Shown here: piece after piece, positions 1 through 64,000 of the stretch | How positions within the stretch are numbered: position 1 is the stretch's first letter | Layout of the letters: every line of letters begins with the position of its first letter | Virus record (IMG/VR): IMGVR_UViG_3300006947_000003 | Location: 1 to 64,000 of that record | Reading direction: 5' to 3' (one strand) | DNA length: 64,000 bases | Source: a virus | Made by a program: the position numbers and the translations under genes | Notes under the pieces: model-generated | Told to the model about the DNA's origin: nothing | Database searches by the model: none | Seen by the model: only the letters and a program-made list of their open reading frames with translations

Positions 1-774
1 AGTTATTACTTCTTGTGCTTTATTCCAATGCAACGGAGAGCGGATATATTCTAATGTTTTACCGATACCATCAATACTTAATTGAACAGACACACTATCG
101 AATTTTTTAAGTTTGTCAAACATCTCTTGATTATTAAAATTAGTACAGTTTGTTGTTAATGCTATATGGCAATCAGTTTTGCCTCCGTCTATTAGTTTAT
201 CTAACATTTGCGACACCTCTGGCATAATAGTAGGCTCGCCGCCTAAGAAACTTATAGAGCTTTCAGACGTTAACCCAGATATCAAATAATCTATGTTCGC
301 ATCGTCGACAATGTCGATGTTATTACCTTGATCCCAATGCCATTTAGATAGATACGGGTTTGCTTTAATTTCTTTCATTATTTGTGTACTGTACCGAGGC
401 GTACGCATTCTACATTTTAAGTTACATAAATTACTAGCACGAATATCTAAGTCTAACGGTTTGCCTAGTTCAGTGCCATTGACAATATCTAATTTCGGAC
501 TGCCGTGGTTTTCGTATTTCTTTTGGAACTCTTGTCGGGTACTTTCGGTACCAGATTCTTCTAGGTTCCAACAACCTTTACACCGATCAAGTTTTTCACC
601 TGCTAACATTCGTCGTCTAACATCTTGGTAGTAATCACTTCGCCAGTGTTTTTCAAAATCTAGAGAGTCTGGAGTATGTTCTTTTAATTCTTCTAGGCTA
701 TGACAACATAGCCGAGGTCCGTCATTTGGTTGAACGTACTTGTGTATAAATGGTGCATAACAAATATTACTCAC
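1..774 (-). CDS. Radical SAM protein with N-terminal twitch/SPASM-like Cys domain (partial, runs off window; CxxxCxxC motif reads CxxxCxxR)
   Basis: Not in the ORF track; manual translation from GTG at 774 gives MSNICYAPFIHKYVQPNDGPRLCCHS...LDIRASNLCNLKCRMRTPRY...FLGGEP. Same architecture as the neighbouring rSAMs. Confidence 0.85.
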   Translation of the reverse strand, partial: MSNICYAPFIHKYVQPNDGPRLCCHSLEELKEHTPDSLDFEKHWRSDYYQDVRRRMLAGEKLDRCKGCWNLEESGTESTRQEFQKKYENHGSPKLDIVNGTELGKPLDLDIRASNLCNLKCRMRTPRYSTQIMKEIKANPYLSKWHWDQGNNIDIVDDANIDYLISGLTSESSISFLGGEPTIMPEVSQMLDKLIDGGKTDCHIALTTNCTNFNNQEMFDKLKKFDSVSVQLSIDGIGKTLEYIRSPLHWNKAQEVIT

Positions 775-1993
775 CTAGTAACTCCGATGCCCACGGATAC
801 ATATCTCTATATTTGACTGGATTGTTAAAGTCCCAAAGGTTAACATTATTGTGTAACTCTATACGTTCGCGTTCGTTTATTTCTCTAACGTTTTGTTTTA
901 ATCGTTGGGAAATCGTAAAGTAATCAAAGTCTAAATCTAAATCTAAATCTAATGATCTAAGGTCCATGCTGTCTAATTCATCAATTAGTTCAGTTCTATA
1001 TTGTAATGGTATTAATTCCCATTGAAGATAAGATGGCGTTCTTACTTCGTTATAACTTACATTATTAGTAACGGTTTCTTCTTTAACCCATTTAAGAAAG
1101 TCAGCCAGCCCTAACATATTCAATTGACTCCAACAAGGAGTTATGCTAGTTTCCATATTATGTTCTCTTAGTTTTCTATAGTTTCTTTTTAATGTATTCC
1201 ATTTAACTGGAAACCGCTGATACTCTATCCATTTGTCAGGCCCATCGATGCTACAGCCTACTTCGCATCGATCAAACTTTTTAAGTATTTCTAATACACT
1301 AGTTTTTACTGTAGTACAATTTGTTAAGAAATATATGTATAAGTTAGTTCTTCCAGCATCTATTAAGTTTAACATTAGTTCTTCTATTTCGGGCATGAGA
1401 AACGATTCGCCACCAGCAAATTTTATTTCTCTTATACTATCATTGGCCATTATAAATTCAAACAATCCGTTAATTGGATCTATATTGCCTAAGTCTTTGT
1501 AAAAGTCTGCTTGTTGACCATCCCAGTATTCTTTCGACTGTTGTGTTTGCCCTATTGCTCCTGCCTTAGTTGCCGCTATTATATTTTTTGCTATTTGATC
1601 ACTATTACCGGAGTAACACATTTTACATTGTAAGTTACATTTATTTGTAAGTCGAACATCTATTATTTCTAATACAGGAGGGTCTTCCGGGAGTACATGT
1701 CGATATTGATTTACATATTTTTTATTTTCGTGGAGTCTTGAACTAACTAGATTGTTATCTTCTTCTGCCCAGCAATTAGAACAATTAGCCGGCCTTTTAT
1801 CTTCTAAGAATTCTTTTCGTATACGAACTAACTCACTATCATTTTGGAACCAGTTATCTGACTTATTAAACAACTCACCTTTGTGACTTTGTTTTTGTAT
1901 ACAGCAAGACCTATACCCTGGTTTTGTGTCTCCGGAGGTGTGTTCAAAATAAAGTTCTCTAAATGGCACATAGCAAAAGTTCTTTCGTTCCAT
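767..1993 (-). CDS. Radical SAM protein, N-terminal twitch/SPASM-like domain
   Basis: CYVPF..SCC..CSNCWAEE..SSR N-terminal domain; CNLQCKMC; AGGES; SIDG...YQRFP. Confidence 0.9.
   Translation of the reverse strand: MERKNFCYVPFRELYFEHTSGDTKPGYRSCCIQKQSHKGELFNKSDNWFQNDSELVRIRKEFLEDKRPANCSNCWAEEDNNLVSSRLHENKKYVNQYRHVLPEDPPVLEIIDVRLTNKCNLQCKMCYSGNSDQIAKNIIAATKAGAIGQTQQSKEYWDGQQADFYKDLGNIDPINGLFEFIMANDSIREIKFAGGESFLMPEIEELMLNLIDAGRTNLYIYFLTNCTTVKTSVLEILKKFDRCEVGCSIDGPDKWIEYQRFPVKWNTLKRNYRKLREHNMETSITPCWSQLNMLGLADFLKWVKEETVTNNVSYNEVRTPSYLQWELIPLQYRTELIDELDSMDLRSLDLDLDLDFDYFTISQRLKQNVREINERERIELHNNVNLWDFNNPVKYRDMYPWASELLGE
930..952. repeat. In-frame hexamer microsatellite (TCTAAA)x3 + TCTAA encoding LDLDLDLD
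   Basis: Read directly from the sequence, inside 767..1993. Confidence 0.7.
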
Positions 1994-2739
1994 TAATCAA
2001 AACCCCAATGGCGTTCGTGACACCACCAACATTCTGTGTGGCAATGCGTAGTAAAATTGTTTGTTAGTACTGAGTCAAAATTTTCACAGCTTCTAGTGAT
2101 TAACATCAGTGTTTGGCGTAAGTCAAACATATCGTATAGTTCTGCTACGCCTTTTTTATCAATATTAGTTAACAATGATATACTAGTCATATTCCCCTTT
2201 TTAACCCCGTTGTCTTTTGTTTTTCCGATTTGCCAATAGCCGTCAGTATTCCAAAAGTAAGGATGTTCAATACTAATCGGATCAGTACCGGGGCGGTCTG
2301 CTTCAGGTCCTTCTAGTAATTCCGTTTTTGAATTATAAAATTGTAAGTAAACTGACGGTGGTGGGTTTTTATTTATACCAGTAAAGTATATATCAAACGG
2401 TATACGCTGATGAGTCTCATATAAATGTATGTCTTGTTCTTGTTCATATACTCCGTTGTCTGGAGATTGTTTAACAGCATGTGGTAATATATTTACTCTA
2501 GGAAAGTGAGTTTTCATCCAGAATATAACTCTAGTAGAAAACTCTCCATGGTACGGCTTTGCCCAGTCGTTAAGTGTTATAGGAAGTATAGCTGTTTTGA
2601 GTTTGTTAAGTGTTATATGATTACATAGCATATAGAAAACTATAGCACTATCTAATCCCCCCGACAGTTTAATTCCGACTGTAGAATGAGTATCATCAAA
2701 ATCAATTAAAATATCAGATTGGGAAGTAGAAATAAACAT
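1993..2739 (-). CDS. PP-loop ATP pyrophosphatase, QueC-like
   Basis: KLSGGLDSA PP-loop; C-terminal TRSCE...HCHTECWWCHER Zn-binding-type Cys cluster. Confidence 0.7.
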   Translation of the reverse strand: MFISTSQSDILIDFDDTHSTVGIKLSGGLDSAIVFYMLCNHITLNKLKTAILPITLNDWAKPYHGEFSTRVIFWMKTHFPRVNILPHAVKQSPDNGVYEQEQDIHLYETHQRIPFDIYFTGINKNPPPSVYLQFYNSKTELLEGPEADRPGTDPISIEHPYFWNTDGYWQIGKTKDNGVKKGNMTSISLLTNIDKKGVAELYDMFDLRQTLMLITRSCENFDSVLTNNFTTHCHTECWWCHERHWGFD

Positions 2740-2771
2740 ATAATTACTTATTTGTTTTTATCTGTAGGTTG

Positions 2772-3164
2772 TTACCTAGTGGTTGTTTCTGGGTTCTTAC
2801 CTTGGTAATCTTTAATAGCTGATTTGATTGCGTCTTCGGCTAATACACTACAATGAATCTTAACAGGTGGCAGAGCAAGTGACTCAACAATATCCATGTT
2901 CTTAATATCTGTTGCTTCTTGTATTGTCATACCCTTGACCCAAGTAGTTAACAAGCTACTGGACGCTATGGCACTACCACAGCCATACGTTTTAAATTTA
3001 GCATCTTCAATGATACCGTCTTTAACTTTAATTTGAAGCTTCATCACGTCGCCACAAGCAGGAGCACCTACCATGCCAGTTCCGATAGACTTATCTGTCA
3101 TATCAAATTTACCTACGTTCCTTGGGTTGTTATAATGATCTAAAACTTGTTCTGAATATGCCAT
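2772..3164 (-). CDS. iscU: Fe-S cluster assembly scaffold IscU
   Basis: YSEQVLDHYNNPRNVG, GAPACGDVM, KTYGCGSAIASSS, LPPVKIHCSVLAEDAIK; GGAGG RBS upstream. Confidence 0.97.
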   Translation of the reverse strand: MAYSEQVLDHYNNPRNVGKFDMTDKSIGTGMVGAPACGDVMKLQIKVKDGIIEDAKFKTYGCGSAIASSSLLTTWVKGMTIQEATDIKNMDIVESLALPPVKIHCSVLAEDAIKSAIKDYQGKNPETTTR

Positions 3165-3181
3165 TCTATGGCCTCCGTTAT

Positions 3182-3421
3182 TTAACTACCGTAACTATTA
3201 CGGTTGCGTTCTATTGTATCAAAGATATCTTGTACTGTGTTGATTGCTCTAGCTTCGGTATCACTAATAGTACAATCCCACTTATCTTCTACTTCAATTA
3301 TTAATTCAATAATAGTAAAATCATCTGAGCCCAAGTCGTCTATTAGATGTGACTCTGGTTTAATTAACGCTTCGTCTACATCTAGTTTATGACTCAAGTA
3401 ACTTATTAACTTATCTATCAT
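3182..3421 (-). CDS. Acyl carrier protein-like (canonical DSL serine replaced)
   Basis: Acidic 79 aa; PESHLIDDLGSDDFTIIELIIEVEDKWDCTISDTEARAINTVQDI aligns with AcpP DLGADSLDxVEL...ITTVQ. Confidence 0.8.
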   Translation of the reverse strand: MIDKLISYLSHKLDVDEALIKPESHLIDDLGSDDFTIIELIIEVEDKWDCTISDTEARAINTVQDIFDTIERNRNSYGS

Positions 3422-3438
3422 ATTAATAACTCCCTCTT

Positions 3439-3467
3439 ATTATACTATATTTATTGGCAATTGTCAA
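3439..3467 (-). promoter_or_regulatory. Consensus sigma70 promoter for ACP-like/iscU
   Basis: TTGACA (3467-3462), 17 bp, TATAAT (3444-3439), then a GAGGGAG RBS. An ATAAATA late-type box lies in the spacer. Confidence 0.85.
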
Positions 3468-4880
3468 CTATGCTGGTCCGTTTACAACTCCGTCAATATC
3501 AAAGTTTAACACTTCTGATTGGAAATCGTTTTTACATCTATCATAGTACCTAGTTAAATGTGGTTCGATAGCCAGTGTATCAGTTCCGCGCACTTCGTCT
3601 AATGCCATTTGATGTCTAACAAACTGTAGCATTAATCGTTTCTTCTTGCCTTCTGTTATACCTTGAGTAGTGTGGCCGCTGATCTCTCTGTTTAATTCAG
3701 AGCGAATAGTACGGAACCATTGTATTTCTTTCTTATTCATCTTGAACTCTACGATACATTCATCAAGCAATTTGTGTATTAATTCTTTATGATCATCATC
3801 TAACCAACAGATTGATAAGAATAACGGATCCACAATAGGTAAAAATGATATACCTCTATGCTTTGGAAAGTATCGTCTATATCCTTCTAGGAACCATTTC
3901 ATTGTATCTTTTATTTGGAATATACCTTGGGGTTGTACAACCGAACCGATACCTGCCCAATGCAGATTTGGAAGTTTAAAAACTTCGTGGAAGATTTGTT
4001 CATGTCTATCCCATTTAGTTCCGTGACGTAAATATTCTTCTAACTCACCAGTTCCGTCAAAGCTAAAGTTAATTGTAACGTGTTTGAATTGACTAATAAC
4101 TTTTTCAATACGTTTGTTCCAACTTGTAGCATTTGTAATTAAGTGTAAGAAGATATTTTTAGCATGTCCAGAGTCTACTACTTTTTGTAATACTTTATGT
4201 ACACGTGGATCAATAAGTGTCTCACCACCTGACATCTTTAACCACTTAACATCTGTTAAGTCAATATTTGATACTGGGTCAAATTTAGGATCATCATAAT
4301 CAATTTGCTCTGCCCATTTACGAACAGTTGCTGACTTAGTTACTGAATCCCAATATGTCCAGCCTTGTAAAACCTTGTTGTCTAACACTTCCTTTTCAAT
4401 CTCAGAAGACCAAGTACTATTGCATGAGCGACATTTTAAGTTACATAGTTTACTAGGACGTAAGTCAATATCAATCGGCTTGCCCCATTTGTTACCTTTT
4501 ACAACATCAAGACCTAGGTGTTCGTAGTTCTTGTGGCTTGTTTCTTCGTGGTCAGCGTACTTGCTGATGAAGTGCATTCTGTTTGATTCTTCCCAAACTT
4601 TCTCACGTTCATATCTACCACAGTACCAGTCACACGCCTTAGGCATTTTGCCATCTAAGAATTCTTGTCTAATGCCTTGCATGGTATCACCTACCCAGAA
4701 CTCGTCTAGTTGTTCTCCTAGATCCTGATCCATGTCGTGCCAGCGTCCTACGATTTTGCTCATACAACATAGCTTGTGTGCCCTGTTATTTGCATTCATG
4801 TAAGCGTGAAAGAACGGGGCCGGACAGAACTTCTCATTTGGAAGTTCTTTCATTAATTGTTTTGCTTCTTTATCGTCCAT
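3468..4880 (-). CDS. Radical SAM protein, N-terminal twitch/SPASM-like domain
   Basis: CPAPF..LCC..CDWYC; CNLKCRSC; SGGET. Confidence 0.9.
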   Translation of the reverse strand: MDDKEAKQLMKELPNEKFCPAPFFHAYMNANNRAHKLCCMSKIVGRWHDMDQDLGEQLDEFWVGDTMQGIRQEFLDGKMPKACDWYCGRYEREKVWEESNRMHFISKYADHEETSHKNYEHLGLDVVKGNKWGKPIDIDLRPSKLCNLKCRSCNSTWSSEIEKEVLDNKVLQGWTYWDSVTKSATVRKWAEQIDYDDPKFDPVSNIDLTDVKWLKMSGGETLIDPRVHKVLQKVVDSGHAKNIFLHLITNATSWNKRIEKVISQFKHVTINFSFDGTGELEEYLRHGTKWDRHEQIFHEVFKLPNLHWAGIGSVVQPQGIFQIKDTMKWFLEGYRRYFPKHRGISFLPIVDPLFLSICWLDDDHKELIHKLLDECIVEFKMNKKEIQWFRTIRSELNREISGHTTQGITEGKKKRLMLQFVRHQMALDEVRGTDTLAIEPHLTRYYDRCKNDFQSEVLNFDIDGVVNGPA

Positions 4881-5845
4881 TATAGTTTTAACTCTCCTCG
4901 CCTAACGGCTTTAAGTGCCTCCCGTATGCCCACTTTAACATAGCTTTCATCTATTAAAAAATATTCAAAGTCTTTGTGGTATCTCGGTAGCATTGTAACA
5001 TGTAAGCAGTTTGTCTCTTGCATACTGTATTTAGCACATAATTGTTTGTACCAGTCCAAATACTTATTAGCCTGCCAATCGGGGCTAAAGTTATCCATTT
5101 GATGTAATGCTAGTTGACAGTTACTTAGAACTAGGTGTCCGTAGCTGTTTTGTTGTGCTATTGGCATCATATCGTTTTTTGGATAGTTGCTCCAGCGTAC
5201 ACCAGTTCGCATATTACCTAACCCTATCCCCTTGCTCAGGCTAAAACTAACTTCAGTAATCGCTGGGTGGTTAAGGTCAAATTCCATATCGAAGCAAGTT
5301 CCAAACCAAGCACAGTCTAGTATTACAGGTACATCTAGTGCTAAACATCTATCTAATAGCTCTTTCATTTTAGGGTGTTCACTGCCTGTGCCGCAGAATG
5401 GATGTGATAATACTACCCAGTCTCCGGGCTCAATTGGATCAGCCCATTCACCGTTTGCTTGTTTACCGGTGTGTTCATCTAGCCATGCATGGTTCTTATA
5501 TACACGTCTGTGATAAGCATATTCGCCTCTAAACAAGCGTAAACGTCTACCAGCATACCTGAAGTAAGCCTCATCAAAACTTTGTGTAGTTCCAATAATG
5601 ATGTCCCTTCTTAAATATCGTTTGCTGTGAAACTTACAGCCGTCTGTTATCTTGTTTTGTTTAGATGAATATATCCAATCAATAAATCGTTCAATGTATT
5701 GATCTTGTACTTCAAAGTACCCGGGCTCACTTAGCCATTGTTCCCATGGTGCTTCTTTTAAACTTTTTTGGAAAGCTGGATCGTATATAGCATTGTGTCT
5801 GTTCCTAAAAACTTTGCCTAGTAGTTCATCAAATTCTAATGTCAT
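4880..5845 (-). CDS. PLP-dependent enzyme (aminotransferase class I/II-like fold)
   Basis: ILDCAW (DxA) and SFSLSKGIGLGNMRTG (SxSK...RxG) motifs. Confidence 0.7.
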   Translation of the reverse strand: MTLEFDELLGKVFRNRHNAIYDPAFQKSLKEAPWEQWLSEPGYFEVQDQYIERFIDWIYSSKQNKITDGCKFHSKRYLRRDIIIGTTQSFDEAYFRYAGRRLRLFRGEYAYHRRVYKNHAWLDEHTGKQANGEWADPIEPGDWVVLSHPFCGTGSEHPKMKELLDRCLALDVPVILDCAWFGTCFDMEFDLNHPAITEVSFSLSKGIGLGNMRTGVRWSNYPKNDMMPIAQQNSYGHLVLSNCQLALHQMDNFSPDWQANKYLDWYKQLCAKYSMQETNCLHVTMLPRYHKDFEYFLIDESYVKVGIREALKAVRRGELKL

Positions 5846-7424
5846 TGTCTTTTACCCATTGTTGTATAAATTCATTAATCTCAGGACAAGTTTCTGCAAA
5901 GTTCTGTCCTCTACTCTCATCTAGCTTTTTTGTGTGGTCTATAAAGTTAATTAGTGTATGACTAGTATCTTCAGAGTCCATAAATTCTAACATCTTGTTT
6001 AAGTGGTATTCTGTTTCTTCAAATAATACTTGAGGATCTTTATCCCATGATCTAACTATCTTATGTCCTATTGGCGAGTTTATATTTTCTAACGAATAGT
6101 CTTTTGGTAAACCCATACACCAATCTTTAAACCAACCGTTGATCCAAGTTGTGTATCTTTCTCTTACATACGCTTTGGCCTTAGGCGGTAAACTAGTAAC
6201 ACAATAATGTTTTGGATTGTGTACAGGGTGTTGTGTAAACCACGGAGTCTTTGCTAAACGATTTAACTTGCTCCAGTTGTTTTCAATATCCCATTCAATA
6301 ATTCCCATAGGTTCTAGTACATTAAGTATTTGAAATGTAAATGTAAACCACGGGTTAACATTATCAGGTGACTCCTTGTCTAGCTTTATTATATTTTTTT
6401 CTATCATTGGCCATTTGCTAGGGTGCCTAATATATTCATCTAGCTCTCCAATACCATCAATACTGCCACCTATATCAACACGTTTAAAATGTTTCCAATA
6501 TGTAAACAACTGTTGTGGAACATTAGTCCAGTTAGTATTATAATCTAACGTAATGTTCTCTGCTAGTCCTTGATCTATTAAGTGTTCTAATAGTTCGTAT
6601 TGCTTTTGATTAATCAACGGCTCACCGCCCGATATATGTATTAAACTAATACCTGGAGCATGAGTTTGAAAGTCTTTCCATAAGTTTGTATGGTCGTACC
6701 AATCAAAAGGGTTCCAATCTTCTTCTTGTTTCTTAGTAACTTCGTAGTCATCTACAACACTAGTAACTACAAATCCACCTGCGGCCTTTACTCTGCCTTT
6801 AACTTCTTTAAGGTTAATTCGATAGTCACCGCTTTTAAATCTGTCTAGTACTAAACTTTTATGTTCTTTGTACCACTGAGTTGACTCTGTGGGATTACAC
6901 ATACGACAAACAAGATTACATAAGTTACTAAAACGTATGTCTGCTTCAAACATAGGTGTAGCATCTACGTCTATTGTGCCGTCAGGTTGTGTTACTTTTA
7001 AACTATCCTCAAAATCAAAACGTTCATGTAAACGTCTAACATCTAGTCTACGTCTTGACTGTTGTCCCACTGAATCTTCTTTGTTACAACGCTGACATAC
7101 TTCGGACTGTTCGCCTTGAAGCATTTTACTTCTTACATCTTTTAGCATACTACAGTTTCTAGTTTCTGCTAATGAATGAGTATCAGCTCTCATAGCCACA
7201 CCGTTATCATCTCTTAATGTGCCTTTAGTTTTTCTATGAGTGTTTGCCTGTACACACATGCGATAGTCGCCGTTATTGTTTATGCTAAATGACGTCCAAG
7301 GTACAGGACACCAACTAGGATTGTCCTTCTGGAGAGTTTGTAAATATTGTTCGCTTTTGGGCAGTCCCTCTCCAGAGACATATCCTGTACCGCCAATGAA
7401 TTTTGTTTTAGGTGTGTTATTCAT
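5829..7424 (-). CDS. Radical SAM protein, N-terminal twitch/SPASM-like domain
   Basis: CPVPW..CQRCNKED..SRR; CNLVCRMC; SGGEP; YIRHPSKW. Confidence 0.9.
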   Translation of the reverse strand: MNNTPKTKFIGGTGYVSGEGLPKSEQYLQTLQKDNPSWCPVPWTSFSINNNGDYRMCVQANTHRKTKGTLRDDNGVAMRADTHSLAETRNCSMLKDVRSKMLQGEQSEVCQRCNKEDSVGQQSRRRLDVRRLHERFDFEDSLKVTQPDGTIDVDATPMFEADIRFSNLCNLVCRMCNPTESTQWYKEHKSLVLDRFKSGDYRINLKEVKGRVKAAGGFVVTSVVDDYEVTKKQEEDWNPFDWYDHTNLWKDFQTHAPGISLIHISGGEPLINQKQYELLEHLIDQGLAENITLDYNTNWTNVPQQLFTYWKHFKRVDIGGSIDGIGELDEYIRHPSKWPMIEKNIIKLDKESPDNVNPWFTFTFQILNVLEPMGIIEWDIENNWSKLNRLAKTPWFTQHPVHNPKHYCVTSLPPKAKAYVRERYTTWINGWFKDWCMGLPKDYSLENINSPIGHKIVRSWDKDPQVLFEETEYHLNKMLEFMDSEDTSHTLINFIDHTKKLDESRGQNFAETCPEINEFIQQWVKDNDIRI

Positions 7425-8748
7425 GTCGTGCTAATTCTGGAAATGTTGTTCGCCAATCTGTATTCCTTATTGAATCCATTTTGTCTAGGTATTCTATAGT
7501 ATGTTCCCATTGGTGGCTGTTATCTTCTTTCATCATATGGTTAGCTACTGCTCTCAATCTATTATGGTTGTTAACACTTTTGCCGCCGCTTGGCTGGTGG
7601 TGGGTATTAATCCATTTTGTAATGTTAGTATATCGTACTAGTATTTCTTCTTTAAGTTTTTTAGGTAATACTTGTACACTTAACAACGGGGGTTGCCATA
7701 GTATGTGTATACCAATCATACCACCGAAGTTAGGATATACTGTAATCTTCTTAAAGTTTTGATTCATTTTCCATACAATGAAGTCTGGTAAATGCCAAGC
7801 ATTAAGAGCCTGTGCTGTACAATCTATTTCTACCTTTACGTTATTACTTAACTGATCGTGCCAGTGTAAACTGTCTAACTGATCCTGCCACGTACCCGGG
7901 TATCGTATGTAAGTATAACGGTCGTGTGTTCCATCCATGCTTAAATGCAATGTAACACTTTTGAAGTGAGTATAAAGTTCCTTCAACTCTTCATCTAATA
8001 TCTGTCCGTTGGTATTGAATCTTAAATCAATATGTCCGGCATTATTAGTATCAACACAATCCCGTAGGAATTTTTTAAACTCTGGGTTAACTGTTGGCTC
8101 GCCACCTATGATGTAAACACTATATAATTTTTCTATATTTTCGTTTAAACTATCCCAATAGGTACGACTTTTCTTATACCAGTTATAAGCACCAGCTTCA
8201 TTTTTATTCCAATATGTTTGACTGTCTACTTCAGAACTTATATCTAACTTCTTTAACTTGAGCCAATCGGGTATCCACAAGCTCGAGTCGCTCGGGTTAC
8301 ACATAACACACGCTAGGTTACAAGCATTGCCGAGTTTCATATCAATGTAATGTATGCCATAAGGCATACTTCCATCTGAATTCATTTTGTCTACAATTTG
8401 ATTGTAGTCTAACTGTTCGGACCATAAATCATTTTCCCACATACGTTTTGATCTATAACCTGACTCTTCTTCTTTATAACATTTACGACACACGTTCGGG
8501 CGTTCGCCATTTAACATTCCCTGACGCAACGTTTTCATATACTTTGTATTCCAAAAATCTTCAGGAGCATCTCGATGAAGTTCTACGAAGCTACCATCAT
8601 CTTTCCTGTTACATCCGATGTATTGTTCATCGTGAGTTGAATCAGAATTTGCTGTACAGCATATTTGCATTCTCCCATCAGTCCTTGTACTAAGGTGTAT
8701 GAAAGGCAATATACAAAAGCCGTCTATATCTTTAATGAGTTTAGCCAT
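7417..8748 (-). CDS. Radical SAM protein, N-terminal twitch/SPASM-like domain
   Basis: CILPFIHLSTRTDG..ICC..CRKCYKEE..SKR; CNLACVMC; IGGEP; close paralog of 12083..13582. Confidence 0.92.
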   Translation of the reverse strand: MAKLIKDIDGFCILPFIHLSTRTDGRMQICCTANSDSTHDEQYIGCNRKDDGSFVELHRDAPEDFWNTKYMKTLRQGMLNGERPNVCRKCYKEEESGYRSKRMWENDLWSEQLDYNQIVDKMNSDGSMPYGIHYIDMKLGNACNLACVMCNPSDSSLWIPDWLKLKKLDISSEVDSQTYWNKNEAGAYNWYKKSRTYWDSLNENIEKLYSVYIIGGEPTVNPEFKKFLRDCVDTNNAGHIDLRFNTNGQILDEELKELYTHFKSVTLHLSMDGTHDRYTYIRYPGTWQDQLDSLHWHDQLSNNVKVEIDCTAQALNAWHLPDFIVWKMNQNFKKITVYPNFGGMIGIHILWQPPLLSVQVLPKKLKEEILVRYTNITKWINTHHQPSGGKSVNNHNRLRAVANHMMKEDNSHQWEHTIEYLDKMDSIRNTDWRTTFPELARHE

Positions 8749-9896
8749 TTTACTAATACCGGGTCTAATGTTTTGTATGATGTGTTTCTAACAGTATCAT
8801 AGTTGATTGTTGTTTCGTAAAGTAAATCATTTTTTCTTTCTAATTGATTGTTTGATAATCTATTTGCTTTGTGGTAAGCAACAAAGTTTTCCATGTCCTC
8901 TACTTGTCTGTGTCCTGTTGCTCTAAATCTTTCTAATCCTAAATCTAATATATGATCTGGTAAAAATTCGGGAGATAATTCACATCCTGGCGGTGAGAGT
9001 TTGAAATCAAAGTTTACATAATAGTCGCTGTAGTTAACAAGTTGATCTAAGTTAAGCCAGTTGTATGCTTGTATCACACAACTTAATTCTACATCGACCC
9101 AACTGTATTGTTTAATTTTTAGTAATCGCTTATCTAGTTGTTCCCACGAAAACGGATGACGAATATATTCATATACTTCTCCAGTTCCGTCAATGCTAAT
9201 AGTTAATTTTACATGTTTAAACTGTTTCATTTTTTCTAGTATAGTTTTAGAAAACTTTGTACCGTTGGTAGTGACATTTAATTCTAAACCTTTGGCTAAA
9301 TCTTTCTCAATAGCAAAGTCTAAAATCTCTAAAAAGTCTTTTGACAAGAAAGGTTCTCCGCCTGTTACTTTGAGAATATCTATACCGTCAGTTAACACAT
9401 CTTTAGCATATTGTTTTTTTTCTATTGAATAGTAATTTTTATGACGTGTGTGTCTTTTTAATGTTGTCGGCAATGGTAATTCTTTTTCTCTAAACTTATC
9501 AACAGTTTTCCATATCTGATCAGAATTATGTTGACTACACATTACACATTGTAAATTACATCGATTATCAAATTCTATATCTAAATATTTTAATGTAGGT
9601 TTATCGATGTGAAAATAGTTTTTAAACTGCTTGTTATATCCTTGCCTTTCGCTGAACACTCCAGCATCTTCCTTAACCCAGCACACATCACAAATCGCTG
9701 GCTTCTCCCCGTCATTTAATTGATTTCGTAACTGACTTGCTTTAGTTCCTGCGAATGCATCTTTGATGGATGTATCGTTAGCAGTTGTGTTGTCATATGG
9801 TATGCCAGAATTACAACATGGGTTATATGTATTAGGTAAACTTAAATTAATTTGTACCCATGGCATTATACAAAATGTTTTTGAATCAGTGTTCAT
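8724..9896 (-). CDS. Radical SAM protein, N-terminal twitch/SPASM-like domain
   Basis: CIMPW..PCC..CDVCWVKE; CNLQCVMC; TGGEP. Start taken at the ATGA overlap (9896); 9917 is an alternative. Confidence 0.9.
   Translation of the reverse strand: MNTDSKTFCIMPWVQINLSLPNTYNPCCNSGIPYDNTTANDTSIKDAFAGTKASQLRNQLNDGEKPAICDVCWVKEDAGVFSERQGYNKQFKNYFHIDKPTLKYLDIEFDNRCNLQCVMCSQHNSDQIWKTVDKFREKELPLPTTLKRHTRHKNYYSIEKKQYAKDVLTDGIDILKVTGGEPFLSKDFLEILDFAIEKDLAKGLELNVTTNGTKFSKTILEKMKQFKHVKLTISIDGTGEVYEYIRHPFSWEQLDKRLLKIKQYSWVDVELSCVIQAYNWLNLDQLVNYSDYYVNFDFKLSPPGCELSPEFLPDHILDLGLERFRATGHRQVEDMENFVAYHKANRLSNNQLERKNDLLYETTINYDTVRNTSYKTLDPVLVKWLNSLKI
8859..8936. repeat. 78-bp exact direct repeat, copy 1 (copy 2 at 10022..10099)
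   Basis: Base-by-base identity between tandem rSAM paralogs, encoding LERFRATGHRQVEDMENFVAYHKANR. Confidence 0.9.
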
Positions 9897-11128
9897 GCCT
9901 TTAGTGTCTGTAGCCATTTTACTAATACCGGGTCTAATGTTTCGTATGATTGTTCTCTAACTTTATCAAAATTAACAGTCGCTACATATAATTGACGATT
10001 CTTAAATTCCATTTCGTCTTGTCTATTTGCTTTGTGGTAAGCAACAAAGTTTTCCATGTCCTCTACTTGTCTGTGTCCTGTTGCTCTAAATCTTTCTAAG
10101 CCTAAGTCTAGTATGTGGTCTGGCAAGTACCTAGGGTGTAGTTCGCTATCACGCGGATTAAGATCTAAATCAAAATCTAAACGTTCTAGTAGACGCCACT
10201 CTGGCATGCCTAATCCTTTCATGTAGAAGAACAAGTCTGCTAAGTTCAACCAGTTGTATGCTTGTACTACACACGCTGTCTTTAATACTAACTTGTTATC
10301 GTCTTTCATTCCTGTTTCGTGACCAAACCTTACAGCCTCGTCCATACGCTTTGCCCATTGTTTAAAACTATATGGGTAGCGTATATAGTCATACACTTCA
10401 CCGTAACCGTCTACGCTAACTGTAAACTCTACACGTTTAAAGTGTTTAAATTTAAGTAATATCTTTTTAACAAACTTACTAGCATTTGTAGTAATCATTA
10501 ATGTAATGTTCTTTGCTAAATCTTTTTCAATAGCTAAATCTAAAATCTCTAAAAAGTCTTTTGACAAGAAAGGTTCACCACCAGTTACTTTGAAGATGTC
10601 GATAGTTTCTAAAACTTCTTTAACATAATCTTTTTTAACAGTTTGTTTAAAGTCAAACTTTCTGTCTTCTTCTGTATACTTGCCTATGTGATTAGGAAGT
10701 GTTAAACCTTTTTCATTTAGCAAGTCTATTGACTTCCATATTTGATCTGAACTATCTGGGTCGCACATTCTACATTGGAAGTTACAAACATTGTCAAACT
10801 TCATATCAATGTATTTTAATACTGGAACATTGTCTATGGGAATCAAGTCAGCAAACTTTTCGTTGTATGCTTGTCTATAACTCCATACACCAGCATCTTC
10901 TTTAACCCAGCAAGTATCACATATCTCAGGACGTAAGCCCATTGTTAATTGAGTTCTTAATGTTGTAGCTTCTTTGCCTTTAAATGCTTCTTGTAGTGTG
11001 GCATTTTTAACCGTTACATCTTTGTATCTACTGTGACTATTACAGCAAGGTTTATACCAGCCATTAACACTTAGGTTTTGATGTATCCAGGGTAGAACAC
11101 AATACGTTGGAGATTTAGTTGGTGTCAT
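9893..11128 (-). CDS. Radical SAM protein, N-terminal twitch/SPASM-like domain
   Basis: CVLPW..PCC..CDTCWVKE; CNFQCRMC; TGGEP; tandem paralog of 8724..9896. Confidence 0.9.
   Translation of the reverse strand: MTPTKSPTYCVLPWIHQNLSVNGWYKPCCNSHSRYKDVTVKNATLQEAFKGKEATTLRTQLTMGLRPEICDTCWVKEDAGVWSYRQAYNEKFADLIPIDNVPVLKYIDMKFDNVCNFQCRMCDPDSSDQIWKSIDLLNEKGLTLPNHIGKYTEEDRKFDFKQTVKKDYVKEVLETIDIFKVTGGEPFLSKDFLEILDLAIEKDLAKNITLMITTNASKFVKKILLKFKHFKRVEFTVSVDGYGEVYDYIRYPYSFKQWAKRMDEAVRFGHETGMKDDNKLVLKTACVVQAYNWLNLADLFFYMKGLGMPEWRLLERLDFDLDLNPRDSELHPRYLPDHILDLGLERFRATGHRQVEDMENFVAYHKANRQDEMEFKNRQLYVATVNFDKVREQSYETLDPVLVKWLQTLKA
10022..10099. repeat. 78-bp exact direct repeat, copy 2
   Basis: Identical to 8859..8936. 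Confidence 0.9.
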
Positions 11129-12083
11129 TATATAACTCTTGGTTAGGTAGGCTTAATAACAATGGCGGAGTATTTAAACTTTTAATAAACTTTGTGTTAT
11201 TCTTATCCCATAATATCATAGCATTATTAAAATCAGTAGAGTTAATTCCGAATTCCTTATTAACCCAATCGCCAGTAAAACATTCTTCAAATGTGATGAA
11301 TAGGATATTATAATTTCGATATCTAATATAATCTAAAAAACTACGATTCCACTCTAACAACCAAGAATCATCAGGTTGATCGAGTTGGCCGTAAATGTCT
11401 TCTTGCCAACCTGAATAAACTATCGAATTGATAACAGTTTGTGTTAATTCTTCTTTAGGTACTGATGCCATAATTGTTTTATTTAATGTGTGGCTTGCAG
11501 TTAGGTCTTCATGATGTTTTAACATACCTAATACTCTTATGTACTCTTGATATTTGCGACTATGTTGAAATATTATTTTAGAATATTTAAATAGATGATG
11601 GTATCTGACACAGGTATGTGATCTAAATAACATTGGCAAGTCTTGCTGATCAAACTCATTAAGATCTTTTTTTGTTGGGGGCCGATGCTCTTCATCGCTT
11701 CCAACATTATCATATGTAAGTATGAACTCAGCAAGTTGTTTAAATGTTATGCTGTTTCTTTCTCTTCTGACACTCAAAAACTCATTTGGCATTTCGTTCA
11801 TTTCAAGGAATAGCAACGGGGATTGAATAGATCTTGCAAGAGCAGAACCGTTATTATACTCACTTCTATTGATACCGTCTTCAACTGTATTGATATCGTC
11901 ATCATCTAACGTTTTGTAAAATAAATTTGGTTGCTGTGACAAATAATTACAAATATGCTCGCCACCGCCACCTCCGTGATAAACTAGGAAAACAAACTTA
12001 TGTTGATTTTTTTCGATCCAAGTTGCTAGTTGATCTATAGTTAGATACGTATCTCCACCTGGTTGTTGGTCTATCTGAACCAT
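11115..12083 (-). CDS. Hypothetical protein, P-loop/sulfotransferase-like family
   Basis: FLVYHGGGGGEHICNYL Gly-rich loop after a beta strand; RSH motif; paralog of 15950..16834. Confidence 0.55.
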   Translation of the reverse strand: MVQIDQQPGGDTYLTIDQLATWIEKNQHKFVFLVYHGGGGGEHICNYLSQQPNLFYKTLDDDDINTVEDGINRSEYNNGSALARSIQSPLLFLEMNEMPNEFLSVRRERNSITFKQLAEFILTYDNVGSDEEHRPPTKKDLNEFDQQDLPMLFRSHTCVRYHHLFKYSKIIFQHSRKYQEYIRVLGMLKHHEDLTASHTLNKTIMASVPKEELTQTVINSIVYSGWQEDIYGQLDQPDDSWLLEWNRSFLDYIRYRNYNILFITFEECFTGDWVNKEFGINSTDFNNAMILWDKNNTKFIKSLNTPPLLLSLPNQELYNDTN

Positions 12084-13582
12084 TATTCTTCGTCCAGTAG
12101 TCTAGCCATATCAGGAAAGGTAGTCCTGAAGTCTGTTCCTCGTTGGGCATCCATTAAGTTAATGTATTCTCTAAACTCTGGCATACGTTGTGACCAGTCT
12201 TCTGATTCCATAAATGTTAACATACCTTCTAGTCGTTCTATACCGTAACTAGCAGTACGCCAAGTTTCGTAATCAACTTTTCCTTTATGCCACTCGGGAA
12301 TTCCCTTTTCCCAGTTAGCTTCCCACCATGGATAAAATTCTTCGTACTTCTTACGACATGCTTCTTTAAACCATTTAGGTAATACTTTAACATTTAAGTG
12401 TGGCGGATGATAAACAAAGTGATAGTTAATACCACCAGCACCAAATGGCCACATGTTAATTTTACTAAAGCCTTGCTCTAGTTTCCATTTAATAAAGTCA
12501 GGCAAGTAATAAATGTTAAGAGCCTGTACAGCACACGCTACAGTAATTTCTGTATTGTCGCCTGTTTCTTGATCCCATATTTTAAATACTTCTTCGTTTC
12601 GTTCCCATTCGCTTGGGAAACGTATGTAATCATTCCATTCTTTAATCGAGTCAACACTATAATGAAAACGTACTAATTTGAAGTGTTTCCATAACTCTAA
12701 GAGGTCCGGACGCCACTCAACACCGTTGCTGTTATAACGTATTTCCATCTTACTAGCATAGCCTTGGCGTATAACTTCTTCGAGTATTTCGTAGTGTTCT
12801 TCGATGATTAAACTCTCACCGCCAGCAAAGTAAATCTGTTTCATGTTTGGAACTTGCTGATAAAACTGTTCCCAAAACTTAGGATTCTTTTTATGCCAGT
12901 TGTAACTAGCACCAAAGTTTTTACCCTTGTTATCCCACACCATTGTTTGCTTTAGGTTTTCATTTTTTACTTTAGGATAAACTTCTGTCCAATCTTTAAC
13001 CCAGTCACTTGAATCATGTGGGCTACACATTACACATCTTAAATTACACTTAGTACCAAAGCGTAAATCTATGTATGCTAACTGTGGAGGCACTTCTCCG
13101 TCCTCTGAGGTTTCTTCAATTAGCTGATCTAGATCTACACGCTGTCTCCAGTAATGTGTTTCCCATTCTCGTTTTGATTTATGACCTGCGGCTTCTTCTT
13201 TATAACACTTTACACAGCTAGGTGGTTTCTCACCAGCTAACATTTGTGTTCTAACATTCTTCATGTATGAACCGTTCCAGCTAGAAAGGAAATCACTTAC
13301 ATTTAAGTTATTGGGTTTACCGTCTTCGTCTTTCAGTATACCTACTTGACCCCCATGCTTACCTCGGTCGTTAGTAGCACCAACACTTGAAGCATTTGCT
13401 GTACAGCAAACTCTCATAGCACCGTCAGGTCTAGTACTTAAATGGACCCAAGGAAGAATACAAAATGTATCACTTGGTAGTTTGTCTTTATTCTCATCTA
13501 CGTTTATTGCTTTAGACTGCTGTGACGGGATTATGTCTAATGTGATCTCTGGTTGTATTCTTAATTCTTGTTCTTCGCTCAT
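12083..13582 (-). CDS. Radical SAM protein, N-terminal twitch/SPASM-like domain
   Basis: CILPWVHLSTRPDG..VCC..CVKCYKEE..SKR; CNLRCVMC; AGGES. Confidence 0.92.
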   Translation of the reverse strand: MSEEQELRIQPEITLDIIPSQQSKAINVDENKDKLPSDTFCILPWVHLSTRPDGAMRVCCTANASSVGATNDRGKHGGQVGILKDEDGKPNNLNVSDFLSSWNGSYMKNVRTQMLAGEKPPSCVKCYKEEAAGHKSKREWETHYWRQRVDLDQLIEETSEDGEVPPQLAYIDLRFGTKCNLRCVMCSPHDSSDWVKDWTEVYPKVKNENLKQTMVWDNKGKNFGASYNWHKKNPKFWEQFYQQVPNMKQIYFAGGESLIIEEHYEILEEVIRQGYASKMEIRYNSNGVEWRPDLLELWKHFKLVRFHYSVDSIKEWNDYIRFPSEWERNEEVFKIWDQETGDNTEITVACAVQALNIYYLPDFIKWKLEQGFSKINMWPFGAGGINYHFVYHPPHLNVKVLPKWFKEACRKKYEEFYPWWEANWEKGIPEWHKGKVDYETWRTASYGIERLEGMLTFMESEDWSQRMPEFREYINLMDAQRGTDFRTTFPDMARLLDEE

Positions 13583-13896
13583 TACATTCTATCCATCGGG
13601 TCATAATCGTCCATTGGCATTGTATGATAAGGATCATTAAAGTTTGGATCGTCTTCTCCTACAACTTCGGTTACTTCGGGTATATAATGTTTTAGCATGT
13701 TTTCAATACCCATTTTTAACGTTATCATACTGCTTGAACATCCAGAACAAGACCCACTTAATAACGTTTTAAGAATGCCAGTTTCCATATCAAAGTCTAA
13801 TACTTTGACCTCGCCGCCGTGTTGGGCAACGTTTGGCTGTATCTTCTCGTCCATTATTTTGTTTATTTCTGTTAGTATTTCTTCTTTTGTTTTCAT
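13582..13896 (-). CDS. NifU/NfuA C-terminal-domain Fe-S carrier
   Basis: IQPNVAQHGGEV..LSGSCSGCSSSMITLKMGIENMLKHYIPEV (CxxC Nfu signature); ATGA overlap at 13896. Confidence 0.92.
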   Translation of the reverse strand: MKTKEEILTEINKIMDEKIQPNVAQHGGEVKVLDFDMETGILKTLLSGSCSGCSSSMITLKMGIENMLKHYIPEVTEVVGEDDPNFNDPYHTMPMDDYDPMDRM

Positions 13897-14903
13897 TTGT
13901 ATATCCACGGTAAAGTTAATTTTGAATCTGTGCCCCTATGTTTATCGAGTGCTGTGAGCCAGTCTATTAAGTTGTCTTGTGGCTGCCCTACAGCGAGAAT
14001 TGATGGTTCAGTAAGTGTATTAACATCTACGTCAGTTAATCCTTTTTCTGTACACCAATCTAATATTGTGTCAATATGTTCTTCATTTAGTTGCGATTTT
14101 GTTACATTTACAGCAGTATGTATGTGCTTTTGCTGTAGTAATGTATTTAGATTATTCTCGAATGTCTCCCAATCTAACGGAAACCTAATATACTCGCCAA
14201 CTTCGTTAATACCATCCACACTAATAGTTATCACTATTTTTTTGAAGTGTTCTAGCAACTGGAGTATAGTATTATCTAGCATTGTTAAGTTAGTAGTAAT
14301 TTGTAAATCGATATGTTTACTATGCCCATTGTTAATTAATCCCTGTAATAAATGTTTTACAGATGGCATATAAAATGGTTCGCCACCTGCTAATTGCAAT
14401 CGTTTGATTGATTTAGAATGATATAATATTTCATCAATTTGTTTAGTACTGAACTTAACAGTCTTCTCATACGGCTCTATGGCTAAATGGATATCTTCGA
14501 TCCATTTACTACTAACACGTGGGTTACACATGACGCATTTTAAGTTACACACGTTACCAGGGCGTAAGTCATAGTACTGGGGCAAGGATGACATGTACCC
14601 GTCACCACGTACTACGTAATCCCATTTGTCGAATTGTTTGTTTACTTTTATACGTTTACTATCGCGACCACAATCTTCATCAGCCCAGCACGTACTACAC
14701 GCATTTGGTCTTTGACTATATAACATTTGCCTTCTTATTTTTTTTAAGTAATACGAATTGAAACTTGTAACATCTTTATACTCTGGCCCTAACTCTGTTC
14801 GGTCTCCAATGCAACAGGGCAGTAGTTTATTATCAGTATCAACAAATTGTTGAATGAATGGCAGTATGCAAAAACTATTGGAACTGTGCTTTGAATGGAT
14901 CAT
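13893..14903 (-). CDS. Radical SAM protein, N-terminal twitch/SPASM-like domain
   Basis: CILPF..PCC..CSTCWADE..SKR; CNLKCVMC; AGGEP; GGAGG RBS before ATG 14903. Confidence 0.9.
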   Translation of the reverse strand: MIHSKHSSNSFCILPFIQQFVDTDNKLLPCCIGDRTELGPEYKDVTSFNSYYLKKIRRQMLYSQRPNACSTCWADEDCGRDSKRIKVNKQFDKWDYVVRGDGYMSSLPQYYDLRPGNVCNLKCVMCNPRVSSKWIEDIHLAIEPYEKTVKFSTKQIDEILYHSKSIKRLQLAGGEPFYMPSVKHLLQGLINNGHSKHIDLQITTNLTMLDNTILQLLEHFKKIVITISVDGINEVGEYIRFPLDWETFENNLNTLLQQKHIHTAVNVTKSQLNEEHIDTILDWCTEKGLTDVDVNTLTEPSILAVGQPQDNLIDWLTALDKHRGTDSKLTLPWIYK

Positions 14904-15957
14904 ATTCCTCCCCGCATTTCTCAGCACAAACTTTTAGTCTACCTTGTTTAACACTAGGAGCAGACCAACTTTGTTCTATGCTTTGTAATAGACCGCCTCC
15001 GAACACTTTTCGAAGCCCGTGTTCCTTAGTATCAATTCCTTCTTTGCCGCCTGCGGCATTGATGTGATTCCAAACAGGTTCTACTGTAGGATCCTTGTGC
15101 CACCACTTGTACATTCTACTTGCTGTCCAGCAACACGGCATTAGTAATCCTTCAGCACTAATATAAATGTTTCCTTCTTTGGCAACCTTACATTTAATAT
15201 TACAAGTATCTAAATAGTTTTCCATGCTACCGTGCTTAGTAACAATTTTGTCAATTTGTTTTGTTGCTGTGTTTTGTAATTCTATATTCTTTGGCTTTTT
15301 TAAATTAGTTGTATCTTTTTCTTTACGGTTCTTTGCTTGGTGTTCATCTTTTTTATCTAACCAAGTAGTTACAAACCTTGCTGTTTTCTTTGCTTGAAAT
15401 CGCTCAAAGCCGGCTTCTTCACTAACACGTTTAGCTTCTTCTACTTGATGTTCGTTATGTTCAAATATTAAAAAGTCCCAACGAGCTCTGCCACCTGCTC
15501 CTATGAATGCTTTGTATGAACGCTCAACTTTATCCCAACGTACATTTTGTCTGTACATATGATTAGTATCTTCTAGTCCGTCTAGACTAAAAATAACAGT
15601 ACCCATTCTACCAAATATTTCTGCTAGTTCTTGCCACCAGCTTTCCTCTTGGGCTCCAGCGTTTGTATTCATACTTAACCACAGGTTGGGATTAATACTA
15701 CGAAGCCACCTAAATGTTTCTAAGGTATCATTGGCCATAACAGGATCACCTAAGTTGCCGCACATATAAAAAGTTGTTAGTTGCTTAATAAACTCAACGT
15801 CAAATATACGTTTAGCATCTGCTAATGTTAGTTCAGCATTTGTAATATGTGGACTGTCTTTACCACCGTTGACATTTCTATCGCACATAGGACAAGCCGC
15901 TTGACACCGCTGAGTTATCTCATAGTGTACCATCTTAATGTCTTGATATCTATACAT
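14875..15957 (-). CDS. Radical SAM protein, second subfamily (C-terminal SPASM/twitch-like)
   Basis: EITQRCQAACPMC; CGNLGDP; C-terminal CKV..MPCC..CAEKCG; paralog of 59298..60455. Confidence 0.9.
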   Translation of the reverse strand: MYRYQDIKMVHYEITQRCQAACPMCDRNVNGGKDSPHITNAELTLADAKRIFDVEFIKQLTTFYMCGNLGDPVMANDTLETFRWLRSINPNLWLSMNTNAGAQEESWWQELAEIFGRMGTVIFSLDGLEDTNHMYRQNVRWDKVERSYKAFIGAGGRARWDFLIFEHNEHQVEEAKRVSEEAGFERFQAKKTARFVTTWLDKKDEHQAKNRKEKDTTNLKKPKNIELQNTATKQIDKIVTKHGSMENYLDTCNIKCKVAKEGNIYISAEGLLMPCCWTASRMYKWWHKDPTVEPVWNHINAAGGKEGIDTKEHGLRKVFGGGLLQSIEQSWSAPSVKQGRLKVCAEKCGEEYDPFKAQFQ

Positions 15958-16834
15958 TATATAGGTACCTGTTTGGTTGTTTTCCGATAAATTTGGGAAC
16001 GATCCCAGAGCAATAGGTTCGTAGAAATGTTGTATTATCTTTATCCCATTCGATCATTGCTTTATTAAATTCGTTTGAATCGATTCCGAACTCGTCGTTG
16101 ATCCAGGTTCCGTTAAACGAATCACAAAAGTCAACAAATCTTATATTGTAATTTTTTAATCTTTTGTTTGCGTCTAAAAAATGCCTATTACCTCTAACCA
16201 GCCAGTCTTCTTGGACAACAACTTCTTCAGAGTATACGTTTTTAACCTCTCTTTGCCACCCGTCGTAAATTATTGCGTTGATTAGATCTTGCCTCAAGTT
16301 TGATGAGGGAGGATTATATTTTTTAAACTTAGCCCATGGCCCATCACCGTCGTCTAAGCATTTTAAAGTTCCTAATATTCCTATATAATTATCATACTCA
16401 CCGCCACTATAAAATATTATTTTAGATTTTCTAAATAAAGTCATCCAATGTGATGTTTCGTGTGCTAATAACATTATTCGCCCAGGGAGTTTTTCAAAAG
16501 CAGTAATATCAGCAATAGTTATAGGGTGAGCAGTAATCTTAATGAGATCTTCAGCTATGCTTTCAAACGTATGGGTGTCTATGTCTGATTGAATTCTAAG
16601 GTACTCTTGAATACCTTTAGATATATTGGGTATGAACATTGTTGTTCGATTAGTGGGATAGTGTATAGGTGCATTAGATTTCTCATAGTGTCGATAAAAC
16701 AGTACATCGGGTTGTTTGCCTAAATAAGAATGAATAAACTCACCACCGGCGCCTGTATTATAGATAAAGAATATAAATCTGTGTTGATTACTTTCTAACC
16801 AAGTTGCGATCATTTTTACAGTTGCGTTAGTCAT
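15950..16834 (-). CDS. Hypothetical protein, P-loop/sulfotransferase-like family
   Basis: FFIYNTGAGGEFIHSYL; shares N- and C-terminal blocks with 11115..12083. Confidence 0.55.
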   Translation of the reverse strand: MTNATVKMIATWLESNQHRFIFFIYNTGAGGEFIHSYLGKQPDVLFYRHYEKSNAPIHYPTNRTTMFIPNISKGIQEYLRIQSDIDTHTFESIAEDLIKITAHPITIADITAFEKLPGRIMLLAHETSHWMTLFRKSKIIFYSGGEYDNYIGILGTLKCLDDGDGPWAKFKKYNPPSSNLRQDLINAIIYDGWQREVKNVYSEEVVVQEDWLVRGNRHFLDANKRLKNYNIRFVDFCDSFNGTWINDEFGIDSNEFNKAMIEWDKDNTTFLRTYCSGIVPKFIGKQPNRYLYNV

Positions 16835-17054
16835 CTAAAATTAATTTAACCTCTACTCCGGGTCCGACCTTACTAGGTAAGTCGCCGTACTGATCAACAT
16901 ACCAATTAATAACAGCAAGATACCAATTCTTACTATTGTGGTGTGCTTGTTTGTTAAACTGATAGATGTTATTGCTTGTTGCTTCCATACAGCTAAGTGC
17001 TCTGGCGGTCTCTTTTTGTAATTCTCTAGTTGTTAGATCCCAGTCTTTCATCAT
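16827..17054 (-). CDS. Hypothetical protein
   Basis: 75-aa ORF overlapping both neighbours in operon fashion. Confidence 0.6.
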   Translation of the reverse strand: MMKDWDLTTRELQKETARALSCMEATSNNIYQFNKQAHHNSKNWYLAVINWYVDQYGDLPSKVGPGVEVKLILDD

Positions 17055-18406
17055 TTATATCCTATTACCATATGTCTATCATACTTTGTTAAGTTAATAC
17101 TATCAGCATACAGCACAGAAGTTAATTGACATTGCTCGAGTAATTCGTCTACAGTTGCGTGGCAATTAATATGCTCGTCTAATTCAGTGTAGTTGTTGCT
17201 TTGAAATATACATAATTGTCCTGGTTGAATTTTTCTAATGAACTCGTCAAAGTTTTCTAAGTGTTCTACGCTACTACAAATAATAGTATCGGGCTTACAC
17301 CAAAGTTTTTCTTGTGTTCCGTTTGCTCGTTTAGTTGTAAAGTCGTGCCCGGCAAAATTAATATTGTATATATCCTCAGTAGTTGCCTTAAACTTCCAGT
17401 TGTCTAACGTATAGTTTTTATTGATACGTTCTGCGATAGTCCAGCAACTGTCGTCTATGTCAAAGCTGAAAACTTGTTCTGCTTTACATCTCTGTAGTAA
17501 GAAGTATGCAGGCACACCGTACCAGCCGGCTAGTAAGAATACTTTACCTAAGTCAACCCCTGTGGCTTGTATTTTATCGATCATCCATAATTTGCTTTTT
17601 ACTTGACCGATGCTTAACGCATCTTCGATATTATCTGCTTCGTCAACTGCCTTAACCATGTTAGTAATAAACGGATCTGCCCTGTTAATAACTGCTGAAA
17701 GCCGTGTAACTGATTTCCATTGTTGGTTCCTTACACTTTTAAGTAAGTCGCTTATTAGGGCACTTTCGATATCGATGCCCCACAAGTCACACATGGCAGG
17801 TATAATGTGCCAATATTGTTCTTTATCATTTGACAATACTACTTTTCTAAAGTTCTCATACTTAATCCAACTATCGCCATCTGTTCCTAATAGTCGTCCA
17901 AGTGTTTTAATAATTGAAGCAGGCTCCTGGGAGGTAACACTAATCTTAAGGTCCTCTAGTGGTATAATATCAACCTTATTGAGTTGTGGAGTATTAAGGG
18001 TTGATAAGAGTCTTAAAATGGCTGTTAGGTCGCCACCCAGGACTGCTGATCTCACATCTGTAATGTCGTAGTCGACCAACAGGTGAGAACTCGTTGTGAT
18101 TAGCCCTGCTGGATCTTGTCCTAGCACAGCTGATCGAAAATTGTTTGCTCGTTCGGCATGTTCATCATTTACTGATAATAGTTCGGTCATTACTCTAATA
18201 ATACTGCTAGGGTCTTGACTTTTAATACACCGTTCAAAGTCTTCAAATAACTCGTTGTGTTCTACTCTGCCTAATAGTGCTGTCATATTAATTACAGCAC
18301 TTGCATCTTTTGACAATGTAGCTCTACGAAATGTAGAGTTAAGTTCTTGATCTGGATATAAACGTTCTATCCTATCTAGAAATTGTATGGTGTTAAAGTC
18401 ACTCAT
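17051..18406 (-). CDS. SAM-dependent methyltransferase-like protein with N-terminal helical repeats
   Basis: C-terminal GQVKSKLW..LLAGWYG..SFDID..IICSSVEH Rossmann MTase-like motifs; N-terminal FRxAVLxxDxxxII-type repeats. Confidence 0.65.
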   Translation of the reverse strand: MSDFNTIQFLDRIERLYPDQELNSTFRRATLSKDASAVINMTALLGRVEHNELFEDFERCIKSQDPSSIIRVMTELLSVNDEHAERANNFRSAVLGQDPAGLITTSSHLLVDYDITDVRSAVLGGDLTAILRLLSTLNTPQLNKVDIIPLEDLKISVTSQEPASIIKTLGRLLGTDGDSWIKYENFRKVVLSNDKEQYWHIIPAMCDLWGIDIESALISDLLKSVRNQQWKSVTRLSAVINRADPFITNMVKAVDEADNIEDALSIGQVKSKLWMIDKIQATGVDLGKVFLLAGWYGVPAYFLLQRCKAEQVFSFDIDDSCWTIAERINKNYTLDNWKFKATTEDIYNINFAGHDFTTKRANGTQEKLWCKPDTIICSSVEHLENFDEFIRKIQPGQLCIFQSNNYTELDEHINCHATVDELLEQCQLTSVLYADSINLTKYDRHMVIGYK

Positions 18407-18803
18407 ACCATTTATACCAATCTGGTTTTTGTGCTATTCGCTCTCTTATTCGTTCACGAATAAGTACTAAATCTTTATCTGTAGGTTGCCAATCATTATA
18501 CAATTCATCTGGCCACTGTTCTCTTTTAAACTTGCGGTCTATGTTAGGTTTCATTCCTCTACGTCTCATTTCTTTAACAAGTTCTATATATCTTTTGTGT
18601 AAATACTCGCCTTTGTTATAAAAGAATTTAACGTGTCCAGTATTAAGTGTAAAGTTGTCAGGTAATGTTTGTTTTGTTTTATTCCAGTTAGGAGATCTGA
18701 GTGAACGCTGTAATGACGAACCAACCATAAAGATTTCTCTGTATTCTGCTACCAAATGTTGATTGGATAATTCGTCTGGTTGTACTAAATTAATTCTAGT
18801 CAT
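18399..18803 (-). CDS. denV: Pyrimidine-dimer DNA glycosylase / endonuclease V
   Basis: MTRINL..LSNQHLVAEYREI..FTLNTGHVKFFYNK..YLHKRY..RIAQKPDWY, the T4 DenV signature. Confidence 0.96.
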   Translation of the reverse strand: MTRINLVQPDELSNQHLVAEYREIFMVGSSLQRSLRSPNWNKTKQTLPDNFTLNTGHVKFFYNKGEYLHKRYIELVKEMRRRGMKPNIDRKFKREQWPDELYNDWQPTDKDLVLIRERIRERIAQKPDWYKWYE

Positions 18804-18811
18804 TTTGTTTC

Positions 18812-19477
18812 TTATACATTATAGTATACCTCCTGTAACCAATCGAAGTCGTTGATTTTAGTAACGTCGCCACCGTCTAGTACATATTTCTTTCCATCAT
18901 TGGCACCGTCAACACTTGATTGCCCGTGTGGGCCACGTCCTACAGTACACCAAGCCTCTAATCGTTCCTCTGTTTCCTTTTGATTTTGTCTGTCAATAAG
19001 TCCGCTTTGTAGTTTAACACATTCTCTAAACGCTGACTTCCAAGTGTTATAAGCATCAGTATCTGCTGACACAGTACTTGCTACAACTTGTACAGCTTTA
19101 AATTTATCACTAACACTAGTTGTAAAGTCTGTAACTTTTTTACCTGCTAATGCTAATACTTTCTCAGTAGGGAATAATTTAATACCATTGTTACCGTATG
19201 TTAATCCGTTAACAGGATTCTCTGCCCGCCATACATGAACTACATCTCTGTTCCATTTGTCAGGCCTATATGTAAAATTAAAGTCGCCATTGACAATAGT
19301 ATCTGCTTCAACGTGCCAGTACATACTTGTTCTAGAAACTTTAGCACATTCTATATGAGCATTGACTAAACCTTTAACTCCGTGTACACGTTGAGACCAG
19401 GGAAAACGGTCAACTAACTTTTGCCAGTTCTCATCAGCGTTGGACTCTTGATAACTCATGTAGATAATATCAAACAT
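18812..19477 (-). CDS. Glycosyltransferase-like (GT-A type) phage protein
   Basis: RVHGVKG..AH..VEAD..NPVNGLTYGNNGIKL..AFRE; paralog of 34857..35777. Confidence 0.55.
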   Translation of the reverse strand: MFDIIYMSYQESNADENWQKLVDRFPWSQRVHGVKGLVNAHIECAKVSRTSMYWHVEADTIVNGDFNFTYRPDKWNRDVVHVWRAENPVNGLTYGNNGIKLFPTEKVLALAGKKVTDFTTSVSDKFKAVQVVASTVSADTDAYNTWKSAFRECVKLQSGLIDRQNQKETEERLEAWCTVGRGPHGQSSVDGANDGKKYVLDGGDVTKINDFDWLQEVYYNV

Positions 19478-19478
19478 T

Positions 19479-19742
19479 TTAGCCTTCTTCTTCCATCATC
19501 TTTTCCCAAGCGATAGTCATACTGTTAAACATTAAATCATAATGAAACTTTGCTCTATCTTCTTCATTTAAGTCACCATCATAGTCGGCTTGTAGTTCAT
19601 CAGCAAGAACTTCTGCAAAGTGTTCTATGTCTGCTTCATCTTCTATTGTTTCTATATGATGTCCATAATAGTTTTCTACTGTTTCGTAGTCTGACTCTAG
19701 TGCAATTGCAAAATGTTTTATTAGTGTATCTTCTTCTACCAT
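19479..19742 (-). CDS. Hypothetical very acidic protein
   Basis: Probable start MVEEDTLIKH overlapping the metK stop; D/E-rich. Confidence 0.6.
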   Translation of the reverse strand: MVEEDTLIKHFAIALESDYETVENYYGHHIETIEDEADIEHFAEVLADELQADYDGDLNEEDRAKFHYDLMFNSMTIAWEKMMEEEG

Positions 19743-20827
19743 CCAATCTTCTCCCATGGTACATCTTTGTCGCCAAAGTGTCCGTATACACAATTCTCAC
19801 TATATCCATAAAAGTTAAATAAATCAAACCTATCAATAATACCTTTTGGTGTAAGGTCAATATTTTCTCTAATATACTTTTGAATACTTTTATTATGTCC
19901 GTTGCTGTCAATGTAAATGCTTGTTGGTTCTTTTACACCGATAGCATATGATAGTTGTATTTGGCACCAGTCAGCCATATCGTCTGCTACAACATTCTTT
20001 GCTAACCAACGTGCCATATATGTAGCACTACGATCTACTTTCGTAGGGTCCTTTCCAGAAAAAGCACCACCACCATGAGGAGCGAAACCACCATAGGTGT
20101 CCACGATAATTTTTCGTCCTGTAACTCCGGTGTCTCCATCAGGTCCGCCAATAACAAAATTGCCAGTAGGATTAATATGCCATGTAGTGTTTTCATCAAT
20201 TAAATCTCCCAGTACTTCACGTGCCGCATCCTTGATGGGCATTCTTATACTATCACCGAACCCTTTTTTGTGCTGATGAGATACTACAATTTGGTCAACA
20301 CGCTTTGGTACTCCGCCGCTGTATTCTATGCTTACTTGACTTTTAGCATCTGGTAGCATATAGTCGTAACCTGACTTACGCTTCTCATTGAGATTTTTTA
20401 ATATCTCGTGACTGTAATAAATCGGAGCAGGTAAGAAAGACCCGTTATCGAGACAGGCATAACCAAACATAAGACCTTGATCGCCGGCACCAAACTCATC
20501 TGTGCCTAATCCAATGTCGCCACTTTGGCTATGTATAAGATTATTAATTTTTAGATTTTCGTAATGGAACCCGTCTTGTTTGTATCCAATCTCTTTAACT
20601 TTGTCACGAATAAGTTGTTCTATTTCGTCGGGTGTTACATTAAAGTTTTTTACTTCGCCTGCAATTGTAACATGATTAGTAGTTACAAGTGTTTCAACCG
20701 CAACACGAGTAGTTTCGTCTCCTGCTTTTAGACCAGCATCTACTAACGTATCACTGATTTGATCTGCTACTTTATCTGGATGACCAGCACTTACTGACTC
20801 ACTTGTAAAAGTGTAATTATTTTCCAT
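19736..20827 (-). CDS. metK: S-adenosylmethionine synthetase
   Basis: FTSESVSAGHPDK, GAGDQG, PDAKSQV, GGPDGDTGVTGRKIIVDTYGG, GGGAFSGKDPTKVDRS. Confidence 0.98.
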   Translation of the reverse strand: MENNYTFTSESVSAGHPDKVADQISDTLVDAGLKAGDETTRVAVETLVTTNHVTIAGEVKNFNVTPDEIEQLIRDKVKEIGYKQDGFHYENLKINNLIHSQSGDIGLGTDEFGAGDQGLMFGYACLDNGSFLPAPIYYSHEILKNLNEKRKSGYDYMLPDAKSQVSIEYSGGVPKRVDQIVVSHQHKKGFGDSIRMPIKDAAREVLGDLIDENTTWHINPTGNFVIGGPDGDTGVTGRKIIVDTYGGFAPHGGGAFSGKDPTKVDRSATYMARWLAKNVVADDMADWCQIQLSYAIGVKEPTSIYIDSNGHNKSIQKYIRENIDLTPKGIIDRFDLFNFYGYSENCVYGHFGDKDVPWEKIGW

Positions 20828-20848
20828 ATGTTATACTCCTTTGTGTAC

Positions 20849-20866
20849 TGTTGTATTTTTACAACA
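20849..20866. promoter_or_regulatory. 18-bp palindrome TGTTGTATTTTTACAACA in the metK leader (second copy at 60457..60474)
   Basis: 7-bp arms with a 4-nt centre, just upstream of the AAAGGAG RBS of metK; identical copy 39.6 kb away. Confidence 0.6.
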
Positions 20867-20925
20867 TCTTTAAGACCGCCGCAACCACATTGGCTCTTTA
20901 TTGCTTTACCACTTAATTAGTTTAT

Positions 20926-20954
20926 ATTATAACAAATATTAGAGAGTTTGTCAA
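20926..20954 (-). promoter_or_regulatory. Consensus sigma70 promoter for metK
   Basis: TTGACA (20954-20949, overlapping the upstream stop codon), 17 bp, TATAAT (20931-20926) with an extended -10 TG. Confidence 0.85.
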
Positions 20955-22465
20955 GAGCAAACTCTAACTTTATATTCTGTTTCAAACCTATCAGCATCTT
21001 CGCGGGTGTCAACCATTGGCTCGCCCCTGATATTGAGGCTTGTATTAAGTAGCATAGGACAACCGGTTAGTGTAAACCACTTTTCTAATAGTTGTCTCAC
21101 ACCACTTTCGCTGTTTTCTGGAACAGTTTGTACCCTACTAGTACCGTCTACGTGTACAATAGCAGGAAATTCTTCTGGCTTTTTACAGTTAGCAACGACT
21201 TGCATGTATGGTGATGTTGGTAAGTTTTTTGGCATTTCAAAATATTGATCTACAAATTCTTCCATAATTATTGGAGCAAATGGTCTAAATTTTTGCCTAC
21301 GTTTAATATCATTTACTTGATCTTTAATGTCTTCACCCCGAGGGTCTGCTAATAAACTTCTATTACCTAATGCTCTAGGTCCAAACTCTGCTCTGCCACT
21401 TGCTACACCTACTATTTTATTTGTGCTCAATTCGTTTAGTAAGTCGTCGACTGGATAGTCACCTTCAATGTTTGTACCTAAGTAAGGATGAGACCAGCGT
21501 ACATGTTTGCCGTATACTTTTGCCGCGGCACCTAAACTACTACCACAGTCTCCTGGGTTGGGCATTATCCAAACATTATCCCACCACTTGCCTAAGTTTC
21601 TATTATATAAACAGTTAAGGGCAACACCACCCTGATATACCAGGTTATTACTTTTGCCTAACTTTTTAGCACGAGCCATTACTTCGTCAATTAATTTTTC
21701 AACAACTGCTTGGGTACTTGCGGCAATATCCATTTCGTCTATATCTTTTAAGAATTCTTCGTCAACACCGGTGTGTAAGTTCTGTGTAAATTTTACATCA
21801 CCTATATCTTTAATAAGACTATTTTTAATAGTGTGTTCAACATCTGTGGCATTTTTGCCATGGCCTGCCATTCCCATCAAAATATATTCTTCGTCTTGTG
21901 GGCGTAGCCCGAGTCGTCCTGTCATTGCTGAATAATATAATCCTATAGAGTGAGGGTACTTTTGACTCCATAATTTTTTATAATCTACTTCACCATACCT
22001 TCCCATCATAGGAAATTTATTATATGTTGCTGACCAAATAGAAATAGTATCCCATTCTCCGATAGCATCTATTACTACAACTGTAGCATCCTGGAAGGGA
22101 GATGTTTGAAACCCAGAAGCAACATGTGACATATGATGATTGAGTGTGTGAACCTTTTTAGGTAACATATCATAATATGATCCAAAGTGCTTTTTTAAAG
22201 TTTGTTTAATTGTCCATGTTGACCCTTTTTTATATCCCTGTCCGGCATATATTTCTCTTGTCTTTTTCTTCCATGGTGTTTCGTAATATGCTACACAATC
22301 AAATGGACCATGCTTAAATGCTTCTTCGATTATTTCTGGACATAAATTTTTATCGTGTTTCTTTTTACTAAAGCGTTCACTGTGTCCAGCAAATAAAATT
22401 TTATCGTTGTGTAATACAGTTAGGCCAGCATCGTGAAATCCTGCACTCACACCTAGTATCTTCAT
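20951..22465 (-). CDS. O-carbamoyltransferase (NodU/CmcH/TobZ family)
   Basis: GFHDAG..SERFSKKKHD, HHMSH, DAIGE, EYILMGMA, GGVALNC, PGDCGSSLG, EFGPRALGNRS, RQKFRPFAP, HVDGTSRVQTV, LNTSLN. Confidence 0.95.
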   Translation of the reverse strand: MKILGVSAGFHDAGLTVLHNDKILFAGHSERFSKKKHDKNLCPEIIEEAFKHGPFDCVAYYETPWKKKTREIYAGQGYKKGSTWTIKQTLKKHFGSYYDMLPKKVHTLNHHMSHVASGFQTSPFQDATVVVIDAIGEWDTISIWSATYNKFPMMGRYGEVDYKKLWSQKYPHSIGLYYSAMTGRLGLRPQDEEYILMGMAGHGKNATDVEHTIKNSLIKDIGDVKFTQNLHTGVDEEFLKDIDEMDIAASTQAVVEKLIDEVMARAKKLGKSNNLVYQGGVALNCLYNRNLGKWWDNVWIMPNPGDCGSSLGAAAKVYGKHVRWSHPYLGTNIEGDYPVDDLLNELSTNKIVGVASGRAEFGPRALGNRSLLADPRGEDIKDQVNDIKRRQKFRPFAPIIMEEFVDQYFEMPKNLPTSPYMQVVANCKKPEEFPAIVHVDGTSRVQTVPENSESGVRQLLEKWFTLTGCPMLLNTSLNIRGEPMVDTREDADRFETEYKVRVCS

Positions 22466-23652
22466 AGGTATTCTCCAAATCTCTTGTCTAAATCTAGTAG
22501 GTTAGTAGACCGTTGTTTATCCATAGCTTTAGTAAGTAATGTTAATGATTGGCCTTTTGCGGCAATTGGTGCCTGACGTGTGAGTATACAATTAGTACAT
22601 TGTTGAATAAATTTTATTGTGTGGTTGTTGCGAGCTGTTTGTTCAATTGTATTTAGTTCTTCGACTAACTGAGTTCGATGTTCGTCAGTTAAGTTCCCGA
22701 TATCAAATCCCGTAGGCCATTCTAACGGTATAGCAAAGCTAGGTTGATTCCAATTTTCATATGTATCATACATTGTATCTAACCATTTAGCATACTCTCC
22801 TATGCCAAACACATTATACATCTGAAGTACGAAATTTGCCCCCATGCCAGCGGCGTGTGGTGCTAGTCTACCTATGTTCTTAGTTAACTTATTCCAATTA
22901 CCGTATGTTCGTATATACTCGTAATTAGATCCATAACCGTCAATACTAAATCGTAAGTTTGTATTAAAGTGAGCAATCCTTTCTAGGAAACTTTTTCTAG
23001 CGTTAGTGCCATTTGTTGTTATACTAATATGTACTTCTGGTCCTTTATCCAACTCGATCATTCTATCCATTAACGCTAAACAGTTTTCATCTAGAGTTGG
23101 CTCACCTCCTAACATGCGAATATTAGTAATGCCTATTAAGTATTCTTTTGGCGGCACAGCAAACGTGGGAGGTTCTAATCCATCTGCTATATCTCGTTCA
23201 CCGTATAGTTCAACTAGTGTTTGACTCTCTCCAGCGTGTTCTGCAATTAAACTCGAGTCAACCGGTGTACACATTCTACACATGAGGTTACATTTATTAT
23301 TTGGTCTTACATCTAGTTGTAGTACAGGAGGTTTGTCACCAAATTGTTCTAGTACTTGTTCTTCGCTTTCTAATTTAAAAGTTTGTACAGCAACTTGCCT
23401 ATGGCTTTGTTTTTGATTGCTCTCATCTCTTTCGCATTTGCGGCAAGCAGTAGGCCATTCATCATCTCTAAAGTTTTGCTTTAGGTTTTCCCAATAAGGT
23501 TCTGTAAATCTTCCATCCATGGCTTCTTGTAAACTATTAGCTGTTATAGATTCTACAGCATCACAGCATACTTTTATTCTATGACCCTTAGGATGATTCC
23601 TACCTCTATAGTATAAGTTCATATAAGGATATGGACAAAATAATTTACTCAT
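22462..23652 (-). CDS. Radical SAM protein, N-terminal twitch/SPASM-like domain
   Basis: CPYPY..VCC..CRKCERDE..SHR; CNLMCRMC; LGGEP; AGGAG RBS before ATG 23652. Confidence 0.9.
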   Translation of the reverse strand: MSKLFCPYPYMNLYYRGRNHPKGHRIKVCCDAVESITANSLQEAMDGRFTEPYWENLKQNFRDDEWPTACRKCERDESNQKQSHRQVAVQTFKLESEEQVLEQFGDKPPVLQLDVRPNNKCNLMCRMCTPVDSSLIAEHAGESQTLVELYGERDIADGLEPPTFAVPPKEYLIGITNIRMLGGEPTLDENCLALMDRMIELDKGPEVHISITTNGTNARKSFLERIAHFNTNLRFSIDGYGSNYEYIRTYGNWNKLTKNIGRLAPHAAGMGANFVLQMYNVFGIGEYAKWLDTMYDTYENWNQPSFAIPLEWPTGFDIGNLTDEHRTQLVEELNTIEQTARNNHTIKFIQQCTNCILTRQAPIAAKGQSLTLLTKAMDKQRSTNLLDLDKRFGEYL

Positions 23653-24967
23653 AGTACTCCTTGAACTCTGGGAAGGTTTTAACAAAGTCTGTTCCTCTCC
23701 GTTTGTCTAGTTCGTGTACATATGATTTTAAATCTTCTCGTTGTTTAGTAAAATCGTTCTGTTGCTGATGCTTCCAGTACTTGTATATACGTTCCATCTT
23801 AGCAGTCTCATCTTCGTCGAACCATTTAGATTTAGCCATGTACTTCCAGCTTTTCTCTATAAGGTCACCCTCTTTCATAATTTTACAGTCTAAAAATTCA
23901 GGATGTCTAACATAAGGAATATCTACGTAGACTGATTCTTTACCGTACCGCTCTCTTATAAGTTCAATGTCTTTCATGAACATTGTAAAACTGCTAATAC
24001 TTAATGCATTATAGGCACACATGAAAGTGATCGGAACTTCTGGTAAAGTTTCGATACATTGTGCTACACGTCTAATAAATTCATCGTAGTTCATACCAAA
24101 TCTAATGTAATCGTTTTTATCGTCCCATGCTTCTGCTGATGTGTATATTTCTAACTTGCGAAGTTTATTACTATCTAATATTTCTCGGGATTGTTTTAAA
24201 AACTTATTAAATAGTTTATCAGGTACGCCAAAATTAGCATTAATACCTAACAGTAAATTAGTATTTGGTTCTTCTGCTTCTTGAATATAATCTAATACTT
24301 TAAAAGTATTCTTGTTCATTAACGGCTCACCACCTGTTATTCTAAACGTGTGTAAGCTCTGATACAGTCTAGGCCACCATTTCCAAAATGCTTCTTGGTA
24401 AGGATTGTGTTCACGTTCTGGTATAGGCATTTGGCCTGCATGTTCTAGCCATTCTAAGTTGTTATACTTGTTGCTTGTTGGATACGGTCCATGCTGTTTA
24501 ATTTCTTCCATCCATTTAGAACTAATATGTGGAGCACAATAGATACACTTAAAGTTACAAGCATTACCAAAACTTACTTCAACGTATGTAGGATCAAAGT
24601 CTTCGTCGCCTTCCATTGCTGCAATTTTATTAAAGTGCGGTTCACTCCAACTAAAGCTACTTTTATAATGCCTATCGCTTAACATCTCAGGAGCCGCATC
24701 TTCTACTCTCCAACAGTAATCGCATTCTTTAGGACGCACACCGTTAAGCATTTCCTTGCGGCGTTCTTTTTTAAACTTTGTATTATGTAAAGCACTAGGG
24801 TTTACTTCTAGTTCCTCTAGAGGAATTTTATGTGTACTCGGATGATGACAACTCTGTGTATGACCGTTTTGTAAATGTAAAGTTACTTGGGTCCATTTGG
24901 CAAGGCACAGGCTTGGACTTTTCTCGTCTAACCTCTTTTGCATTTCGCGCCAGTTTTTATTCGCCAC
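23645..24967 (-). CDS. Radical SAM protein (CLAKW/SCHH variant N-terminal domain)
   Basis: CLAKW..SCHHP..CDYCWRVE..SDR; CNFKCIYC; TGGEP. Confidence 0.9.
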   Translation of the reverse strand: MANKNWREMQKRLDEKSPSLCLAKWTQVTLHLQNGHTQSCHHPSTHKIPLEELEVNPSALHNTKFKKERRKEMLNGVRPKECDYCWRVEDAAPEMLSDRHYKSSFSWSEPHFNKIAAMEGDEDFDPTYVEVSFGNACNFKCIYCAPHISSKWMEEIKQHGPYPTSNKYNNLEWLEHAGQMPIPEREHNPYQEAFWKWWPRLYQSLHTFRITGGEPLMNKNTFKVLDYIQEAEEPNTNLLLGINANFGVPDKLFNKFLKQSREILDSNKLRKLEIYTSAEAWDDKNDYIRFGMNYDEFIRRVAQCIETLPEVPITFMCAYNALSISSFTMFMKDIELIRERYGKESVYVDIPYVRHPEFLDCKIMKEGDLIEKSWKYMAKSKWFDEDETAKMERIYKYWKHQQQNDFTKQREDLKSYVHELDKRRGTDFVKTFPEFKEYYE

Positions 24968-25661
24968 TATATAGATCCTTTAATAATTGGAATGTTTCGT
25001 CGGGACCAGTTACATGATAAAACTTATCGTATAACCTTAACATTTCTACTAACGGATAGTCATTGCCTGTAGTCTCACATCGATCACCAAAAAATACTAA
25101 AGGCGTTCCTATAGTATTATAAACTTGTGATTTATTTCTACCCTTCATGAATATATCTAAACTAGTGTTTCCGCCAATTGATGCCTCAAAGCCTGGAAAC
25201 TTTTTATTAAACCTTTGTGATATGTCTAATCGTTCACCGTGTTCGTTATCCCACTCAAAGTAAACATCTCTGGCTTCTTCGGGCATATCTCGTCCAGCTA
25301 TACAAAAGTTAATTACGCCTACACGTTTTTCAATATGATTACCATATCTATGTGGGTAAGCACTTTTTTCTAATTCGTTTTCTAACCATCCTATCATATC
25401 TTCTGGTGGTGTAAAGTTTGTTTGTGCTATAGGAATACCATATCGCCATACATCATTGCCAGCACACTGGAAAGCCATGCTACAATTATCTACAATCTCT
25501 GGTCCTATTTGTTCTATTGTTTTTGGTCTGTCACTGCCTGTTACGAGGTAAACAGTTTTATCTTTCATCCAATCAATAAACCAAGACTTAAAGTCGGGGT
25601 CCATTAGTTGTCTAGCATGAGTTAATGTTCCGTCTACGTCGAAAACAAAATTCTTTTCCAT
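24957..25661 (-). CDS. Phosphomannomutase, HAD-IIB (eukaryote-type PMM family)
   Basis: FDVDGTLT, VTGSD, HIEKR..INF...GR, GGNTSLDI, FFGDR...GNDY. Confidence 0.85.
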   Translation of the reverse strand: MEKNFVFDVDGTLTHARQLMDPDFKSWFIDWMKDKTVYLVTGSDRPKTIEQIGPEIVDNCSMAFQCAGNDVWRYGIPIAQTNFTPPEDMIGWLENELEKSAYPHRYGNHIEKRVGVINFCIAGRDMPEEARDVYFEWDNEHGERLDISQRFNKKFPGFEASIGGNTSLDIFMKGRNKSQVYNTIGTPLVFFGDRCETTGNDYPLVEMLRLYDKFYHVTGPDETFQLLKDLYSGE

Positions 25662-25662
25662 A

Positions 25663-26217
25663 TTATGATCCTAAATATTCTACTGCCTTGATGACAGGGA
25701 CACCTGCTTGTAGTACCCTGGCCTCTCCGCCTACCTCAGGCAAGTTAACCACACAACCAAATGCTAATACATTAGCTCGCCATTCACGTTGTATGATATT
25801 AATAACAGCTAACGCAGTACCGCCTGTTGCTAGTAAGTCGTCTATTATAATAACATTCTCTCCGTCGTGGATAGAATCAGATTGTATTTCCAATGTTGCT
25901 GAACCGTATTCTAATTTAAATTCTTGTCCGTGTACAGCACCTGGAAGTTTGCCCTTTTTTCTAGCTAGTACTAATGGCACATTAAATCTATGTGCTAATA
26001 CACCGCCGAATATAAATCCCCTAGCATCAACGGCCACAATACGATCAACCTTATGTTTGTATTTTAGCATACGATCATACATAAAGTTTTGTGCTAATCT
26101 CAAACCAGGCCCATTACATAAACTAGAAGTATCTTTAAAGTCTACTCCCTTGACTGGCCAATCAGGATATGTTTTAATATAATCCTTAATTAGTTTTCTG
26201 TTTTTGCCATCAGCCAT
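25663..26217 (-). CDS. apt: Adenine phosphoribosyltransferase
   Basis: PDWPVKGVDFKD, DARGFIFG, ARKKGKLPG, LEYG, IIDDLLATGGT PRPP motif. Confidence 0.95.
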   Translation of the reverse strand: MADGKNRKLIKDYIKTYPDWPVKGVDFKDTSSLCNGPGLRLAQNFMYDRMLKYKHKVDRIVAVDARGFIFGGVLAHRFNVPLVLARKKGKLPGAVHGQEFKLEYGSATLEIQSDSIHDGENVIIIDDLLATGGTALAVINIIQREWRANVLAFGCVVNLPEVGGEARVLQAGVPVIKAVEYLGS

Positions 26218-27337
26218 TGTCGATAGCTTTCCTTAGTTCCTCTACACCTGCCCTAATACCTTTAGGGTGTGTGTGGATTGCGCCGCCTACATTTGCCATC
26301 CAGTCGTTGCCGAATTTTTCTCTAATAACAGGAATTAAATCCTTTGTCATGCCGCAACTAAATGCCGGAGTAAGATTTTGTTCTAAACAAACATTTTGAA
26401 TATTTTTAAGTTCTTCATACCCCATGTCCATATAGCCGCCGTACATACCAGCGTGAATTGTATCACATCCTATGAGGCCTGCTAACTTACACATAACTGC
26501 CCATTCAATTCTGTAGGCATTGTACTTGCTTGTAAGAACTTTATCGCCACTCTTTTGAAAGTGTATGAATGTTCCATTGTCTTCGTCTCTAATAGCCTTG
26601 TAAGCACCCATGCCACTCCAGAAGTTAATATGTACTCCCATACCTCCCCATCCACTAACAGTTCTTGCTTTGTCCATTAATGTGTGCGGATCTGAATTAA
26701 TACAATAACAATAAACAGTTTTAGATCCATCAATGATAGGCTGTACTATGCCGATCCTTTCTTCAAGGGTTAAACAAGCAGGGTTGCTCATAATCTCATC
26801 TTCTTTAATAAAATCAGTGCCGCCATCTACCATTTGTTGTACAATATCTTTTAATGTAGCAGGAGAAAGTCCTGTTTTTGGTTTAACAATAGTACCTAAT
26901 AACGGTTTATCATATTGTTGAACGTGATCTCTAAAGCCAGTGAGACCGTATGCTGGCGCTGATAAATCTGCTTTGACTCTATCAATATTAATATCAGTCC
27001 AATGACATTGCTGTATAATGTCAATGTCCATTTGCCCTCCCATCACAGTACACATTAGTTGAGCTATGCCATCTGCATACCAATCAATGTTTCTATAAGG
27101 CCAGGCAATTTCGACTACACCTGCTTGAACAACTGCTAAGTCATCTGGGTCAGCTATAATCTTAGCACTATGATTTTCCATCATTTCCGTTGTTTCATAT
27201 TTACTTCGCACAGACGGGTTACCGATACTTTGTCCTATTGCTAATCCTTCGGCCGCTTCTTTTAGTGTTGTTTTACTTTGTAAAAAGAAGTGACAGCTAA
27301 AGTGATCTTCGGGTTTATTTGCTCTATATATTTCCAT
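26210..27337 (-). CDS. RuBisCO-like protein (form IV, RLP)
   Basis: PLLGTIVKPKTGL, GGTDFIKEDE, GCDTIHAG, PAFSCG, NVGGAIHTHPKG; no loop-6 Lys. Confidence 0.9.
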   Translation of the reverse strand: MEIYRANKPEDHFSCHFFLQSKTTLKEAAEGLAIGQSIGNPSVRSKYETTEMMENHSAKIIADPDDLAVVQAGVVEIAWPYRNIDWYADGIAQLMCTVMGGQMDIDIIQQCHWTDINIDRVKADLSAPAYGLTGFRDHVQQYDKPLLGTIVKPKTGLSPATLKDIVQQMVDGGTDFIKEDEIMSNPACLTLEERIGIVQPIIDGSKTVYCYCINSDPHTLMDKARTVSGWGGMGVHINFWSGMGAYKAIRDEDNGTFIHFQKSGDKVLTSKYNAYRIEWAVMCKLAGLIGCDTIHAGMYGGYMDMGYEELKNIQNVCLEQNLTPAFSCGMTKDLIPVIREKFGNDWMANVGGAIHTHPKGIRAGVEELRKAIDNG

Positions 27338-27355
27338 AATGTTATTATACCTTCT

Positions 27356-27685
27356 TTAGTTCTGAATGTCAAATGAATATTTGTCATCTGTGTTACAAAT
27401 ATCCTTTACTACTATTACTTTAATGTCTGTTAAAAATTCTACAATGCTTACTTCATAAGGTTCAATAACAAAAATATCATTTGCTTTCAAGTGTTTGCCG
27501 TTACAAATCATTTCGCCTTCTATAATAAATGTTACTTCTCGTTGTTCCTTATGAAAATGATCTTGGTGGAACTCACCTTTAGTGTGTGTATGATATGCTA
27601 CTTCAAAGTTGGCGGGCATTGCCGTTGTTGGAAAGTCCCCAACAAACCAACCTTTGAACATATCTTTAAAGTCAAATGTTTTCAT
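27356..27685 (-). CDS. Cupin-domain protein
   Basis: KGWFVGDF..HQDHFHKEQREVTFIIEG cupin motif; probable start MKTFDF at 27685. Confidence 0.75.
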   Translation of the reverse strand: MKTFDFKDMFKGWFVGDFPTTAMPANFEVAYHTHTKGEFHQDHFHKEQREVTFIIEGEMICNGKHLKANDIFVIEPYEVSIVEFLTDIKVIVVKDICNTDDKYSFDIQN

Positions 27686-27686
27686 G

Positions 27687-28418
27687 TTATTTCCTGTAAT
27701 GCCTATGTGTATAATGTTGCCAATCGTGTTGTACACCTACAGGCCAAAATGTATTCGCATGTACTCGATCAACTCGGACATCATGTCCTTCTGTAATTAG
27801 TTCGTTATAAACCGCCGCAACATAATATTCTCCATATTCTGGTGGCTTACTTAATAATGTGTTAACACTATCGTTAAATACTTCACCGTTATGGAAATGA
27901 TAAAATCCAGTGGTAGCATTGTTCGTAGGAAGTCCTGCTGTTGTTTTTTCCGTACATAGATGAACCTTATCAGTATCACCTTCGGTATGAGCAAAACTAT
28001 GTCGTTCGGTATCTGTGTGATTATAAATTGCTATGTAACTAGACTCGGGGTTATTAGTTATTTTCTTTTGTAGGCTAGTAGTATCCCATTCAAACACTTG
28101 ATCGCAATTAACACTAATAAAAGGGTTGCTACTAGTCATTACTTCGCTACATTTTTGTAATGTTTCAGCCGCTCCTTGTGTTGTTTCCTCTATTGCTGTA
28201 ATACTACCCATACTTTCTAACAATGGTTTCATAAAAGGATGATCTTTAAGATGTTGCATTTTTACAACAAAATGCCAATCAGCGTCAGGCCACTCTAAAC
28301 TGTAATACACATTTTGTATCATAGTCGTGTTGCCAGTTCTAATTAAAGGCTTTGGGTAAAGATGTCCTTGTTCCTGGAAACGTGATCCAAGCCCTGCCAT
28401 TGCTACTACTATATTCAT
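27687..28418 (-). CDS. Sugar-phosphate nucleotidyltransferase (NTP_transferase family)
   Basis: VAMAGLGSRF..PKPLI, TQGAAET, NCDQ, EK..ATTGFYHF, EYYVAAVYN. Confidence 0.85.
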   Translation of the reverse strand: MNIVVAMAGLGSRFQEQGHLYPKPLIRTGNTTMIQNVYYSLEWPDADWHFVVKMQHLKDHPFMKPLLESMGSITAIEETTQGAAETLQKCSEVMTSSNPFISVNCDQVFEWDTTSLQKKITNNPESSYIAIYNHTDTERHSFAHTEGDTDKVHLCTEKTTAGLPTNNATTGFYHFHNGEVFNDSVNTLLSKPPEYGEYYVAAVYNELITEGHDVRVDRVHANTFWPVGVQHDWQHYTHRHYRK

Positions 28419-28549
28419 TTGTATATAAACGGATCCCGTTTTTTAATGTCTTTGAGTTTCTTTCTATATGCTCTTTCCATTTTAATTCTATCTACTATAT
28501 CAGTAAAGAATTTCTTAATACGTTTAAGTATTCGTTTAAGTATGTTCAT
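28415..28549 (-). CDS. Small basic 44-aa protein ending KKRDPFIYK
   Basis: Below the ORF-track cutoff; AGGAGAG RBS; ATGA overlap with 28418; MNILKRILKRIKKFFTDIVDRIKMERAYRKKLKDIKKRDPFIYK. Confidence 0.75.
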   Translation of the reverse strand: MNILKRILKRIKKFFTDIVDRIKMERAYRKKLKDIKKRDPFIYK

Positions 28550-29312
28550 TAGACTCTCCTATTTGTTTTATTACAAAGTTTGCTATATGTTTATATCCCA
28601 TTTTATTAGGATGTCGACACTTTAAGACTAAGTCTGGTGTGACAATTGGATTAATTTGTTCTATAAAGGATGGCACATAGTATTTAATATTTTTTGTGAG
28701 TTGGGGGTTGTAGTTATGACTGCTAGTATTAAACTCAGGTATGTCTAATGCTAGGAACTGGTGTAGTTCAATATTATTTGCTTTACATATCTCTTGTAAT
28801 CCCCACATAAAATTTCTGGTTATTGGTACATCTACATCTGGATGTTTTAACATTGTTATTGTCTTATGAAGTTTTTTTGGTTCTTTTACATTACGAAGTA
28901 TGTCTGATCTGTCTACGTCACTAGCGTCCATATTGGCACTATGTGACCATGCCCAATATTGCCTGTCAGTCCAATTGAATTCACTAACACCATTTTCAGA
29001 CCATACCTCTGTTGGAATAGGAATCTCTGTGCGTTCAGCACTTGACCAAGCAACTATAATAACAACTTTAGATAAGTCACCATTGTAGTCTTGTATAAAT
29101 TCTATAGTTCTTCTGTACATTCTAGCGTTACTGCCGCCGCCTCTACCGTCATTAATTAGTTGAGGTATATTGTAATGTTCTTTAACATGCCAAGGCCATG
29201 TGTTATAAAATTTATAACTCTGTTCATCGCTAGGATGATCTGCGTGTTCCAGTCCTTCGCCGTAAGTCCAGCTATCACCTGTTGTATATAAAAGTGTTTT
29301 ATCTTGCATCAT
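28536..29312 (-). CDS. SGNH/GDSL-fold hydrolase/acyltransferase-like
   Basis: GDSWTYG, GRGGGSN, RHPNKMGY. Confidence 0.75.
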   Translation of the reverse strand: MMQDKTLLYTTGDSWTYGEGLEHADHPSDEQSYKFYNTWPWHVKEHYNIPQLINDGRGGGSNARMYRRTIEFIQDYNGDLSKVVIIVAWSSAERTEIPIPTEVWSENGVSEFNWTDRQYWAWSHSANMDASDVDRSDILRNVKEPKKLHKTITMLKHPDVDVPITRNFMWGLQEICKANNIELHQFLALDIPEFNTSSHNYNPQLTKNIKYYVPSFIEQINPIVTPDLVLKCRHPNKMGYKHIANFVIKQIGESNEHT

Positions 29313-30036
29313 ACCATTTCATAATATTGTTAAAAACTACTCTATGCCCTGTGTGATTAAAATGACCACTACCTAGTGAGTCTGGGTAATCTTCACTTAA
29401 TGCTCCAAAGGTTGCTTGAATTGAATTATCTTTAAATGTGTTTTCTAGTTCAGCCCATTCAGTAAGCAACAACCAGTTGTTAGTTTTTTCTTTAAGTCTG
29501 TGTAATTGTGTAGCAAGTAAACTAAAATCTACATGTCGTTTTACTTTACTATCGTGTACTAATTTAATGTACTGATCAAGTGCTGTTATCCTAGACTTTG
29601 GTTCTCTAGATAACGACTGACTAGCCCCTAATTTGTCTTGGGCATGTAATAATAAATTACTACAGGTTTCTGATTGGATTGTATTGTTAGGAGAGAACGG
29701 TAACTTAGTTAAAAGAAATTGATCATAATCCTCATAATTGAGTTCTTCAATACTTATGTTGTGCTTGTTGTTGTATACAATGCCGGGTCGTAGCCAATGT
29801 AATCTATCTTCGTTAGTAGTACTTATAATATAAAATGCATCTTTGTCAAAATTATCAACTATCCATTTAACCATTAAACTAATAGAAAAATTACAGCAAC
29901 CAGGTCTGGCTAAACTTGTTAATGTAGCGTTGAGATGTTCTGCTACTCTAACAGGATACGATACTTCAAATCTATCTTTTCCCAATCCCATGCCGCATGG
30001 GAAACTATCCCCGCAACTAATTATATTTTTTACCAT
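29299..30036 (-). CDS. SGNH/GDSL-fold hydrolase/acyltransferase-like
   Basis: CGDSFPCG, ARPGCCN, GHFNHTGH. Confidence 0.7.
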   Translation of the reverse strand: MVKNIISCGDSFPCGMGLGKDRFEVSYPVRVAEHLNATLTSLARPGCCNFSISLMVKWIVDNFDKDAFYIISTTNEDRLHWLRPGIVYNNKHNISIEELNYEDYDQFLLTKLPFSPNNTIQSETCSNLLLHAQDKLGASQSLSREPKSRITALDQYIKLVHDSKVKRHVDFSLLATQLHRLKEKTNNWLLLTEWAELENTFKDNSIQATFGALSEDYPDSLGSGHFNHTGHRVVFNNIMKWYDAR

Positions 30037-30360
30037 TTAAAATACTCCGTCTGTGTGTGGTGTTGAGGCATTGTTTAATTTGTTTTCTAATTCTTGTTTA
30101 GACGATCCAACAGCCTGTAAGGCCTCTTCGCATGTTGCTGGAAGGCGTTTACCGTTGTACGTATCGTCGTATGCTTTCCAGAATGCTGATTGAATATTTT
30201 CCTCTACGTCATTTTCTTTCATAACTATTGTCATCTTATCTTTAAACTTTTCTAATTTTGGTAAGTCTTCTTCGCATACTTGTACAATACCACCCGCGGC
30301 TGCGCCAACGAACATTGCGGCAATCACATTTGGTATAGCATTAAGAAACAGTTCTACCAT
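30037..30360 (-). CDS. Hypothetical protein with hydrophobic N-terminus
   Basis: NVIAAMFVGAAAGGIV hydrophobic segment; in operon. Confidence 0.55.
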   Translation of the reverse strand: MVELFLNAIPNVIAAMFVGAAAGGIVQVCEEDLPKLEKFKDKMTIVMKENDVEENIQSAFWKAYDDTYNGKRLPATCEEALQAVGSSKQELENKLNNASTPHTDGVF

Positions 30361-31220
30361 TTTAGTTCCTTTTTAATATATTTTTCAAGTTTGTCGGCCC
30401 ATAGTGTATGACCTAATTCGTTAGGATGTTGCCCAATAATTGTTGAATCTAATCCTCTATCTTTTAAGAAACCAAAAAAACTATCTGATAGAAATGTTTT
30501 TTGATCTAAACATTCCCACATAGTCTTATTCATCTCGTTGCCGTAATGATGATGGCGCCCAGGGTGGTTCTCTCCTAATTCTGCTTTTTTAAATTGGTCA
30601 TTTATATAACCAGAGTTTTTATAATCTACAAAAGTATCAATATCCTCATCTGCTCCGTGTATACCTACTCCTCTATCGTAGAATGCTTGGAACATTAATA
30701 ATTTAATATTATGTACTTTACATAAGTTTTCCATTGCTGTTAATTGATGAACATATCTGTTTAATGCTTCACGCTCGTCCCATAGATACGTTACATATTG
30801 TTTAAAGAATTCGTTCATACCTGGCTGATGATAATCATGACCTGCTTGTTGCGGCCATATAGTTGTCCAGTTGCTAGTTCCTTTTTTGTATGGATCTGTA
30901 TAGAAAAAGTCTTTGCGCTCTGGACTAGTCCATCCAACAATGATAGCAAGGTCGCAACAGTCTTTATTTTGACCAATGTAGTTTTCATACAACCAACTTT
31001 CGGTGTGTCTTACTATACGATCGTTACTAGCCGCCGGGTAAGATATATTAGTTAATCCCATGCCTAACCTTTTAGCAAGTATTGTTGGCCAAATTTTAGG
31101 AATACGATAACTGTTATTTTTTACGTCCCAGTCAGCAACTGCTGTAGGCAATTTTGGATCTTTAATCTCAGATCCAAATGACCAGCTGTCGCCCGCTACT
31201 AATAACTCACTCATATTCAT
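30354..31220 (-). CDS. SGNH/GDSL-fold hydrolase/acyltransferase-like
   Basis: AGDSWSFG, PAASNDRI, GWTSPER, QHPNELGH. Confidence 0.75.
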   Translation of the reverse strand: MNMSELLVAGDSWSFGSEIKDPKLPTAVADWDVKNNSYRIPKIWPTILAKRLGMGLTNISYPAASNDRIVRHTESWLYENYIGQNKDCCDLAIIVGWTSPERKDFFYTDPYKKGTSNWTTIWPQQAGHDYHQPGMNEFFKQYVTYLWDEREALNRYVHQLTAMENLCKVHNIKLLMFQAFYDRGVGIHGADEDIDTFVDYKNSGYINDQFKKAELGENHPGRHHHYGNEMNKTMWECLDQKTFLSDSFFGFLKDRGLDSTIIGQHPNELGHTLWADKLEKYIKKELKW

Positions 31221-31647
31221 ATCCTAGTTTAGTATTATATTCTTTAAACATTTTTAATATATTGGGTTTTAATTCTTTCATAACATCATTTTCTTTATAA
31301 CGAGATTTTTCTTTGTGCTCTGGGTAAAATTTTTCGCCAGTTAGTTGTTGTATGTAATTAGCTGTTGTTTCCATGCTGTTGTAGTGAAAGCGTTTACAGT
31401 TACTAGGAATATCAGGAATATCAGGAACAACAACTTTATCTAAAAATTTCTTTTGTATTAGACCGCTATCATGCCATTGATCAAAGAATATTCTAAAGCA
31501 ATCTTTGTATACAATAAAACTATGTAATGCTGTATTAGTATCTGATTCTATTGTAGCGTGTTTGTGATTTTTAAATCCGTACAGCATTTCTTCGTCTGCG
31601 CCTGAGATATTATAATAACAAAATAAGCCAACGGTGCTAATAATCAT
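31207..31647 (-). CDS. Hypothetical protein
   Basis: TAATG overlap start at 31647; in operon. Confidence 0.5.
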   Translation of the reverse strand: MIISTVGLFCYYNISGADEEMLYGFKNHKHATIESDTNTALHSFIVYKDCFRIFFDQWHDSGLIQKKFLDKVVVPDIPDIPSNCKRFHYNSMETTANYIQQLTGEKFYPEHKEKSRYKENDVMKELKPNILKMFKEYNTKLGYEYE

Positions 31648-32369
31648 TAATACGCATCTCTTATTGTTTGCCAATCTAATACAGGATCTAAGTCAACTAC
31701 TGATGTACGCCAGAGTGTTTCGCCTAATTGGGGATTAAGTTGTATCATTCTTAAATTGTATTTTTGTCCTAATTGATACATTATTGTTCCTGGTGAATAC
31801 ATAGTATCTTCTGGGTCTATGTTACCACCAGTTATACATGTTTGTTGTTTTTGCATTAATGTCCAATTATAATACCTGTAACTATCACTAACAATGTCCA
31901 TAGCATGACTATTACCCCAGTATATTATATCACTAAAGCCATGTGTAGCAAAGTCGGTTAATACTAATCCATTGTTGCCTATGCTATAGTATATGCTTCG
32001 ATCAATTACATCTGTATATGTCCAACGCTTGTGTACTGGTATTAGTAAATCAAATCTACATTTAATTACAATGTCGTATCTAAAGTTATTTTTAATTTCG
32101 TGTTGCCTTTTAAGCCAATTGGATTGCTGTATACTGTATAACATATTGCCACAAAAGCCTTTGTGTTTCCATGGTGTTTCTACAAATGACTCAACGGGAT
32201 CTAAAAGTTCGTTAAGTTGTGCCCAGTCTTCTTCGGGCTGGTCATCGTCCCAAGCATGATAAAAATGATCTGCTTTTATGTTTTCAAAAAACTTTAACAA
32301 GTAAGGAACAGCTCGTAGTCCAGTTCTTAATTGCCCGCTCCAACATATAGCAATTTTAGGTGATCTCAT
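31647..32369 (-). CDS. Putative glycosyltransferase-like protein (IAxCxSGQxR family)
   Basis: IAICWSGQLR, HAW, YDIVIKCRFD. Confidence 0.6.
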   Translation of the reverse strand: MRSPKIAICWSGQLRTGLRAVPYLLKFFENIKADHFYHAWDDDQPEEDWAQLNELLDPVESFVETPWKHKGFCGNMLYSIQQSNWLKRQHEIKNNFRYDIVIKCRFDLLIPVHKRWTYTDVIDRSIYYSIGNNGLVLTDFATHGFSDIIYWGNSHAMDIVSDSYRYYNWTLMQKQQTCITGGNIDPEDTMYSPGTIMYQLGQKYNLRMIQLNPQLGETLWRTSVVDLDPVLDWQTIRDAY

Positions 32370-33189
32370 GGGAACCTCCGCTGTAATGGTTTTCTTCTCG
32401 TTTTAATTTTATAGGCATGTATGTTTGCTTAGGTTTAATATGGTTTGCTTTTATATGAAATGATAAAACGTGTTCAGGCCCGTATGCTTCTTGCCTGCCT
32501 AAATCAAACCATTCTCGTTTATACTTTGGAATACAACTATAAAAATCACAAATACGATCATAATCAAAACTAGGAGCTGACCAGTAAACATCACTACATC
32601 TGTATCTATGAAAATCGTCAAACGTTTGATGTATTACATTAACGTTGCCTAATGCTATTGGTGACAACCTATATTCTTCTTCAACAATCTTGCCTAATGC
32701 TATTGGCTGAAAGCGTTCTCCTTCAGCCGTGATGTCTAATGCTGGCGGTGACATCTTATATTCTTCTTCAACATAGTTGTCAAATCTCATTCTAACACAC
32801 AAATCATATTCCATAGCAAACTCGCGTTCGTACTGTTGCTTTAAATGGCAAGCCATCATTACACCATAAAACTGGCTATGATAATTAGGGTCAAATACTG
32901 CCCATTCGTGTTGATCCTTACCTCTGTTAACAAAGTCAATGGGATCTTCAACTAATATTTTTTTAGGTTTTAATAATCTCTTAACTATATTAAGTTCTGT
33001 ATTACTGTGAACTTTTTCTTCGTTATCGTTATTAGCGTGTGCTACTTTATTTGGCGCTGTAGAGTTAGTCCACGTATGTACAAAATAGTCTACTTCGTCG
33101 GTGAGTGGGTCAAACATTTTCTCCCAACTAGGAATACATTCTTCGTATCTTCCTCTTAACTGGCCACTGACACAAACTGCTATTTTCAT
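32356..33189 (-). CDS. Putative glycosyltransferase-like protein (IAxCxSGQxR family), with internal duplication
   Basis: IAVCVSGQLR, FVHTW, SQFYG, YDLCVRMRFD, GPEHVL. Confidence 0.6.
   Translation of the reverse strand: MKIAVCVSGQLRGRYEECIPSWEKMFDPLTDEVDYFVHTWTNSTAPNKVAHANNDNEEKVHSNTELNIVKRLLKPKKILVEDPIDFVNRGKDQHEWAVFDPNYHSQFYGVMMACHLKQQYEREFAMEYDLCVRMRFDNYVEEEYKMSPPALDITAEGERFQPIALGKIVEEEYRLSPIALGNVNVIHQTFDDFHRYRCSDVYWSAPSFDYDRICDFYSCIPKYKREWFDLGRQEAYGPEHVLSFHIKANHIKPKQTYMPIKLKREENHYSGGSHEIT
32645..32773. repeat. Interleaved 17-bp direct repeats within a CDS
   Basis: ttgcctaatgctattgg at 32645 and 32690; tatattcttcttcaaca at 32670 and 32757. Confidence 0.8.
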
Positions 33190-33626
33190 TCTATAACTCC
33201 GATGTAATCACTACAAATACCGTAGCAATCTTTATATATTTTTAATTCTTCTGCTGTAGGTCTTTCCATATGACAAACAACTGACTTAGGACCATACTTG
33301 TTATAATCTGAATGTGTCCAAATATAACCATGGTTTGTTAATGTAACATCGTCTCCTTGGTGCCAAAAACAATTAATGCCTTCGTTGGTCATATACTCTA
33401 GTGCTTGTATGTCTTTAGCGTGGCACCATAACCCCTTCATTTTTAGCATATTCTTGTTAACTGATGCTATAGGGCTATCGTGTCCTAGTTGAACCATACC
33501 GTTGCTATACCACACATCTATTTCAACATCATATCCTTCTGCTAGTGCTTCAAAAATATAATGTGGGCTGTTTTCCCTTTTAGGATTTGGCCCAAATAAA
33601 TTACCTCTATGACTTATCTTTCTCAT
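33186..33626 (-). CDS. Glycerophosphodiester phosphodiesterase-like (PLC-like) protein
   Basis: ISHRGN..ENSP..DVEIDVW..LGHD..WCHAK..GICSD. Confidence 0.75.
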   Translation of the reverse strand: MRKISHRGNLFGPNPKRENSPHYIFEALAEGYDVEIDVWYSNGMVQLGHDSPIASVNKNMLKMKGLWCHAKDIQALEYMTNEGINCFWHQGDDVTLTNHGYIWTHSDYNKYGPKSVVCHMERPTAEELKIYKDCYGICSDYIGVIE

Positions 33627-34372
33627 CCTACAAACGCCTTTTCTAAAACAAACGTTCCTTGTTCTTTAACACTACCTTCTTTCCAGCCGCGTCCTTCTAA
33701 ATATTCTTTCATCTCCATATTAAATGCCATGCTACCACATAGCATAACTTTATCTGTTTCTGGAGTTGCTTCGCTAAACAACGTTCCGTCTTTAATTAAA
33801 TTTGTTATTCTTCCTTTATGTTTGTGTGTAAGTCCCTCGTAATTTAAAGGTTCTTCACGTGTAAGTGTTGGAATATATGTACACTTGCCCATATTTAATA
33901 TACTAGCATAAGACTCTTGGGCGTTGTGTGTGCCTGTTGTCCAAGTAACATATACATTATCATAATATTCAAACGTCTCAGGGTCTCTTAATATACTCAT
34001 GAACGGAGCAATACCTGTACCGGTTGCCATTAGCCATAAGTTACCACCAAGTGCTATATTGGAAGTTGTTAATGTTCCTGTAGGCTTCTCACCTACAATT
34101 AATTCATCACCCACTTTAATATGCTGTAGTTTACTTGTTAATGGACCGTCGGGTACTTTGATACTATAGAATTCTAAAAACTCGTCATATGGCCCACTAC
34201 AAATACTGTATGCCCTCATTATAGGTTTGTTCTTTTGTAGTTTTTCTGACCAGTTGTCCAACCCAATCATTACAAACTCACCTGCTCTAAATCTAAAAGT
34301 ATTAGGTCTCTCTGTTCTAATTTTAAACAATGTGTCCGTAAAGTGTTCGACTCTAGTTACTTTTACTATCAA
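33623..34372 (-). CDS. fpr: Ferredoxin/flavodoxin-NADP+ reductase
   Basis: FRAGEFVMIGL, MRAYSI, YSIKVPDGPLTSKLQ, ATGTGIAPFMS, MLCGS, FVLEKAFV; probable TTG start at 34372 with GGAG RBS. Confidence 0.93.
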   Translation of the reverse strand: MIVKVTRVEHFTDTLFKIRTERPNTFRFRAGEFVMIGLDNWSEKLQKNKPIMRAYSICSGPYDEFLEFYSIKVPDGPLTSKLQHIKVGDELIVGEKPTGTLTTSNIALGGNLWLMATGTGIAPFMSILRDPETFEYYDNVYVTWTTGTHNAQESYASILNMGKCTYIPTLTREEPLNYEGLTHKHKGRITNLIKDGTLFSEATPETDKVMLCGSMAFNMEMKEYLEGRGWKEGSVKEQGTFVLEKAFVG

Positions 34373-34860
34373 AATAAATGTCTCCATTGTATATTAGGAT
34401 GTTGGTGTTCAATAGCTTTCATTTTTTCTTTCCATGTATCCATTAATGCTCGATCCCATTTAGTTTGTTGTGTTTTGTCCATATCCCACGGCGTAGGTTT
34501 AGTCCAAGACCAGGTTTCGTCTTTCTCTATACGATTTTTTAAACAGTCAAAGCCTACTGTATGAATAATTGTGCCACCTAGTTCAACAGCATATTTCATT
34601 TGTAAAGTTCCTGTAATATCAAAATCGTCCGCTTCTTTAGGCACAATAAAGTTTTCTTTATCATTCCATTTAGTAATAATTTTGCCTTTGTATTCGTCGC
34701 TTAATAGTAATGCTGGTTCTTTGTCTGCTACCGCAATAAAATCTAAATCATTAAATCGTTTGTATTGGCGTTTTGTTCCTAGTTTAAAATCATATGGATA
34801 GTTACAAATATGTAAATTATCTTTTAAACTAACACCATTGCCTATACATAAGATTTTCAT
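34369..34860 (-). CDS. Hypothetical protein (IGNGxS motif, sialyltransferase/Maf-like fold possible)
   Basis: CIGNGVSL..DFIAVAD..TG..AVELG..VGFD. Confidence 0.5.
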   Translation of the reverse strand: MKILCIGNGVSLKDNLHICNYPYDFKLGTKRQYKRFNDLDFIAVADKEPALLLSDEYKGKIITKWNDKENFIVPKEADDFDITGTLQMKYAVELGGTIIHTVGFDCLKNRIEKDETWSWTKPTPWDMDKTQQTKWDRALMDTWKEKMKAIEHQHPNIQWRHLF

Positions 34861-35777
34861 TTTATGTCACGCTCGGTTAACATAACACCGTACCTAGTAG
34901 GATTAGTGTAAACCATTTTAAACCATTTACTAGCATCAGCATCTAAGTCAGCAATTCTAAATTGTAAATCGTCTCTTAATTTAACACCATATTCAAGTAT
35001 CGCTTCTTTGCGTTTTGTTTCGTCATCATATTTAACTAATACTTCTTGTACCATTTTCTGCATGTAGTCGTAGTCAGCAATTAATGTATGGTCTTTTCTT
35101 TCTACATTAGTTTCGTATGTTCCCATTCTTGCTCCTAGTACTGCCCAGTCGCCGTATTCTATATCAACGCCAACGCTACACCATATTGCTAATCTGTGTA
35201 AATTCTTATAGTGGTTCTTTTCTAAGTAATCCCATTTGTCGGGGAGCATGCCTTGATCTAAACTTAACTTAATGCCTTCTCGATATCCGCCCCTAAACGC
35301 TTGTTCAGGACTTCCGTTAACACAGACATCACTCATAGTATCTGCCATTTGGAAGTATGTAACCATCCAACAAAAGTCTACAGCGTCTTGTTCATTAGTT
35401 GATTTCTCGTGACTCTCCATATTAGTAATGATGTGTTTAGGCCAAAGTTTAACGCCTCCGTTTCCGTATGCTAAACCGTTGATAATATTATGTCCACACC
35501 AACTGAATACAAAGTCCTTTTGTGCTTCGTCATCTATTTCTAATACTTCATTAAAAAACTCTTCTCTTACTCTGTTGTCGCCGTCAATAGTAAATACCCT
35601 GTCAGTATCACTAATTTGTCCTGCTTCATTGTGCGCGGCATCAAACCCCTTAACTCCGTGTACTCGTTTTGCCCATGGGCATTTACTTTTTAAATCAGCC
35701 CAGTTCTTTTCGGCATTGGGTTCGTCGTATGAGATATACACGACATCGAAGTCACTTACTTTATATTGTTTAATCAT
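34857..35777 (-). CDS. Glycosyltransferase-like (GT-A type) phage protein
   Basis: YISYDEPNA, RVHGVKGFDAAH, IDGDN (DxD), NGLAYGNGGVKLW, AFRGGYREG. Confidence 0.6.
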   Translation of the reverse strand: MIKQYKVSDFDVVYISYDEPNAEKNWADLKSKCPWAKRVHGVKGFDAAHNEAGQISDTDRVFTIDGDNRVREEFFNEVLEIDDEAQKDFVFSWCGHNIINGLAYGNGGVKLWPKHIITNMESHEKSTNEQDAVDFCWMVTYFQMADTMSDVCVNGSPEQAFRGGYREGIKLSLDQGMLPDKWDYLEKNHYKNLHRLAIWCSVGVDIEYGDWAVLGARMGTYETNVERKDHTLIADYDYMQKMVQEVLVKYDDETKRKEAILEYGVKLRDDLQFRIADLDADASKWFKMVYTNPTRYGVMLTERDIK

Positions 35778-36339
35778 TGATTGTCCTATAGCTTACTAGC
35801 ATGTCTAAATTGTATCTAGATATTAATGAGATTTCTTGATGGTTGAGGTAATTGTCAATATCGTATTCGTATTCACCGGTAGATTGTAAGGGTATACGTT
35901 TTAACATTATTGAATGTTGACCTTTAGGTGTAACCCAAAGTGTTTTCTGATCAGGTAAATTTCCCCTAGACTCTAATTTTAATTTCCTAGTAGTAGGGTT
36001 ATATTCAAATCTGAAAAGGCGCTTTGGGTTGTATTCTGTTACTACATGAATACGTTTAGTTGCCGCCATTGCTTCGGCACTAATATTTATTAGTTGAGGG
36101 GGAGATTGCCCAGTATCTACCATCCAGTTTTTTAAATTAAATTCGGATAACTCTACATACCTATCCCTACTAATGCGAATATAATGATCGTCTTTATAAT
36201 CTCCATCTTCTTTTGGAGCAAGTGCTATAATTTGACCAAAGTCGTTATAATATATTCTATGCTGACTTGCTTTTGTTGTTTGCTTAACATCTACATTAAA
36301 CAATTGGTCAACTAGTGCTTGAACGTCTTCTTGTTTCAT
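35770..36339 (-). CDS. Hypothetical protein
   Basis: 189-aa ORF overlapping both neighbours. Confidence 0.6.
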   Translation of the reverse strand: MKQEDVQALVDQLFNVDVKQTTKASQHRIYYNDFGQIIALAPKEDGDYKDDHYIRISRDRYVELSEFNLKNWMVDTGQSPPQLINISAEAMAATKRIHVVTEYNPKRLFRFEYNPTTRKLKLESRGNLPDQKTLWVTPKGQHSIMLKRIPLQSTGEYEYDIDNYLNHQEISLISRYNLDMLVSYRTIND

Positions 36340-37064
36340 AGCAATTCCTCGTTTAGTTTTGTATATGTTTTAATCATTTCGCATATATTGTCTAGTTTTA
36401 TTTTATCCAACATGCTTCTACTAGATAACGTACTTGTTAAGAACCGTTTAATTTCATTTCTATCTATGTCAATAAACATTTTATTATAGCTAATCTTAAC
36501 AATTGGCGGAGATTCTTTAAGACCAATCTGTTGATTTTTGTAAAATGTTGACGCTACCTCTTTATAATTTTCTAATAATACTTTAGCAACTCTCTTAGTG
36601 TGTGTTTTTAAAATTTGTAATTTTAATACTCTAGCATGTCCTTCTAGATCTAAGTCCATTGATAATAAATGCTTTACGTTTTTAAATTTATGTGTTATAC
36701 CGGCTGGATAATTGTGCGGATGTACTATTATTGTCGAGGCATTGCTTTTTTTAACCTTTGATATTTCTATAGCAAGTTTTGTATGAGTATTCTGTATAAT
36801 GTCACTTAATGGGTCAGCTATTGCCTTTACAACATGCCCCGGAGTATCATACATTAAGAAATGAACTTCGTCAATTGGTACACCCATACGGGCTTTGGCA
36901 TTAAACGATTTCCAGTTGTTATTTTTAGGATAGTCTTCTTCTGTTAAAGCAGGAACGTTATCATAACAGTACTGTTGTAAGTATCCTAAGAAATCACGAC
37001 CAGAACCAGCTGGCATTGATACGATTGCTATTATAATATTTTTGTATATATCCTCGATACTCAT
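36336..37064 (-). CDS. Hypothetical protein, P-loop/sulfotransferase-like
   Basis: IVSMPAGSGRDFLGYL loop; HPH. Confidence 0.5.
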   Translation of the reverse strand: MSIEDIYKNIIIAIVSMPAGSGRDFLGYLQQYCYDNVPALTEEDYPKNNNWKSFNAKARMGVPIDEVHFLMYDTPGHVVKAIADPLSDIIQNTHTKLAIEISKVKKSNASTIIVHPHNYPAGITHKFKNVKHLLSMDLDLEGHARVLKLQILKTHTKRVAKVLLENYKEVASTFYKNQQIGLKESPPIVKISYNKMFIDIDRNEIKRFLTSTLSSRSMLDKIKLDNICEMIKTYTKLNEELL

Positions 37065-37939
37065 TCTGCTAGTTCCTGGAGCCGTTTAATATGGTCATCT
37101 GTTAACCATTGCTTAACATGATAATGTATAGGCTTTGTTTGTAAGTAATTGTTAATAAAGCATCTGCCGTTTTCGTCCCAACTATCTGACAAGTAATCAG
37201 TCCAATCAACGTCTTGTACTTTATAATCTAATAGTCCTTGGCATTTTGATTTTAAATGTACAAAAGTAAAACTAGGAATAGGTTTAACTTTATCTTCCCA
37301 TTCTAATAATCTAATAGCAAGTCCGTATACTTCGTCGGTTGCTGGCCAACGTTTTTTATTATGTCTAATATATTCCCAACTGTAGTCGTCCCAATTTTTA
37401 AATATATCTTCGCACATATTAAAAAACTTTCTTGCCTCTTTACTTTGTCTAAAATAAGTTAGGGCCGCATATCCTCTATACAAGTTGTTTCGTGTAAACG
37501 CTTGACTATAATAACTTACGTCTGCTTTGTGTCCTTTAAATGTAACAGGGTTGTTACATATTTGTACAGGAAAACCTTTTCCTAATATGTTCCACCAGTC
37601 GCTATGGTCGTGTGTGAATAGCATATCAGCATCTAAGCAAATAGTTTCTTTGTAAGGTGTCATATGATATGCTTTCCACCAGTTGTGTAATTTCCAGTTA
37701 TGCGGCAATGCTTCGTCGGTCCATGGGATTGTAACAACTTCATCAAATATTTCTTTGTAGTTTTCTGGTAAACGTTTTTGGTCTTCTTTTGTCATGCCAA
37801 CTGCTAAAAACGGTGCCTCTACTTGACTTGATTTTAAACTCAATGCTAAAGCATAAGCCATTCTAGGATAGTCGCCAAACTTTTCACTATATTGTGCTAT
37901 AGTAAAAAACCCTCGTTGTCTTTTATATTTTCTAGCCAT
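37061..37939 (-). CDS. Glycosyltransferase-like (GT8-type DxD)
   Basis: AYALALSLK, TPYKETICLDADML, TDEVY, FVHLK, HYH. Confidence 0.65.
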   Translation of the reverse strand: MARKYKRQRGFFTIAQYSEKFGDYPRMAYALALSLKSSQVEAPFLAVGMTKEDQKRLPENYKEIFDEVVTIPWTDEALPHNWKLHNWWKAYHMTPYKETICLDADMLFTHDHSDWWNILGKGFPVQICNNPVTFKGHKADVSYYSQAFTRNNLYRGYAALTYFRQSKEARKFFNMCEDIFKNWDDYSWEYIRHNKKRWPATDEVYGLAIRLLEWEDKVKPIPSFTFVHLKSKCQGLLDYKVQDVDWTDYLSDSWDENGRCFINNYLQTKPIHYHVKQWLTDDHIKRLQELAE

Positions 37940-38768
37940 AAAGTTCTATAAACCTATCATAATTTTTTTCTATTTCAAATTTGTTTAGTAAGTGTATGTT
38001 TGTGTCTTTTAATCTTACAGGTCCTTCAGTTGTATTAATTGTTATACTTCCTTTGTTTATATCTATCACACTTTCGGGCGGGTAACTGTTAATCTGTCTT
38101 GTAGGTAATGGCTTTAACCATCCATCAGTATATCCGTTCATAATATGTGAGGCTATGGCAGCCGTTATATCGTTTCTATAAAATGTATACGGGCTATTAT
38201 ATGTTGTACTATAAAAATCGTTATTTTCTTTGATTTCTTTTGCTAATGTAAACCATTGTTCTGTTTGTTCGCATTTTCTAAAATAACATACAGTAAACCA
38301 ATGTATACTAGGGTAGCCATCTGTGATAACTTTTTCGTAAATGTGTTCTTGTTGTTTTCCGGGAAGTCTACTATTAATATTCATTAGCATAGGTTCAACA
38401 TTTCCCCACACGTTATTTAAAACTGAATTTTGTATTAAGTAGTCACTATCGATTAGTATTGTTTCGTCATATGGTGATAAATCATATGCTAATAACCGAT
38501 CTAAATTATACCAAGTAATTTGTTCACGTTTACCGTTAATTATTACACCTCTGCCATTGACTACTTCGACATTGTCTAAGTATATCACCTTATCCCAAAC
38601 ATCACTAGCATTGTACAATGTATTGTCGTTGTAATCAGCTTCTAGTGTAATTAAGGAAACAGGTATATCAAGAAAATGCTTAGCCATAGTCGCGGCTACT
38701 TCGGCTTGTTTTATGTAATTAAATTGCTCGTTATTTTTAGCAAATATTATTAAGCCTTTAGTCGTCAT
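37932..38768 (-). CDS. Glycosyltransferase-like (GT8-type DxD)
   Basis: LSPYDETILIDSDYL, YRND, HLLNK. Confidence 0.65.
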   Translation of the reverse strand: MTTKGLIIFAKNNEQFNYIKQAEVAATMAKHFLDIPVSLITLEADYNDNTLYNASDVWDKVIYLDNVEVVNGRGVIINGKREQITWYNLDRLLAYDLSPYDETILIDSDYLIQNSVLNNVWGNVEPMLMNINSRLPGKQQEHIYEKVITDGYPSIHWFTVCYFRKCEQTEQWFTLAKEIKENNDFYSTTYNSPYTFYRNDITAAIASHIMNGYTDGWLKPLPTRQINSYPPESVIDINKGSITINTTEGPVRLKDTNIHLLNKFEIEKNYDRFIELYG

Positions 38769-39108
38769 ATGTTAATATCTCTTCCACACTTCTTGCTGTT
38801 ACTATTTTTTGTTGCTCTGCCTGAGCTCTATTTTGTTCTTGAACGTAAGTATCTAATATTAATTTCATAAAAGGTCCAACTTCTATTTCGATTAGATTTT
38901 CATTTCTGTCATCAATGACAGCTTTTTTGTAGTTTTTACGTTCGAGCAAATCTAGTAAGTTTAGCAATGTAGGATTGATATTAAATAATCCGCCGTTATA
39001 ACCGATAGTGAGCCTTTCATTTTTAAGCTCTTTTAGTAGTTGTAATTGGTTATTTTGGACTTGTCGATAATTTGCGTTTTTGAATAATTCTGATGTTTCT
39101 TTGTTCAT
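38758..39108 (-). CDS. Hypothetical protein
   Basis: 116 aa; first gene after the promoter at 39162-39190. Confidence 0.6.
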   Translation of the reverse strand: MNKETSELFKNANYRQVQNNQLQLLKELKNERLTIGYNGGLFNINPTLLNLLDLLERKNYKKAVIDDRNENLIEIEVGPFMKLILDTYVQEQNRAQAEQQKIVTARSVEEILTYDD

Positions 39109-39123
39109 TGAGATATCCTAGAT

Positions 39124-39161
39124 AAAAAAATAGCGAGTAGTTTTTAACACATACTCGCTAT
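39124..39161 (-). terminator. Intrinsic terminator after the structural operon
   Basis: 10-bp stem ATAGCGAGTA/TACTCGCTAT (39130-39139, 39152-39161) with a 12-nt loop, followed by a T7 run on the minus strand. Confidence 0.75.
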
Positions 39162-39190
39162 ATTATAACACGTTAGGACTAAGGTGTCAA
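39162..39190 (-). promoter_or_regulatory. Consensus sigma70 promoter for the glycosylation/rSAM operon
   Basis: TTGACA (39190-39185), 17 bp, TATAAT (39167-39162) with an extended -10 TG. Confidence 0.85.
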
Positions 39191-39197
39191 GTCTTTT

Positions 39198-40130
39198 TTA
39201 GAATGATTCTGTTGTTGCCCAACTTGGATATGCGGGTGTATAAACAGTAGACCTTCTTGATGTAAATACTGCGTTTGTACCTGATTCTACTGTATCAACT
39301 GTGCTTGGAGATGTCGCGGCATGTTGATCGTCCCATGTAATTTGAATTGTAACAATTGTGCCATCAGTTTTTGCTTGAACTAATACATCGTTGGCACTAT
39401 AAGCGCCTGAGCCAATGTTTGTTCCTTCAAAAACAGTCGCGTAAGTTGAAGTTAAATCATGGAAGCCAACTGTTGTACTAGGTGTTCCAGCGTTACCAGT
39501 TCTTGTAGTACCAGTGTAACCTATTTTAATAGTACCTATGGAAGTATCAAAAATAGTGTTCCAGTTAGTAGATTGTGTGCTAGTTGCTGTTGGTTGATCA
39601 AACGTCATGTGTAACTCGCCACCCGAGTTGAAAAACGTTCTACAGTGATTAGCATTAGAAAATGTTGACGTAACTGTTGAGTTAATAGATGCTGTGCCAA
39701 CTTCGCCGCCCCAAGCAGTACTTCTTGTTGAAGTGTGCTGTGTTGCTGGAGTTGTTTGTTGTCCTGCGTCTACGTTTTGAAAGTTATTGTCAATGTCTGT
39801 AACCGCTCCACTCAAATTGTATGAGTAAGAAGCACCGCCAATTGTCTGTGTTCCGTCAAATGCGTGTACTGTGCCACTTGTTGCTGGATAACCTGTATCA
39901 CTTCCTCCCGGAATAGTTACTGATGTTCCTTGGTGTGTTGCCGCATTTGTGACCGCCGTTAGTAGCGCCGTCCAGTGTGCCGCTGTAATGCTATCTGTTG
40001 CTGATACTGTTGTTAAGTTTGATTGGTTATAACCTTTAGTGCCCGAACCGACACCTATTACGCCATTTACCGTCGAAACAAAAGCATTGTAATCAGAAGC
40101 AGTTATTGTATTGCTTGTTGAATATGCCAT
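39198..40130 (-). CDS. Virion structural / tail-fibre-associated protein
   Basis: MAYSTSNTITASDYN, GYNQ..ITAAHW, FFNSGGEL; very T/S/G-rich; in baseplate module. Confidence 0.65.
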   Translation of the reverse strand: MAYSTSNTITASDYNAFVSTVNGVIGVGSGTKGYNQSNLTTVSATDSITAAHWTALLTAVTNAATHQGTSVTIPGGSDTGYPATSGTVHAFDGTQTIGGASYSYNLSGAVTDIDNNFQNVDAGQQTTPATQHTSTRSTAWGGEVGTASINSTVTSTFSNANHCRTFFNSGGELHMTFDQPTATSTQSTNWNTIFDTSIGTIKIGYTGTTRTGNAGTPSTTVGFHDLTSTYATVFEGTNIGSGAYSANDVLVQAKTDGTIVTIQITWDDQHAATSPSTVDTVESGTNAVFTSRRSTVYTPAYPSWATTESF

Positions 40131-40157
40131 TATATTTTTCCCTTATGTCCTGTTATA

Positions 40158-41630
40158 TTAATTAATTATCACAAATGCTTCAATTTCACCCACTTCATGA
40201 CTATTTTTGTCTTGGAGTGATCTACCTATGCAGTTGAAATAGTTTGCTTCGCCGGTTGATGCGGATCTTGCCATGCCATTTCCAGCACTAACTAGTCTAT
40301 CACCTTTTTTAATTGTACCAATAACTTTGACTGGTACTCTTCCGCTTACTGCTATCGCTGGATGACTGGCGTTGTCTCCTGCTTTAGAATTCATTAAGTA
40401 TGCTGGTCTTGTTGAAATAACACCAAATACTTTGTTACTTAATTCGTCACTTACTTTTGTAATTTCTTTTGCTCCACCTAAAGCAACAATAGTGCCAGGT
40501 TCTTGCGGGTTGTCAATAGCAAAACGCTCTGCCAAGTCAGCATATTGTGCCGAGGTACTTTCACCTTCGAACGTAGTAGCAAATACTTGATTAAACTTTT
40601 TAGCTGTGCTACCTAAATCTCTAGTGTTGTTAGCATCTGGGATCAAGTCACCAGTTATACTAGCACTACCGTCTCTTAATAGTGTTACACCACTTACTGA
40701 AAGTTGATTATCAACATATTGTTTTGTAGCGGCACCTAAGTTAACTGTAGGATCACCTGCTAGTACTATTCTCGATGTGGCGCCATCTACTGTTAATGCT
40801 GTAGTAGGTGAACCACCGTCGTTGACTGACATAATAATATCACCGTCTGATGTATTATTATGAAGTGTAATATTACTTCCTGCTACACTAACTCTGTAGT
40901 CGTCATCTGCGCCTACGTAAAAACCTGTATCGTTTTGAACTTTAAGTGTACCTGATGTAGTATCATTGCCACCTGATATTAAATAACCAGTCGCTGCCAC
41001 ACCGCCTAAAGCGTCTGAGTCAGTTGCTGTTCCATTCCATTTTGCCGAAGCTAGTGTTGAGTTAACTGTGTAGCCTTGCTTAATTGTAGCAAAACCCGAT
41101 ATAGCCGCGTTAGGTGTAAATACCGCATCTTTAGAAATTATTGATACAATAACATCATTAACATACATTTTAACAATAACGTGTGCTACTGAACCAGTAT
41201 CTGTTATAGACTCTACTGTTGGTCCTGATTGCCCCGAACCCACAGTTGAAAGTGGACCAATTGTAGTCCATGTACTTCCGTTATAAACTTTTAATTGGTT
41301 GTTTGTTGTATGCCAAAATAAATCACCTACAACACCACTTGCTGGATCCGATGATGCTGTTGTAGAACTTGAAACTGTTTTAAAAGCAGAACCAGTGTAT
41401 ACTTTAAGTAAACTATTGGAACTGTCCCACCATATCTGGCCAGCCAAAGGCGCCGATGGGGCTGATGAGTTAGAGAAATTCTCTAATAATTTTACGAAGT
41501 TTTCGTTTAATAACTCGCCGTAGCCGGAATAGTTTTTACCAATGAATTTTAAATCAGTAGTACTATCTATTGTTCCGTCGCTTACGGTAGCTAAAACACC
41601 CCCGCTTGTTTTGTTAACTGTATATGCCAT
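40158..41630 (-). CDS. Tail fibre/baseplate protein with C-terminal intramolecular-chaperone autocleavage (peptidase G2-like) domain
   Basis: N-terminal IGKNYSGYGE..NENFVKLLENF, GQIWWD; C-terminal ADLAE..GVISTRP..GRVPVKV..KGDRLV. Confidence 0.7.
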   Translation of the reverse strand: MAYTVNKTSGGVLATVSDGTIDSTTDLKFIGKNYSGYGELLNENFVKLLENFSNSSAPSAPLAGQIWWDSSNSLLKVYTGSAFKTVSSSTTASSDPASGVVGDLFWHTTNNQLKVYNGSTWTTIGPLSTVGSGQSGPTVESITDTGSVAHVIVKMYVNDVIVSIISKDAVFTPNAAISGFATIKQGYTVNSTLASAKWNGTATDSDALGGVAATGYLISGGNDTTSGTLKVQNDTGFYVGADDDYRVSVAGSNITLHNNTSDGDIIMSVNDGGSPTTALTVDGATSRIVLAGDPTVNLGAATKQYVDNQLSVSGVTLLRDGSASITGDLIPDANNTRDLGSTAKKFNQVFATTFEGESTSAQYADLAERFAIDNPQEPGTIVALGGAKEITKVSDELSNKVFGVISTRPAYLMNSKAGDNASHPAIAVSGRVPVKVIGTIKKGDRLVSAGNGMARSASTGEANYFNCIGRSLQDKNSHEVGEIEAFVIIN

Positions 41631-41648
41631 TTATTACTCCACTAACAT

Positions 41649-41664
41649 TATTTATATATTTATC
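41649..41664 (-). promoter_or_regulatory. T4-type late promoter boxes (GATAAATA and TATAAATA in tandem)
   Basis: Exact TATAAATA at 41656-41649, upstream of a GGAG RBS and ATG 41630. Confidence 0.7.
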
Positions 41665-41666
41665 GT

Positions 41667-42338
41667 TTAATTAACACTTGACAGATTAGTTAAAGTTTGA
41701 ATTCTTACTGTATATTCAATTTCAATTAACCGGTTTAAGGACTTCTGTACAGGGTGAAACACAACATGGGTTAATAATTTACCTGTATCAACAGTACCTA
41801 CCCAACTTTTTAATCCTAACTCATCAAATACATACGTACCATCAAAGTTATTCGTGTTGTCAAACGCCGCTTGTCCGCTTGGTTCACCATAATCTAACAA
41901 ACAACTTACAACGATATCAGTGTACACAGTACCCTCTACGTGTGATGTTGTTATTTTGTTACGTGCTGGGTCAGTATTTAACGCTGAATTGTTATCAACT
42001 ACTTTGTAATATGTTTGATTATATAAACTACTGTTAGTACCACTACTATTAGCAGGCTTATATGTAATTACCCCAGTAGGGTCAACACTAGTACCACCGT
42101 TTCCTAAGGCTATTTCATGAACAAATCCTGTTGTTTTATTAGCAATAGACAGCGCCATTGCTTCACTCATATTTTCATAATGAATAGCATTACGCTTATT
42201 GACGAATTCTTCACCTGATACTGGGTCAAATATTCTTATATGACCTTCGACGTTGACATTTCCAGTCTCATCAGGGTTATTATTTGATTTTTCTTTAATT
42301 TCGTTTTCCATGTCGTTATCTTCTTCTGCCTTATTCAT
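41667..42338 (-). CDS. Conserved baseplate/tail structural protein
   Basis: GHIRIFDP..KRNAIHYEN..GNGGT..FDELGL..LTHVVFHPVQKS; located between wedge and fibre genes. Confidence 0.6.
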   Translation of the reverse strand: MNKAEEDNDMENEIKEKSNNNPDETGNVNVEGHIRIFDPVSGEEFVNKRNAIHYENMSEAMALSIANKTTGFVHEIALGNGGTSVDPTGVITYKPANSSGTNSSLYNQTYYKVVDNNSALNTDPARNKITTSHVEGTVYTDIVVSCLLDYGEPSGQAAFDNTNNFDGTYVFDELGLKSWVGTVDTGKLLTHVVFHPVQKSLNRLIEIEYTVRIQTLTNLSSVN

Positions 42339-42342
42339 ATAT

Positions 42343-45300
42343 TTAGCTCTTTATGTAAGTCGGTTCATCAAGTAAGAAATTAGCCTGAGTCGTGGTTGAA
42401 TTTTGCAAGCCTAATCCGTTACTAGCATTACTACCTTGTGTAGTATACCAAGTTTTATCATGTGCTGATGGTATCTCTTGTCTAGTACTAACATCTATAA
42501 CATCACTATGTATTGGGTGACTTGCTGGAATATGTGTTCCACTAGTTCCGCGTCGTAGTCTTGATATTGTATTTGTTGCTATATCTAGATGTAAGTATTC
42601 TATTCTCTCGCCGCCGATCCACACAATACCGGGCATGTTGCTAGTATCATCCGGTACCGCAAATTGCTGAGCATTGTTTACTACTATTTCAGTATGCGAT
42701 GATAATAGCTCTGCGGCAGTAGTTGCTTTGTGTTTATTTGATATCCTGTAATAATGATTCTTATCAAATAAATCTTTAAAGATTTTAAATCCAATTGCCG
42801 GCTGTATAATTTCTTCTGTAAATTGTGTTATTATTGTTATGTCAGTTGCTTGTAGTGTACTAGCGAATGCTAATTTACTACCAAGCAGTTTGTAATCATA
42901 GTTCGGTACCATCTTAACACCATTTTTAGTTACCCACAAGTAAGATACATTAGTAGGATTTCTAAATAAACTAAACTCTGCTATATTTACAACACTTGCA
43001 GTTACGGCATCAAACGGCACAGATTCAAATCCTCTAACATCAAATCCAATATCAGTAGTAATAGCACTAGTTGAGCCACCTTTAAATGTTTCTGTTGTAA
43101 CTTTTAGTTTATTATGATTATTAAACGTTGTTACTACTAATGAGTCTGATCCACTCCACGTTCCGCCTGTGATTGTTAATGTTGTAGCATCAGTTAAAAT
43201 ATAATCAGCATTTGTAGTTACAGCAACATCAATTTTAGAACTAGCCGATGGTGCCTCGTCTAATTGAACTGCTTTTATTGTGCTATCTGATCCAGTAACT
43301 ATACTATAATTTGTAGTTTGTACACCGTTAATATAAACTCGTGTGTCGCTTTTTGTTAATGTTGCATGGTCAATATCTGCTTTTGTGGATAAATCGTATG
43401 TTGCTGAACTGGAATCGTTTGTTAGGTACGTGAACACCGGTGGGCGTAATCTTGTTCCGTTAAGTTCGACAATAATTTTATCTGTTCTTGCTAAAAATGT
43501 ATCGGCTCCGTCTGTTAATGTAAATGTTCTAGTGCTATCAGTTACAGTCCAGTCGTCTATTGTTACCTTACTAAATGTTCTAGTAGCAGATGATGCCACA
43601 TCAAATAACATAACTCGCACTTGGTCTGTTGCAGATAACGCGGTAGCCGGTGTCCAGGTTGTTTCTGTGCCGCTGGCGGCTAATGTTCCAGTTGTATTGT
43701 GTACGCCATTAACTGTAATAAAGTTTTGTTTAGTTGATATTAATGAATACGCTATTGGTAGATTAACAACAGTCTGACCAGCAATTGCTTGTTGTTCAAA
43801 ATCAAGTAACACACTATTACCGGTATTACCGAAGCTAGTTAGATGTATGATTTCGTTGTTTACTGGAGCAGTAGTGAACGTAATTTTATTATCAACCCAG
43901 TCAACGGTGTAGAGCGTAGAAGAAACTTTACCTGATGATCTAGAATATACAAGAACTGCTTGATCTGTTCCTGTTTTATCATCACCAAATTTAAATACTT
44001 TATTAGTTCCATCGCCTTTGTAATTTATACTATAAATTGGAAAGCCTAACGCATCATCATTGTCTGTATCTGTGCTAGGCGACGTGAACACGTTTATGCT
44101 TAATGAGTCAAACACTCTACCGGGCACAAATTCTTCAGGAGCATGTGAACTATAAGCATCAACAAATTTACTACTTCCATCTACAATAATATCTTCAGGT
44201 CGTAATCCTAATTGTGTATCATCAAATTTACCCTGTAAAGTTAAGTCGATATCTTTTGAACTTAAAATAAATCGACCGTCACTGTCGATTTCAAAGTTAT
44301 CAAACGGTTCAGTATCAAATGCACTGTGATCAAAGTTTGGTTCGTCTGAGAATAGTGGTCCTTGAACTTTTGTTCCTGGATATGTGATACCTTTAAATAT
44401 TGCTCCCAAGTCTACAGCATCTTGTCCTGCTTTAGGACTGTAATATGCCATAGTTCTATCCATTGCATTATTAAATGTAGCATCTGCCTTAATTGTTAAG
44501 TTATCACTATCAAATGTTGCTCCTGACGTAAAGCCCGTGTTAACTGTATATGCTTCTTTTAAGTGTTGGATGATATCGGTTGTAGTATAAGCAGTATTTT
44601 TAGTCCATGTTTTAACATCGGAACTAAATTTAATTCTATCAAATTTTAACGTTTCTTTTATTTTTCTTATATTGTTATTTTTTATAACAGCATACAAGTT
44701 TGTTGCTATTGTTGGACTACCACCGGTAATTGTAATAGCAGGTGTTGTAAGATATCCACTGCCCTTAGTTGTTACTGTTACACTATTAACTCGTCCGCCA
44801 CTTATAGTACACGTTGCTGTAGCAGTAACACCACCTGCAGGCGCGGCCGCAATTGTTATTACTGGTGCTGTAGTATATCCAGTTCCTTGCCAGTTTATAC
44901 GAATGTCGTCGACATAATAAGAATGATTATCTTTCCACATTTTGTAAGCAGTATTTGTTGTAAGTGTAGTAGCGTCGTGGCCCTTTTCTTTATTAGGTGA
45001 CCTAAACGTTTTAGTAATACTGTCGTATGTAGCTGGTAAATCGAAGTCTGAAGTGTCACCTAAATATGTTTCTAGTTTAGTGTAACCTAATACGTATTCT
45101 CTAATCTTAGAATGATACGGTTTTACTTCATTGATATAGCTTTTAACAAATTCTTGGTTATCTCTTTGGTATGTTGGAAATTGATCTAGTGCCCGTAAAT
45201 TATGTTTAACTTGGATGAAACTAGTTTTGAACATCCAATCAACATGTGACTGTTCTTGTAATACAAATTTCAATAAAACAAACATTAACTTGTTGTGTTC

Positions 45301-48300
45301 ATTTTTTAAATCGTGAACTAGAATTTGGTCTTTAATCGCATCAATAATATTCCTAGTTTCAATTTGAGGTTCTGTATCCATTAAATTAAAGTCGTAACCG
45401 TCTGTGTCAAAACCGTAACTAGTTTTAACATAATCATACAAGTCATCACCGAATTTTAATGTTCCGTCTTTTTGACCTATTAGTGTGTGCTTGCCGGATG
45501 TTTTAATATATAAATCCCAACTAGTACCTTTTGTTATTTTAATAATACTTTTATCTGCTATTGTAGTAGCATTTTCATACACTTTGTTAAAATCAGTATA
45601 ACGATAATCAATGTTAGTATCCGTACTATAACCAGTGTCGTACCAGTCTATAAATGCCCAGAACTTTTTAGTATCGTAACTTTGCGTTCTAGACCGTAAC
45701 CAAGTATTATCGGATTGTAATGTATGGATGCTCCAGCGACCGTTAACTACAGAATCAGTTATTACCGCTACTTTGTATCCTGTTTCTTTAAGAGCTACTC
45801 TGATATAACCCAATTCTGTTATTGAATTTACAGTCTCATTGTATTCCAATGAAGTCGTTAACGGTAACGGTTCTTCTTCGTTTAGCACAGAATAATCTAA
45901 ACTGTCACTGATATTATACTTTTTAATAACAGCATTCACGTATGTGATATACTCTTTTAAAGCAAGATATCTATTCATAAACACGCCCTGTCTTGGCCGT
46001 ATATCAATACCGTACTTGTCGCCAACACTTAGGTTAATATCTGGGACAATGTTGCCCTGTTTATCTGCACCTGCTAAACTATCTTTAATTTTCTTAAATA
46101 GGTCTACAGGTATTTCAAGTTGTGTACTGCCTTCTGGGATTAATTCCCACTCTGTGTGTAGTATTTTATCGTTCGGTTTCTTATCATATTCAACTGCTAA
46201 TACTGTATTGTTTGCTTCTATATACTTTGCTGTATTAACTAGTGCTACTTGATTTTTTCCTATAAATTGAGCATAAGCAGAACCGTTTGTTACAGGATCT
46301 GTAATCAGTTTTTTAATTGTTTCTGTACTTAATGTTTTTCCTTCATGTACAGTTGTTTTGCTAGTTGCCCAGAAGTAGTATTTTGTTTCTAGTAAGTTTG
46401 TAATAGTGTTAATTTTTTGTATTTCAACATACGCACTATCACCATATTTTGCTGTGCCTCCGGTATACACGCTAGGTTTTACAGTTGACTCGGTCCACTG
46501 GTAAATGCCAATAGTACTTCCTGGGAATAATCCACCCCAGAATAAAGATTTGTAATCAGCATTACCTTGTTCATAATTAATAAATTTAAGTTCGTTTATG
46601 TCCCACCAAATTTTTCCAATAAATATATCCTGGTTCCAATAAGCATCACTCTTATTAACATCTTTTGTTCCGTCGCTATAATTGTAAACTGCAGGATCCC
46701 ATGTTGTCTTATAATCAATATTCTGTTCGGCGGCTCCTATAATTTTTCCCTTAATAGGATCAATGTAATCTAAATATGTTACAATCTTATTTGTTTCTTT
46801 GTTGTACAAAAATACTTTATTAATTCTATCAATATCAACTAATGGTTCTTCCTTTGCATCTACTGAAAATAAGTCACCTGTTTTTTTATACGTTAAGACC
46901 TTGCCGGTATTTAATGTTATTCCGTCGTCATCGAGTGGAGCACTAACGTAAATAGTATCGTTAGTAATTGCTATACTAGATCCAAACTTGTCATTGCTAG
47001 ATAAGTTATTTGTGTATAAATTATCAGCTTCGACCCAGCTATTGCCTAGTTTTTGGAACACATGCGTAGAGCCTGTAAAGAATCTATTTGCTGTAAATCT
47101 AGTGCCGCTACTGTCAAATATAGTATTTTTAAGATCAACTGTTGTATAAACACGTGATGATCCACTTGGGCAACCAACAACAAGTAAGTTGTTGTTTCTG
47201 GAAACTTTAATGTTCTCGCCAAATTTGTGACCAGCGGTAATTTCTTGATTTAACGTAAGTGTTGTAGAATTAAACCAAGGAGCTAATCCGATGTCTTTAA
47301 AAATAGTGCCAGTTACCCCTGGAGTAACAATAATAGAATTCATCTTACCTACACTACTAGTAACAGTTAATACAGTACCTGCCGACGATGCTGTAATACC
47401 AGGTATATTTGCGTTATTGATATCAATTACAATACCTGATAATGTAGTAGTAGTAGACGTAACTTTATATCCATTAATGAAGAAACTTTCACCGGAGTTG
47501 TAAGATGTAAACCCTTCCGGCGATGATGTTACAACACATTTGTCATTAACTATGTTTTGATTCCTTTCAAATATCGAAACAGTTCCTGAATTTTCTACAA
47601 CGCCGTCACGTTCCGGAACACCAACATACACCGTTTGAGCCGATTCGTCTATCGCAATAGACGATGATCCAAATTGCCCGTCCACTTGTTTAGCAATGTC
47701 ACTTGGTGATATCATTTGTAACTGTCGCCACCTGTCGGTCCATAACGCTATTTCGTCACCTGTTATAGGTGCTGTTACAAATGTAATAGTATTGCCTGAT
47801 GATGACCATACCGTAGGCTGTTTTGTAATATTTGTACCGTTAACTGCTACAGTAATGTAACTCGCACTTGATCCTTCGGCTGTAAATGTTTTTGTAGTCC
47901 CGTCACCTACAAAACATTGCCAATGCCTGGTCTTAACTTCTACAGCACCCATTCTGCTTGTAGAATCGTCACCTACGGTGCTTCTATTAGGTGAACCAAT
48001 AGTAATGTGTCGACCTTGACTATCTATGCTAATAGTTTTACCATAGTCGGTATCTGTTCCGGTAAATGTCTCAACAAGTCTCCAGCCACCTAAAGAAGTT
48101 ACACTGATGTCACTGCTGGCAACCGGTGCCGTTGTGAACGTAATTACTTTAGTTATTGGGTTATATGTATAATCTCTTCCAGCTACGTAATCAGTACCAC
48201 CTATACGAATATATAATTCTTCTGCTGAACCAGGACTCCCAAGTGAAGTTAATGTAAACGTAGTATCAGATCCATCTCCGATAAATGTTTGTGTTAGAAT

Positions 48301-51300
48301 GGCATCCGGTTTAGCGTAGACTCTGTTATACACAAATACCTTTTTGTCGCCTGGCGCCGATACTACACACCATAACTCGTTAGCACTCATTTTTACATCA
48401 GTACCAAATTTAGCACTTGTTGTTAACCCTAACGGTTGAGATATTGTCCCTGGTAAAAATGTTCCACTTTTAGCGTCGTAATAATAAAATAGTACAGCAC
48501 CCTTACCACTATTTGAGTTAGGTGCTCCAGCAACGATCCAACGTTTTCCGTTATCCCATTCTTCGTATTTTCCTCTATGGTCTATATAGTTTTCATTATT
48601 TTTAAAAGGTCGCTCTGTAGGTGAGCCAGTACTAATACTTGCTCCTAATTCGTCAATGTTAGGAATGGTAGTTTCTATAACAGCACTATGGGTCATATTT
48701 ACTGGTTTAGGTGTGTATATCTGCAGTTTGTTTTTAGACTTTTGTCCTACTACTAACCACTGATTATTAATATCTGAACATATAGCATCACCAAATTCTT
48801 CATCTGCTACTCCTAGTAACGGAGTAATAGCTTGGCTTTCAGTATATTTTGTGTTCTTTTTTGCGACAAGCCAGCTTCCTGAATCATCTTTGTCGATATA
48901 AAACTTATCATTTGTTGACCAGCCTAATTTCGGTGCTGTAATCTTTTCTCCGTCTTTGAATCTAATACTTTTAAATTTTAATATAACTGTTGATCCGGCT
49001 TCTGCGTTCTTGCCGGATACCCCTGGACCGGATGTTGTAAATGATTGTAATGTAGGAATAGTTCTAATATCATAAACACCATTGCGGGTTACTGTTGTAC
49101 CATCTGTATGATAGTTTTTAATAGCAATAATATCTCCGACTGCTAGGCTGTGGTTGTCAGTTGTTGTCCATGTGTATGTTTCACCGTCAGCACCACCGTC
49201 GCAATTAACAACTTCTGTTGCTGTTGTGTCGAGGTATCTCATATCCCAATCGCCTGTAGAATCTTCTGCGATCCAAAGAGTAAATCCTATTTTAATTTTG
49301 TATAATATGTCTTTTAATGTGTCGGCATCTTTGTTGTAAAACAATGTTCCGTCAGCATCTGTTAATTTAGGATAACCAACATTAGGATATAATTCATCAT
49401 AAAATATATTGTTTTTATGTCCAGACACAAACGGTTTTCTAACAGGAACCCAGTCGTATGTTATATCCGAAGGTGCTTTATATAGTTGACTTGTTGTATA
49501 TTCTACTTTGCTGTTAACATCTGATTTGTTTTGTGTTGTTTTGTGTAATGTAATGGGCTGTGGGTTGTCAGTAAATCCTTCTTCATCTAATAAAATTTCA
49601 ACCCTAGAATTTAAATCAGTAGCGCCGTAGGCTGCATTTCTAATGGCCCATTCTTCGTAGTAACTAATATCACTGCTAATTTGGTCAAATTTACTTCTAA
49701 TTAATTTATCAACTGCGTTTTTTGTGCCTTTTTCCTGTAACATACCTTGATAAAATTTAACCTGACTCACATCATCAAGACCAATTTGGTCAAAGTAGCT
49801 TCTATTTTGATATGAGATAGCACCTTTACCGTATTTGTCAGTTTCGCTTTCTAGGTTAACTGTATTAACATCGTAAAAACTTTCAAAGTTCTTACCCAAT
49901 GTATCAAAGTTAGGTAGTAAGCCAATTTTAAATGAATCAGTTTGTGTCCAGTTTTCATATATAAACAAAGCTGTGCTTGTATGATTAGTCTTTGATGTAT
50001 ACATCAGATCTCTAAATGTAACAATATCACCTCTAACATAATTTGTATTTGCTACCCAACTCGGAACATCGCCGTCGTTGTAAATGAATCCTTCTGCTGT
50101 TAAACTACCGTCCCAGCCACCCGTCTTGTAACCAACTAGTCTTAACCTGTGCTGTCTATTACCTAAGCCAGGCTGGTATATAACATCATTAAATTTTGTT
50201 ATATTATTAAACACTAATACGTGTTCATACTGTACAAGTTTTGTATTAACAAAGTAAATTCCACCCTTGTCTAAGTTAGGGTATAATTCAAACTCACCGT
50301 CGCTTCTACTCATCTTGTAAGTATTAGGCCTTAGCGGTTCATATTTTTGATTTAATACATTTGTTTGTGCTTGACTGTTTGATAATGCGTCAGCGATGCC
50401 AATTGGTGTTATACATCTAATTCTACTAGAGCTAGGACTTAGTGTGATGACAGATCCCGGTAGCCAACCCTGTCCGGACCAGTGTACAAATTCCTTAACA
50501 CTCATCGCCCAGTTTGCCACTATTTTCTGTGAACCAAAATCTTCCATCCTATTATCAAAGTCATATCCGCTTGTAGTTAGGTACTTTTGATAAGAGAACA
50601 TAAAGTCTGCTACATCTTGTTTTGTATTAAATGTTGTACCATATGCTACTGCTGACTCTTCTACATAATAATCTTCCCATTCTGTTATTTTTTCTTCGTT
50701 AACGTCGTGTATTCTAAAGTTGCCATTTTCAATTGGCTTATGAATCGTAAATCTCGGGTTGGTTAAATCATAACCGTATACAGTATATCCACTAGCATTG
50801 CCTTGGACTATTACTCCACTGTATGGGATAGATTTAATTGGTCCTGTTTTATGTAGATGAACTGAATAATCTTCGTCTGGTATATAAACTGAGTTGCTTG
50901 TGCTACTTGGTGACACTTGTTCAGCTAACACTTTAATAAGTTTTTTATCTGTGTAACCTTCTAGTTTGTGAACTAATTTAATATCCAATGTAGTAATAAT
51001 ATTTGTTAAATTTGTTTTAACATCAACATTGAGCCAACGTAAGTAATCAGCAACGTAGTTTCCACATCCTTCGTATCGTGTTGTGGAAGTATCTACTTTT
51101 AAATCTGTTGGAGTCTGGCGCTGGTTTGTTAGTGTCATTACTAACTGGTCAGTTAATGTGTTTCTTACTATTTGGCTTTTATTGAATACTTGGCTTAAAT
51201 ATTCTGCTGGTCGGATTAATGACATTAAGTGTTGTACACTAAATGGGTAACTGCTAGAGTTCCTCCAAGCATGTTCCGAAGCCGCGCCATCACCAAATTT

Positions 51301-54300
51301 CCAAGCATGACTAGGTGATAAATCTCCCGAGTTAGGAGAAAGACAATCGATTGGTGATTTTAATTGCCCGTTTTCTGTTACAGGAATTAACGAATAGATG
51401 TCTGCCCGTTTGTACAATAAATCAACTGTGTACCCATCTACTTTAGCACTAGTATAGCGGTGTCCGTTCTTTACGTCATTCCATAGTACTTTGTTACCTG
51501 ATGTGTACGGAGCAGGACCGTATCTAGTTTCCCACCAACTTGGCTTTTGGCTCCAGCCAAACATTTCCCAAGAATTAGTATGAGGCTTGTACGTATCAAA
51601 GTAATATCTAAATAGACCCTTCCAGTGCCCTTGCTGTAATACTGTTTTATCGACACTATCTGTAAAGTTTTTATAATTCCATGTAGTTGATACATTAGCA
51701 TCAAATGTTGTGTTTTCTGTGTAAGGTATTCTGTGTTTCGTCACCCAACGTAGAAACTCATCTTCTAATATATCGTTAACTTGAGCTTCGGTGATGTCAG
51801 TAGCCCTAAAGCGACCAGGCGTATATTTTTTAATATTAAAAACGGTTTCTTGATATTCTGTTTTAATATTATTATACATTCGTTTTTCAAGTTCAAGTAT
51901 AACGTTGTCCCTGTTATCGCCATATGCTATTGTTCTACTTCCGTCGTGACCGACTATAACATTTTGAGTTACAGCATACGTATCGTCGCTGACTATTTCT
52001 GGTTTAAATTTTGGATATAATCCTAATTTTGTTGGCGTTGGCGCAACATAGTTTCCTAATGTATTTGTATAATCAACTATTTTTAACACATCGCCAATTG
52101 TTATTGTTTTAATTATTTTAACATTAGAACTCTCAGTTTCAAACGTATAGTCTAATCCATGATACAGTTGGGCGTTATTTAAGTATACTAATATAGCCCG
52201 ATTTCCCGGAACAGTATTATCAAATACACTAGATACTTCGTATGTCTTATCTCGGTCGTCTGTGATAGTATATGTTATTACGTCAGCATCAGCACCGTAA
52301 GGTATCATATCTGATGTGTAAAATGGGAATGTTGAACTTTTATTAGCATTAACACTTTCCATAACAGTATCAACAGTAGCACTAACATTTGTAAGGTCTA
52401 AGTTGTCTAATGTTTCGAGTGTAGTTAAGAACTTTGATTTAAATTTTTCGTATTCGGAATTAGCAAACTTTAATGAATCAACGTAGTTTAATTCACTTTG
52501 CTGACTTAAAAGCATCGGGAGAATCATCGACGAACTATGTTGAGTAATTAGCCCCTCTGTTGCTTTATAATTTTCTAAGTCTCTTAAATTGTTACTGCCT
52601 TGTAATGATCCAGTAAAAAATTTATTAGTATCAACTAATGCTGACACGTGGTTTTGTAATTGCCCCAATGTAATATTAGTAAATTTCTCGTTTTGTCCAT
52701 TGCTTTCTAAGTTTTTAGGAACAACATAATACGCACTTTTAGAAGTAGTTTTACTAAAAAATTGAATAGTAATCGAATCACCTAACACTTGAGTATTAGT
52801 TAATTTACAACTATACAATCCATTTTGCAATGCTATTGTGAATGCTGTTGTACGCTTATTGTTAATATAAACAAATACATTAGGCAATGCTGTTACAGAG
52901 GTATCTGGATTAGCGCCTAAGTCATATGATTTAATTGCTATATCATCAACTGTGTATTCTATTTGCTGAAACTGTCTACTGTGCTGTATACCTTTTTCCC
53001 AGCCGTTTGTATACGAAACTGTGTTGCTGTACGGGTGTGTTTTCTTTGCTAACGTAGTGGCAGTACTTACTGTTGCAACACCAGTTGTTTTTTTGTAATT
53101 AAATGTATCGTTAACGTATGTGTTATCGAATAAAATGTCGCCGACGTTGTTAAATGTTCTATACTTTAGCGGTATTCCTATAATAGTATCATTTTTACCA
53201 GTTCCTAAGGTGTACTTAAATAAACTGTTTCCTAAAAAGTCACTTGCTGGATATGTTGTTGTATCATTGATATTAATACCTGTACTGTCGTACAATTTAA
53301 ATATAGGATATTGATTTACTTTAGTTTTAGTTTGCGACGCAATCCAGTTAGCACCATCCCAATGGTATGTTTTTCCTTTGCCTACGGTTCCTTTGCTAAA
53401 GTAAATACTGCTTCCTGTAGTAACAGTTTCTTTGTCATAGTCAGTTAGTGTCATAGTTTCAGCAGTGGAATCACCGTCTATATCTCGCCAACCAATTGCC
53501 CAGGGATTTTTTCTAGTTTGTAAGTCATTATCTTTTGCAAAGATAATGTTATCTAGTCCGGATAAACTTACACCATCAACATAATAACCTGAACTGCCAT
53601 GTACACTCGACAACGCATCAGTGGTAGTTGTATCGATTAATTCCATTCCACTAACACCAATAGTGCCGTGATTAAATAAGTGTAGGCCAGCATCATATTG
53701 TATAATTGGCCTTACGGCTCTTAAACTATCATCAATGATTGTTACTTCACTGTTATATGTTGCTGTTGTTGTAATAATATCTTTATGGAACCACTTGTTG
53801 CCTCTGCTCCAAGCATTTTTATCTGTTGCTCCGCGAGTCATTACAATGTAATCTTTATTGTCTAGATCGGTTTCAGGGGCAACTAGCGTAGTGTCAACAA
53901 GGTGGATTTTGTCGCCAACACCTTCGATATAATATGATTTATTTTGGTATTTTGTTTCTGAAATTGTTGTGTCAAATGTTATTTTTAATCCATTAGTAAA
54001 CACAATACCATTAGGTGCAGTATATGTTTTCTTTCCTAAAAAGTCTGTCGATTCTATTGAGGTAGTAACAGCATTGGCAATTTTAATTGTGCCATACGTA
54101 GTTTTATTAGTACCGTGTTGATAATAAAGTGTATCTAACTTTGCTGTTAGTACAGGTACAACTGTAAGATGATTAGTAGAGGTTTCTTTATAAAAATGTC
54201 TTCCGGCATATGTAGTTCCCTCTGTTATGTATATCTTGTCTGTAAATGTTACATTAGCAATTTTTGATAATACAATTCTAGAATTAACAATGTTAATACG

Positions 54301-55332
54301 AAATACACCTTGTCTATCTACTGTGGATACTTGCCCTGTTGTTACTGAAAAGCCTGTATCAATATACGGTGCTGTTGTGTAATCTACACCAGTAGTTGTC
54401 CAGTTATTATTATCTGTTAATGAGTCTGAATTTTGTAAAAATGTAACTGTTTTGCCTTCTAACACCCGTTGATTGTCTATACCGTTCGCAGATGAAATTA
54501 GATCCTCTGCATTGCGGCCTTGTACTTTATTCCATGCTAGATCACTTACTAAATTAACATCTTGTAAAAGCGTTAAATTAGTATCAAACCATGATTGAGC
54601 ATCCACTTGGGGTACTGTAAATGTTAAACTAGTTTTGCTACCGTTGTTTTCGACGCCATAAATTTCTCTAGTGCTTTTTGTAGGTGACGTTGTTTCTACC
54701 CCTGTGATTGAGCCTTCTTCTGTTTGTATATAAAAATCTGCTGTTTGGTCCGCAGTAAACGTGTATGTGCCACCACGTACTAGGTATATTGTAGGATTAT
54801 TTCCAGCTATCTCAGTAACAGTAAATCTGTTGTTTACTGAATCATATGTAGTAGTCCACGATCCGGTCGTTTTAATTTTACTACCTGTTACATTAACAGC
54901 ATTTGGTCCATCTTTAAGCCAATAGTAACTACCGTAGTTTATAAGTGAATCAAAATTAATAAATCCTGCCCAGTTGTAAAACTCCTCATCAAAAAGTTTA
55001 TTGTGATTAGTTGTGTTGACACTATTGTTTTTTAATTTATAAAGTAAATCGTCATATGTTATAATAGATCCTACAGAGTTATCGCTAGTAATAGAAGAGT
55101 CTTTTTTAACTACGATAGCAGGTTCTAGTTGATAGTCCCTTCGGAGACCAGTTGAATTTATGTAGTTGTCAGTGCTTTTATAACCCGGTGAATATTTACG
55201 ACCTACGTATCCGTCAAGCCTTTGAAGGTTAGCACTATTCATCAACTGGTCTAGTGTAGCACTTAAGAACTTTTTGTTCTTATCTGATTGATATGCTTGA
55301 GGTAAAAATGAACTTGTCTTTCTCTTAGCCAT
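42343..55332 (-). CDS. Giant virion protein (gp7-like baseplate wedge with FG-GAP propeller and Ig-like repeats)
   Basis: 4329 aa, directly after gp6; FG..I..G.P repeats; GDGxxxxF..ITFxTAP repeats; GxGYxxAP; KPYHSKIR; LRRGTSGT. Confidence 0.75.
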   Translation of the reverse strand: MAKRKTSSFLPQAYQSDKNKKFLSATLDQLMNSANLQRLDGYVGRKYSPGYKSTDNYINSTGLRRDYQLEPAIVVKKDSSITSDNSVGSIITYDDLLYKLKNNSVNTTNHNKLFDEEFYNWAGFINFDSLINYGSYYWLKDGPNAVNVTGSKIKTTGSWTTTYDSVNNRFTVTEIAGNNPTIYLVRGGTYTFTADQTADFYIQTEEGSITGVETTSPTKSTREIYGVENNGSKTSLTFTVPQVDAQSWFDTNLTLLQDVNLVSDLAWNKVQGRNAEDLISSANGIDNQRVLEGKTVTFLQNSDSLTDNNNWTTTGVDYTTAPYIDTGFSVTTGQVSTVDRQGVFRINIVNSRIVLSKIANVTFTDKIYITEGTTYAGRHFYKETSTNHLTVVPVLTAKLDTLYYQHGTNKTTYGTIKIANAVTTSIESTDFLGKKTYTAPNGIVFTNGLKITFDTTISETKYQNKSYYIEGVGDKIHLVDTTLVAPETDLDNKDYIVMTRGATDKNAWSRGNKWFHKDIITTTATYNSEVTIIDDSLRAVRPIIQYDAGLHLFNHGTIGVSGMELIDTTTTDALSSVHGSSGYYVDGVSLSGLDNIIFAKDNDLQTRKNPWAIGWRDIDGDSTAETMTLTDYDKETVTTGSSIYFSKGTVGKGKTYHWDGANWIASQTKTKVNQYPIFKLYDSTGININDTTTYPASDFLGNSLFKYTLGTGKNDTIIGIPLKYRTFNNVGDILFDNTYVNDTFNYKKTTGVATVSTATTLAKKTHPYSNTVSYTNGWEKGIQHSRQFQQIEYTVDDIAIKSYDLGANPDTSVTALPNVFVYINNKRTTAFTIALQNGLYSCKLTNTQVLGDSITIQFFSKTTSKSAYYVVPKNLESNGQNEKFTNITLGQLQNHVSALVDTNKFFTGSLQGSNNLRDLENYKATEGLITQHSSSMILPMLLSQQSELNYVDSLKFANSEYEKFKSKFLTTLETLDNLDLTNVSATVDTVMESVNANKSSTFPFYTSDMIPYGADADVITYTITDDRDKTYEVSSVFDNTVPGNRAILVYLNNAQLYHGLDYTFETESSNVKIIKTITIGDVLKIVDYTNTLGNYVAPTPTKLGLYPKFKPEIVSDDTYAVTQNVIVGHDGSRTIAYGDNRDNVILELEKRMYNNIKTEYQETVFNIKKYTPGRFRATDITEAQVNDILEDEFLRWVTKHRIPYTENTTFDANVSTTWNYKNFTDSVDKTVLQQGHWKGLFRYYFDTYKPHTNSWEMFGWSQKPSWWETRYGPAPYTSGNKVLWNDVKNGHRYTSAKVDGYTVDLLYKRADIYSLIPVTENGQLKSPIDCLSPNSGDLSPSHAWKFGDGAASEHAWRNSSSYPFSVQHLMSLIRPAEYLSQVFNKSQIVRNTLTDQLVMTLTNQRQTPTDLKVDTSTTRYEGCGNYVADYLRWLNVDVKTNLTNIITTLDIKLVHKLEGYTDKKLIKVLAEQVSPSSTSNSVYIPDEDYSVHLHKTGPIKSIPYSGVIVQGNASGYTVYGYDLTNPRFTIHKPIENGNFRIHDVNEEKITEWEDYYVEESAVAYGTTFNTKQDVADFMFSYQKYLTTSGYDFDNRMEDFGSQKIVANWAMSVKEFVHWSGQGWLPGSVITLSPSSSRIRCITPIGIADALSNSQAQTNVLNQKYEPLRPNTYKMSRSDGEFELYPNLDKGGIYFVNTKLVQYEHVLVFNNITKFNDVIYQPGLGNRQHRLRLVGYKTGGWDGSLTAEGFIYNDGDVPSWVANTNYVRGDIVTFRDLMYTSKTNHTSTALFIYENWTQTDSFKIGLLPNFDTLGKNFESFYDVNTVNLESETDKYGKGAISYQNRSYFDQIGLDDVSQVKFYQGMLQEKGTKNAVDKLIRSKFDQISSDISYYEEWAIRNAAYGATDLNSRVEILLDEEGFTDNPQPITLHKTTQNKSDVNSKVEYTTSQLYKAPSDITYDWVPVRKPFVSGHKNNIFYDELYPNVGYPKLTDADGTLFYNKDADTLKDILYKIKIGFTLWIAEDSTGDWDMRYLDTTATEVVNCDGGADGETYTWTTTDNHSLAVGDIIAIKNYHTDGTTVTRNGVYDIRTIPTLQSFTTSGPGVSGKNAEAGSTVILKFKSIRFKDGEKITAPKLGWSTNDKFYIDKDDSGSWLVAKKNTKYTESQAITPLLGVADEEFGDAICSDINNQWLVVGQKSKNKLQIYTPKPVNMTHSAVIETTIPNIDELGASISTGSPTERPFKNNENYIDHRGKYEEWDNGKRWIVAGAPNSNSGKGAVLFYYYDAKSGTFLPGTISQPLGLTTSAKFGTDVKMSANELWCVVSAPGDKKVFVYNRVYAKPDAILTQTFIGDGSDTTFTLTSLGSPGSAEELYIRIGGTDYVAGRDYTYNPITKVITFTTAPVASSDISVTSLGGWRLVETFTGTDTDYGKTISIDSQGRHITIGSPNRSTVGDDSTSRMGAVEVKTRHWQCFVGDGTTKTFTAEGSSASYITVAVNGTNITKQPTVWSSSGNTITFVTAPITGDEIALWTDRWRQLQMISPSDIAKQVDGQFGSSSIAIDESAQTVYVGVPERDGVVENSGTVSIFERNQNIVNDKCVVTSSPEGFTSYNSGESFFINGYKVTSTTTTLSGIVIDINNANIPGITASSAGTVLTVTSSVGKMNSIIVTPGVTGTIFKDIGLAPWFNSTTLTLNQEITAGHKFGENIKVSRNNNLLVVGCPSGSSRVYTTVDLKNTIFDSSGTRFTANRFFTGSTHVFQKLGNSWVEADNLYTNNLSSNDKFGSSIAITNDTIYVSAPLDDDGITLNTGKVLTYKKTGDLFSVDAKEEPLVDIDRINKVFLYNKETNKIVTYLDYIDPIKGKIIGAAEQNIDYKTTWDPAVYNYSDGTKDVNKSDAYWNQDIFIGKIWWDINELKFINYEQGNADYKSLFWGGLFPGSTIGIYQWTESTVKPSVYTGGTAKYGDSAYVEIQKINTITNLLETKYYFWATSKTTVHEGKTLSTETIKKLITDPVTNGSAYAQFIGKNQVALVNTAKYIEANNTVLAVEYDKKPNDKILHTEWELIPEGSTQLEIPVDLFKKIKDSLAGADKQGNIVPDINLSVGDKYGIDIRPRQGVFMNRYLALKEYITYVNAVIKKYNISDSLDYSVLNEEEPLPLTTSLEYNETVNSITELGYIRVALKETGYKVAVITDSVVNGRWSIHTLQSDNTWLRSRTQSYDTKKFWAFIDWYDTGYSTDTNIDYRYTDFNKVYENATTIADKSIIKITKGTSWDLYIKTSGKHTLIGQKDGTLKFGDDLYDYVKTSYGFDTDGYDFNLMDTEPQIETRNIIDAIKDQILVHDLKNEHNKLMFVLLKFVLQEQSHVDWMFKTSFIQVKHNLRALDQFPTYQRDNQEFVKSYINEVKPYHSKIREYVLGYTKLETYLGDTSDFDLPATYDSITKTFRSPNKEKGHDATTLTTNTAYKMWKDNHSYYVDDIRINWQGTGYTTAPVITIAAAPAGGVTATATCTISGGRVNSVTVTTKGSGYLTTPAITITGGSPTIATNLYAVIKNNNIRKIKETLKFDRIKFSSDVKTWTKNTAYTTTDIIQHLKEAYTVNTGFTSGATFDSDNLTIKADATFNNAMDRTMAYYSPKAGQDAVDLGAIFKGITYPGTKVQGPLFSDEPNFDHSAFDTEPFDNFEIDSDGRFILSSKDIDLTLQGKFDDTQLGLRPEDIIVDGSSKFVDAYSSHAPEEFVPGRVFDSLSINVFTSPSTDTDNDDALGFPIYSINYKGDGTNKVFKFGDDKTGTDQAVLVYSRSSGKVSSTLYTVDWVDNKITFTTAPVNNEIIHLTSFGNTGNSVLLDFEQQAIAGQTVVNLPIAYSLISTKQNFITVNGVHNTTGTLAASGTETTWTPATALSATDQVRVMLFDVASSATRTFSKVTIDDWTVTDSTRTFTLTDGADTFLARTDKIIVELNGTRLRPPVFTYLTNDSSSATYDLSTKADIDHATLTKSDTRVYINGVQTTNYSIVTGSDSTIKAVQLDEAPSASSKIDVAVTTNADYILTDATTLTITGGTWSGSDSLVVTTFNNHNKLKVTTETFKGGSTSAITTDIGFDVRGFESVPFDAVTASVVNIAEFSLFRNPTNVSYLWVTKNGVKMVPNYDYKLLGSKLAFASTLQATDITIITQFTEEIIQPAIGFKIFKDLFDKNHYYRISNKHKATTAAELLSSHTEIVVNNAQQFAVPDDTSNMPGIVWIGGERIEYLHLDIATNTISRLRRGTSGTHIPASHPIHSDVIDVSTRQEIPSAHDKTWYTTQGSNASNGLGLQNSTTTQANFLLDEPTYIKS

Positions 55333-58300
55333 TAGTAAGAAGAACTCCCGCTAGTTGTTACAGCACTTGCTGTAGTGTTTGTTGTAGTCTGCAGACTCGC
55401 AATGGAGCCACCTGCTTGAATTTTTGTAGCTGTTATACTGTCAATTATTTCTACATCATCAACAGTAGCACCGTTAATTAATACCTCATCGTGATTGCTA
55501 CGTATTTGGAATAGACTTCCAAATACTTGAGATGTGCTTTTAGGAACAATAACAACAGAACTTATCTTAGTTGCTAATGAGTTGTGTAAGTACGCCCCTA
55601 ATTCAGAGAAGTAAAAAGTGTCACCAAAGTCCCAATTTGATACATGAAAATAAGTGTTAATTGCTTCGATAACAGAAGCTTTAATTTCTGAATCACTTAT
55701 ACCTATGTTTGGGTTTTTTACGACCTTAAATGATGCTTGTAAACTAGTATCTGCGTTTGGTCCAAATAACGGTTTAAATTTAGCTGAGTGATATATTATT
55801 GTATCTGATATGCTTTTTGAATCTTCAATTGAATTAAATGAAGTTCGCAATTCTTCCGCTGTTGGCTCATTTGGCTTTGTAACACTTGTGGTAGAATCTA
55901 TTATCCACTCTCGATATAAGTCCGCGTATGATTGTGTTAAAATGTACATATCTATTAAGTTGCTCGGGCTTGGATCAATACGCCTGTTGTTAGGAGCATT
56001 GTGCTTGTATTGGAATTTTAAATTGTTACGACCTATGTAAACTTTATAAGCTGAAGCAGTAGCACTTGTTCCGGCTGTAAATTGTGAACCAGGCGAAGCG
56101 TTAACACTCATTTGTAATGTATTATTATTATTTAAAAATGATGCCGCAAATTTATCATCTGTTGTGGCGTAAAATATTTTTCCTGTAGGGAATAATGCCA
56201 TATTATTTTCTGCTTCTCTCATAGTCTTATAATCATGGCAAACAGCACTACTGTCTAATGCTTGATATCTTTCAATGTTATCATAGTCATAAAACTGTTT
56301 AAAGAAAACTAGCTTTCTATCTTTTGCTAGGCCAGTTGTATCATCTGTACCTACAATATTTTTAAACATATCTGGATTGTCTGTTACGCTATCGCTGTCA
56401 GCATCTCCGAGTGTTACTTTAACTTTTGTATTGTCTTTGAATCCGTCACTCTCAGTTACCATATTAATAATATCTAAAGCATAATCTTCTTCAAGTGGAT
56501 TATTATTACTTGGGTTGTTGTTAACTTTTAATACGGTACACCGGTCTGTTATTGTACTTCCGGTAACACTATCATAAATTTTAACACCCTTATCAAAGTA
56601 AAATCTAGTTTCGTCTTTACTAGCGAAATAATAATCAAGTTGTCGACTTTTCATAGTATATTGAACACCGTCGGTTATAAATTGTACTAACCAACTAGCA
56701 TCATTTTTTGTTGATAATGTACTACCAGCATTGCTATCGCTATATGTTTTATCAACAGCTAGGTTATCGCTAGTAATAATAGACCACGTACTAGTAGTGT
56801 GATTAAATCTAATACCAAAGTCTTTGTATTCTTTAATGTTTGTTTTAATTGTAGTTTCTAATGCAGACGGTAAGTCGCTAACCCATTTTGGGAATACCTG
56901 CTCAACTGTTGCGCCTGTTGGCACTAATTCGTTAAGTGTGACAGCACCAACACCAGCGGATTTCAATCCGTTGCCTAGTGATCCTAAACCGTTTGAGTCT
57001 ACTAATTTAATAGACGACCATGTTTGCTTTGTTGCACCTAAATGGTCAGTTGTTGTACCAGCCATGTGTGTTCCGTTGGCCATAAAGTGCTTGCCGGCCT
57101 CTGGAATAAATTTAATCATACTATTTAATGTTAGGTACTGATTTAAATCTGACACACTTGCACCTATTTGTAGAACGTTGCCGGCGGAATCTTTAAAATA
57201 GCCTGTCGTAGTATTAGTTGTGCTTGACACTTTAACCCATGTAATTGTATTTGTAAAAACTTGTGGCGTAAATTTATCTAAGTAAAAGTGATACATTTCG
57301 TTACCACCTAAGTTCTTTTCTAACGTGTTTTTAATTACATTAATAATTTCATTATCATTTGTAAAACTGAATAGGTTTTTCTTAGTTGTATATTCTTTAT
57401 AAAATATACCATCGTCACTGAATATGTTTGTACTACTAAATTTGCCTGTAGTGTCTTTAACATCTAAAAATCTACTAATACCACTTGCCGCTCTATTAAC
57501 AGCTTTTGATTTAATAATACTTGTAAATTGTGTTAACGGAAAGATGTTATAATCTTCACCGTTAATCATTCTGTTTTGTGTATAATATGCCTGCGGTGCT
57601 AGTTGCTTAATGCTACTTAATGATTCTTTTCTACTTGCTGTATTAATATTTTGTTGCAGATCTAATGACAGAGTTAATGTTTCTTGTTGGTTCGTTCTAC
57701 TTATATAATTAAAACTTACTCCAACATTTAAAATATCTGTACTCTTTATAGCATATGATGTGCCAGCACTCTGTCTGTAATAACATTTAAATCTTCCTTT
57801 AGGGATATCTGCGAATACACCGTCAGCGAATATAAGTTTAATTTTATCATCTGCTTGAGATTCAACAGCAAATAATTTTCTGTTTGATGAACTTAAACTG
57901 TTATAGATAACGTTTGAACCTGCAACTGCTGGAACATTAGTCCATTGCTCGCCTACATTGCCTTTGTCATCAACTTCGTATAACCACACATCAGTGTTAT
58001 TAATATTACTTTTATCAATGTTAAATGTAATGTTAGGTAGCCCACTAGTAAGATTAAAGTCCGCCTGGCCTAGTGTGCCCTGTTTAAACATTGTAAAGAA
58101 ACCCGTGTTTGCTGACGAGTTGCCTTTGCCATCAGTTCTATATAAGAAATTATATGTTGATCCAGGAATAGGTGATTTTTCATATACATAATCTTGCCCA
58201 GATATCGTACCGTTAACTAATTCAAATTTAGTGTCAGCTCCGTTAACTGATGATGTAAATGGCAAATACGGTTGTGTTCCAGCTAATAGGTTTAGTTCGT

Positions 58301-58859
58301 ATTCTTGTGTCTTTATAGCACCTGTTGTTTTTTCTAATGCTGGTTTACCGATACGTTGTGCTGAACTCAGCGCCGCATTTATAATTGTATTAAATTGTTC
58401 CTCGTAATCAGTATTAACAGAGTCGTCCCAGTATATAGTTCGTCCACTTAAATTGTTATTAGTAGAATCGTATACTTGCTCTGTTGTGCTAATGCCTGTA
58501 ATTTTTAGCAAACCTACTGCTGTTGTATTTCTTTTAGGTTTGTATGACAACAACGTAGCAAGGCGTAATACTGAATCTTGTCGTTGTGCTGTTTCTAAAA
58601 AGTTTTCCCTGGCGTTTAAATCTTGCCTATATGCTAAACTCTGGCCAAAGAATGCAATTAAATCAATAAGGGCAATGTATTCCGAGCTTTCAACAAAATC
58701 ATTGAAATCCTCAGGATATTGTTTCCTAAGGTACGATATCATCGTAGTTCTTAATGTTTCAAAATCATAACTCTGGAAGTCAGCACTTTTAAAAGTTTGA
58801 TAAACTTTTTTCCAATCCTCACTTACAAATAAATTTGTTTGTCTTGTACTAGTAGCCAT
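55332..58859 (-). CDS. gp6: Baseplate wedge subunit, T4 gp6-like
   Basis: DFETLR..L..FNDF.ESS..LIDLIA..DLNARENFLETA..SVLRLA..LSYKPKR; FADGVF..IP; ESLSSIK..AP..QNRMI..EDY. Confidence 0.88.
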   Translation of the reverse strand: MATSTRQTNLFVSEDWKKVYQTFKSADFQSYDFETLRTTMISYLRKQYPEDFNDFVESSEYIALIDLIAFFGQSLAYRQDLNARENFLETAQRQDSVLRLATLLSYKPKRNTTAVGLLKITGISTTEQVYDSTNNNLSGRTIYWDDSVNTDYEEQFNTIINAALSSAQRIGKPALEKTTGAIKTQEYELNLLAGTQPYLPFTSSVNGADTKFELVNGTISGQDYVYEKSPIPGSTYNFLYRTDGKGNSSANTGFFTMFKQGTLGQADFNLTSGLPNITFNIDKSNINNTDVWLYEVDDKGNVGEQWTNVPAVAGSNVIYNSLSSSNRKLFAVESQADDKIKLIFADGVFADIPKGRFKCYYRQSAGTSYAIKSTDILNVGVSFNYISRTNQQETLTLSLDLQQNINTASRKESLSSIKQLAPQAYYTQNRMINGEDYNIFPLTQFTSIIKSKAVNRAASGISRFLDVKDTTGKFSSTNIFSDDGIFYKEYTTKKNLFSFTNDNEIINVIKNTLEKNLGGNEMYHFYLDKFTPQVFTNTITWVKVSSTTNTTTGYFKDSAGNVLQIGASVSDLNQYLTLNSMIKFIPEAGKHFMANGTHMAGTTTDHLGATKQTWSSIKLVDSNGLGSLGNGLKSAGVGAVTLNELVPTGATVEQVFPKWVSDLPSALETTIKTNIKEYKDFGIRFNHTTSTWSIITSDNLAVDKTYSDSNAGSTLSTKNDASWLVQFITDGVQYTMKSRQLDYYFASKDETRFYFDKGVKIYDSVTGSTITDRCTVLKVNNNPSNNNPLEEDYALDIINMVTESDGFKDNTKVKVTLGDADSDSVTDNPDMFKNIVGTDDTTGLAKDRKLVFFKQFYDYDNIERYQALDSSAVCHDYKTMREAENNMALFPTGKIFYATTDDKFAASFLNNNNTLQMSVNASPGSQFTAGTSATASAYKVYIGRNNLKFQYKHNAPNNRRIDPSPSNLIDMYILTQSYADLYREWIIDSTTSVTKPNEPTAEELRTSFNSIEDSKSISDTIIYHSAKFKPLFGPNADTSLQASFKVVKNPNIGISDSEIKASVIEAINTYFHVSNWDFGDTFYFSELGAYLHNSLATKISSVVIVPKSTSQVFGSLFQIRSNHDEVLINGATVDDVEIIDSITATKIQAGGSIASLQTTTNTTASAVTTSGSSSY

Positions 58860-59256
58860 TTGCTGTTCCTGTGTTTGAAGATCCTAACGAAACACTAGAT
58901 GCTTCTTTGTTAAATGTAAATAACATTTTTTCAACTTGGTTAGTTGGAATATATTTAAGCGTCATTGAAATCTTTATTCCGTGTTCGTGTGTTGTAGGCG
59001 TAATATTTAGCAATGATAACCTAGGATCATTATTTCCTATCGCTGTAATGTTTTCAATTAAGGCATCATACATTTCGTCCGTAAATGGATCGTATAACAT
59101 GTCCCATACTATACAACCAAAGTCAGGTCGCATAATTCTTTCACCTCGACGAACATTTAAATTATTTTGTAAGTCGATTTTAGCCGCTAAATAGTCAGTT
59201 ACGGTCGGTGTAGCAAAATCGCTACCAGTTGTTGAAAAGCCTCTGTATATACTCAT
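58849..59256 (-). CDS. gp25: Baseplate wedge subunit, gp25-like
   Basis: LQNNLNVRRGERIMRPDFGCIVWDMLYDP..DPRL. Confidence 0.88.
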   Translation of the reverse strand: MSIYRGFSTTGSDFATPTVTDYLAAKIDLQNNLNVRRGERIMRPDFGCIVWDMLYDPFTDEMYDALIENITAIGNNDPRLSLLNITPTTHEHGIKISMTLKYIPTNQVEKMLFTFNKEASSVSLGSSNTGTANGY

Positions 59257-59269
59257 ATAAATATTTATC
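59256..59269. promoter_or_regulatory. Overlapping divergent late-promoter boxes
   Basis: TATAAATA on + (59256-59263) and GATAAATA on - (59269-59262), around the palindrome ATAAATATTTAT. Confidence 0.6.
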
Positions 59270-59297
59270 GTAATAGTAAAGTGAGCACTTAATTTTT

Positions 59298-60455
59298 ATG
59301 TTCGATTTTAATAAAATAGATTCTTTTCAGGTAGAAACGTCAACATATTGTAATGTAGCGTGTCCATTGTGCCCTCGGCACTTCATGGGTACTAGTATTG
59401 TTCGCCCTACTTTACGCCAAAGACACATACTTGCTCCTCAATGGAACAAGTTTTTAGCAGATATGGACCATATTGCTACTACAACGCACCCTGTTAATAT
59501 GGTTTTCTGTGGATGTCACGGTGATCCACCTATGACTCCTGACTGGGAAGAAATTATTATTAACACAGCAAATAGAAATTATATCATTGATGTTGAAACA
59601 AATGGTAGTATGCGAACACCAGACAGCTGGGCAAGAGTAGGGAAAGCAATGGGCGAAGCTGAACAGCGCCTAGGACAAGAAAAAATAGTATCATTTAGCA
59701 TAGATGGACTACAAGATACAAACAAATTATATCGTATAGGCATTAAACACGAAAGAACAATAGCAAATGCAAAGGCATTTATAGATGCGGGCGGTAAAGC
59801 AAGGTGGAAGTTTATTGTATTTGAACACAATAAACACCAAGTAGAAGAAGCACAGCAAATAGCAAAGGATATGGGTTTTTGGGAATTTGATAAACATGTT
59901 TCAACAAGAAACTTTGAATACAACCACACAGAAGTTGAAAATAAAAACACCGAGGCAAGAAGAAGTAATGCTGTGGAATTAAATGTACCTCAATCGATAG
60001 AAGTAGAAACAGATATTAAAAAAGCAAAAAGAGGAACAGGTGGTAAAATATCAGACACAAAAAAAGAGTTAAACATTACTGATGAGGGTGCTAAAATTTA
60101 TAGAGAAGTAGTCGAATCGTCTGATATGTCAAAAATTACCTGTGATTTTAAAGAAAGCAAAATGATGTATATTGATAGTGAAATGAATTTGTGGCCCTGT
60201 AATCATATTGCGGCAACAAAGCAAGAAGATATGACACATTATAATAAGTTAGAAAAAGAATACGGTGTAGGATGGAACAATTTAGAACATCATACAGCAG
60301 AAGATATATTTTATCACGAGTATTTTCAAAAGATTTTACCTACTACATGGAAAGATCCAAGTCACAAGTTATGTACTTACGAATGTCAAGAAATGTGTGG
60401 CGGTGGGTTACATAGTAAGGCTTGGGTGGCTAGTACAAATAGAGAAGAATTATAG
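59298..60455 (+). CDS. Radical SAM protein, second subfamily (C-terminal SPASM/twitch-like)
   Basis: ETSTYCNVACPLC; CGCHGDP; FSIDGL; ITC..WPC..CQEMCG. Confidence 0.9.
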   Translation: MFDFNKIDSFQVETSTYCNVACPLCPRHFMGTSIVRPTLRQRHILAPQWNKFLADMDHIATTTHPVNMVFCGCHGDPPMTPDWEEIIINTANRNYIIDVETNGSMRTPDSWARVGKAMGEAEQRLGQEKIVSFSIDGLQDTNKLYRIGIKHERTIANAKAFIDAGGKARWKFIVFEHNKHQVEEAQQIAKDMGFWEFDKHVSTRNFEYNHTEVENKNTEARRSNAVELNVPQSIEVETDIKKAKRGTGGKISDTKKELNITDEGAKIYREVVESSDMSKITCDFKESKMMYIDSEMNLWPCNHIAATKQEDMTHYNKLEKEYGVGWNNLEHHTAEDIFYHEYFQKILPTTWKDPSHKLCTYECQEMCGGGLHSKAWVASTNREEL

Positions 60456-60475
60456 TTGTTGTATTTTTACAACAA
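60456..60475. promoter_or_regulatory. Palindrome TTGTTGTATTTTTACAACAA between convergent genes (operator or bidirectional terminator)
   Basis: Core 18 bp identical to 20849..20866. Confidence 0.55.
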
Positions 60476-62485
60476 TCTCCTATTTAATTTCATCACATCT
60501 CTCATTTCTATATCTACATTTTCAGCATCACGTTCGGGTATTGTAATAGGAACACCGTTTATGAGATAATTGTATTCGTTGATTAACCATGCTATATCTT
60601 TTTTAAATCCTATACATCTATTAGTACACATCATCGAATATACTCTAGCTAGAAATTCATCTTCGCGTTTCACTACAGGCTTATCTTTATAAAGCTTCAA
60701 ACCACTTAAATGTTCTAATAATGGGAAATTTGGGTTGGCCATAAAATTTTGATGTCTAAAATAGTCAGCATCAGACCATTGTCGATTATAAGGACCACCT
60801 AGTGATCTAATTCTATCTTCTTCCATCCATTTCCTACTTCCTGCGGTATGCGTGCCACCGAGGCGATTACAGTACTTTAAGCTGGCATAGATACCGCTGT
60901 GCTGATGTGTTCCTTTTGGCTTACCGTTTACAGAATCAATTGTGCCACCTACACATGTTTGAGGTGTTTGTTGATAATGTATTAAATTCCTAGGCGCTAC
61001 AATAAAATTATCTTGATTCCAAAACGTGTGTAACCTGGCCATTGTTTCTTGTGAAAGCATATTGAAGCCAGGATTCCATACTGAATATCCGCCGGTCATG
61101 CCGGTGAGTACTGAGCCTACGACTCCGTGGACACTACTGCTGGGCGGCGTTGTCACTGTGCCTGGAACATCGCCAGATCCCCATTTTGCTTCTTTAAGGA
61201 AATGAGCTGATTCATGCATTGTTGTAATTAAATGATCCCCAAAATCAGGCGAGGGAGCCGCCATTGAAATAGTCATCGAGTCTTGGGGGCCACGGATGTT
61301 CCTGCTTGAATTGCCTGAGGTAAACCCATACAGAATTGTTTGATTATTCATATCTGCTTTGTTGATTCTTCCAGCAATGTAGTCGTCTACCCAGGTTAAA
61401 TTCCCAGGATCAATCGAAAATTCATAGTCTATAATATAAAATGGAATTTTCTTAACATCAACGCCGCTATTTACTTCAGTTAAGTAAGGAGAAACTGGGC
61501 AATCCCACGAATCGATTGATTGTTTTAATTCTGACAGGTTAATATATTTGTTATCATGTCCATCCTGTAATGCTAATTTTATTGAAGATATGAACTCATT
61601 TTTTAAGTGATCTGATCCTATTCTATAAACCGTAATCTTTCCGCCATCTCGAGCCACATTGGAGTAGTAATGTTGATATACTTTTACAGTAGTATTAACC
61701 GATCCAATTGGCAGGCTAGCTAGCCTTGAAGCCCAAGGAACAAACTTGTCAAAATTTAATTTTGTGTCAACAACAGTAGTGCCTACCATAGCATTCTTGG
61801 TTACTTCAGGACCCATTATAGCAGTTATATCTATCGGAATTGTGTATAGCGATGGTTGAGTGCCACGCCAAGTTAAGTGTTCTATATATTTGTCGCCATC
61901 AAGTACTTCTATTTTAGACCAAAGAGATGTTAATACTTGGTCAACTGTAGTTCCGTCGTCTACCCATGTACATGGTGTACTTGCCCATCCTGTACCAATA
62001 GTCTGGTTGGACATTAGCATATCAATGTTAGGGATAGCTTTTTGTTTTTCCTCTGTGTCGGCGTTGTCAACTAACGCTTTTATTCTAGCTTGTTCTCTAG
62101 TTCTTACTGCTTGAAGCTCGTTTATTTTTATTTCTTCTATTTTGTCTGGCAGAACTGATGCTGGATTATATACAGTATAAACAGTATTATCGTCACCGAT
62201 AAACACATTGTCACTACCACTAGCAGATTTATTAGGTACCCAACTAGAATGGCCACCTGTAGGATCATCTTTTCTATGAACTTCTAAATCGTTTATAAAG
62301 ACATTTGAACTGCCGCCAACCGCAGGGTCGCCACAAGAAGTTGTGTCGCCTATTCTTACAGTATTTTGATCATTTGTTATTACATCAGCTGACCCTGTAG
62401 CATATAGGTTTTGATGAAATGGATTTGGTGTGGGTGATGCATGGCCGACATGTTTATCAACCCCTACCCTAGTTACTGCGGCCAT
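60467..62485 (-). CDS. PAAR-repeat spike-tip protein with long C-terminal extension containing HExxH
   Basis: AAVTRVGVDKHVGH..GSADV..VRIGD.TSCGD...GSSNVFIN..HRKDD.TGGH..GSDNVFIG; later MHESAH and EDEFLAR. Confidence 0.85.
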   Translation of the reverse strand: MAAVTRVGVDKHVGHASPTPNPFHQNLYATGSADVITNDQNTVRIGDTTSCGDPAVGGSSNVFINDLEVHRKDDPTGGHSSWVPNKSASGSDNVFIGDDNTVYTVYNPASVLPDKIEEIKINELQAVRTREQARIKALVDNADTEEKQKAIPNIDMLMSNQTIGTGWASTPCTWVDDGTTVDQVLTSLWSKIEVLDGDKYIEHLTWRGTQPSLYTIPIDITAIMGPEVTKNAMVGTTVVDTKLNFDKFVPWASRLASLPIGSVNTTVKVYQHYYSNVARDGGKITVYRIGSDHLKNEFISSIKLALQDGHDNKYINLSELKQSIDSWDCPVSPYLTEVNSGVDVKKIPFYIIDYEFSIDPGNLTWVDDYIAGRINKADMNNQTILYGFTSGNSSRNIRGPQDSMTISMAAPSPDFGDHLITTMHESAHFLKEAKWGSGDVPGTVTTPPSSSVHGVVGSVLTGMTGGYSVWNPGFNMLSQETMARLHTFWNQDNFIVAPRNLIHYQQTPQTCVGGTIDSVNGKPKGTHQHSGIYASLKYCNRLGGTHTAGSRKWMEEDRIRSLGGPYNRQWSDADYFRHQNFMANPNFPLLEHLSGLKLYKDKPVVKREDEFLARVYSMMCTNRCIGFKKDIAWLINEYNYLINGVPITIPERDAENVDIEMRDVMKLNRRLL

Positions 62486-62487
62486 AC

Positions 62488-63873
62488 CTATTCTCCTGTG
62501 CTACTAGTACCGACTACTAATACGCCGTCTACACCTATTGTAACACTTACTTGACTAGTTAAGCCAGCGGCTGTTTTGTCTTGTGTAAAAGATGCCGGAT
62601 CATAATCTTCATGTTGTCCCCACGGTTCGTGGTTTGGTATTCTTGCTGTTGCTGATCCTGTATGTTCTGGCGGTAGATTGCCGCCAGAGTTCATGTGAAT
62701 TAACGCACCTTTTTGTAAAATGTTTCCTGTTGATCTTATTCCTATAGTCCCAACAGAGTCGATAGATGTAATACCTGTTGTTACTATATCAGTGTCACCA
62801 CTTGCCATCATATTAATATTCTTTGCTTTTACATTAAAGTTTTCATCTGCTGTAATATTATAATCGCCTTTTGTGTGAAGACTAACTGAGTCAGTAGCAA
62901 ATATATCAATTTTGCCTTCTGAAGTTATTTCAACCCAAGATGTACCTTTTGAGTTTGCTATGTATATTAAATCTTTCTTATCGTGTAATAGTATTTGAGC
63001 GCCTTTACCAGAACGTAATCTAATTAAGTTATTGTTGCCATCAATTGTTCCGTCATCCATACTAAACGAATGCCCTGGCTTCCTGTTCAAAATATCTATC
63101 TCACTTAATGTTAATGTGTCTGGGGAGTTTTTATATTTTTCTAATATAGCAGGATTGTCTTCTGGGTCAGGCACTGGTCTTCCTTTGGTCGACATACCTA
63201 ATACACTAGCAGGTGCTTCTCGTTCGATACTAGTTATGGTTGTTCCTCTAGTAGTATCAAATAACAATCCTTGGGTTTTAAGAGTAGTTGCCATCAGTTT
63301 ATCAAATGCCCATTTTACTTTTTGTACTGCTTCTAAACTTGCTTGTTTTATTGATTTTAAGTTTTTCTCTAATACAGGAAAGGTAATACCTGTTTCATAA
63401 AACGTGGCCTTGTCGGCATCACTAAATGATATATTTCCTTTATGTTTAGAACTGCCCCTTCCTATTGTTGTTGTATTTTGGAAAGCAGTTGGAATAAAAG
63501 CAATTATATAACCCTGTGCCCGGTCACCATTAGCAAACACAACTAAACAATTTGTGCCAACATCAGGTGCTGATATAGTTATGCCGTAACTTGAACTGCC
63601 GTCCCAAGTTTCTTTAGATCGTGTATTACTTCCGGTAGTGTACGGTGTATTGCCATAATGCGGCAATGCGATTGTAACATCGAGCCATGTATTTGGATTG
63701 TCAATTGAAGTATTGCTTGTAGCATCTATTAATGCTACAGACACTCTGTTGTTTTTTGTGGGATCACCCACAGCTTTTATTTCAGCAACAAACGGGCCTG
63801 CTTGGTCAGTCGGGCCGTACTGTTTGCCTGTACGAGTTTTATCTGTTTTGTAAACTGGTACTCTATTTTCCAT
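62488..63873 (-). CDS. gp5: Baseplate central spike, gp5/VgrG-like
   Basis: OB-fold DPTKNNRV..PDVGTNCLVVF; GHSFSMDD..LIRLRSGKGAQILLHD; C-terminal beta-helix repeats; immediately before PAAR. Confidence 0.82.
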   Translation of the reverse strand: MENRVPVYKTDKTRTGKQYGPTDQAGPFVAEIKAVGDPTKNNRVSVALIDATSNTSIDNPNTWLDVTIALPHYGNTPYTTGSNTRSKETWDGSSSYGITISAPDVGTNCLVVFANGDRAQGYIIAFIPTAFQNTTTIGRGSSKHKGNISFSDADKATFYETGITFPVLEKNLKSIKQASLEAVQKVKWAFDKLMATTLKTQGLLFDTTRGTTITSIEREAPASVLGMSTKGRPVPDPEDNPAILEKYKNSPDTLTLSEIDILNRKPGHSFSMDDGTIDGNNNLIRLRSGKGAQILLHDKKDLIYIANSKGTSWVEITSEGKIDIFATDSVSLHTKGDYNITADENFNVKAKNINMMASGDTDIVTTGITSIDSVGTIGIRSTGNILQKGALIHMNSGGNLPPEHTGSATARIPNHEPWGQHEDYDPASFTQDKTAAGLTSQVSVTIGVDGVLVVGTSSTGE

Positions 63874-63876
63874 AAT

Positions 63877-64000
63877 TTATCCCACGTTGTTCCAATCTAT
63901 GTCCATTGCCACAGTAACGTCGCCATCAGGAACATTTGTTTTCCAAGCTTCATATCCTGTTGTGCCTGGTTGGATATCTGCATGTATAGTAGATTCGCCT
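63877..64000 (-). CDS. C-terminal fragment of the upstream baseplate-module gene (partial)
   Basis: Open frame ...GESTIHADIQPGTTGYEAWKTNVPDGDVTVAMDIDWNNVG* ending 3 bp before the gp5 ATG. Confidence 0.55.
   Translation of the reverse strand, partial: GESTIHADIQPGTTGYEAWKTNVPDGDVTVAMDIDWNNVG

Follow-up and report, generated by a model that had tools for sequence, protein, structure and literature searches.

The window, a 64,000-nucleotide stretch of viral DNA, forms the left end of a 122-kb contig. The contig comes from an uncultured T4-like giant phage of marine origin and covers roughly one third of that genome. The Pfam radical-SAM (rSAM) model PF04055 matched 12 minus-strand ORFs between positions 1 and 24,967 (E values of 1.7e-14 to 0.002), seven of which exceeded the gathering score of 29.5 bits. 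A 13th gene (r13; 26.8 bits) lies on the plus strand at 59,298-60,455, and another beyond the window at ~73.4-75.2 kb brings the count to 14 in the 122-kb contig. These matches confirm the initial annotation, which had reported 12 rSAM genes in the first 25 kb and 13 in the window; the baseplate and fibre genes that it placed upstream of the array are also real. The CxxxCxxC motif is present in 12 of the 13 window proteins, the exception being r1 (1-774; PF04055 28.1 bits), whose C-terminus is cut by the contig end and which carries CNLKCRMR. In two further marine DNA runs, X5 and X6, position 405 is A, and the r1 Arg codon CGT (403-405) becomes the Cys codon TGT.

Eleven of the window rSAMs are old paralogues within a single NCBIfam family, NF033640 (N_Twi_rSAM), with identities of 21-53%. 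All eight paralogues scanned scored 225-419 bits against a cut-off of 170 bits: r2 (767-1993; 225.4 bits; CNLQCKMC), r3 (3468-4880; 231.6 bits), r4 (5829-7424; 321.1 bits), r5 (7417-8748; 370 bits), r6 (8724-9917; 257.4 bits; AF2 pLDDT 94.5), r8 (12083-13582; 418.7 bits), r9 (13893-14927; 285.3 bits) and r11 (22462-23685; 229.9 bits), all on the minus strand. The other three were placed in the family by BLAST: r1 (24-33% identity to other paralogues), r7 (9893-11128, minus strand; 53% identity to r6) and r12 (23645-24967, minus strand; PF04055 25.6 bits; 21-23% identity to paralogues). The most conserved N_Twi orthogroup is that of r8, with identities of up to 76% in viral contigs and 55-66% in Bdellovibrionota. 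The two remaining enzymes, r10 (14875-15957, minus strand; PF04055 28 bits) and r13, are paralogues of 26% identity and represent a second type. N_Twi enzymes carry an auxiliary-cluster domain in front of the catalytic barrel, whereas in the second type, exemplified by r10 with its N-terminal CxxxCxxC and C-terminal Cys-rich domain, this domain lies behind it. An r10 homologue is present at 71 of the 80 viral loci examined and at 36 of the 80 genome loci. By sequence, the solved structures closest to N_Twi are peptide maturases (8vpo, 1.9e-13; SkfB, 2.2e-12), and CteB and SkfB are the top Foldseek matches of the N_Twi model; BlsE, viperin-like enzymes and MoaA are also among the nearest structures. 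None of the papers searched mentions NF033640.

Interleaved with these genes are others, also on the minus strand, whose products could serve Fe-S, SAM, electron or adenine metabolism. They encode an IscU scaffold (2772-3164; NifU_N 175.4 bits; Cys37/62/105, the Asp and His contexts, and LPPVK), an ACP-like protein with Asp at the phosphopantetheine Ser position (3182-3421; PF00550, PP-binding, 23.8 bits versus a cut-off of 20.8; DLGSDDFT), an Nfu-type Fe-S carrier (13582-13908; PF01106 81.7 bits; CxxC as CSGC), the SAM synthetase MetK (19736-20827; all three Pfam domains, 110-192 bits), the adenine phosphoribosyltransferase Apt (25663-26217; NF002634 172.8 bits versus a cut-off of 170) and an Fpr-like reductase (33623-34387; NF008178 116 bits, well under the cut-off of 390). 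Helper and rSAM genes alternate gene by gene in shared co-directional operons, often with overlapping stops and starts, confirming the interleaving described earlier. A DenV-type pyrimidine dimer glycosylase, an unrelated repair gene, also lies inside the array at 18399-18803.

The array includes several candidate tailoring enzymes, again on the minus strand. For three of them the initial labels stood, at different depths. The carbamoyltransferase (20951-22465) is assigned by Pfam to the NodU/CmcH/TobZ type (Carbam_trans_C 179 bits, Carbam_trans_N 130.6 bits) and has homologues in 11 of 80 viral and 12 of 80 genome loci. NodU and TobZ, characterised members of its family, use sugars as substrates. 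The PLP enzyme (4880-5845; AF2 pLDDT 90.7) is assigned by its fold to fold-type I and is class I/II aminotransferase-like, with an invariant Lys205 within SLSK. Its top Foldseek matches (TMq 0.5-0.62) are aminotransferases, CobD, HisC and MppP; it thus resembles amino-acid aminotransferases, with no sugar aminotransferase among the matches listed. The PP-loop ATP-pyrophosphatase-like protein (1993-2739; SGGLDS motif, C-terminal Cys cluster) is assigned at superfamily level: S-G-G-x-D-S and C218/C237/C240 are invariant in 29 homologues, profile matches in the PDB are NAD synthetase (5.9e-4) and Asn synthetase (4e-3), and homologues occur in 34 of 80 viral loci.

Motifs and weak leads are what stand behind the SGNH, glycosyltransferase and methyltransferase labels, and the 'sulfotransferase-like' label found no support in Pfam, PHROG or relaxed-Pfam searches. 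A 451-aa protein (17051-18406; atlas lead Methyltransf_31) combines six ~30-residue N-terminal repeats with a methyltransferase-fold-like C-terminal domain that recurs in 63 of 80 viral and 18 of 80 genome loci. The number of repeats in its homologues varies from about 2 to about 10 among phages, and the Bdellovibrionota homologues L086 and L095 have no such repeats. The 221-aa transferase-like protein (18812-19477; atlas lead 0.87) is GT-A-like by motif only; it is represented in 44 of 80 viral and 19 of 80 genome loci, and its paralogue at 34857-35777 has a weak GT2 match (E 0.025). Two further paralogues, of 322 aa (11115-12083) and 294 aa (15950-16834), had no match in Pfam, PHROG or relaxed-Pfam searches. 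For the 322-aa protein, tblastn against 160 loci returned none with an alignment of at least 200 residues at ≤90% identity, and there was no match at E≤1e-5 among the matches listed for viral and genome loci.

Further along the same strand are a PMM-like HAD phosphatase/mutase (24957-25661; PF03332 81.6 bits) and, at 26210-28418, genes for a RuBisCO-like protein (RLP; PF00016 109.9 bits; below cut-off in every NCBIfam RuBisCO/RLP model), a cupin and a sugar-1-phosphate nucleotidyltransferase-like protein. Of 80 viral RLP loci, 64 and 77 also hold the cupin and nucleotidyltransferase-like genes, and the three form a separate conserved cassette of the sugar-nucleotide type. Approximately 17 accessory genes follow at 28536-39108, recognized by motifs and profile matches. 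In addition to the Fpr-like reductase, they encode three GDS-motif/DUF6071 proteins (DUF6071 29.8 and 51.1 bits), two paralogues of 240 and 277 aa, a GDPD-like 146-aa protein, a 306-aa transferase-like protein and two DxD-motif paralogues.

A total of six perfect sigma-70 promoters were found in the 122 kb, compared to a mean of 0.26 in shuffled sequence, and this excess points to early expression. Four of them, newly found here, head island operons 7-99 nt ahead of the ACP/IscU (3467-3439), MetK (20954-20926) and RLP (27372-27344) genes and the first of the 28536-39108 accessory genes (39190-39162). A motif search found no T4-late motif ahead of array genes. The r13 gene, which adjoins the gp25 gene, has TATAAATA 35 nt upstream. 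Contigs from RNA libraries match the region, a match that may reflect DNA carry-over.

The array has many relatives. N_Twi relatives were found on at least 540 viral contigs, where a ~20-kb locus holds 1-8 copies, and each of 20 long viral records has 2-15 copies over the cut-off. N_Twi genes over the cut-off were also present in 31 of 151 sampled Bdellovibrionota-phylum genomes, versus none of 14 control genomes, and the same gene set occurs on Mb-scale Bdellovibrionota contigs. All 34 Bdellovibrionota rows of an r8 tree form one clade (SH-aLRT 92), and in this phylum the cassette is chromosomal and appears vertically inherited. Among the named non-rSAM families encoded next to it there, GT2 is seen most often, yet accounts for only 4 of 126 proteins. 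Just 2-3 of 80 viral relatives have fibre homologues flanking the array, and sugar genes of the 25-39 kb region are rare near relatives' arrays (PMM 1/80, nucleotidyltransferase 1/80, DxD paralogues 7-9/80).

Natural gene fusions join members of the cassette, and those that involve N_Twi enzymes are newly found here. An rSAM is fused to a PLP enzyme in L072/L073, and the reverse order, PLP followed by rSAM, occurs in L023; r4 is 40% identical to the fused domain of L073 and is the orthologue of the rSAM half of these proteins. L103 fuses a transferase-like protein of the 221-aa type in frame with an r8-type N_Twi, and L004 combines two transferase-like domains, repeats and a methyltransferase-like domain in one protein. 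These fusions argue that the cassette enzymes are functionally coupled, and those with the aminotransferase-like enzyme suggest that it is a partner of N_Twi enzymes.

The helper genes are not conserved across array-bearing relatives. IscU is present in 3 and MetK in 1 of 20 related array-bearing records, Nfu is absent from all five examined, and IscU, MetK and Nfu are all missing from the one complete genome, which spans 328 kb and carries 15 N_Twi genes. Apt was found in none of 80 N_Twi loci and none of 80 RLP loci, and of 80 viral IscU loci just 3 lie close to an N_Twi gene. Co-occurrence of support genes with rSAM arrays, as predicted at the outset, was therefore not retained: IscU, Nfu, MetK, Fpr-like and Apt would be optional, and because they are sporadic in relatives, position alone links them to the array. 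The pathway also falls short of 'largely self-supporting', since no gene for a cysteine desulfurase, a flavodoxin, a 2Fe-2S ferredoxin, or a nucleosidase or phosphorylase for 5'-deoxyadenosine/MTA was found on the contig, which CheckV estimates at 34% of the genome.

The rSAM, helper and tailoring genes interleaved in co-directional operons are most reasonably read as a multi-step tailoring pathway. We tentatively favour, at a little short of an even chance, an early-expressed radical pathway that is aided by optional helper genes and tailors a sugar-type substrate. Its core would be a multi-enzyme cassette common to hundreds of aquatic phage contigs and to Bdellovibrionota chromosomes, comprising many diverged N_Twi rSAMs, the second rSAM type, the PLP enzyme, the transferase-like protein, the methyltransferase-fold protein with helical repeats, the PP-loop ATPase and the carbamoyltransferase. 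In this phage, the cassette sits in an accessory island downstream of the baseplate and fibre genes, which host sigma-70 RNA polymerase would transcribe as at least four long operons. We infer that the enzymes work sequentially on one scaffold (a carbohydrate or nucleoside-sugar): an rSAM would abstract hydrogen so that one position is oxidised, epimerised or deoxygenated, the fused or adjacent PLP enzyme would then aminate the carbonyl, and carbamoyl, methyl and glycosyl transfer could follow, the product probably being a modified sugar-type molecule. IscU, Nfu, the ACP-like protein, MetK, the Fpr-like reductase and perhaps Apt may boost the supply of Fe-S clusters, SAM and electrons under a heavy rSAM load, with IscS, chaperones, flavodoxin or ferredoxin, and nucleosidase still having to come from the host.

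The hint of a sugar comes from the carbamoyltransferase family, the nucleotidyltransferase, PMM-like and cupin genes, the RLP cassette, GT2 among Bdellovibrionota neighbours, and the structural proximity of BlsE, viperin-like enzymes and MoaA. Several observations run against it: peptide maturases are nearest to N_Twi by sequence, the PLP enzyme is amino-acid-aminotransferase-like, the glycosyltransferases and methyltransferases are weakly assigned, and the 25-39 kb sugar genes seldom accompany relatives' arrays. Modification of the virion, as originally proposed, is disfavoured by the sigma-70 operon starts with no T4-late motif, the rarity of flanking fibre genes and the chromosomal Bdellovibrionota cassette.

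It is possible, if unlikely, that there is no dedicated supply chain, and that IscU, Nfu, MetK, the Fpr-like reductase and Apt are independent auxiliary genes for general host metabolism, co-located through an accessory-gene island. Their sporadic distribution fits this idea, as do the 77 of 80 viral IscU loci with no N_Twi gene nearby, the unrelated glycosylase in the same array, and the scattered auxiliary genes described in passages of PMC5332604. However, the helpers alternate with rSAM genes and share with them four operons that each begin at a promoter, a set of 14 Fe-S/SAM enzymes within 122 kb would create a plausible local demand, and the same passages draw the helper link for a T4-like genome with 12 rSAMs.

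We consider it doubtful that each N_Twi paralogue instead modifies fibres, the 451-aa repeat protein or an unrecognised precursor peptide, through a thioether, an epimerisation or a C-C link. Such maturation would suit the best PDB matches by sequence and fold, all RiPP maturases (8vpo, SkfB, CteB, anSME, EpeE), the class of the PLP partner, the variable repeats, and the location of the island after fibre genes and of r13 beside gp25 behind TATAAATA. Yet the structural matches span only the common rSAM core (TMq 0.32-0.40), no scanned ORF has a PqqD/RRE-type peptide-recognition Pfam match, and repeated small precursor-like ORFs were not seen in the array; the promoter type, the scarcity of fibre neighbours and the repeat-free Bdellovibrionota homologues point away from it as well.

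Phages are known to hypermodify thymidine with the help of PLP and rSAM enzymes. It is nevertheless very improbable that the array makes hypermodified bases, or altered or chain-terminating nucleotides, that protect the phage genome or hinder host or competing-phage replication: despite the nearby Apt, PMM-like and MetK genes, a PP-loop ATPase whose Cys cluster recalls several nucleotide-modifying enzymes, and viperin (NCBIfam viperin_w_prok, down to E 1.5e-10), MoaA and BlsE likenesses, the latter are all far under family cut-offs, the cassette appears vertically inherited on Bdellovibrionota chromosomes, and 11 diverged paralogues fit poorly with one base modification.

The initial annotation knew of no characterised system like this one. 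That stands for function. The pattern itself is real but not unique: as passages of PMC5332604 (2017) describe, a T4-like marine viral genome carries 12 rSAM genes along with Fe-S assembly genes, and these helpers were already linked there to the rSAM load of that genome.

The window covers the first 64 kb of a single viral contig of 122,450 bp, estimated by CheckV to represent 34% of a genome, and all of its genes from 1 to 59 kb are on the minus strand. A radical SAM (rSAM) domain (Pfam PF04055) was found in 12 ORFs between 1 and 24,967 (r1-r12) and in a thirteenth, r13 (59,298-60,455, plus strand), that adjoins a gp25-like baseplate gene; a fourteenth rSAM gene of the contig lies outside the window. 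PF04055 matched all 13 ORFs at E≤0.002, with the gathering score exceeded by 7 of the 12 array genes, confirming the initial annotation's count of 12 rSAM genes in the first 25 kb and 13 in the window. Only r1 departs from the CxxxCxxC motif present in the other 12: there, an Arg codon (CGT; window 403-405, minus strand) takes the place of the third cluster Cys. Two runs of marine DNA that belong to other studies have A at position 405, which restores TGT (Cys), so that the missing residue reflects either variation between strains or an assembly error.

All-against-all BLAST divided these genes into two families. The first consists of eleven old paralogues (r1-r9, r11 and r12) that share 21-53% identity; the second consists of r10 and r13, which are 26% identical, carry the radical SAM motif near the N-terminus, at residue 18, and are Cys-rich at the C-terminal end. 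The eight paralogues scanned (r2, r3, r4, r5, r6, r8, r9 and r11) all scored 225-419 bits against NCBIfam model NF033640 (N_Twi_rSAM, twitch domain-containing radical SAM protein; curated cut-off 170 bits), while r1, r7 and r12 were assigned to it by BLAST and alignment, outside the HMM scan. With 34.6 and 16.9 bits against the same cut-off, r10 and r13 are not members. The paralogues match nearly the whole model (a Cys-rich N-terminal domain, then CNLxCxMC and a GGE motif), and apart from the third cluster Cys of r1, absent in this assembly and present in other runs, they do not differ from it at the family level. NF033640 is itself a bioinformatic subfamily, and neither its accession nor the name N_Twi_rSAM appeared in the open-text literature searched.

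To judge from these alignments, a Cys-rich, twitch-like domain sits N-terminal to the rSAM barrel in the N_Twi paralogues. The pattern C-x17-CC-x~40-CxxC precedes CNLxCxMC in 9 of the 11, r4 and r12 having a single Cys at the CC position; across 107 sequences C16, C76 and C79 never vary, and conservation of C34 reaches at least 90%. Weak matches to SPASM Pfam models fall at residues 12-127, and the N_Twi enzymes belong to the SPASM/twitch-MoaA-viperin part of the radical SAM superfamily. Five related loci (L008, L021, L028, L072 and L073) encode tandem N_Twi domains in single frames of 840-1,416 residues; having two such domains per frame indicates that in some phages the paralogues are also fused to one another.

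Several putative tailoring enzymes share this stretch with the rSAM genes. The carbamoyltransferase (20951-22465) belongs clearly to the NodU/CmcH/TobZ Pfam families. The PLP-like protein (4880-5845; 321 residues) matched no family and nothing in PDB sequence and profile searches; its predicted structure (pLDDT 90.7) is that of a fold-type I PLP enzyme, with at least 500 Foldseek matches in the PDB at E≤1e-3, of which all those listed are PLP enzymes of that fold type. Aminotransferases, CobD, HisC and MppP are this protein's closest neighbours among solved structures, and K205, D177 and R213 are invariant in 20 PLP-like sequences. From this model we infer a class I/II aminotransferase-like enzyme of fold-type I, in which, by position, the lysine would form the Schiff base and the aspartate would contact the pyridine nitrogen. 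The PP-loop protein (1993-2739; 248 residues) carries an SGGxDS motif that is invariant, as well as a C-terminal Cys cluster, and its profile matches NAD synthetase and asparagine synthetase. The transferase-like family (18812-19477) retrieved nothing in PDB sequence or profile searches, and the best PDB profile match of the methyltransferase-like domain (17051-18406) was thermospermine synthase, at E 0.14. Thus, of the tailoring enzymes initially proposed, the carbamoyltransferase (by Pfam) and the PLP enzyme (by fold) stand; the SGNH, glycosyltransferase and methyltransferase labels come down to motifs, two DUF6071 matches and weak leads; and the 'sulfotransferase-like' proteins found no support in Pfam, relaxed Pfam or PHROGs searches. 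PHROGs also gave nothing useful on the interleaved ORFs without assignment.

Gene fusions in related loci link these enzymes to one another. L072 and L073 each have an 820-residue ORF in which an r4-type N_Twi enzyme (residues 4-482) is followed by a PLP-like domain (506-820) that is 46% identical to the window protein, and a 703-residue ORF in L023 has the reverse order, PLP-like and then N_Twi; in the window, the r4, PLP-like and r3 genes overlap end to end. A 735-residue frame in L103 combines the transferase-like protein with an r8-type enzyme, and a 1,098-residue ORF in L004 combines two transferase-like domains, about ten repeats and a methyltransferase-like domain. Such fusions argue that the parts of the cassette work on one substrate. 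A predicted complex of r4 with the PLP-like protein scored 0.00, a value that counts neither for nor against binding. The window's methyltransferase-like protein has six helical repeats of ~30 residues; its phage homologues (L004, L016 and L023) have from ~2 to ~10, and repeats were not seen in the Bdellovibrionota homologues inspected.

The initial annotation proposed that the phage carries a cofactor supply chain for its rSAM enzymes and hence a largely self-supporting pathway. Most of the helper genes are what they had seemed. IscU (2772-3164) scored 175.4 bits on NifU_N and contains ACGD, GCGS, HCS and LPPVK, that is, the three ligand Cys, the Asp, the His and the chaperone motif. Nfu (13582-13908) scored 81.7 bits on PF01106 and has its CxxC as CSGC; MetK (19736-20827) has all three domains and its identity is secure. 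Apt (25663-26217) is an adenine phosphoribosyltransferase (NF002634, 172.8 bits, cut-off 170; NF002636, 166.7 bits, cut-off 125). The best match of the Fpr-like reductase (33,623-34,387) was NF008178 (E 1.6e-33; 116 bits versus a cut-off of 390), with Pfam FAD and NAD domains at 20.8 and 21.0 bits, slightly under their cut-offs. The 79-residue ORF at 3182-3421 scored 23.8 bits on the PP-binding model (cut-off 20.8), and its motif reads DLGSDDFT, with an Asp at what we take, from alignment to the AcpP motif, to be the position of the phosphopantetheine-carrying Ser. Its product would accordingly be called ACP-like and not a demonstrable carrier, on the reading of that motif.

With helpers interleaved among the rSAM genes here, the idea of a supply chain is reasonable. 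However, cysteine desulfurase, flavodoxin, 2Fe-2S ferredoxin and nucleoside phosphorylase/nucleosidase genes (PF00266, PF00258, PF00111 and PF01048) numbered zero in the 122-kb contig, absences that apply to this ~34% of a genome and not to the whole phage. Support for the array on this contig is therefore not self-sufficient: a sulfur donor, a low-potential carrier and an enzyme cleaving 5'-deoxyadenosine are all missing from it. The PLP-like protein was considered as the missing cysteine desulfurase and rejected, given that PF00266 did not match it and that its motif and fold are aminotransferase-like. Nor did helpers and arrays prove to travel together in relatives. Among related records that bear arrays, IscU was present in 3 of 20, MetK in 1 of 20 and Nfu in 0 of 5, and IscU, MetK and Nfu are all missing from the complete genome, the richest in N_Twi genes. 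Within ±10 kb of r8 orthologues (80 loci), IscU occurred once and Nfu twice, and MetK, Apt, Fpr and the RuBisCO-like protein (RLP) gene not at all; conversely, an N_Twi gene was nearby in only 3 of 80 viral loci of the closest IscU relatives. Most of these records are fragments, so the helper counts are lower bounds. The supply chain is neither complete nor conserved, and its genes are distributed as optional auxiliary genes would be.

The RLP gene proved to belong elsewhere. Its product scored 109.9 bits on PF00016 and fell short of all curated RuBisCO and RLP models, with 135, 122 and 106 bits on the type III, MtnW and OiaX models, all far below their cut-offs; active-site residues were read by eye. 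Among 80 viral loci with relatives of the window RLP, the accompanying genes were nucleotidyltransferase-like (77), GDPD-like (65), cupin (64), N_Twi (~10), PMM-like (8) and Apt (0). The first three recur in the window as a cassette with the RLP, at 26210-28418 (RLP, nucleotidyltransferase-like and cupin) and 33186-33626 (a GDPD-like gene of 146 aa). This company, without Apt in any of the 80 loci, places the RLP in a separate cassette of sugar-nucleotide type. A salvage route for rSAM by-products made up of RLP and Apt was rejected on the same counts (0 of 80, versus 64-77 of 80 for the cassette genes). About 80 phage RuBisCO homologue sequences of unclear function have been reported (Jaffe et al. 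2019, PMC6389311), and the window RLP is like these in being a divergent, putatively form IV-related homologue on a myovirus-type phage contig. It differs in being tied to a conserved nucleotidyltransferase-like/cupin/GDPD-like cassette, an association not found in the relevant passages of that paper.

Exact sigma-70 promoters (TTGACA-N16-18-TATAAT) occur six times in the contig, whereas 200 shuffles averaged 0.26 and never exceeded 3. Four of the six are inside the region described here and share the strand of the genes that follow them; the distance to the next gene is 18 nt for the ACP-like/IscU pair, 99 nt for metK, 7 nt for the RLP gene and 54 nt for the first gene past the fibre genes. 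Three of these four thus have a helper gene or the RLP gene directly 3'. The other two lie outside the window (G000:C1, 68526-68554 and 107341-107370), each 7-21 nt before a co-directional gene. The T4-late octamer TATAAATA precedes the fibre genes and r13 and was not found before any array gene. Together, the sigma-70 promoters and the lack of TATAAATA at the array make the island look like early operons read by the host polymerase. As for the host, consensus promoters would argue only against hosts with other promoter types. The r13 gene (here 59256-60455) is the sole plus-strand gene of its neighbourhood, beside the gp25-like gene, with TATAAATA 35 nt upstream; this signal and position suggest that r13 may be a late gene, unlike the array. 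Short contigs from RNA libraries (runs X15 and X16) are identical to 3016-13622; DNA carry-over is possible and they were not counted as transcription, and the figures for the two runs are identical, so they are probably one data set.

Two features of the surrounding sequence were observed in addition. A gene for a DenV-type (T4) pyrimidine dimer glycosylase (18399-18803; Pyr_excise, 63.8 bits) lies in the middle of the rSAM operon, indicating that the island mixes unrelated accessory genes. The fibre-like protein at 42343-55332 has 4,329 residues with FG-GAP and CBM_5_12 matches, and resembles another ORF of the window (40158-41630) and five that lie at 89-112 kb of the contig, six in all.

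A pattern scan with an alignment of the paralogues identified at least 540 relatives in IMG/VR. In the 80 viral loci kept from these for a tally of N_Twi copies per ~20 kb, 4 loci had one copy, 28 had two, 19 had three, 9 had four, 6 had five, 9 had six, 4 had seven and 1 had eight. When 20 long viral records were searched whole, every one carried 2-15 N_Twi copies over the cut-off, the number being 15 in a complete 328-kb genome with terminal repeats. The r8 orthogroup comprised 3,542 protein clusters at E≤1e-10 in a large protein collection, with no informative name; four r8 relatives among the clusters were named only 'hypothetical protein' or generic rSAM. No close relative emerged among the cultured phages searched: megablast of 1-20,000 against their records had no match, and tblastn of r6 and r8 gave only weak matches, to Vibrio KVP40-like phages and Ralstonia RsoM2USA. 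In one DNA run (X5) a contig joins 209 to 19739 with six letters between them, at a depth of 83, and depth over window 1-20000 is ~60 at both ends versus 40-45 inside. The joint is absent from the run's joint table and may reflect a repeat artefact or else a co-occurring variant that lacks the 19.5-kb array.

The family also extends to cellular genomes. A scan of prokaryotes (one genome per species) yielded 291 r8 relatives, the best 80 of which were overwhelmingly from Bdellovibrionota, at 55-66% identity and including Mb-scale contigs and chromosomes. Partners in those best 80 of 291 loci were an r10-type rSAM (36), transferase-like (19) and methyltransferase-like (18) domains, the carbamoyltransferase (12) and the PLP-like protein (7). 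N_Twi genes over the cut-off occurred in 31 of 151 sampled Bdellovibrionota genomes versus 0 of 14 control genomes, and five Bdellovibrionota genomes had from several to about nineteen each. In a quick maximum-likelihood tree of r8 (34 viral and 38 'bacterial' orthologues), all 34 Bdellovibrionota sequences grouped in a single clade (SH-aLRT 92), within which the branching agrees with taxonomy. Three contigs from MAGs assigned to Planctomycetota, Acidimicrobiaceae and Rickettsiales (L081, L116 and L147) nested within viral clades, next to closely similar viral contigs (nearly identical in two of the three), and are probably misbinned phage DNA. A Candidatus Dojkabacteria sequence stood alone on a long branch near the root. 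Since that root is not resolved, we assign no direction of transfer.

What might such a cassette make? It combines N_Twi rSAM enzymes with an aminotransferase-like PLP protein, a NodU/TobZ-type carbamoyltransferase, a PP-loop ATPase and transferase-like and methyltransferase-fold proteins, and its neighbours in this phage include sugar-phosphate and sugar-nucleotide genes. The nearest parallel is the tailoring of sugars in aminoglycoside and deoxysugar pathways, by rSAM oxidation or deoxygenation, PLP-dependent amination, and addition of carbamoyl and methyl groups. By analogy, an rSAM enzyme of the array would oxidise or deoxygenate a sugar carbon, the PLP enzyme would then aminate the same carbon, and carbamoyl and methyl groups would be added afterwards. 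We give this tentative reading, radical tailoring of a sugar-type substrate, a little less than an even chance. Several observations count against it: the PLP enzyme resembles aminotransferases of amino acids, few named sugar genes lie near arrays in relatives, and GT2 glycosyltransferases make up only 4 of 126 Bdellovibrionota neighbours. The best solved relatives of the rSAM enzymes, by both sequence and fold, are moreover maturases of ribosomal peptides (RiPPs), as would be expected were proteins or peptides the substrate. The scanned ORFs nevertheless gave no PqqD/RRE-type Pfam match, and no repeated small precursor-like ORFs such as would mark a RiPP cluster were seen in the array; we consider modification of proteins or peptides unlikely. 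That the array acts on nucleotides or DNA seems improbable.

Extending the sugar reading, one could imagine that the cassette makes a radical-tailored product of sugar or nucleoside-sugar type, deployed early by giant T4-like phages and by predatory Bdellovibrionota, both invaders of Gram-negative cells, to remodel or disarm the envelope of the victim or to exclude competitors, with this phage having gone furthest in its own supply of Fe-S clusters, SAM and reductant. We regard this scenario as distinctly improbable. The open texts of PMC and bioRxiv that were searched contained no functional description of N_Twi arrays. They occupy a large share of coding space in an abundant clade of giant aquatic phages and recur in predatory bacteria, and resolving their reactions would be likely to uncover novel radical enzymology along with a novel type of product made by phages. 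The rSAM-PLP pair, backed by natural fusions, is a candidate for co-expression; the helper set, the fullest among the arrays examined, may aid heterologous expression of active Fe-S enzymes; and the clear early promoters of the array offer a handle for its study.

Among characterized systems, pathways to aminoglycosides and deoxysugars pair an rSAM enzyme with a PLP-aminotransferase, as in BtrN and its aminotransferase or DesII and DesI, and TobZ and NodU perform carbamoylation steps. The cassette resembles them in pairing a twitch-type rSAM enzyme with a PLP enzyme, fused in some relatives, in its NodU/CmcH/TobZ-family carbamoyltransferase and in the sugar-nucleotide genes nearby. However, neither BtrN nor DesII is among the PDB matches listed for N_Twi enzymes, the PLP-like protein resembles HisC/CobD and not sugar aminotransferases, and the twitch-like domain is N-terminal; the comparison is best taken as an analogy of logic, not membership. 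RiPP rSAM/SPASM maturases (SkfB, CteB and the cyclopropyl synthase 8vpo) gave the best matches among solved structures (PDB sequence matches at 1.9e-13 and 2.2e-12; Foldseek E 5e-8 to 2e-7), but only the rSAM core aligns (TMq 0.36-0.40) and the domain order is permuted in N_Twi enzymes. A fold search with the r6 model likewise returned the common rSAM core only, and no function-specific neighbour.

The closest precedent is a 183-kb T4-like marine viral genome with 12 rSAM genes together with an A-type carrier, cas4, grx and paaD (Nishimura et al. 2017, PMC5332604). The same paper noted IscU in six viral genomes, and its authors proposed that Fe-S proteins encoded by viruses are the clients of viral Fe-S assembly proteins. 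In its pertinent passages it thus already links an rSAM array to Fe-S helpers in T4-like marine viruses, and these identify neither an rSAM family nor partner enzymes, promoters or counterparts in cells. With the family itself catalogued (NF033640), the window array is of a known yet uncharacterized kind and is not new as a discovery. New here are the four consensus promoters, the rSAM-PLP fusions in both orders, the grouping of Bdellovibrionota r8 sequences in a single clade, the recognition of the RLP cassette as distinct from the array and the fullest helper set, in which the window adds Nfu, the ACP-like protein, MetK, the Fpr-like reductase and Apt to what PMC5332604 describes.

What the first reader, a model, noticed from the sequence alone, without database searches (positions are those of the whole stretch)
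24957..33626. RuBisCO-like protein in a phage, within a sugar-nucleotide cassette
Seen: an RLP with KPK and KEDE (Mg/carbamate site) but lacking loop-6 Lys and the HR motif (HFQK instead), so it is not a carboxylase. Its neighbours are a cupin, an NTP-transferase, Apt, PMM and a nearby GDPD-like gene. Established: RLPs act as enolases or isomerases in methylthioadenosine/methionine salvage and as (de/trans)carboxylases of branched sugar acids. Two hypotheses follow. It could recycle SAM by-products together with Apt and MetK. Alternatively it could make an unusual (branched) sugar phosphate that is then activated by the NTP-transferase for the GTs.
Basis: partly seen in the sequence, partly recalled or inferred. 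Interest (0 to 1): 0.78.

Follow-up and report, generated by a model that had tools for sequence, protein, structure and literature searches.

The report
Phage RuBisCO-like sugar-activation cassette
A large marine tailed phage carries an intact RuBisCO relative that cannot fix CO2 and that travels with a sugar-activating enzyme, a small cupin and a miniature phosphodiesterase, so it most likely helps make an unusual activated sugar rather than recycle spent SAM.

Summary
Window 26210-27337(-) encodes an intact 375-aa RuBisCO-like protein (RLP). It keeps the Mg/carbamate site and the P1 phosphate site but has Q for H294 and Y for loop-6 K334. Its neighbours are PMM, Apt, a cupin, a sugar-1-P nucleotidyltransferase (NTP), two GT-A-fold transferases and a 146-aa mini-GDPD, in a 122-kb myovirus record.

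The RLP belongs to a well-supported clade that matches the published, functionally unassigned 'Form IV-like' phage RLPs (Jaffe et al. 2019).

- In 80 viral loci with this RLP, NTP is present in 77, the cupin in 64 and the mini-GDPD in 65.
- MetK is present in 0, Apt in 2 and radical SAM genes in 15.
- RLP-NTP fusions exist in both orders.
- An RLP-less twin cassette (HAD-NTP-mini-GDPD) is common.
- The NTP tree needs at least 3 partner switches.

RLP(+cupin) therefore looks like one of several alternative feeders of the NTP-transferase. The SAM-salvage reading is not supported for the RLP. Apt, MetK, FNR and 12 radical SAM genes form a separate lineage-specific set.

The substrate is unknown. 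This scan had already found the same cassette on other DNA.

The parts
26210..27337 (-). RuBisCO-like protein (RLP), 375 aa, 'Form IV-like' clade. The Mg/carbamate site and the P1 phosphate site are kept. H294->Q, K334->Y, R295->K, H298->D.
27356..27685 (-). Small cupin, 109 aa from the ATG at 27685 (the longer GTG ORF to 27736 overlaps the NTP gene). Conserved H43-x-H45-(x)4-E50-(x)6-G57.
   Evidence: Present in 64/80 viral loci. Fused to NTP in 6 of the 80 viral loci.
27687..28418 (-). Sugar-1-phosphate nucleotidylyltransferase, 243 aa, 4EVW type, with the GxGxRF...K signature.
   Evidence: Present in 77/80 viral and 33/39 cellular loci.
33186..33626 (-). Miniature GDPD-like phosphodiesterase (p146), 146 aa. 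HR, EN, ExD and HD motifs are invariant.
   Evidence: Present in 65/80 viral and 21/39 cellular loci.
31647..32369 (-). p240, a GT-A-fold (GT6-like) putative glycosyltransferase of the family that travels with the cassette.
32356..33189 (-). p277, a paralogue of p240 (21% identity in A4). Putative GT-A-fold glycosyltransferase by family membership only; it was not modelled.
24957..25661 (-). Eukaryotic-type phosphomannomutase (HAD-IIB). A lineage-specific add-on to the cassette (8/80 viral loci).
25663..26217 (-). Adenine phosphoribosyltransferase, inserted between RLP and PMM. Not part of the conserved cassette (2/80 loci).

Best explanation
The RLP is a catalytic, non-carboxylating member of the 'Form IV-like' RuBisCO-related clade. 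It works inside a nucleotide-sugar pathway, not in SAM or methionine salvage.

Shown:
- It sits in a conserved cassette: 4EVW-type sugar-1-phosphate nucleotidylyltransferase, small metal cupin, RLP, miniature GDPD-like phosphodiesterase.
- The cassette is often accompanied by a GT-A-fold transferase family and by SDR, aminotransferase and methyltransferase genes.
- The same cassette occurs in phages, a giant-virus bin, SAR11, CPR bacteria, DPANN archaea and an actinomycete.
- The RLP is sometimes fused to the nucleotidyltransferase.

Inferred:
- The enzyme keeps RuBisCO's first half-reaction only. The carbamylated K178 with Mg2+ (D180, E181) and K152 would enolise a ketose phosphate held by the intact P1 phosphate site.
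- With Q for H294 and Y for K334 it can neither hydrate/cleave nor carboxylate, so it should release an isomer (carbonyl shift or epimer).
- Together with the cupin, and in this phage the PMM, it delivers the sugar phosphate that the nucleotidyltransferase activates.
- The GT-A enzymes p240/p277 then transfer that sugar to a glycan.
- In most related viral cassettes a HAD-IA enzyme (beta-phosphoglucomutase/sugar-phosphatase-like) stands where RLP+cupin stand here. RLP+cupin are therefore best read as one of several interchangeable feeder modules for the same activating enzyme.
- The mini-GDPD belongs to the NTP core. Its step is unknown.
For: Linkage:
- Of 80 viral loci fetched by RLP similarity (177 matched), NTP is present in 77, cupin in 64 and p146 in 65. 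The commonest order is NTP-cupin-RLP-p146 on one strand (21 loci).
- Of 39 cellular loci, NTP is present in 33, p146 in 21 and cupin in 11. These include a complete Ca. Pelagibacter chromosome, where the RLP sits among a GT9 gene and a CMP-sugar-synthetase-like gene.

Fusions:
- NTP-RLP (P0041, P0048, P0052, P0115) and RLP-NTP (P0123).
- NTP-cupin in 6 loci.
- HAD-NTP.
- p146 fused to NTP, HAD, NTP+HAD, methyltransferases and GT61.

Enzyme types:
- The NTP profile hits 4evw (5.6e-38), then GDP-mannose pyrophosphorylases, HddC and RmlA.
- p240 has a GT-A fold (Foldseek 6e-7).

Active site: the catalytic K/K/K-D-E residues and the P1 residues are invariant, H294Q and K334Y are invariant, and the P2 site is variable.

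Neighbour families: SDR epimerase/dehydratase in 42, FkbM methyltransferase in 25 and DegT aminotransferase in 16 of 119 loci.

Twin cassette:
- Among the 80 viral loci closest by NTP (of at least 591), HAD is present in 73, p146 in 63, cupin in 11 and RLP in 1.
- A HAD lies near the RLP in only 17/119 loci.
- On the NTP tree the RLP-linked and HAD-linked labels need 6 changes, of which at least 3 are forced.

Presence in RNA libraries: short contigs from metatranscriptome libraries match parts of PMM, Apt, RLP, cupin and NTP. Seven of 8 pieces have no differing letter and one has a single difference. This shows presence in RNA libraries, not transcription.
Against: - No substrate, product or activity is known for any member of the clade. 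Everything about the chemistry is inferred from residues and neighbours.
- The order of steps is open. Fusions in both orders fit an RLP acting before or after nucleotide activation.
- RLP and HAD are not strictly exclusive: 17/119 RLP loci have a HAD, and this window has a PMM. Because the HAD and RLP cassettes could make different sugars, 'interchangeable feeder' is an inference.
- The NTP tree is a FastTree tree with long-branch warnings.
- The two locus sets were chosen by different queries, so their frequencies are not population estimates.
- The cupin is missing near the RLP in 16/80 viral and 28/39 cellular loci, so it is not obligatory.
- In this phage the RLP is flanked by Apt, lies 1.2 kb from two radical SAM genes and 5.4 kb from MetK, which is what suggested SAM salvage.
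Confidence: 0.6

Rival explanations
1. The RLP acts after activation. The nucleotidyltransferase first makes an NDP-sugar (or NDP-ketose). The RLP, which is short (375 aa against about 430-475 aa for solved RuBisCO chains) and lacks the loop-6 lysine, then enolises the sugar moiety with the beta-phosphate lying in the P1 site. The cupin works as an NDP-sugar isomerase or epimerase.
For: - Fusions occur in both orders.
- The cupin is fused to the C-terminus of NTP in 6 loci.
- The P2 site is variable while the P1 site is invariant.
- The alignment to 2cwx ends at residue 394 of 430, so the C-terminal tail is missing.
- Small cupins acting on NDP-sugars are a known kind (recalled: RmlC, FdtA).
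Against: - RuBisCO-family enzymes characterised so far act on acyclic sugar phosphates (recalled).
- An anomerically linked NDP-pyranose cannot open to the 2-keto form.
- The HAD that replaces RLP(+cupin) in the twin cassette is a sugar-phosphate enzyme type, which points upstream of activation.
Confidence: 0.2
2. SAM by-product salvage. The RLP, with the cupin, processes 5-deoxyribulose-1-P or methylthioribulose-1-P derived from the 5'-deoxyadenosine or MTA produced by the phage's many radical SAM enzymes. Apt recovers the adenine and MetK remakes SAM.
For: - The window holds 12 radical SAM ORFs (Pfam E <= 0.002). Both ORFs scanned with NCBIfam are N_Twi_rSAM above cut-off.
- MetK lies at 19736-20827, an FNR-like reductase at 33623-34387, and Apt directly abuts the RLP.
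- RLP plus cupin is the enzyme pair of the Rhodospirillum rubrum MTA-isoprenoid shunt, and RLP, HAD and cupin are consecutive in Bacillus methionine salvage (both recalled, not tested).
Against: - The linkage is not conserved: MetK 0/80, FNR 0/80, Apt 2/80, radical SAM 15/80 viral loci. In the 39 cellular loci: Apt 0, MetK 0, radical SAM 1.
- The 122-kb record shows no nucleosidase/phosphorylase (PF01048), MtnA (PF01008), MtnB (PF00596) or PRK.
- MtnW models score 101-122 bits against cut-offs of 409-514.
- The partner that is conserved is a nucleotidyltransferase, which has no role in salvage.
Confidence: 0.07
3. A real RuBisCO (carboxylase), for example in an AMP/nucleoside pathway of form III type.
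For: The best solved and NCBIfam matches are form III enzymes. K175, K177, K201, D203 and E204 are kept.
Against: - K334Y, H294Q, E60Q, T65N and W66P are invariant in 117/117 sequences.
- Scores are far below the cut-offs.
- The family forms a separate clade.
- The record has no e2b2 or PRK.
Confidence: 0.01
4. A catalytically dead scaffold or regulator that merely binds a sugar phosphate.
For: Several canonical residues are replaced.
Against: The full metal/carbamate triad, both catalytic lysines and the new invariant residues (Q261, Y302, C328, H236, N238) are conserved at 37-56% overall identity across viruses, bacteria and archaea. That is the pattern of an active enzyme.
Confidence: 0.03

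Closest known systems
'Form IV-like' RuBisCO-related proteins of phages (some Myoviridae) and Beckwithbacteria (Jaffe, Castelle, Dupont, Banfield; bioRxiv 10.1101/386292 and Mol Biol Evol 2019, PMC6389311; passages read)
   Same: - Divergent RLPs on large myovirus-type phage genomes from many environments, grouping with Beckwithbacteria sequences and apart from other RLPs, with key residues that differ from known form IV.
- The window's protein forms such a clade (SH-aLRT 99).
- It has a Beckwithbacteria homologue at 44% identity (L091).
   Different: In the passages I read, that paper left the function unclear and did not describe a link to a nucleotidyltransferase, cupin or GDPD-like gene. 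Its supplementary figure S1 of gene context could not be seen. I could not place its own sequences in my tree.
Rhodospirillum rubrum RLP (methylthioribulose-1-P 1,3-isomerase) with its cupin partner in the MTA-isoprenoid shunt (recalled; no paper read here)
   Same: An RLP next to a small cupin, with enolisation-based isomerisation of a 1-phospho-2-ketose and no carboxylation.
   Different: - MTA phosphorylase/MtnA context is absent here.
- The conserved partner here is a nucleotidyltransferase.
- This family is a separate clade.
- Sequence comparison with the R. rubrum proteins was not possible.
Bacillus/Geobacillus MtnW, 2,3-diketo-5-methylthiopentyl-1-phosphate enolase (PDB 2oek, 2zvi)
   Same: The second-best group of solved relatives (E 1.5e-24). 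It is a non-carboxylating RLP that keeps the Mg/carbamate site.
   Different: NF007095 scores 122 bits against a cut-off of 409, and TIGR03332 scores 101 against 514. It falls in a different clade, and there is no methionine-salvage neighbourhood.
GDP-mannose route: cupin-type phosphomannose isomerase, phosphomannomutase, mannose-1-P guanylyltransferase (including bifunctional NTP-cupin enzymes; the pathway is recalled)
   Same: - The window has a cupin, a PF03332 PMM and an NTP-transferase whose profile hits GDP-mannose pyrophosphorylases (E about 2e-12 to 3e-11).
- NTP-cupin fusions exist.
   Different: - An RLP is inserted.
- The NTP is much closer to the uncharacterised 4evw (5.6e-38).
- The cupin is only 109 aa and has no PMI Pfam hit.
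- PMM accompanies the RLP in only 8/80 loci.
RLPs of D-apiose catabolism (OiaX, 3-oxo-isoapionate-4-phosphate decarboxylase)
   Same: RLPs acting on branched sugar-acid phosphates.
   Different: NF042437 scores 105.7 bits against a cut-off of 700. OiaX-like representatives lie in another clade. The context here is anabolic, not catabolic.

Membership tests
RuBisCO carboxylase (forms I-III) | Carbamylated Lys201 with Mg ligands Asp203 and Glu204, plus Lys175 and Lys177 | tested here: met
   K178, D180, E181, K152 and K154 are each 117/117 (numbering recalled and mapped through the 2cwx alignment).
RuBisCO carboxylase (forms I-III) | Loop-6 Lys334, His294, and the P2 phosphate site Arg295/His298 | tested here: not met
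   Y302 117/117 and Q261 117/117. K262 in 102/117 (S in 15). D265 in 97/117 (A in 15, I in 5).
RuBisCO carboxylase (forms I-III) | Score above the curated NCBIfam cut-offs | tested here: not met
   NF003252 139.8 against 438, TIGR03326 135.2 against 497.45, NF010002 67.4 against 489.
'Form IV-like' phage/Beckwithbacteria RLP clade (Jaffe et al. 2019) | One clade with phage and Beckwithbacteria sequences, apart from other RLPs and true RuBisCOs | tested here: met
   - 26 family rows plus one fragment form a clade with SH-aLRT 99, apart from OiaX-like, MtnW-like, form II and form III-like representatives.
- 177 viral contigs match.
- A Beckwithbacteria homologue, L091, is 44% identical.
- Caveat: the paper's own sequences were not at hand.
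MtnW (DK-MTP-1P enolase) | Equivalog score and methionine-salvage neighbours (MtnA, MtnB, MtnK) | tested here: not met
   122.1 against 409 and 100.9 against 513.6. No PF01008 or PF00596 in the 122-kb record (the record is 34% complete).
R. rubrum-type RLP/cupin MTA-isoprenoid shunt | Orthology to the DeepYkr RLP and its cupin, with MTA phosphorylase and MtnA alongside | not testable with these tools
   No reference sequences were available. Context enzymes are absent from the record.
Sugar-1-phosphate nucleotidylyltransferase (for 27687-28418) | N-terminal GxGxR...K nucleotide-binding signature and the fold family | tested here: met
   G9, G11, R13, F14 and K23 are invariant in 29 sequences. 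The profile hits 4evw, GDP-Man pyrophosphorylases, HddC and RmlA. Pfam hits for the window protein are below cut-off.
Glycerophosphodiester phosphodiesterase (for 33186-33626) | Catalytic HR, EN, ExD and HD motifs | tested here: met
   H6, R7, E18, N19, E35, D37 and H49 are invariant in 29 sequences. Profile E 9.2e-5 to 7e0v residues 13-66.
Glycerophosphodiester phosphodiesterase (for 33186-33626) | Full (beta/alpha)8 barrel of about 220-250 aa, with a Pfam GDPD match | tested here: not met
   146 aa. No Pfam or NCBIfam family at E 0.01. Foldseek E 1.4e-3 and TMq up to 0.58 to GDPDs of 217-254 aa.
Cupin superfamily (for 27356-27685) | Motif 1, G(x)5HxH(x)3-4E(x)6G | tested here: met
   H43, H45, E50 and G57 are invariant in 28 sequences. 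Cupin_2 structures hit at E 1.3e-4. The motif-2 histidine is not conserved.

The most novel reading that the evidence does not exclude
The RuBisCO fold has been recruited as a 'mutase bypass' in nucleotide-sugar synthesis. Instead of moving the phosphate, as the HAD enzyme of the twin cassette may do, the RLP would walk the carbonyl along a ketose phosphate held by its P1 site. The recalled precedent is the 1,3-isomerisation by the R. rubrum RLP. The cupin would finish the isomerisation, giving a 1-phospho sugar, possibly a ketopentose or other rare ketose. The 4EVW-type nucleotidyltransferase would activate it and a dedicated GT-A family would install it on a viral or cell-surface glycan. This would be a sugar-donor pathway with no described counterpart, shared by phages, giant viruses, SAR11, CPR and DPANN.
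Probability: 0.15. Interest if true: 0.85.

Novelty: new variant of a known kind. Interest (0 to 1): 0.58.

Why it matters
RuBisCO-like proteins are a classic case of an old fold put to new uses, and every assigned RLP so far works in sulfur/methionine salvage or sugar-acid catabolism (recalled). A large clade carried by abundant marine phages, SAR11, CPR bacteria and DPANN archaea, wired or fused to a sugar-activating enzyme, would give the fold its first anabolic, glycan-building role. It would also point to an unknown sugar on the surfaces of some of the ocean's commonest cells and viruses.

The cassette is small (four genes). Its natural 'swap' partner, the HAD version, offers a built-in comparison, so the question is directly testable by expression and metabolite screening.

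The gene family itself is already published, and this scan has met the same cassette several times. The value of this window is mainly as one more intact example, with the added twist of a neighbouring SAM-supply gene set.

Tried and rejected
- Phage database look-ups with the RLP protein and with 20 kb of DNA found nothing. The tool warns that the window's own record may be left out.
- Complex prediction of RLP (A1) with NTP (A5) gave 'no answer', score 0.00. I take nothing from it either way.
- The search for related loci with the p146 alignment failed because no stretch was conserved enough. I went on with a 'longer' protein search for p146 fusions and with the NTP alignment.
- My first count of the NTP-selected loci wrongly scored 'cupin' in 79 loci, because some cupin queries were NTP-cupin fusions. 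One search exposed this and repeats the count with small cupins only (11/80). The figures are withdrawn.
- In one search my greedy ORF caller picked a plus-strand ORF (25625-26182) in place of Apt. I corrected this by hand.
- I considered DNA hypermodification as the use of the sugar. I rejected it as the main reading because the same cassette sits in cellular glycan contexts: GT9, CMP-sugar-synthetase-like and WavE genes. It was not tested further.
- The KfoE/BcbE (E. coli K4 fructosylation) lead from earlier notes could not be tested, because no reference sequence was reachable. I only read passages of a review stating that kfoE deletion removes fructose (PMC8858990).
- The HAD partner could not be resolved as mutase or phosphatase. 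Its solved relatives include beta-phosphoglucomutases, sugar phosphatases and CbbY.
- RNA evidence: only short contigs from RNA libraries were laid. They do not show transcription, strand or level.
- 'Not in print' rests on searches only. Subscription journals and supplements are outside them. Supplementary files of Jaffe et al., which may show phage gene context, were not seen.
As a result, neighbour clusters 7-30 are only partly annotated: clusters 7, 10 and 15 were scanned, and 7 and 10 gave no useful match.

Full report
WHAT IS THERE.

The window is the first 64 kb of a single 122,450-bp virus record. CheckV rates the record 34% complete. PHROG matches to tail sheath (E 3e-225), portal, large terminase and an SbcC-like nuclease show a myovirus. 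From 0.7 to 59 kb almost every ORF lies on the minus strand.

The finding's interval holds, in order of transcription:
- a sugar-1-phosphate nucleotidylyltransferase (NTP, 28418-27687);
- a 109-aa cupin (27685-27356);
- the RuBisCO-like protein (RLP, 27337-26210);
- adenine phosphoribosyltransferase (26217-25663);
- a eukaryotic-type phosphomannomutase (25661-24957).

Upstream of the NTP gene lie three ORFs with an N-terminal GDS motif, two of them DUF6071. Beyond these are two paralogous 240/277-aa proteins and a 146-aa protein (33626-33186).

The RLP matches PF00016 at E 1.9e-31. Its best solved relatives are P. horikoshii form III RuBisCO (E 2e-28) and DK-MTP-1P enolases. It scores far below every curated RuBisCO or RLP cut-off in NCBIfam.

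I mapped spinach numbering (recalled) through the 2cwx alignment and counted residues over 117 family members:
- K175, K177, K201, D203, E204, S379, G381 and G403 are invariant.
- H294 is always Q and loop-6 K334 is always Y.
- E60, T65 and W66 are always Q, N and P.
- The distal (P2) phosphate site varies: R295 is K in 102 and S in 15; H298 is D in 97, A in 15 and I in 5; H327 is H in 93 and Q in 24.

The neighbours are also confirmed:
- The cupin has no Pfam hit, but it has the invariant HxH-E-G motif and a family profile hits Cupin_2 structures.
- The 146-aa protein keeps the GDPD catalytic motifs HR, EN, ExD and HD.
- It folds with pLDDT 95 into a reduced barrel whose best Foldseek matches are mostly GDPDs.

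WHICH CLADE.

The representative search found 832 relatives. Full-length members of the family score about 180-354 bits, and other RuBisCO-superfamily representatives score about 130 bits or less.

I built a tree of 104 rows, comprising family members and other representatives of 380-500 aa (shorter rows were left out). Ten of those other representatives were labelled with NCBIfam.
- The family is one clade with SH-aLRT 99.
- It is separate from OiaX-like, MtnW-like, form II and form III-like sequences.
- Its sister group is only weakly supported.

Relatives are encoded on 177 IMG/VR contigs. They are also found in 39 genome-collection loci: many Pelagibacteraceae including a complete chromosome, Woese-, Nano-, Pace- and Micrarchaeota, Beckwithbacteria, Saccharibacteria, Verrucomicrobia, Elusimicrobia and Nonomuraea rosea.

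This matches the 'Form IV-like' clade that Jaffe et al. reported. They described about 90 phage sequences, some from Myoviridae, grouping with Beckwithbacteria, with function left unclear (passages read). The GOS paper had earlier noted unplaced marine RuBisCO homologues (passages).

WHAT TRAVELS WITH IT.

I ran tblastn of all window proteins against the 80 best viral loci, which carry up to 10 kb on each side.

| Gene | Viral loci (of 80) |
|---|---|
| NTP | 77 |
| p146 | 65 |
| cupin | 64 |
| p240/p277 | 18 |
| carbamoyltransferase | 10 |
| PMM | 8 |
| Apt | 2 |
| any of the 12 radical SAM ORFs | 15 |
| MetK | 0 |
| FNR | 0 |

The commonest order is NTP-cupin-RLP-p146 on one strand. In the 39 cellular loci NTP is present in 33, p146 in 21 and cupin in 11.

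Clustering all ORFs within 6 kb of the RLP (119 loci) added further families:
- the wider p240-like family, in 59 loci;
- SDR epimerase/dehydratases, in 42;
- FkbM methyltransferases, in 25;
- a second methyltransferase family, in 22;
- DegT aminotransferases, in 16;
- WavE-like proteins, in 9.

The p240 model (pLDDT 82) has a GT-A fold closest to GT6 transferases.

Two cellular contexts were examined:
- In the complete Pelagibacter chromosome the RLP sits with a HAD-NTP fusion, a GT9 transferase, a 2-hydroxyacid dehydrogenase, a second NTP gene and a cytidylyltransferase.
- In Nonomuraea it lies on an island flanked by an integrase and a transposase, together with GT2, an AdoHcyase_NAD-like protein, a dNK-like protein and a radical SAM gene.

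FUSIONS.
- NTP-RLP (four proteins) and RLP-NTP (one protein).
- NTP-cupin, in six of the 80 viral loci.
- HAD-NTP.
- p146 is fused to NTP_transf_3, to HAD, to NTP+HAD, to two kinds of methyltransferase and to GT61. Many p146 proteins of about 370 aa carry no Pfam domain.
- One locus carries a p146 fusion with a p240-like domain.

The NTP profile is closest to the uncharacterised 4evw. Next come GDP-mannose pyrophosphorylases, HddC and RmlA, which are anomeric sugar-1-phosphate enzymes.

THE TWIN CASSETTE.

After correcting a labelling error, the counts are HAD 73/80, p146 63/80, p240-like 22/80, cupin 11/80 and RLP 1/80. The single RLP locus is the close relative of this phage.

Conversely, a HAD of either type lies near the RLP in only 17/119 loci. 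On a FastTree tree of 189 NTP rows (183 of them labelled), the RLP-linked and HAD-linked labels need 6 changes. At least 3 of those are forced by well-supported branches.

The HAD domain resembles beta-phosphoglucomutases, sugar phosphatases and CbbY about equally.

So NTP plus p146 is the constant core, and HAD, cupin or RLP+cupin are alternative feeders.

READING.

Three things are shown:
- The RLP is an intact, strongly constrained enzyme.
- It is not a carboxylase.
- Its conserved and sometimes covalent partner is a sugar-activating enzyme inside glycan gene sets.

The following is inferred:
- It performs RuBisCO's enolisation step on a ketose phosphate bound through the P1 site and releases an isomer.
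- With the cupin (and here the PMM) it supplies the NTP-transferase.
- p240/p277 transfer the product.

Whether the RLP acts before or after nucleotide activation is open. So are the identity of the sugar and the step catalysed by the mini-GDPD.

The SAM-salvage idea fails on linkage and on the absence of the other pathway enzymes from the record. The record is incomplete, which limits that second point. Apt, MetK, the FNR-like reductase and 12 radical SAM ORFs remain a sensible SAM-supply set of this phage lineage.

OTHER EVIDENCE.

Eight short contigs from four metatranscriptome libraries match parts of PMM, Apt, RLP, cupin and NTP; seven have no differing letter and one has a single difference. 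Two of those libraries look like one data set. This shows presence in RNA libraries only.

NOVELTY.

The gene family in phages is published. Its tie to a nucleotidyltransferase/cupin/mini-GDPD cassette was not found in print by searches. This scan has already reported the same cassette on other DNA. I therefore rate it a new variant of a known kind, of moderate to good interest and testable with four proteins.

Noticed in passing
window 767-15957, 22462-24967 (minus strand) and 59298-60455 (plus strand): Twelve radical SAM ORFs (Pfam E 1.7e-14 to 2e-3, several below the gathering score). Three carry an N-terminal SPASM-like hit. The two scanned with NCBIfam are N_Twi_rSAM, 'twitch domain-containing radical SAM', at 230 and 316 bits against a cut-off of 170. 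This is an unusually large paralogous set for a phage, and the substrates are unknown.
   Followed up: partly
window 19736-20827, 33623-34387, 25663-26217: SAM synthetase (MetK), a ferredoxin-NADP reductase-like flavoprotein and Apt. Together with the radical SAM genes they look like a SAM-supply and electron-supply set. None is conserved next to the RLP elsewhere (0, 0 and 2 of 80 loci).
   Followed up: partly
window 20951-22465: NodU/CmcH-type carbamoyltransferase (PF16861 E 7e-53, PF02543 E 1e-37), suggesting O-carbamoylation of a sugar. Relatives lie near the RLP in 10/80 viral loci.
   Followed up: no
window 42343-55332 and 55332-58859: ORFs of 4329 aa and 1175 aa lie next to PAAR and gp5-like baseplate genes (60467-63873). 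The giant one has one FG-GAP repeat and a weak CBM5/12 hit. It is probably a fibre or spike protein and possibly the target of the glycan genes.
   Followed up: no
window 28536-29312, 29299-30036, 30354-31220: Three paralogous ORFs with an N-terminal GDS(W/F) motif, two of them matching DUF6071. They look like SGNH/GDSL-type esterases or acyltransferases between the NTP gene and the GT-A genes.
   Followed up: no
protein P0196 (583 aa): A TIR domain fused to a full RuBisCO-like protein of another clade (TIR_2 E 3e-13, PF00016 E 1e-45). It might be a defence-type protein in which an RLP handles a TIR-made nucleotide.
   Followed up: no
proteins P0173 and P0185 (726 and 742 aa): IF-2B (ribose-1,5-bisphosphate isomerase/MtnA family) fused to a RuBisCO with full N and C domains. 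Two consecutive enzymes of the AMP pathway are joined in one chain.
   Followed up: no
L118 (Nonomuraea rosea contig), about 2000-14700: The p146-RLP-cupin-NTP cassette sits with GT2, an AdoHcyase_NAD-like dehydrogenase, a dNK-like kinase and a radical SAM gene, between a phage-type integrase and a transposase. This is a mobile island in an actinomycete.
   Followed up: partly
window 18399-18803: T4 endonuclease V-type pyrimidine-dimer glycosylase (PF03013 E 2e-17).
   Followed up: no
RLP family alignment: Active-site subtypes exist. The window's type (Q102, Y209, N214, H259, K262, D265, H295, H355) is the commonest, at 50 of 116. A viral subtype with H, F, N, H, S, A, Q, H at these eight sites (15 loci) changes Q102, Y209 and all three P2-site positions, which hints at different substrates within the clade.
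   Followed up: partly
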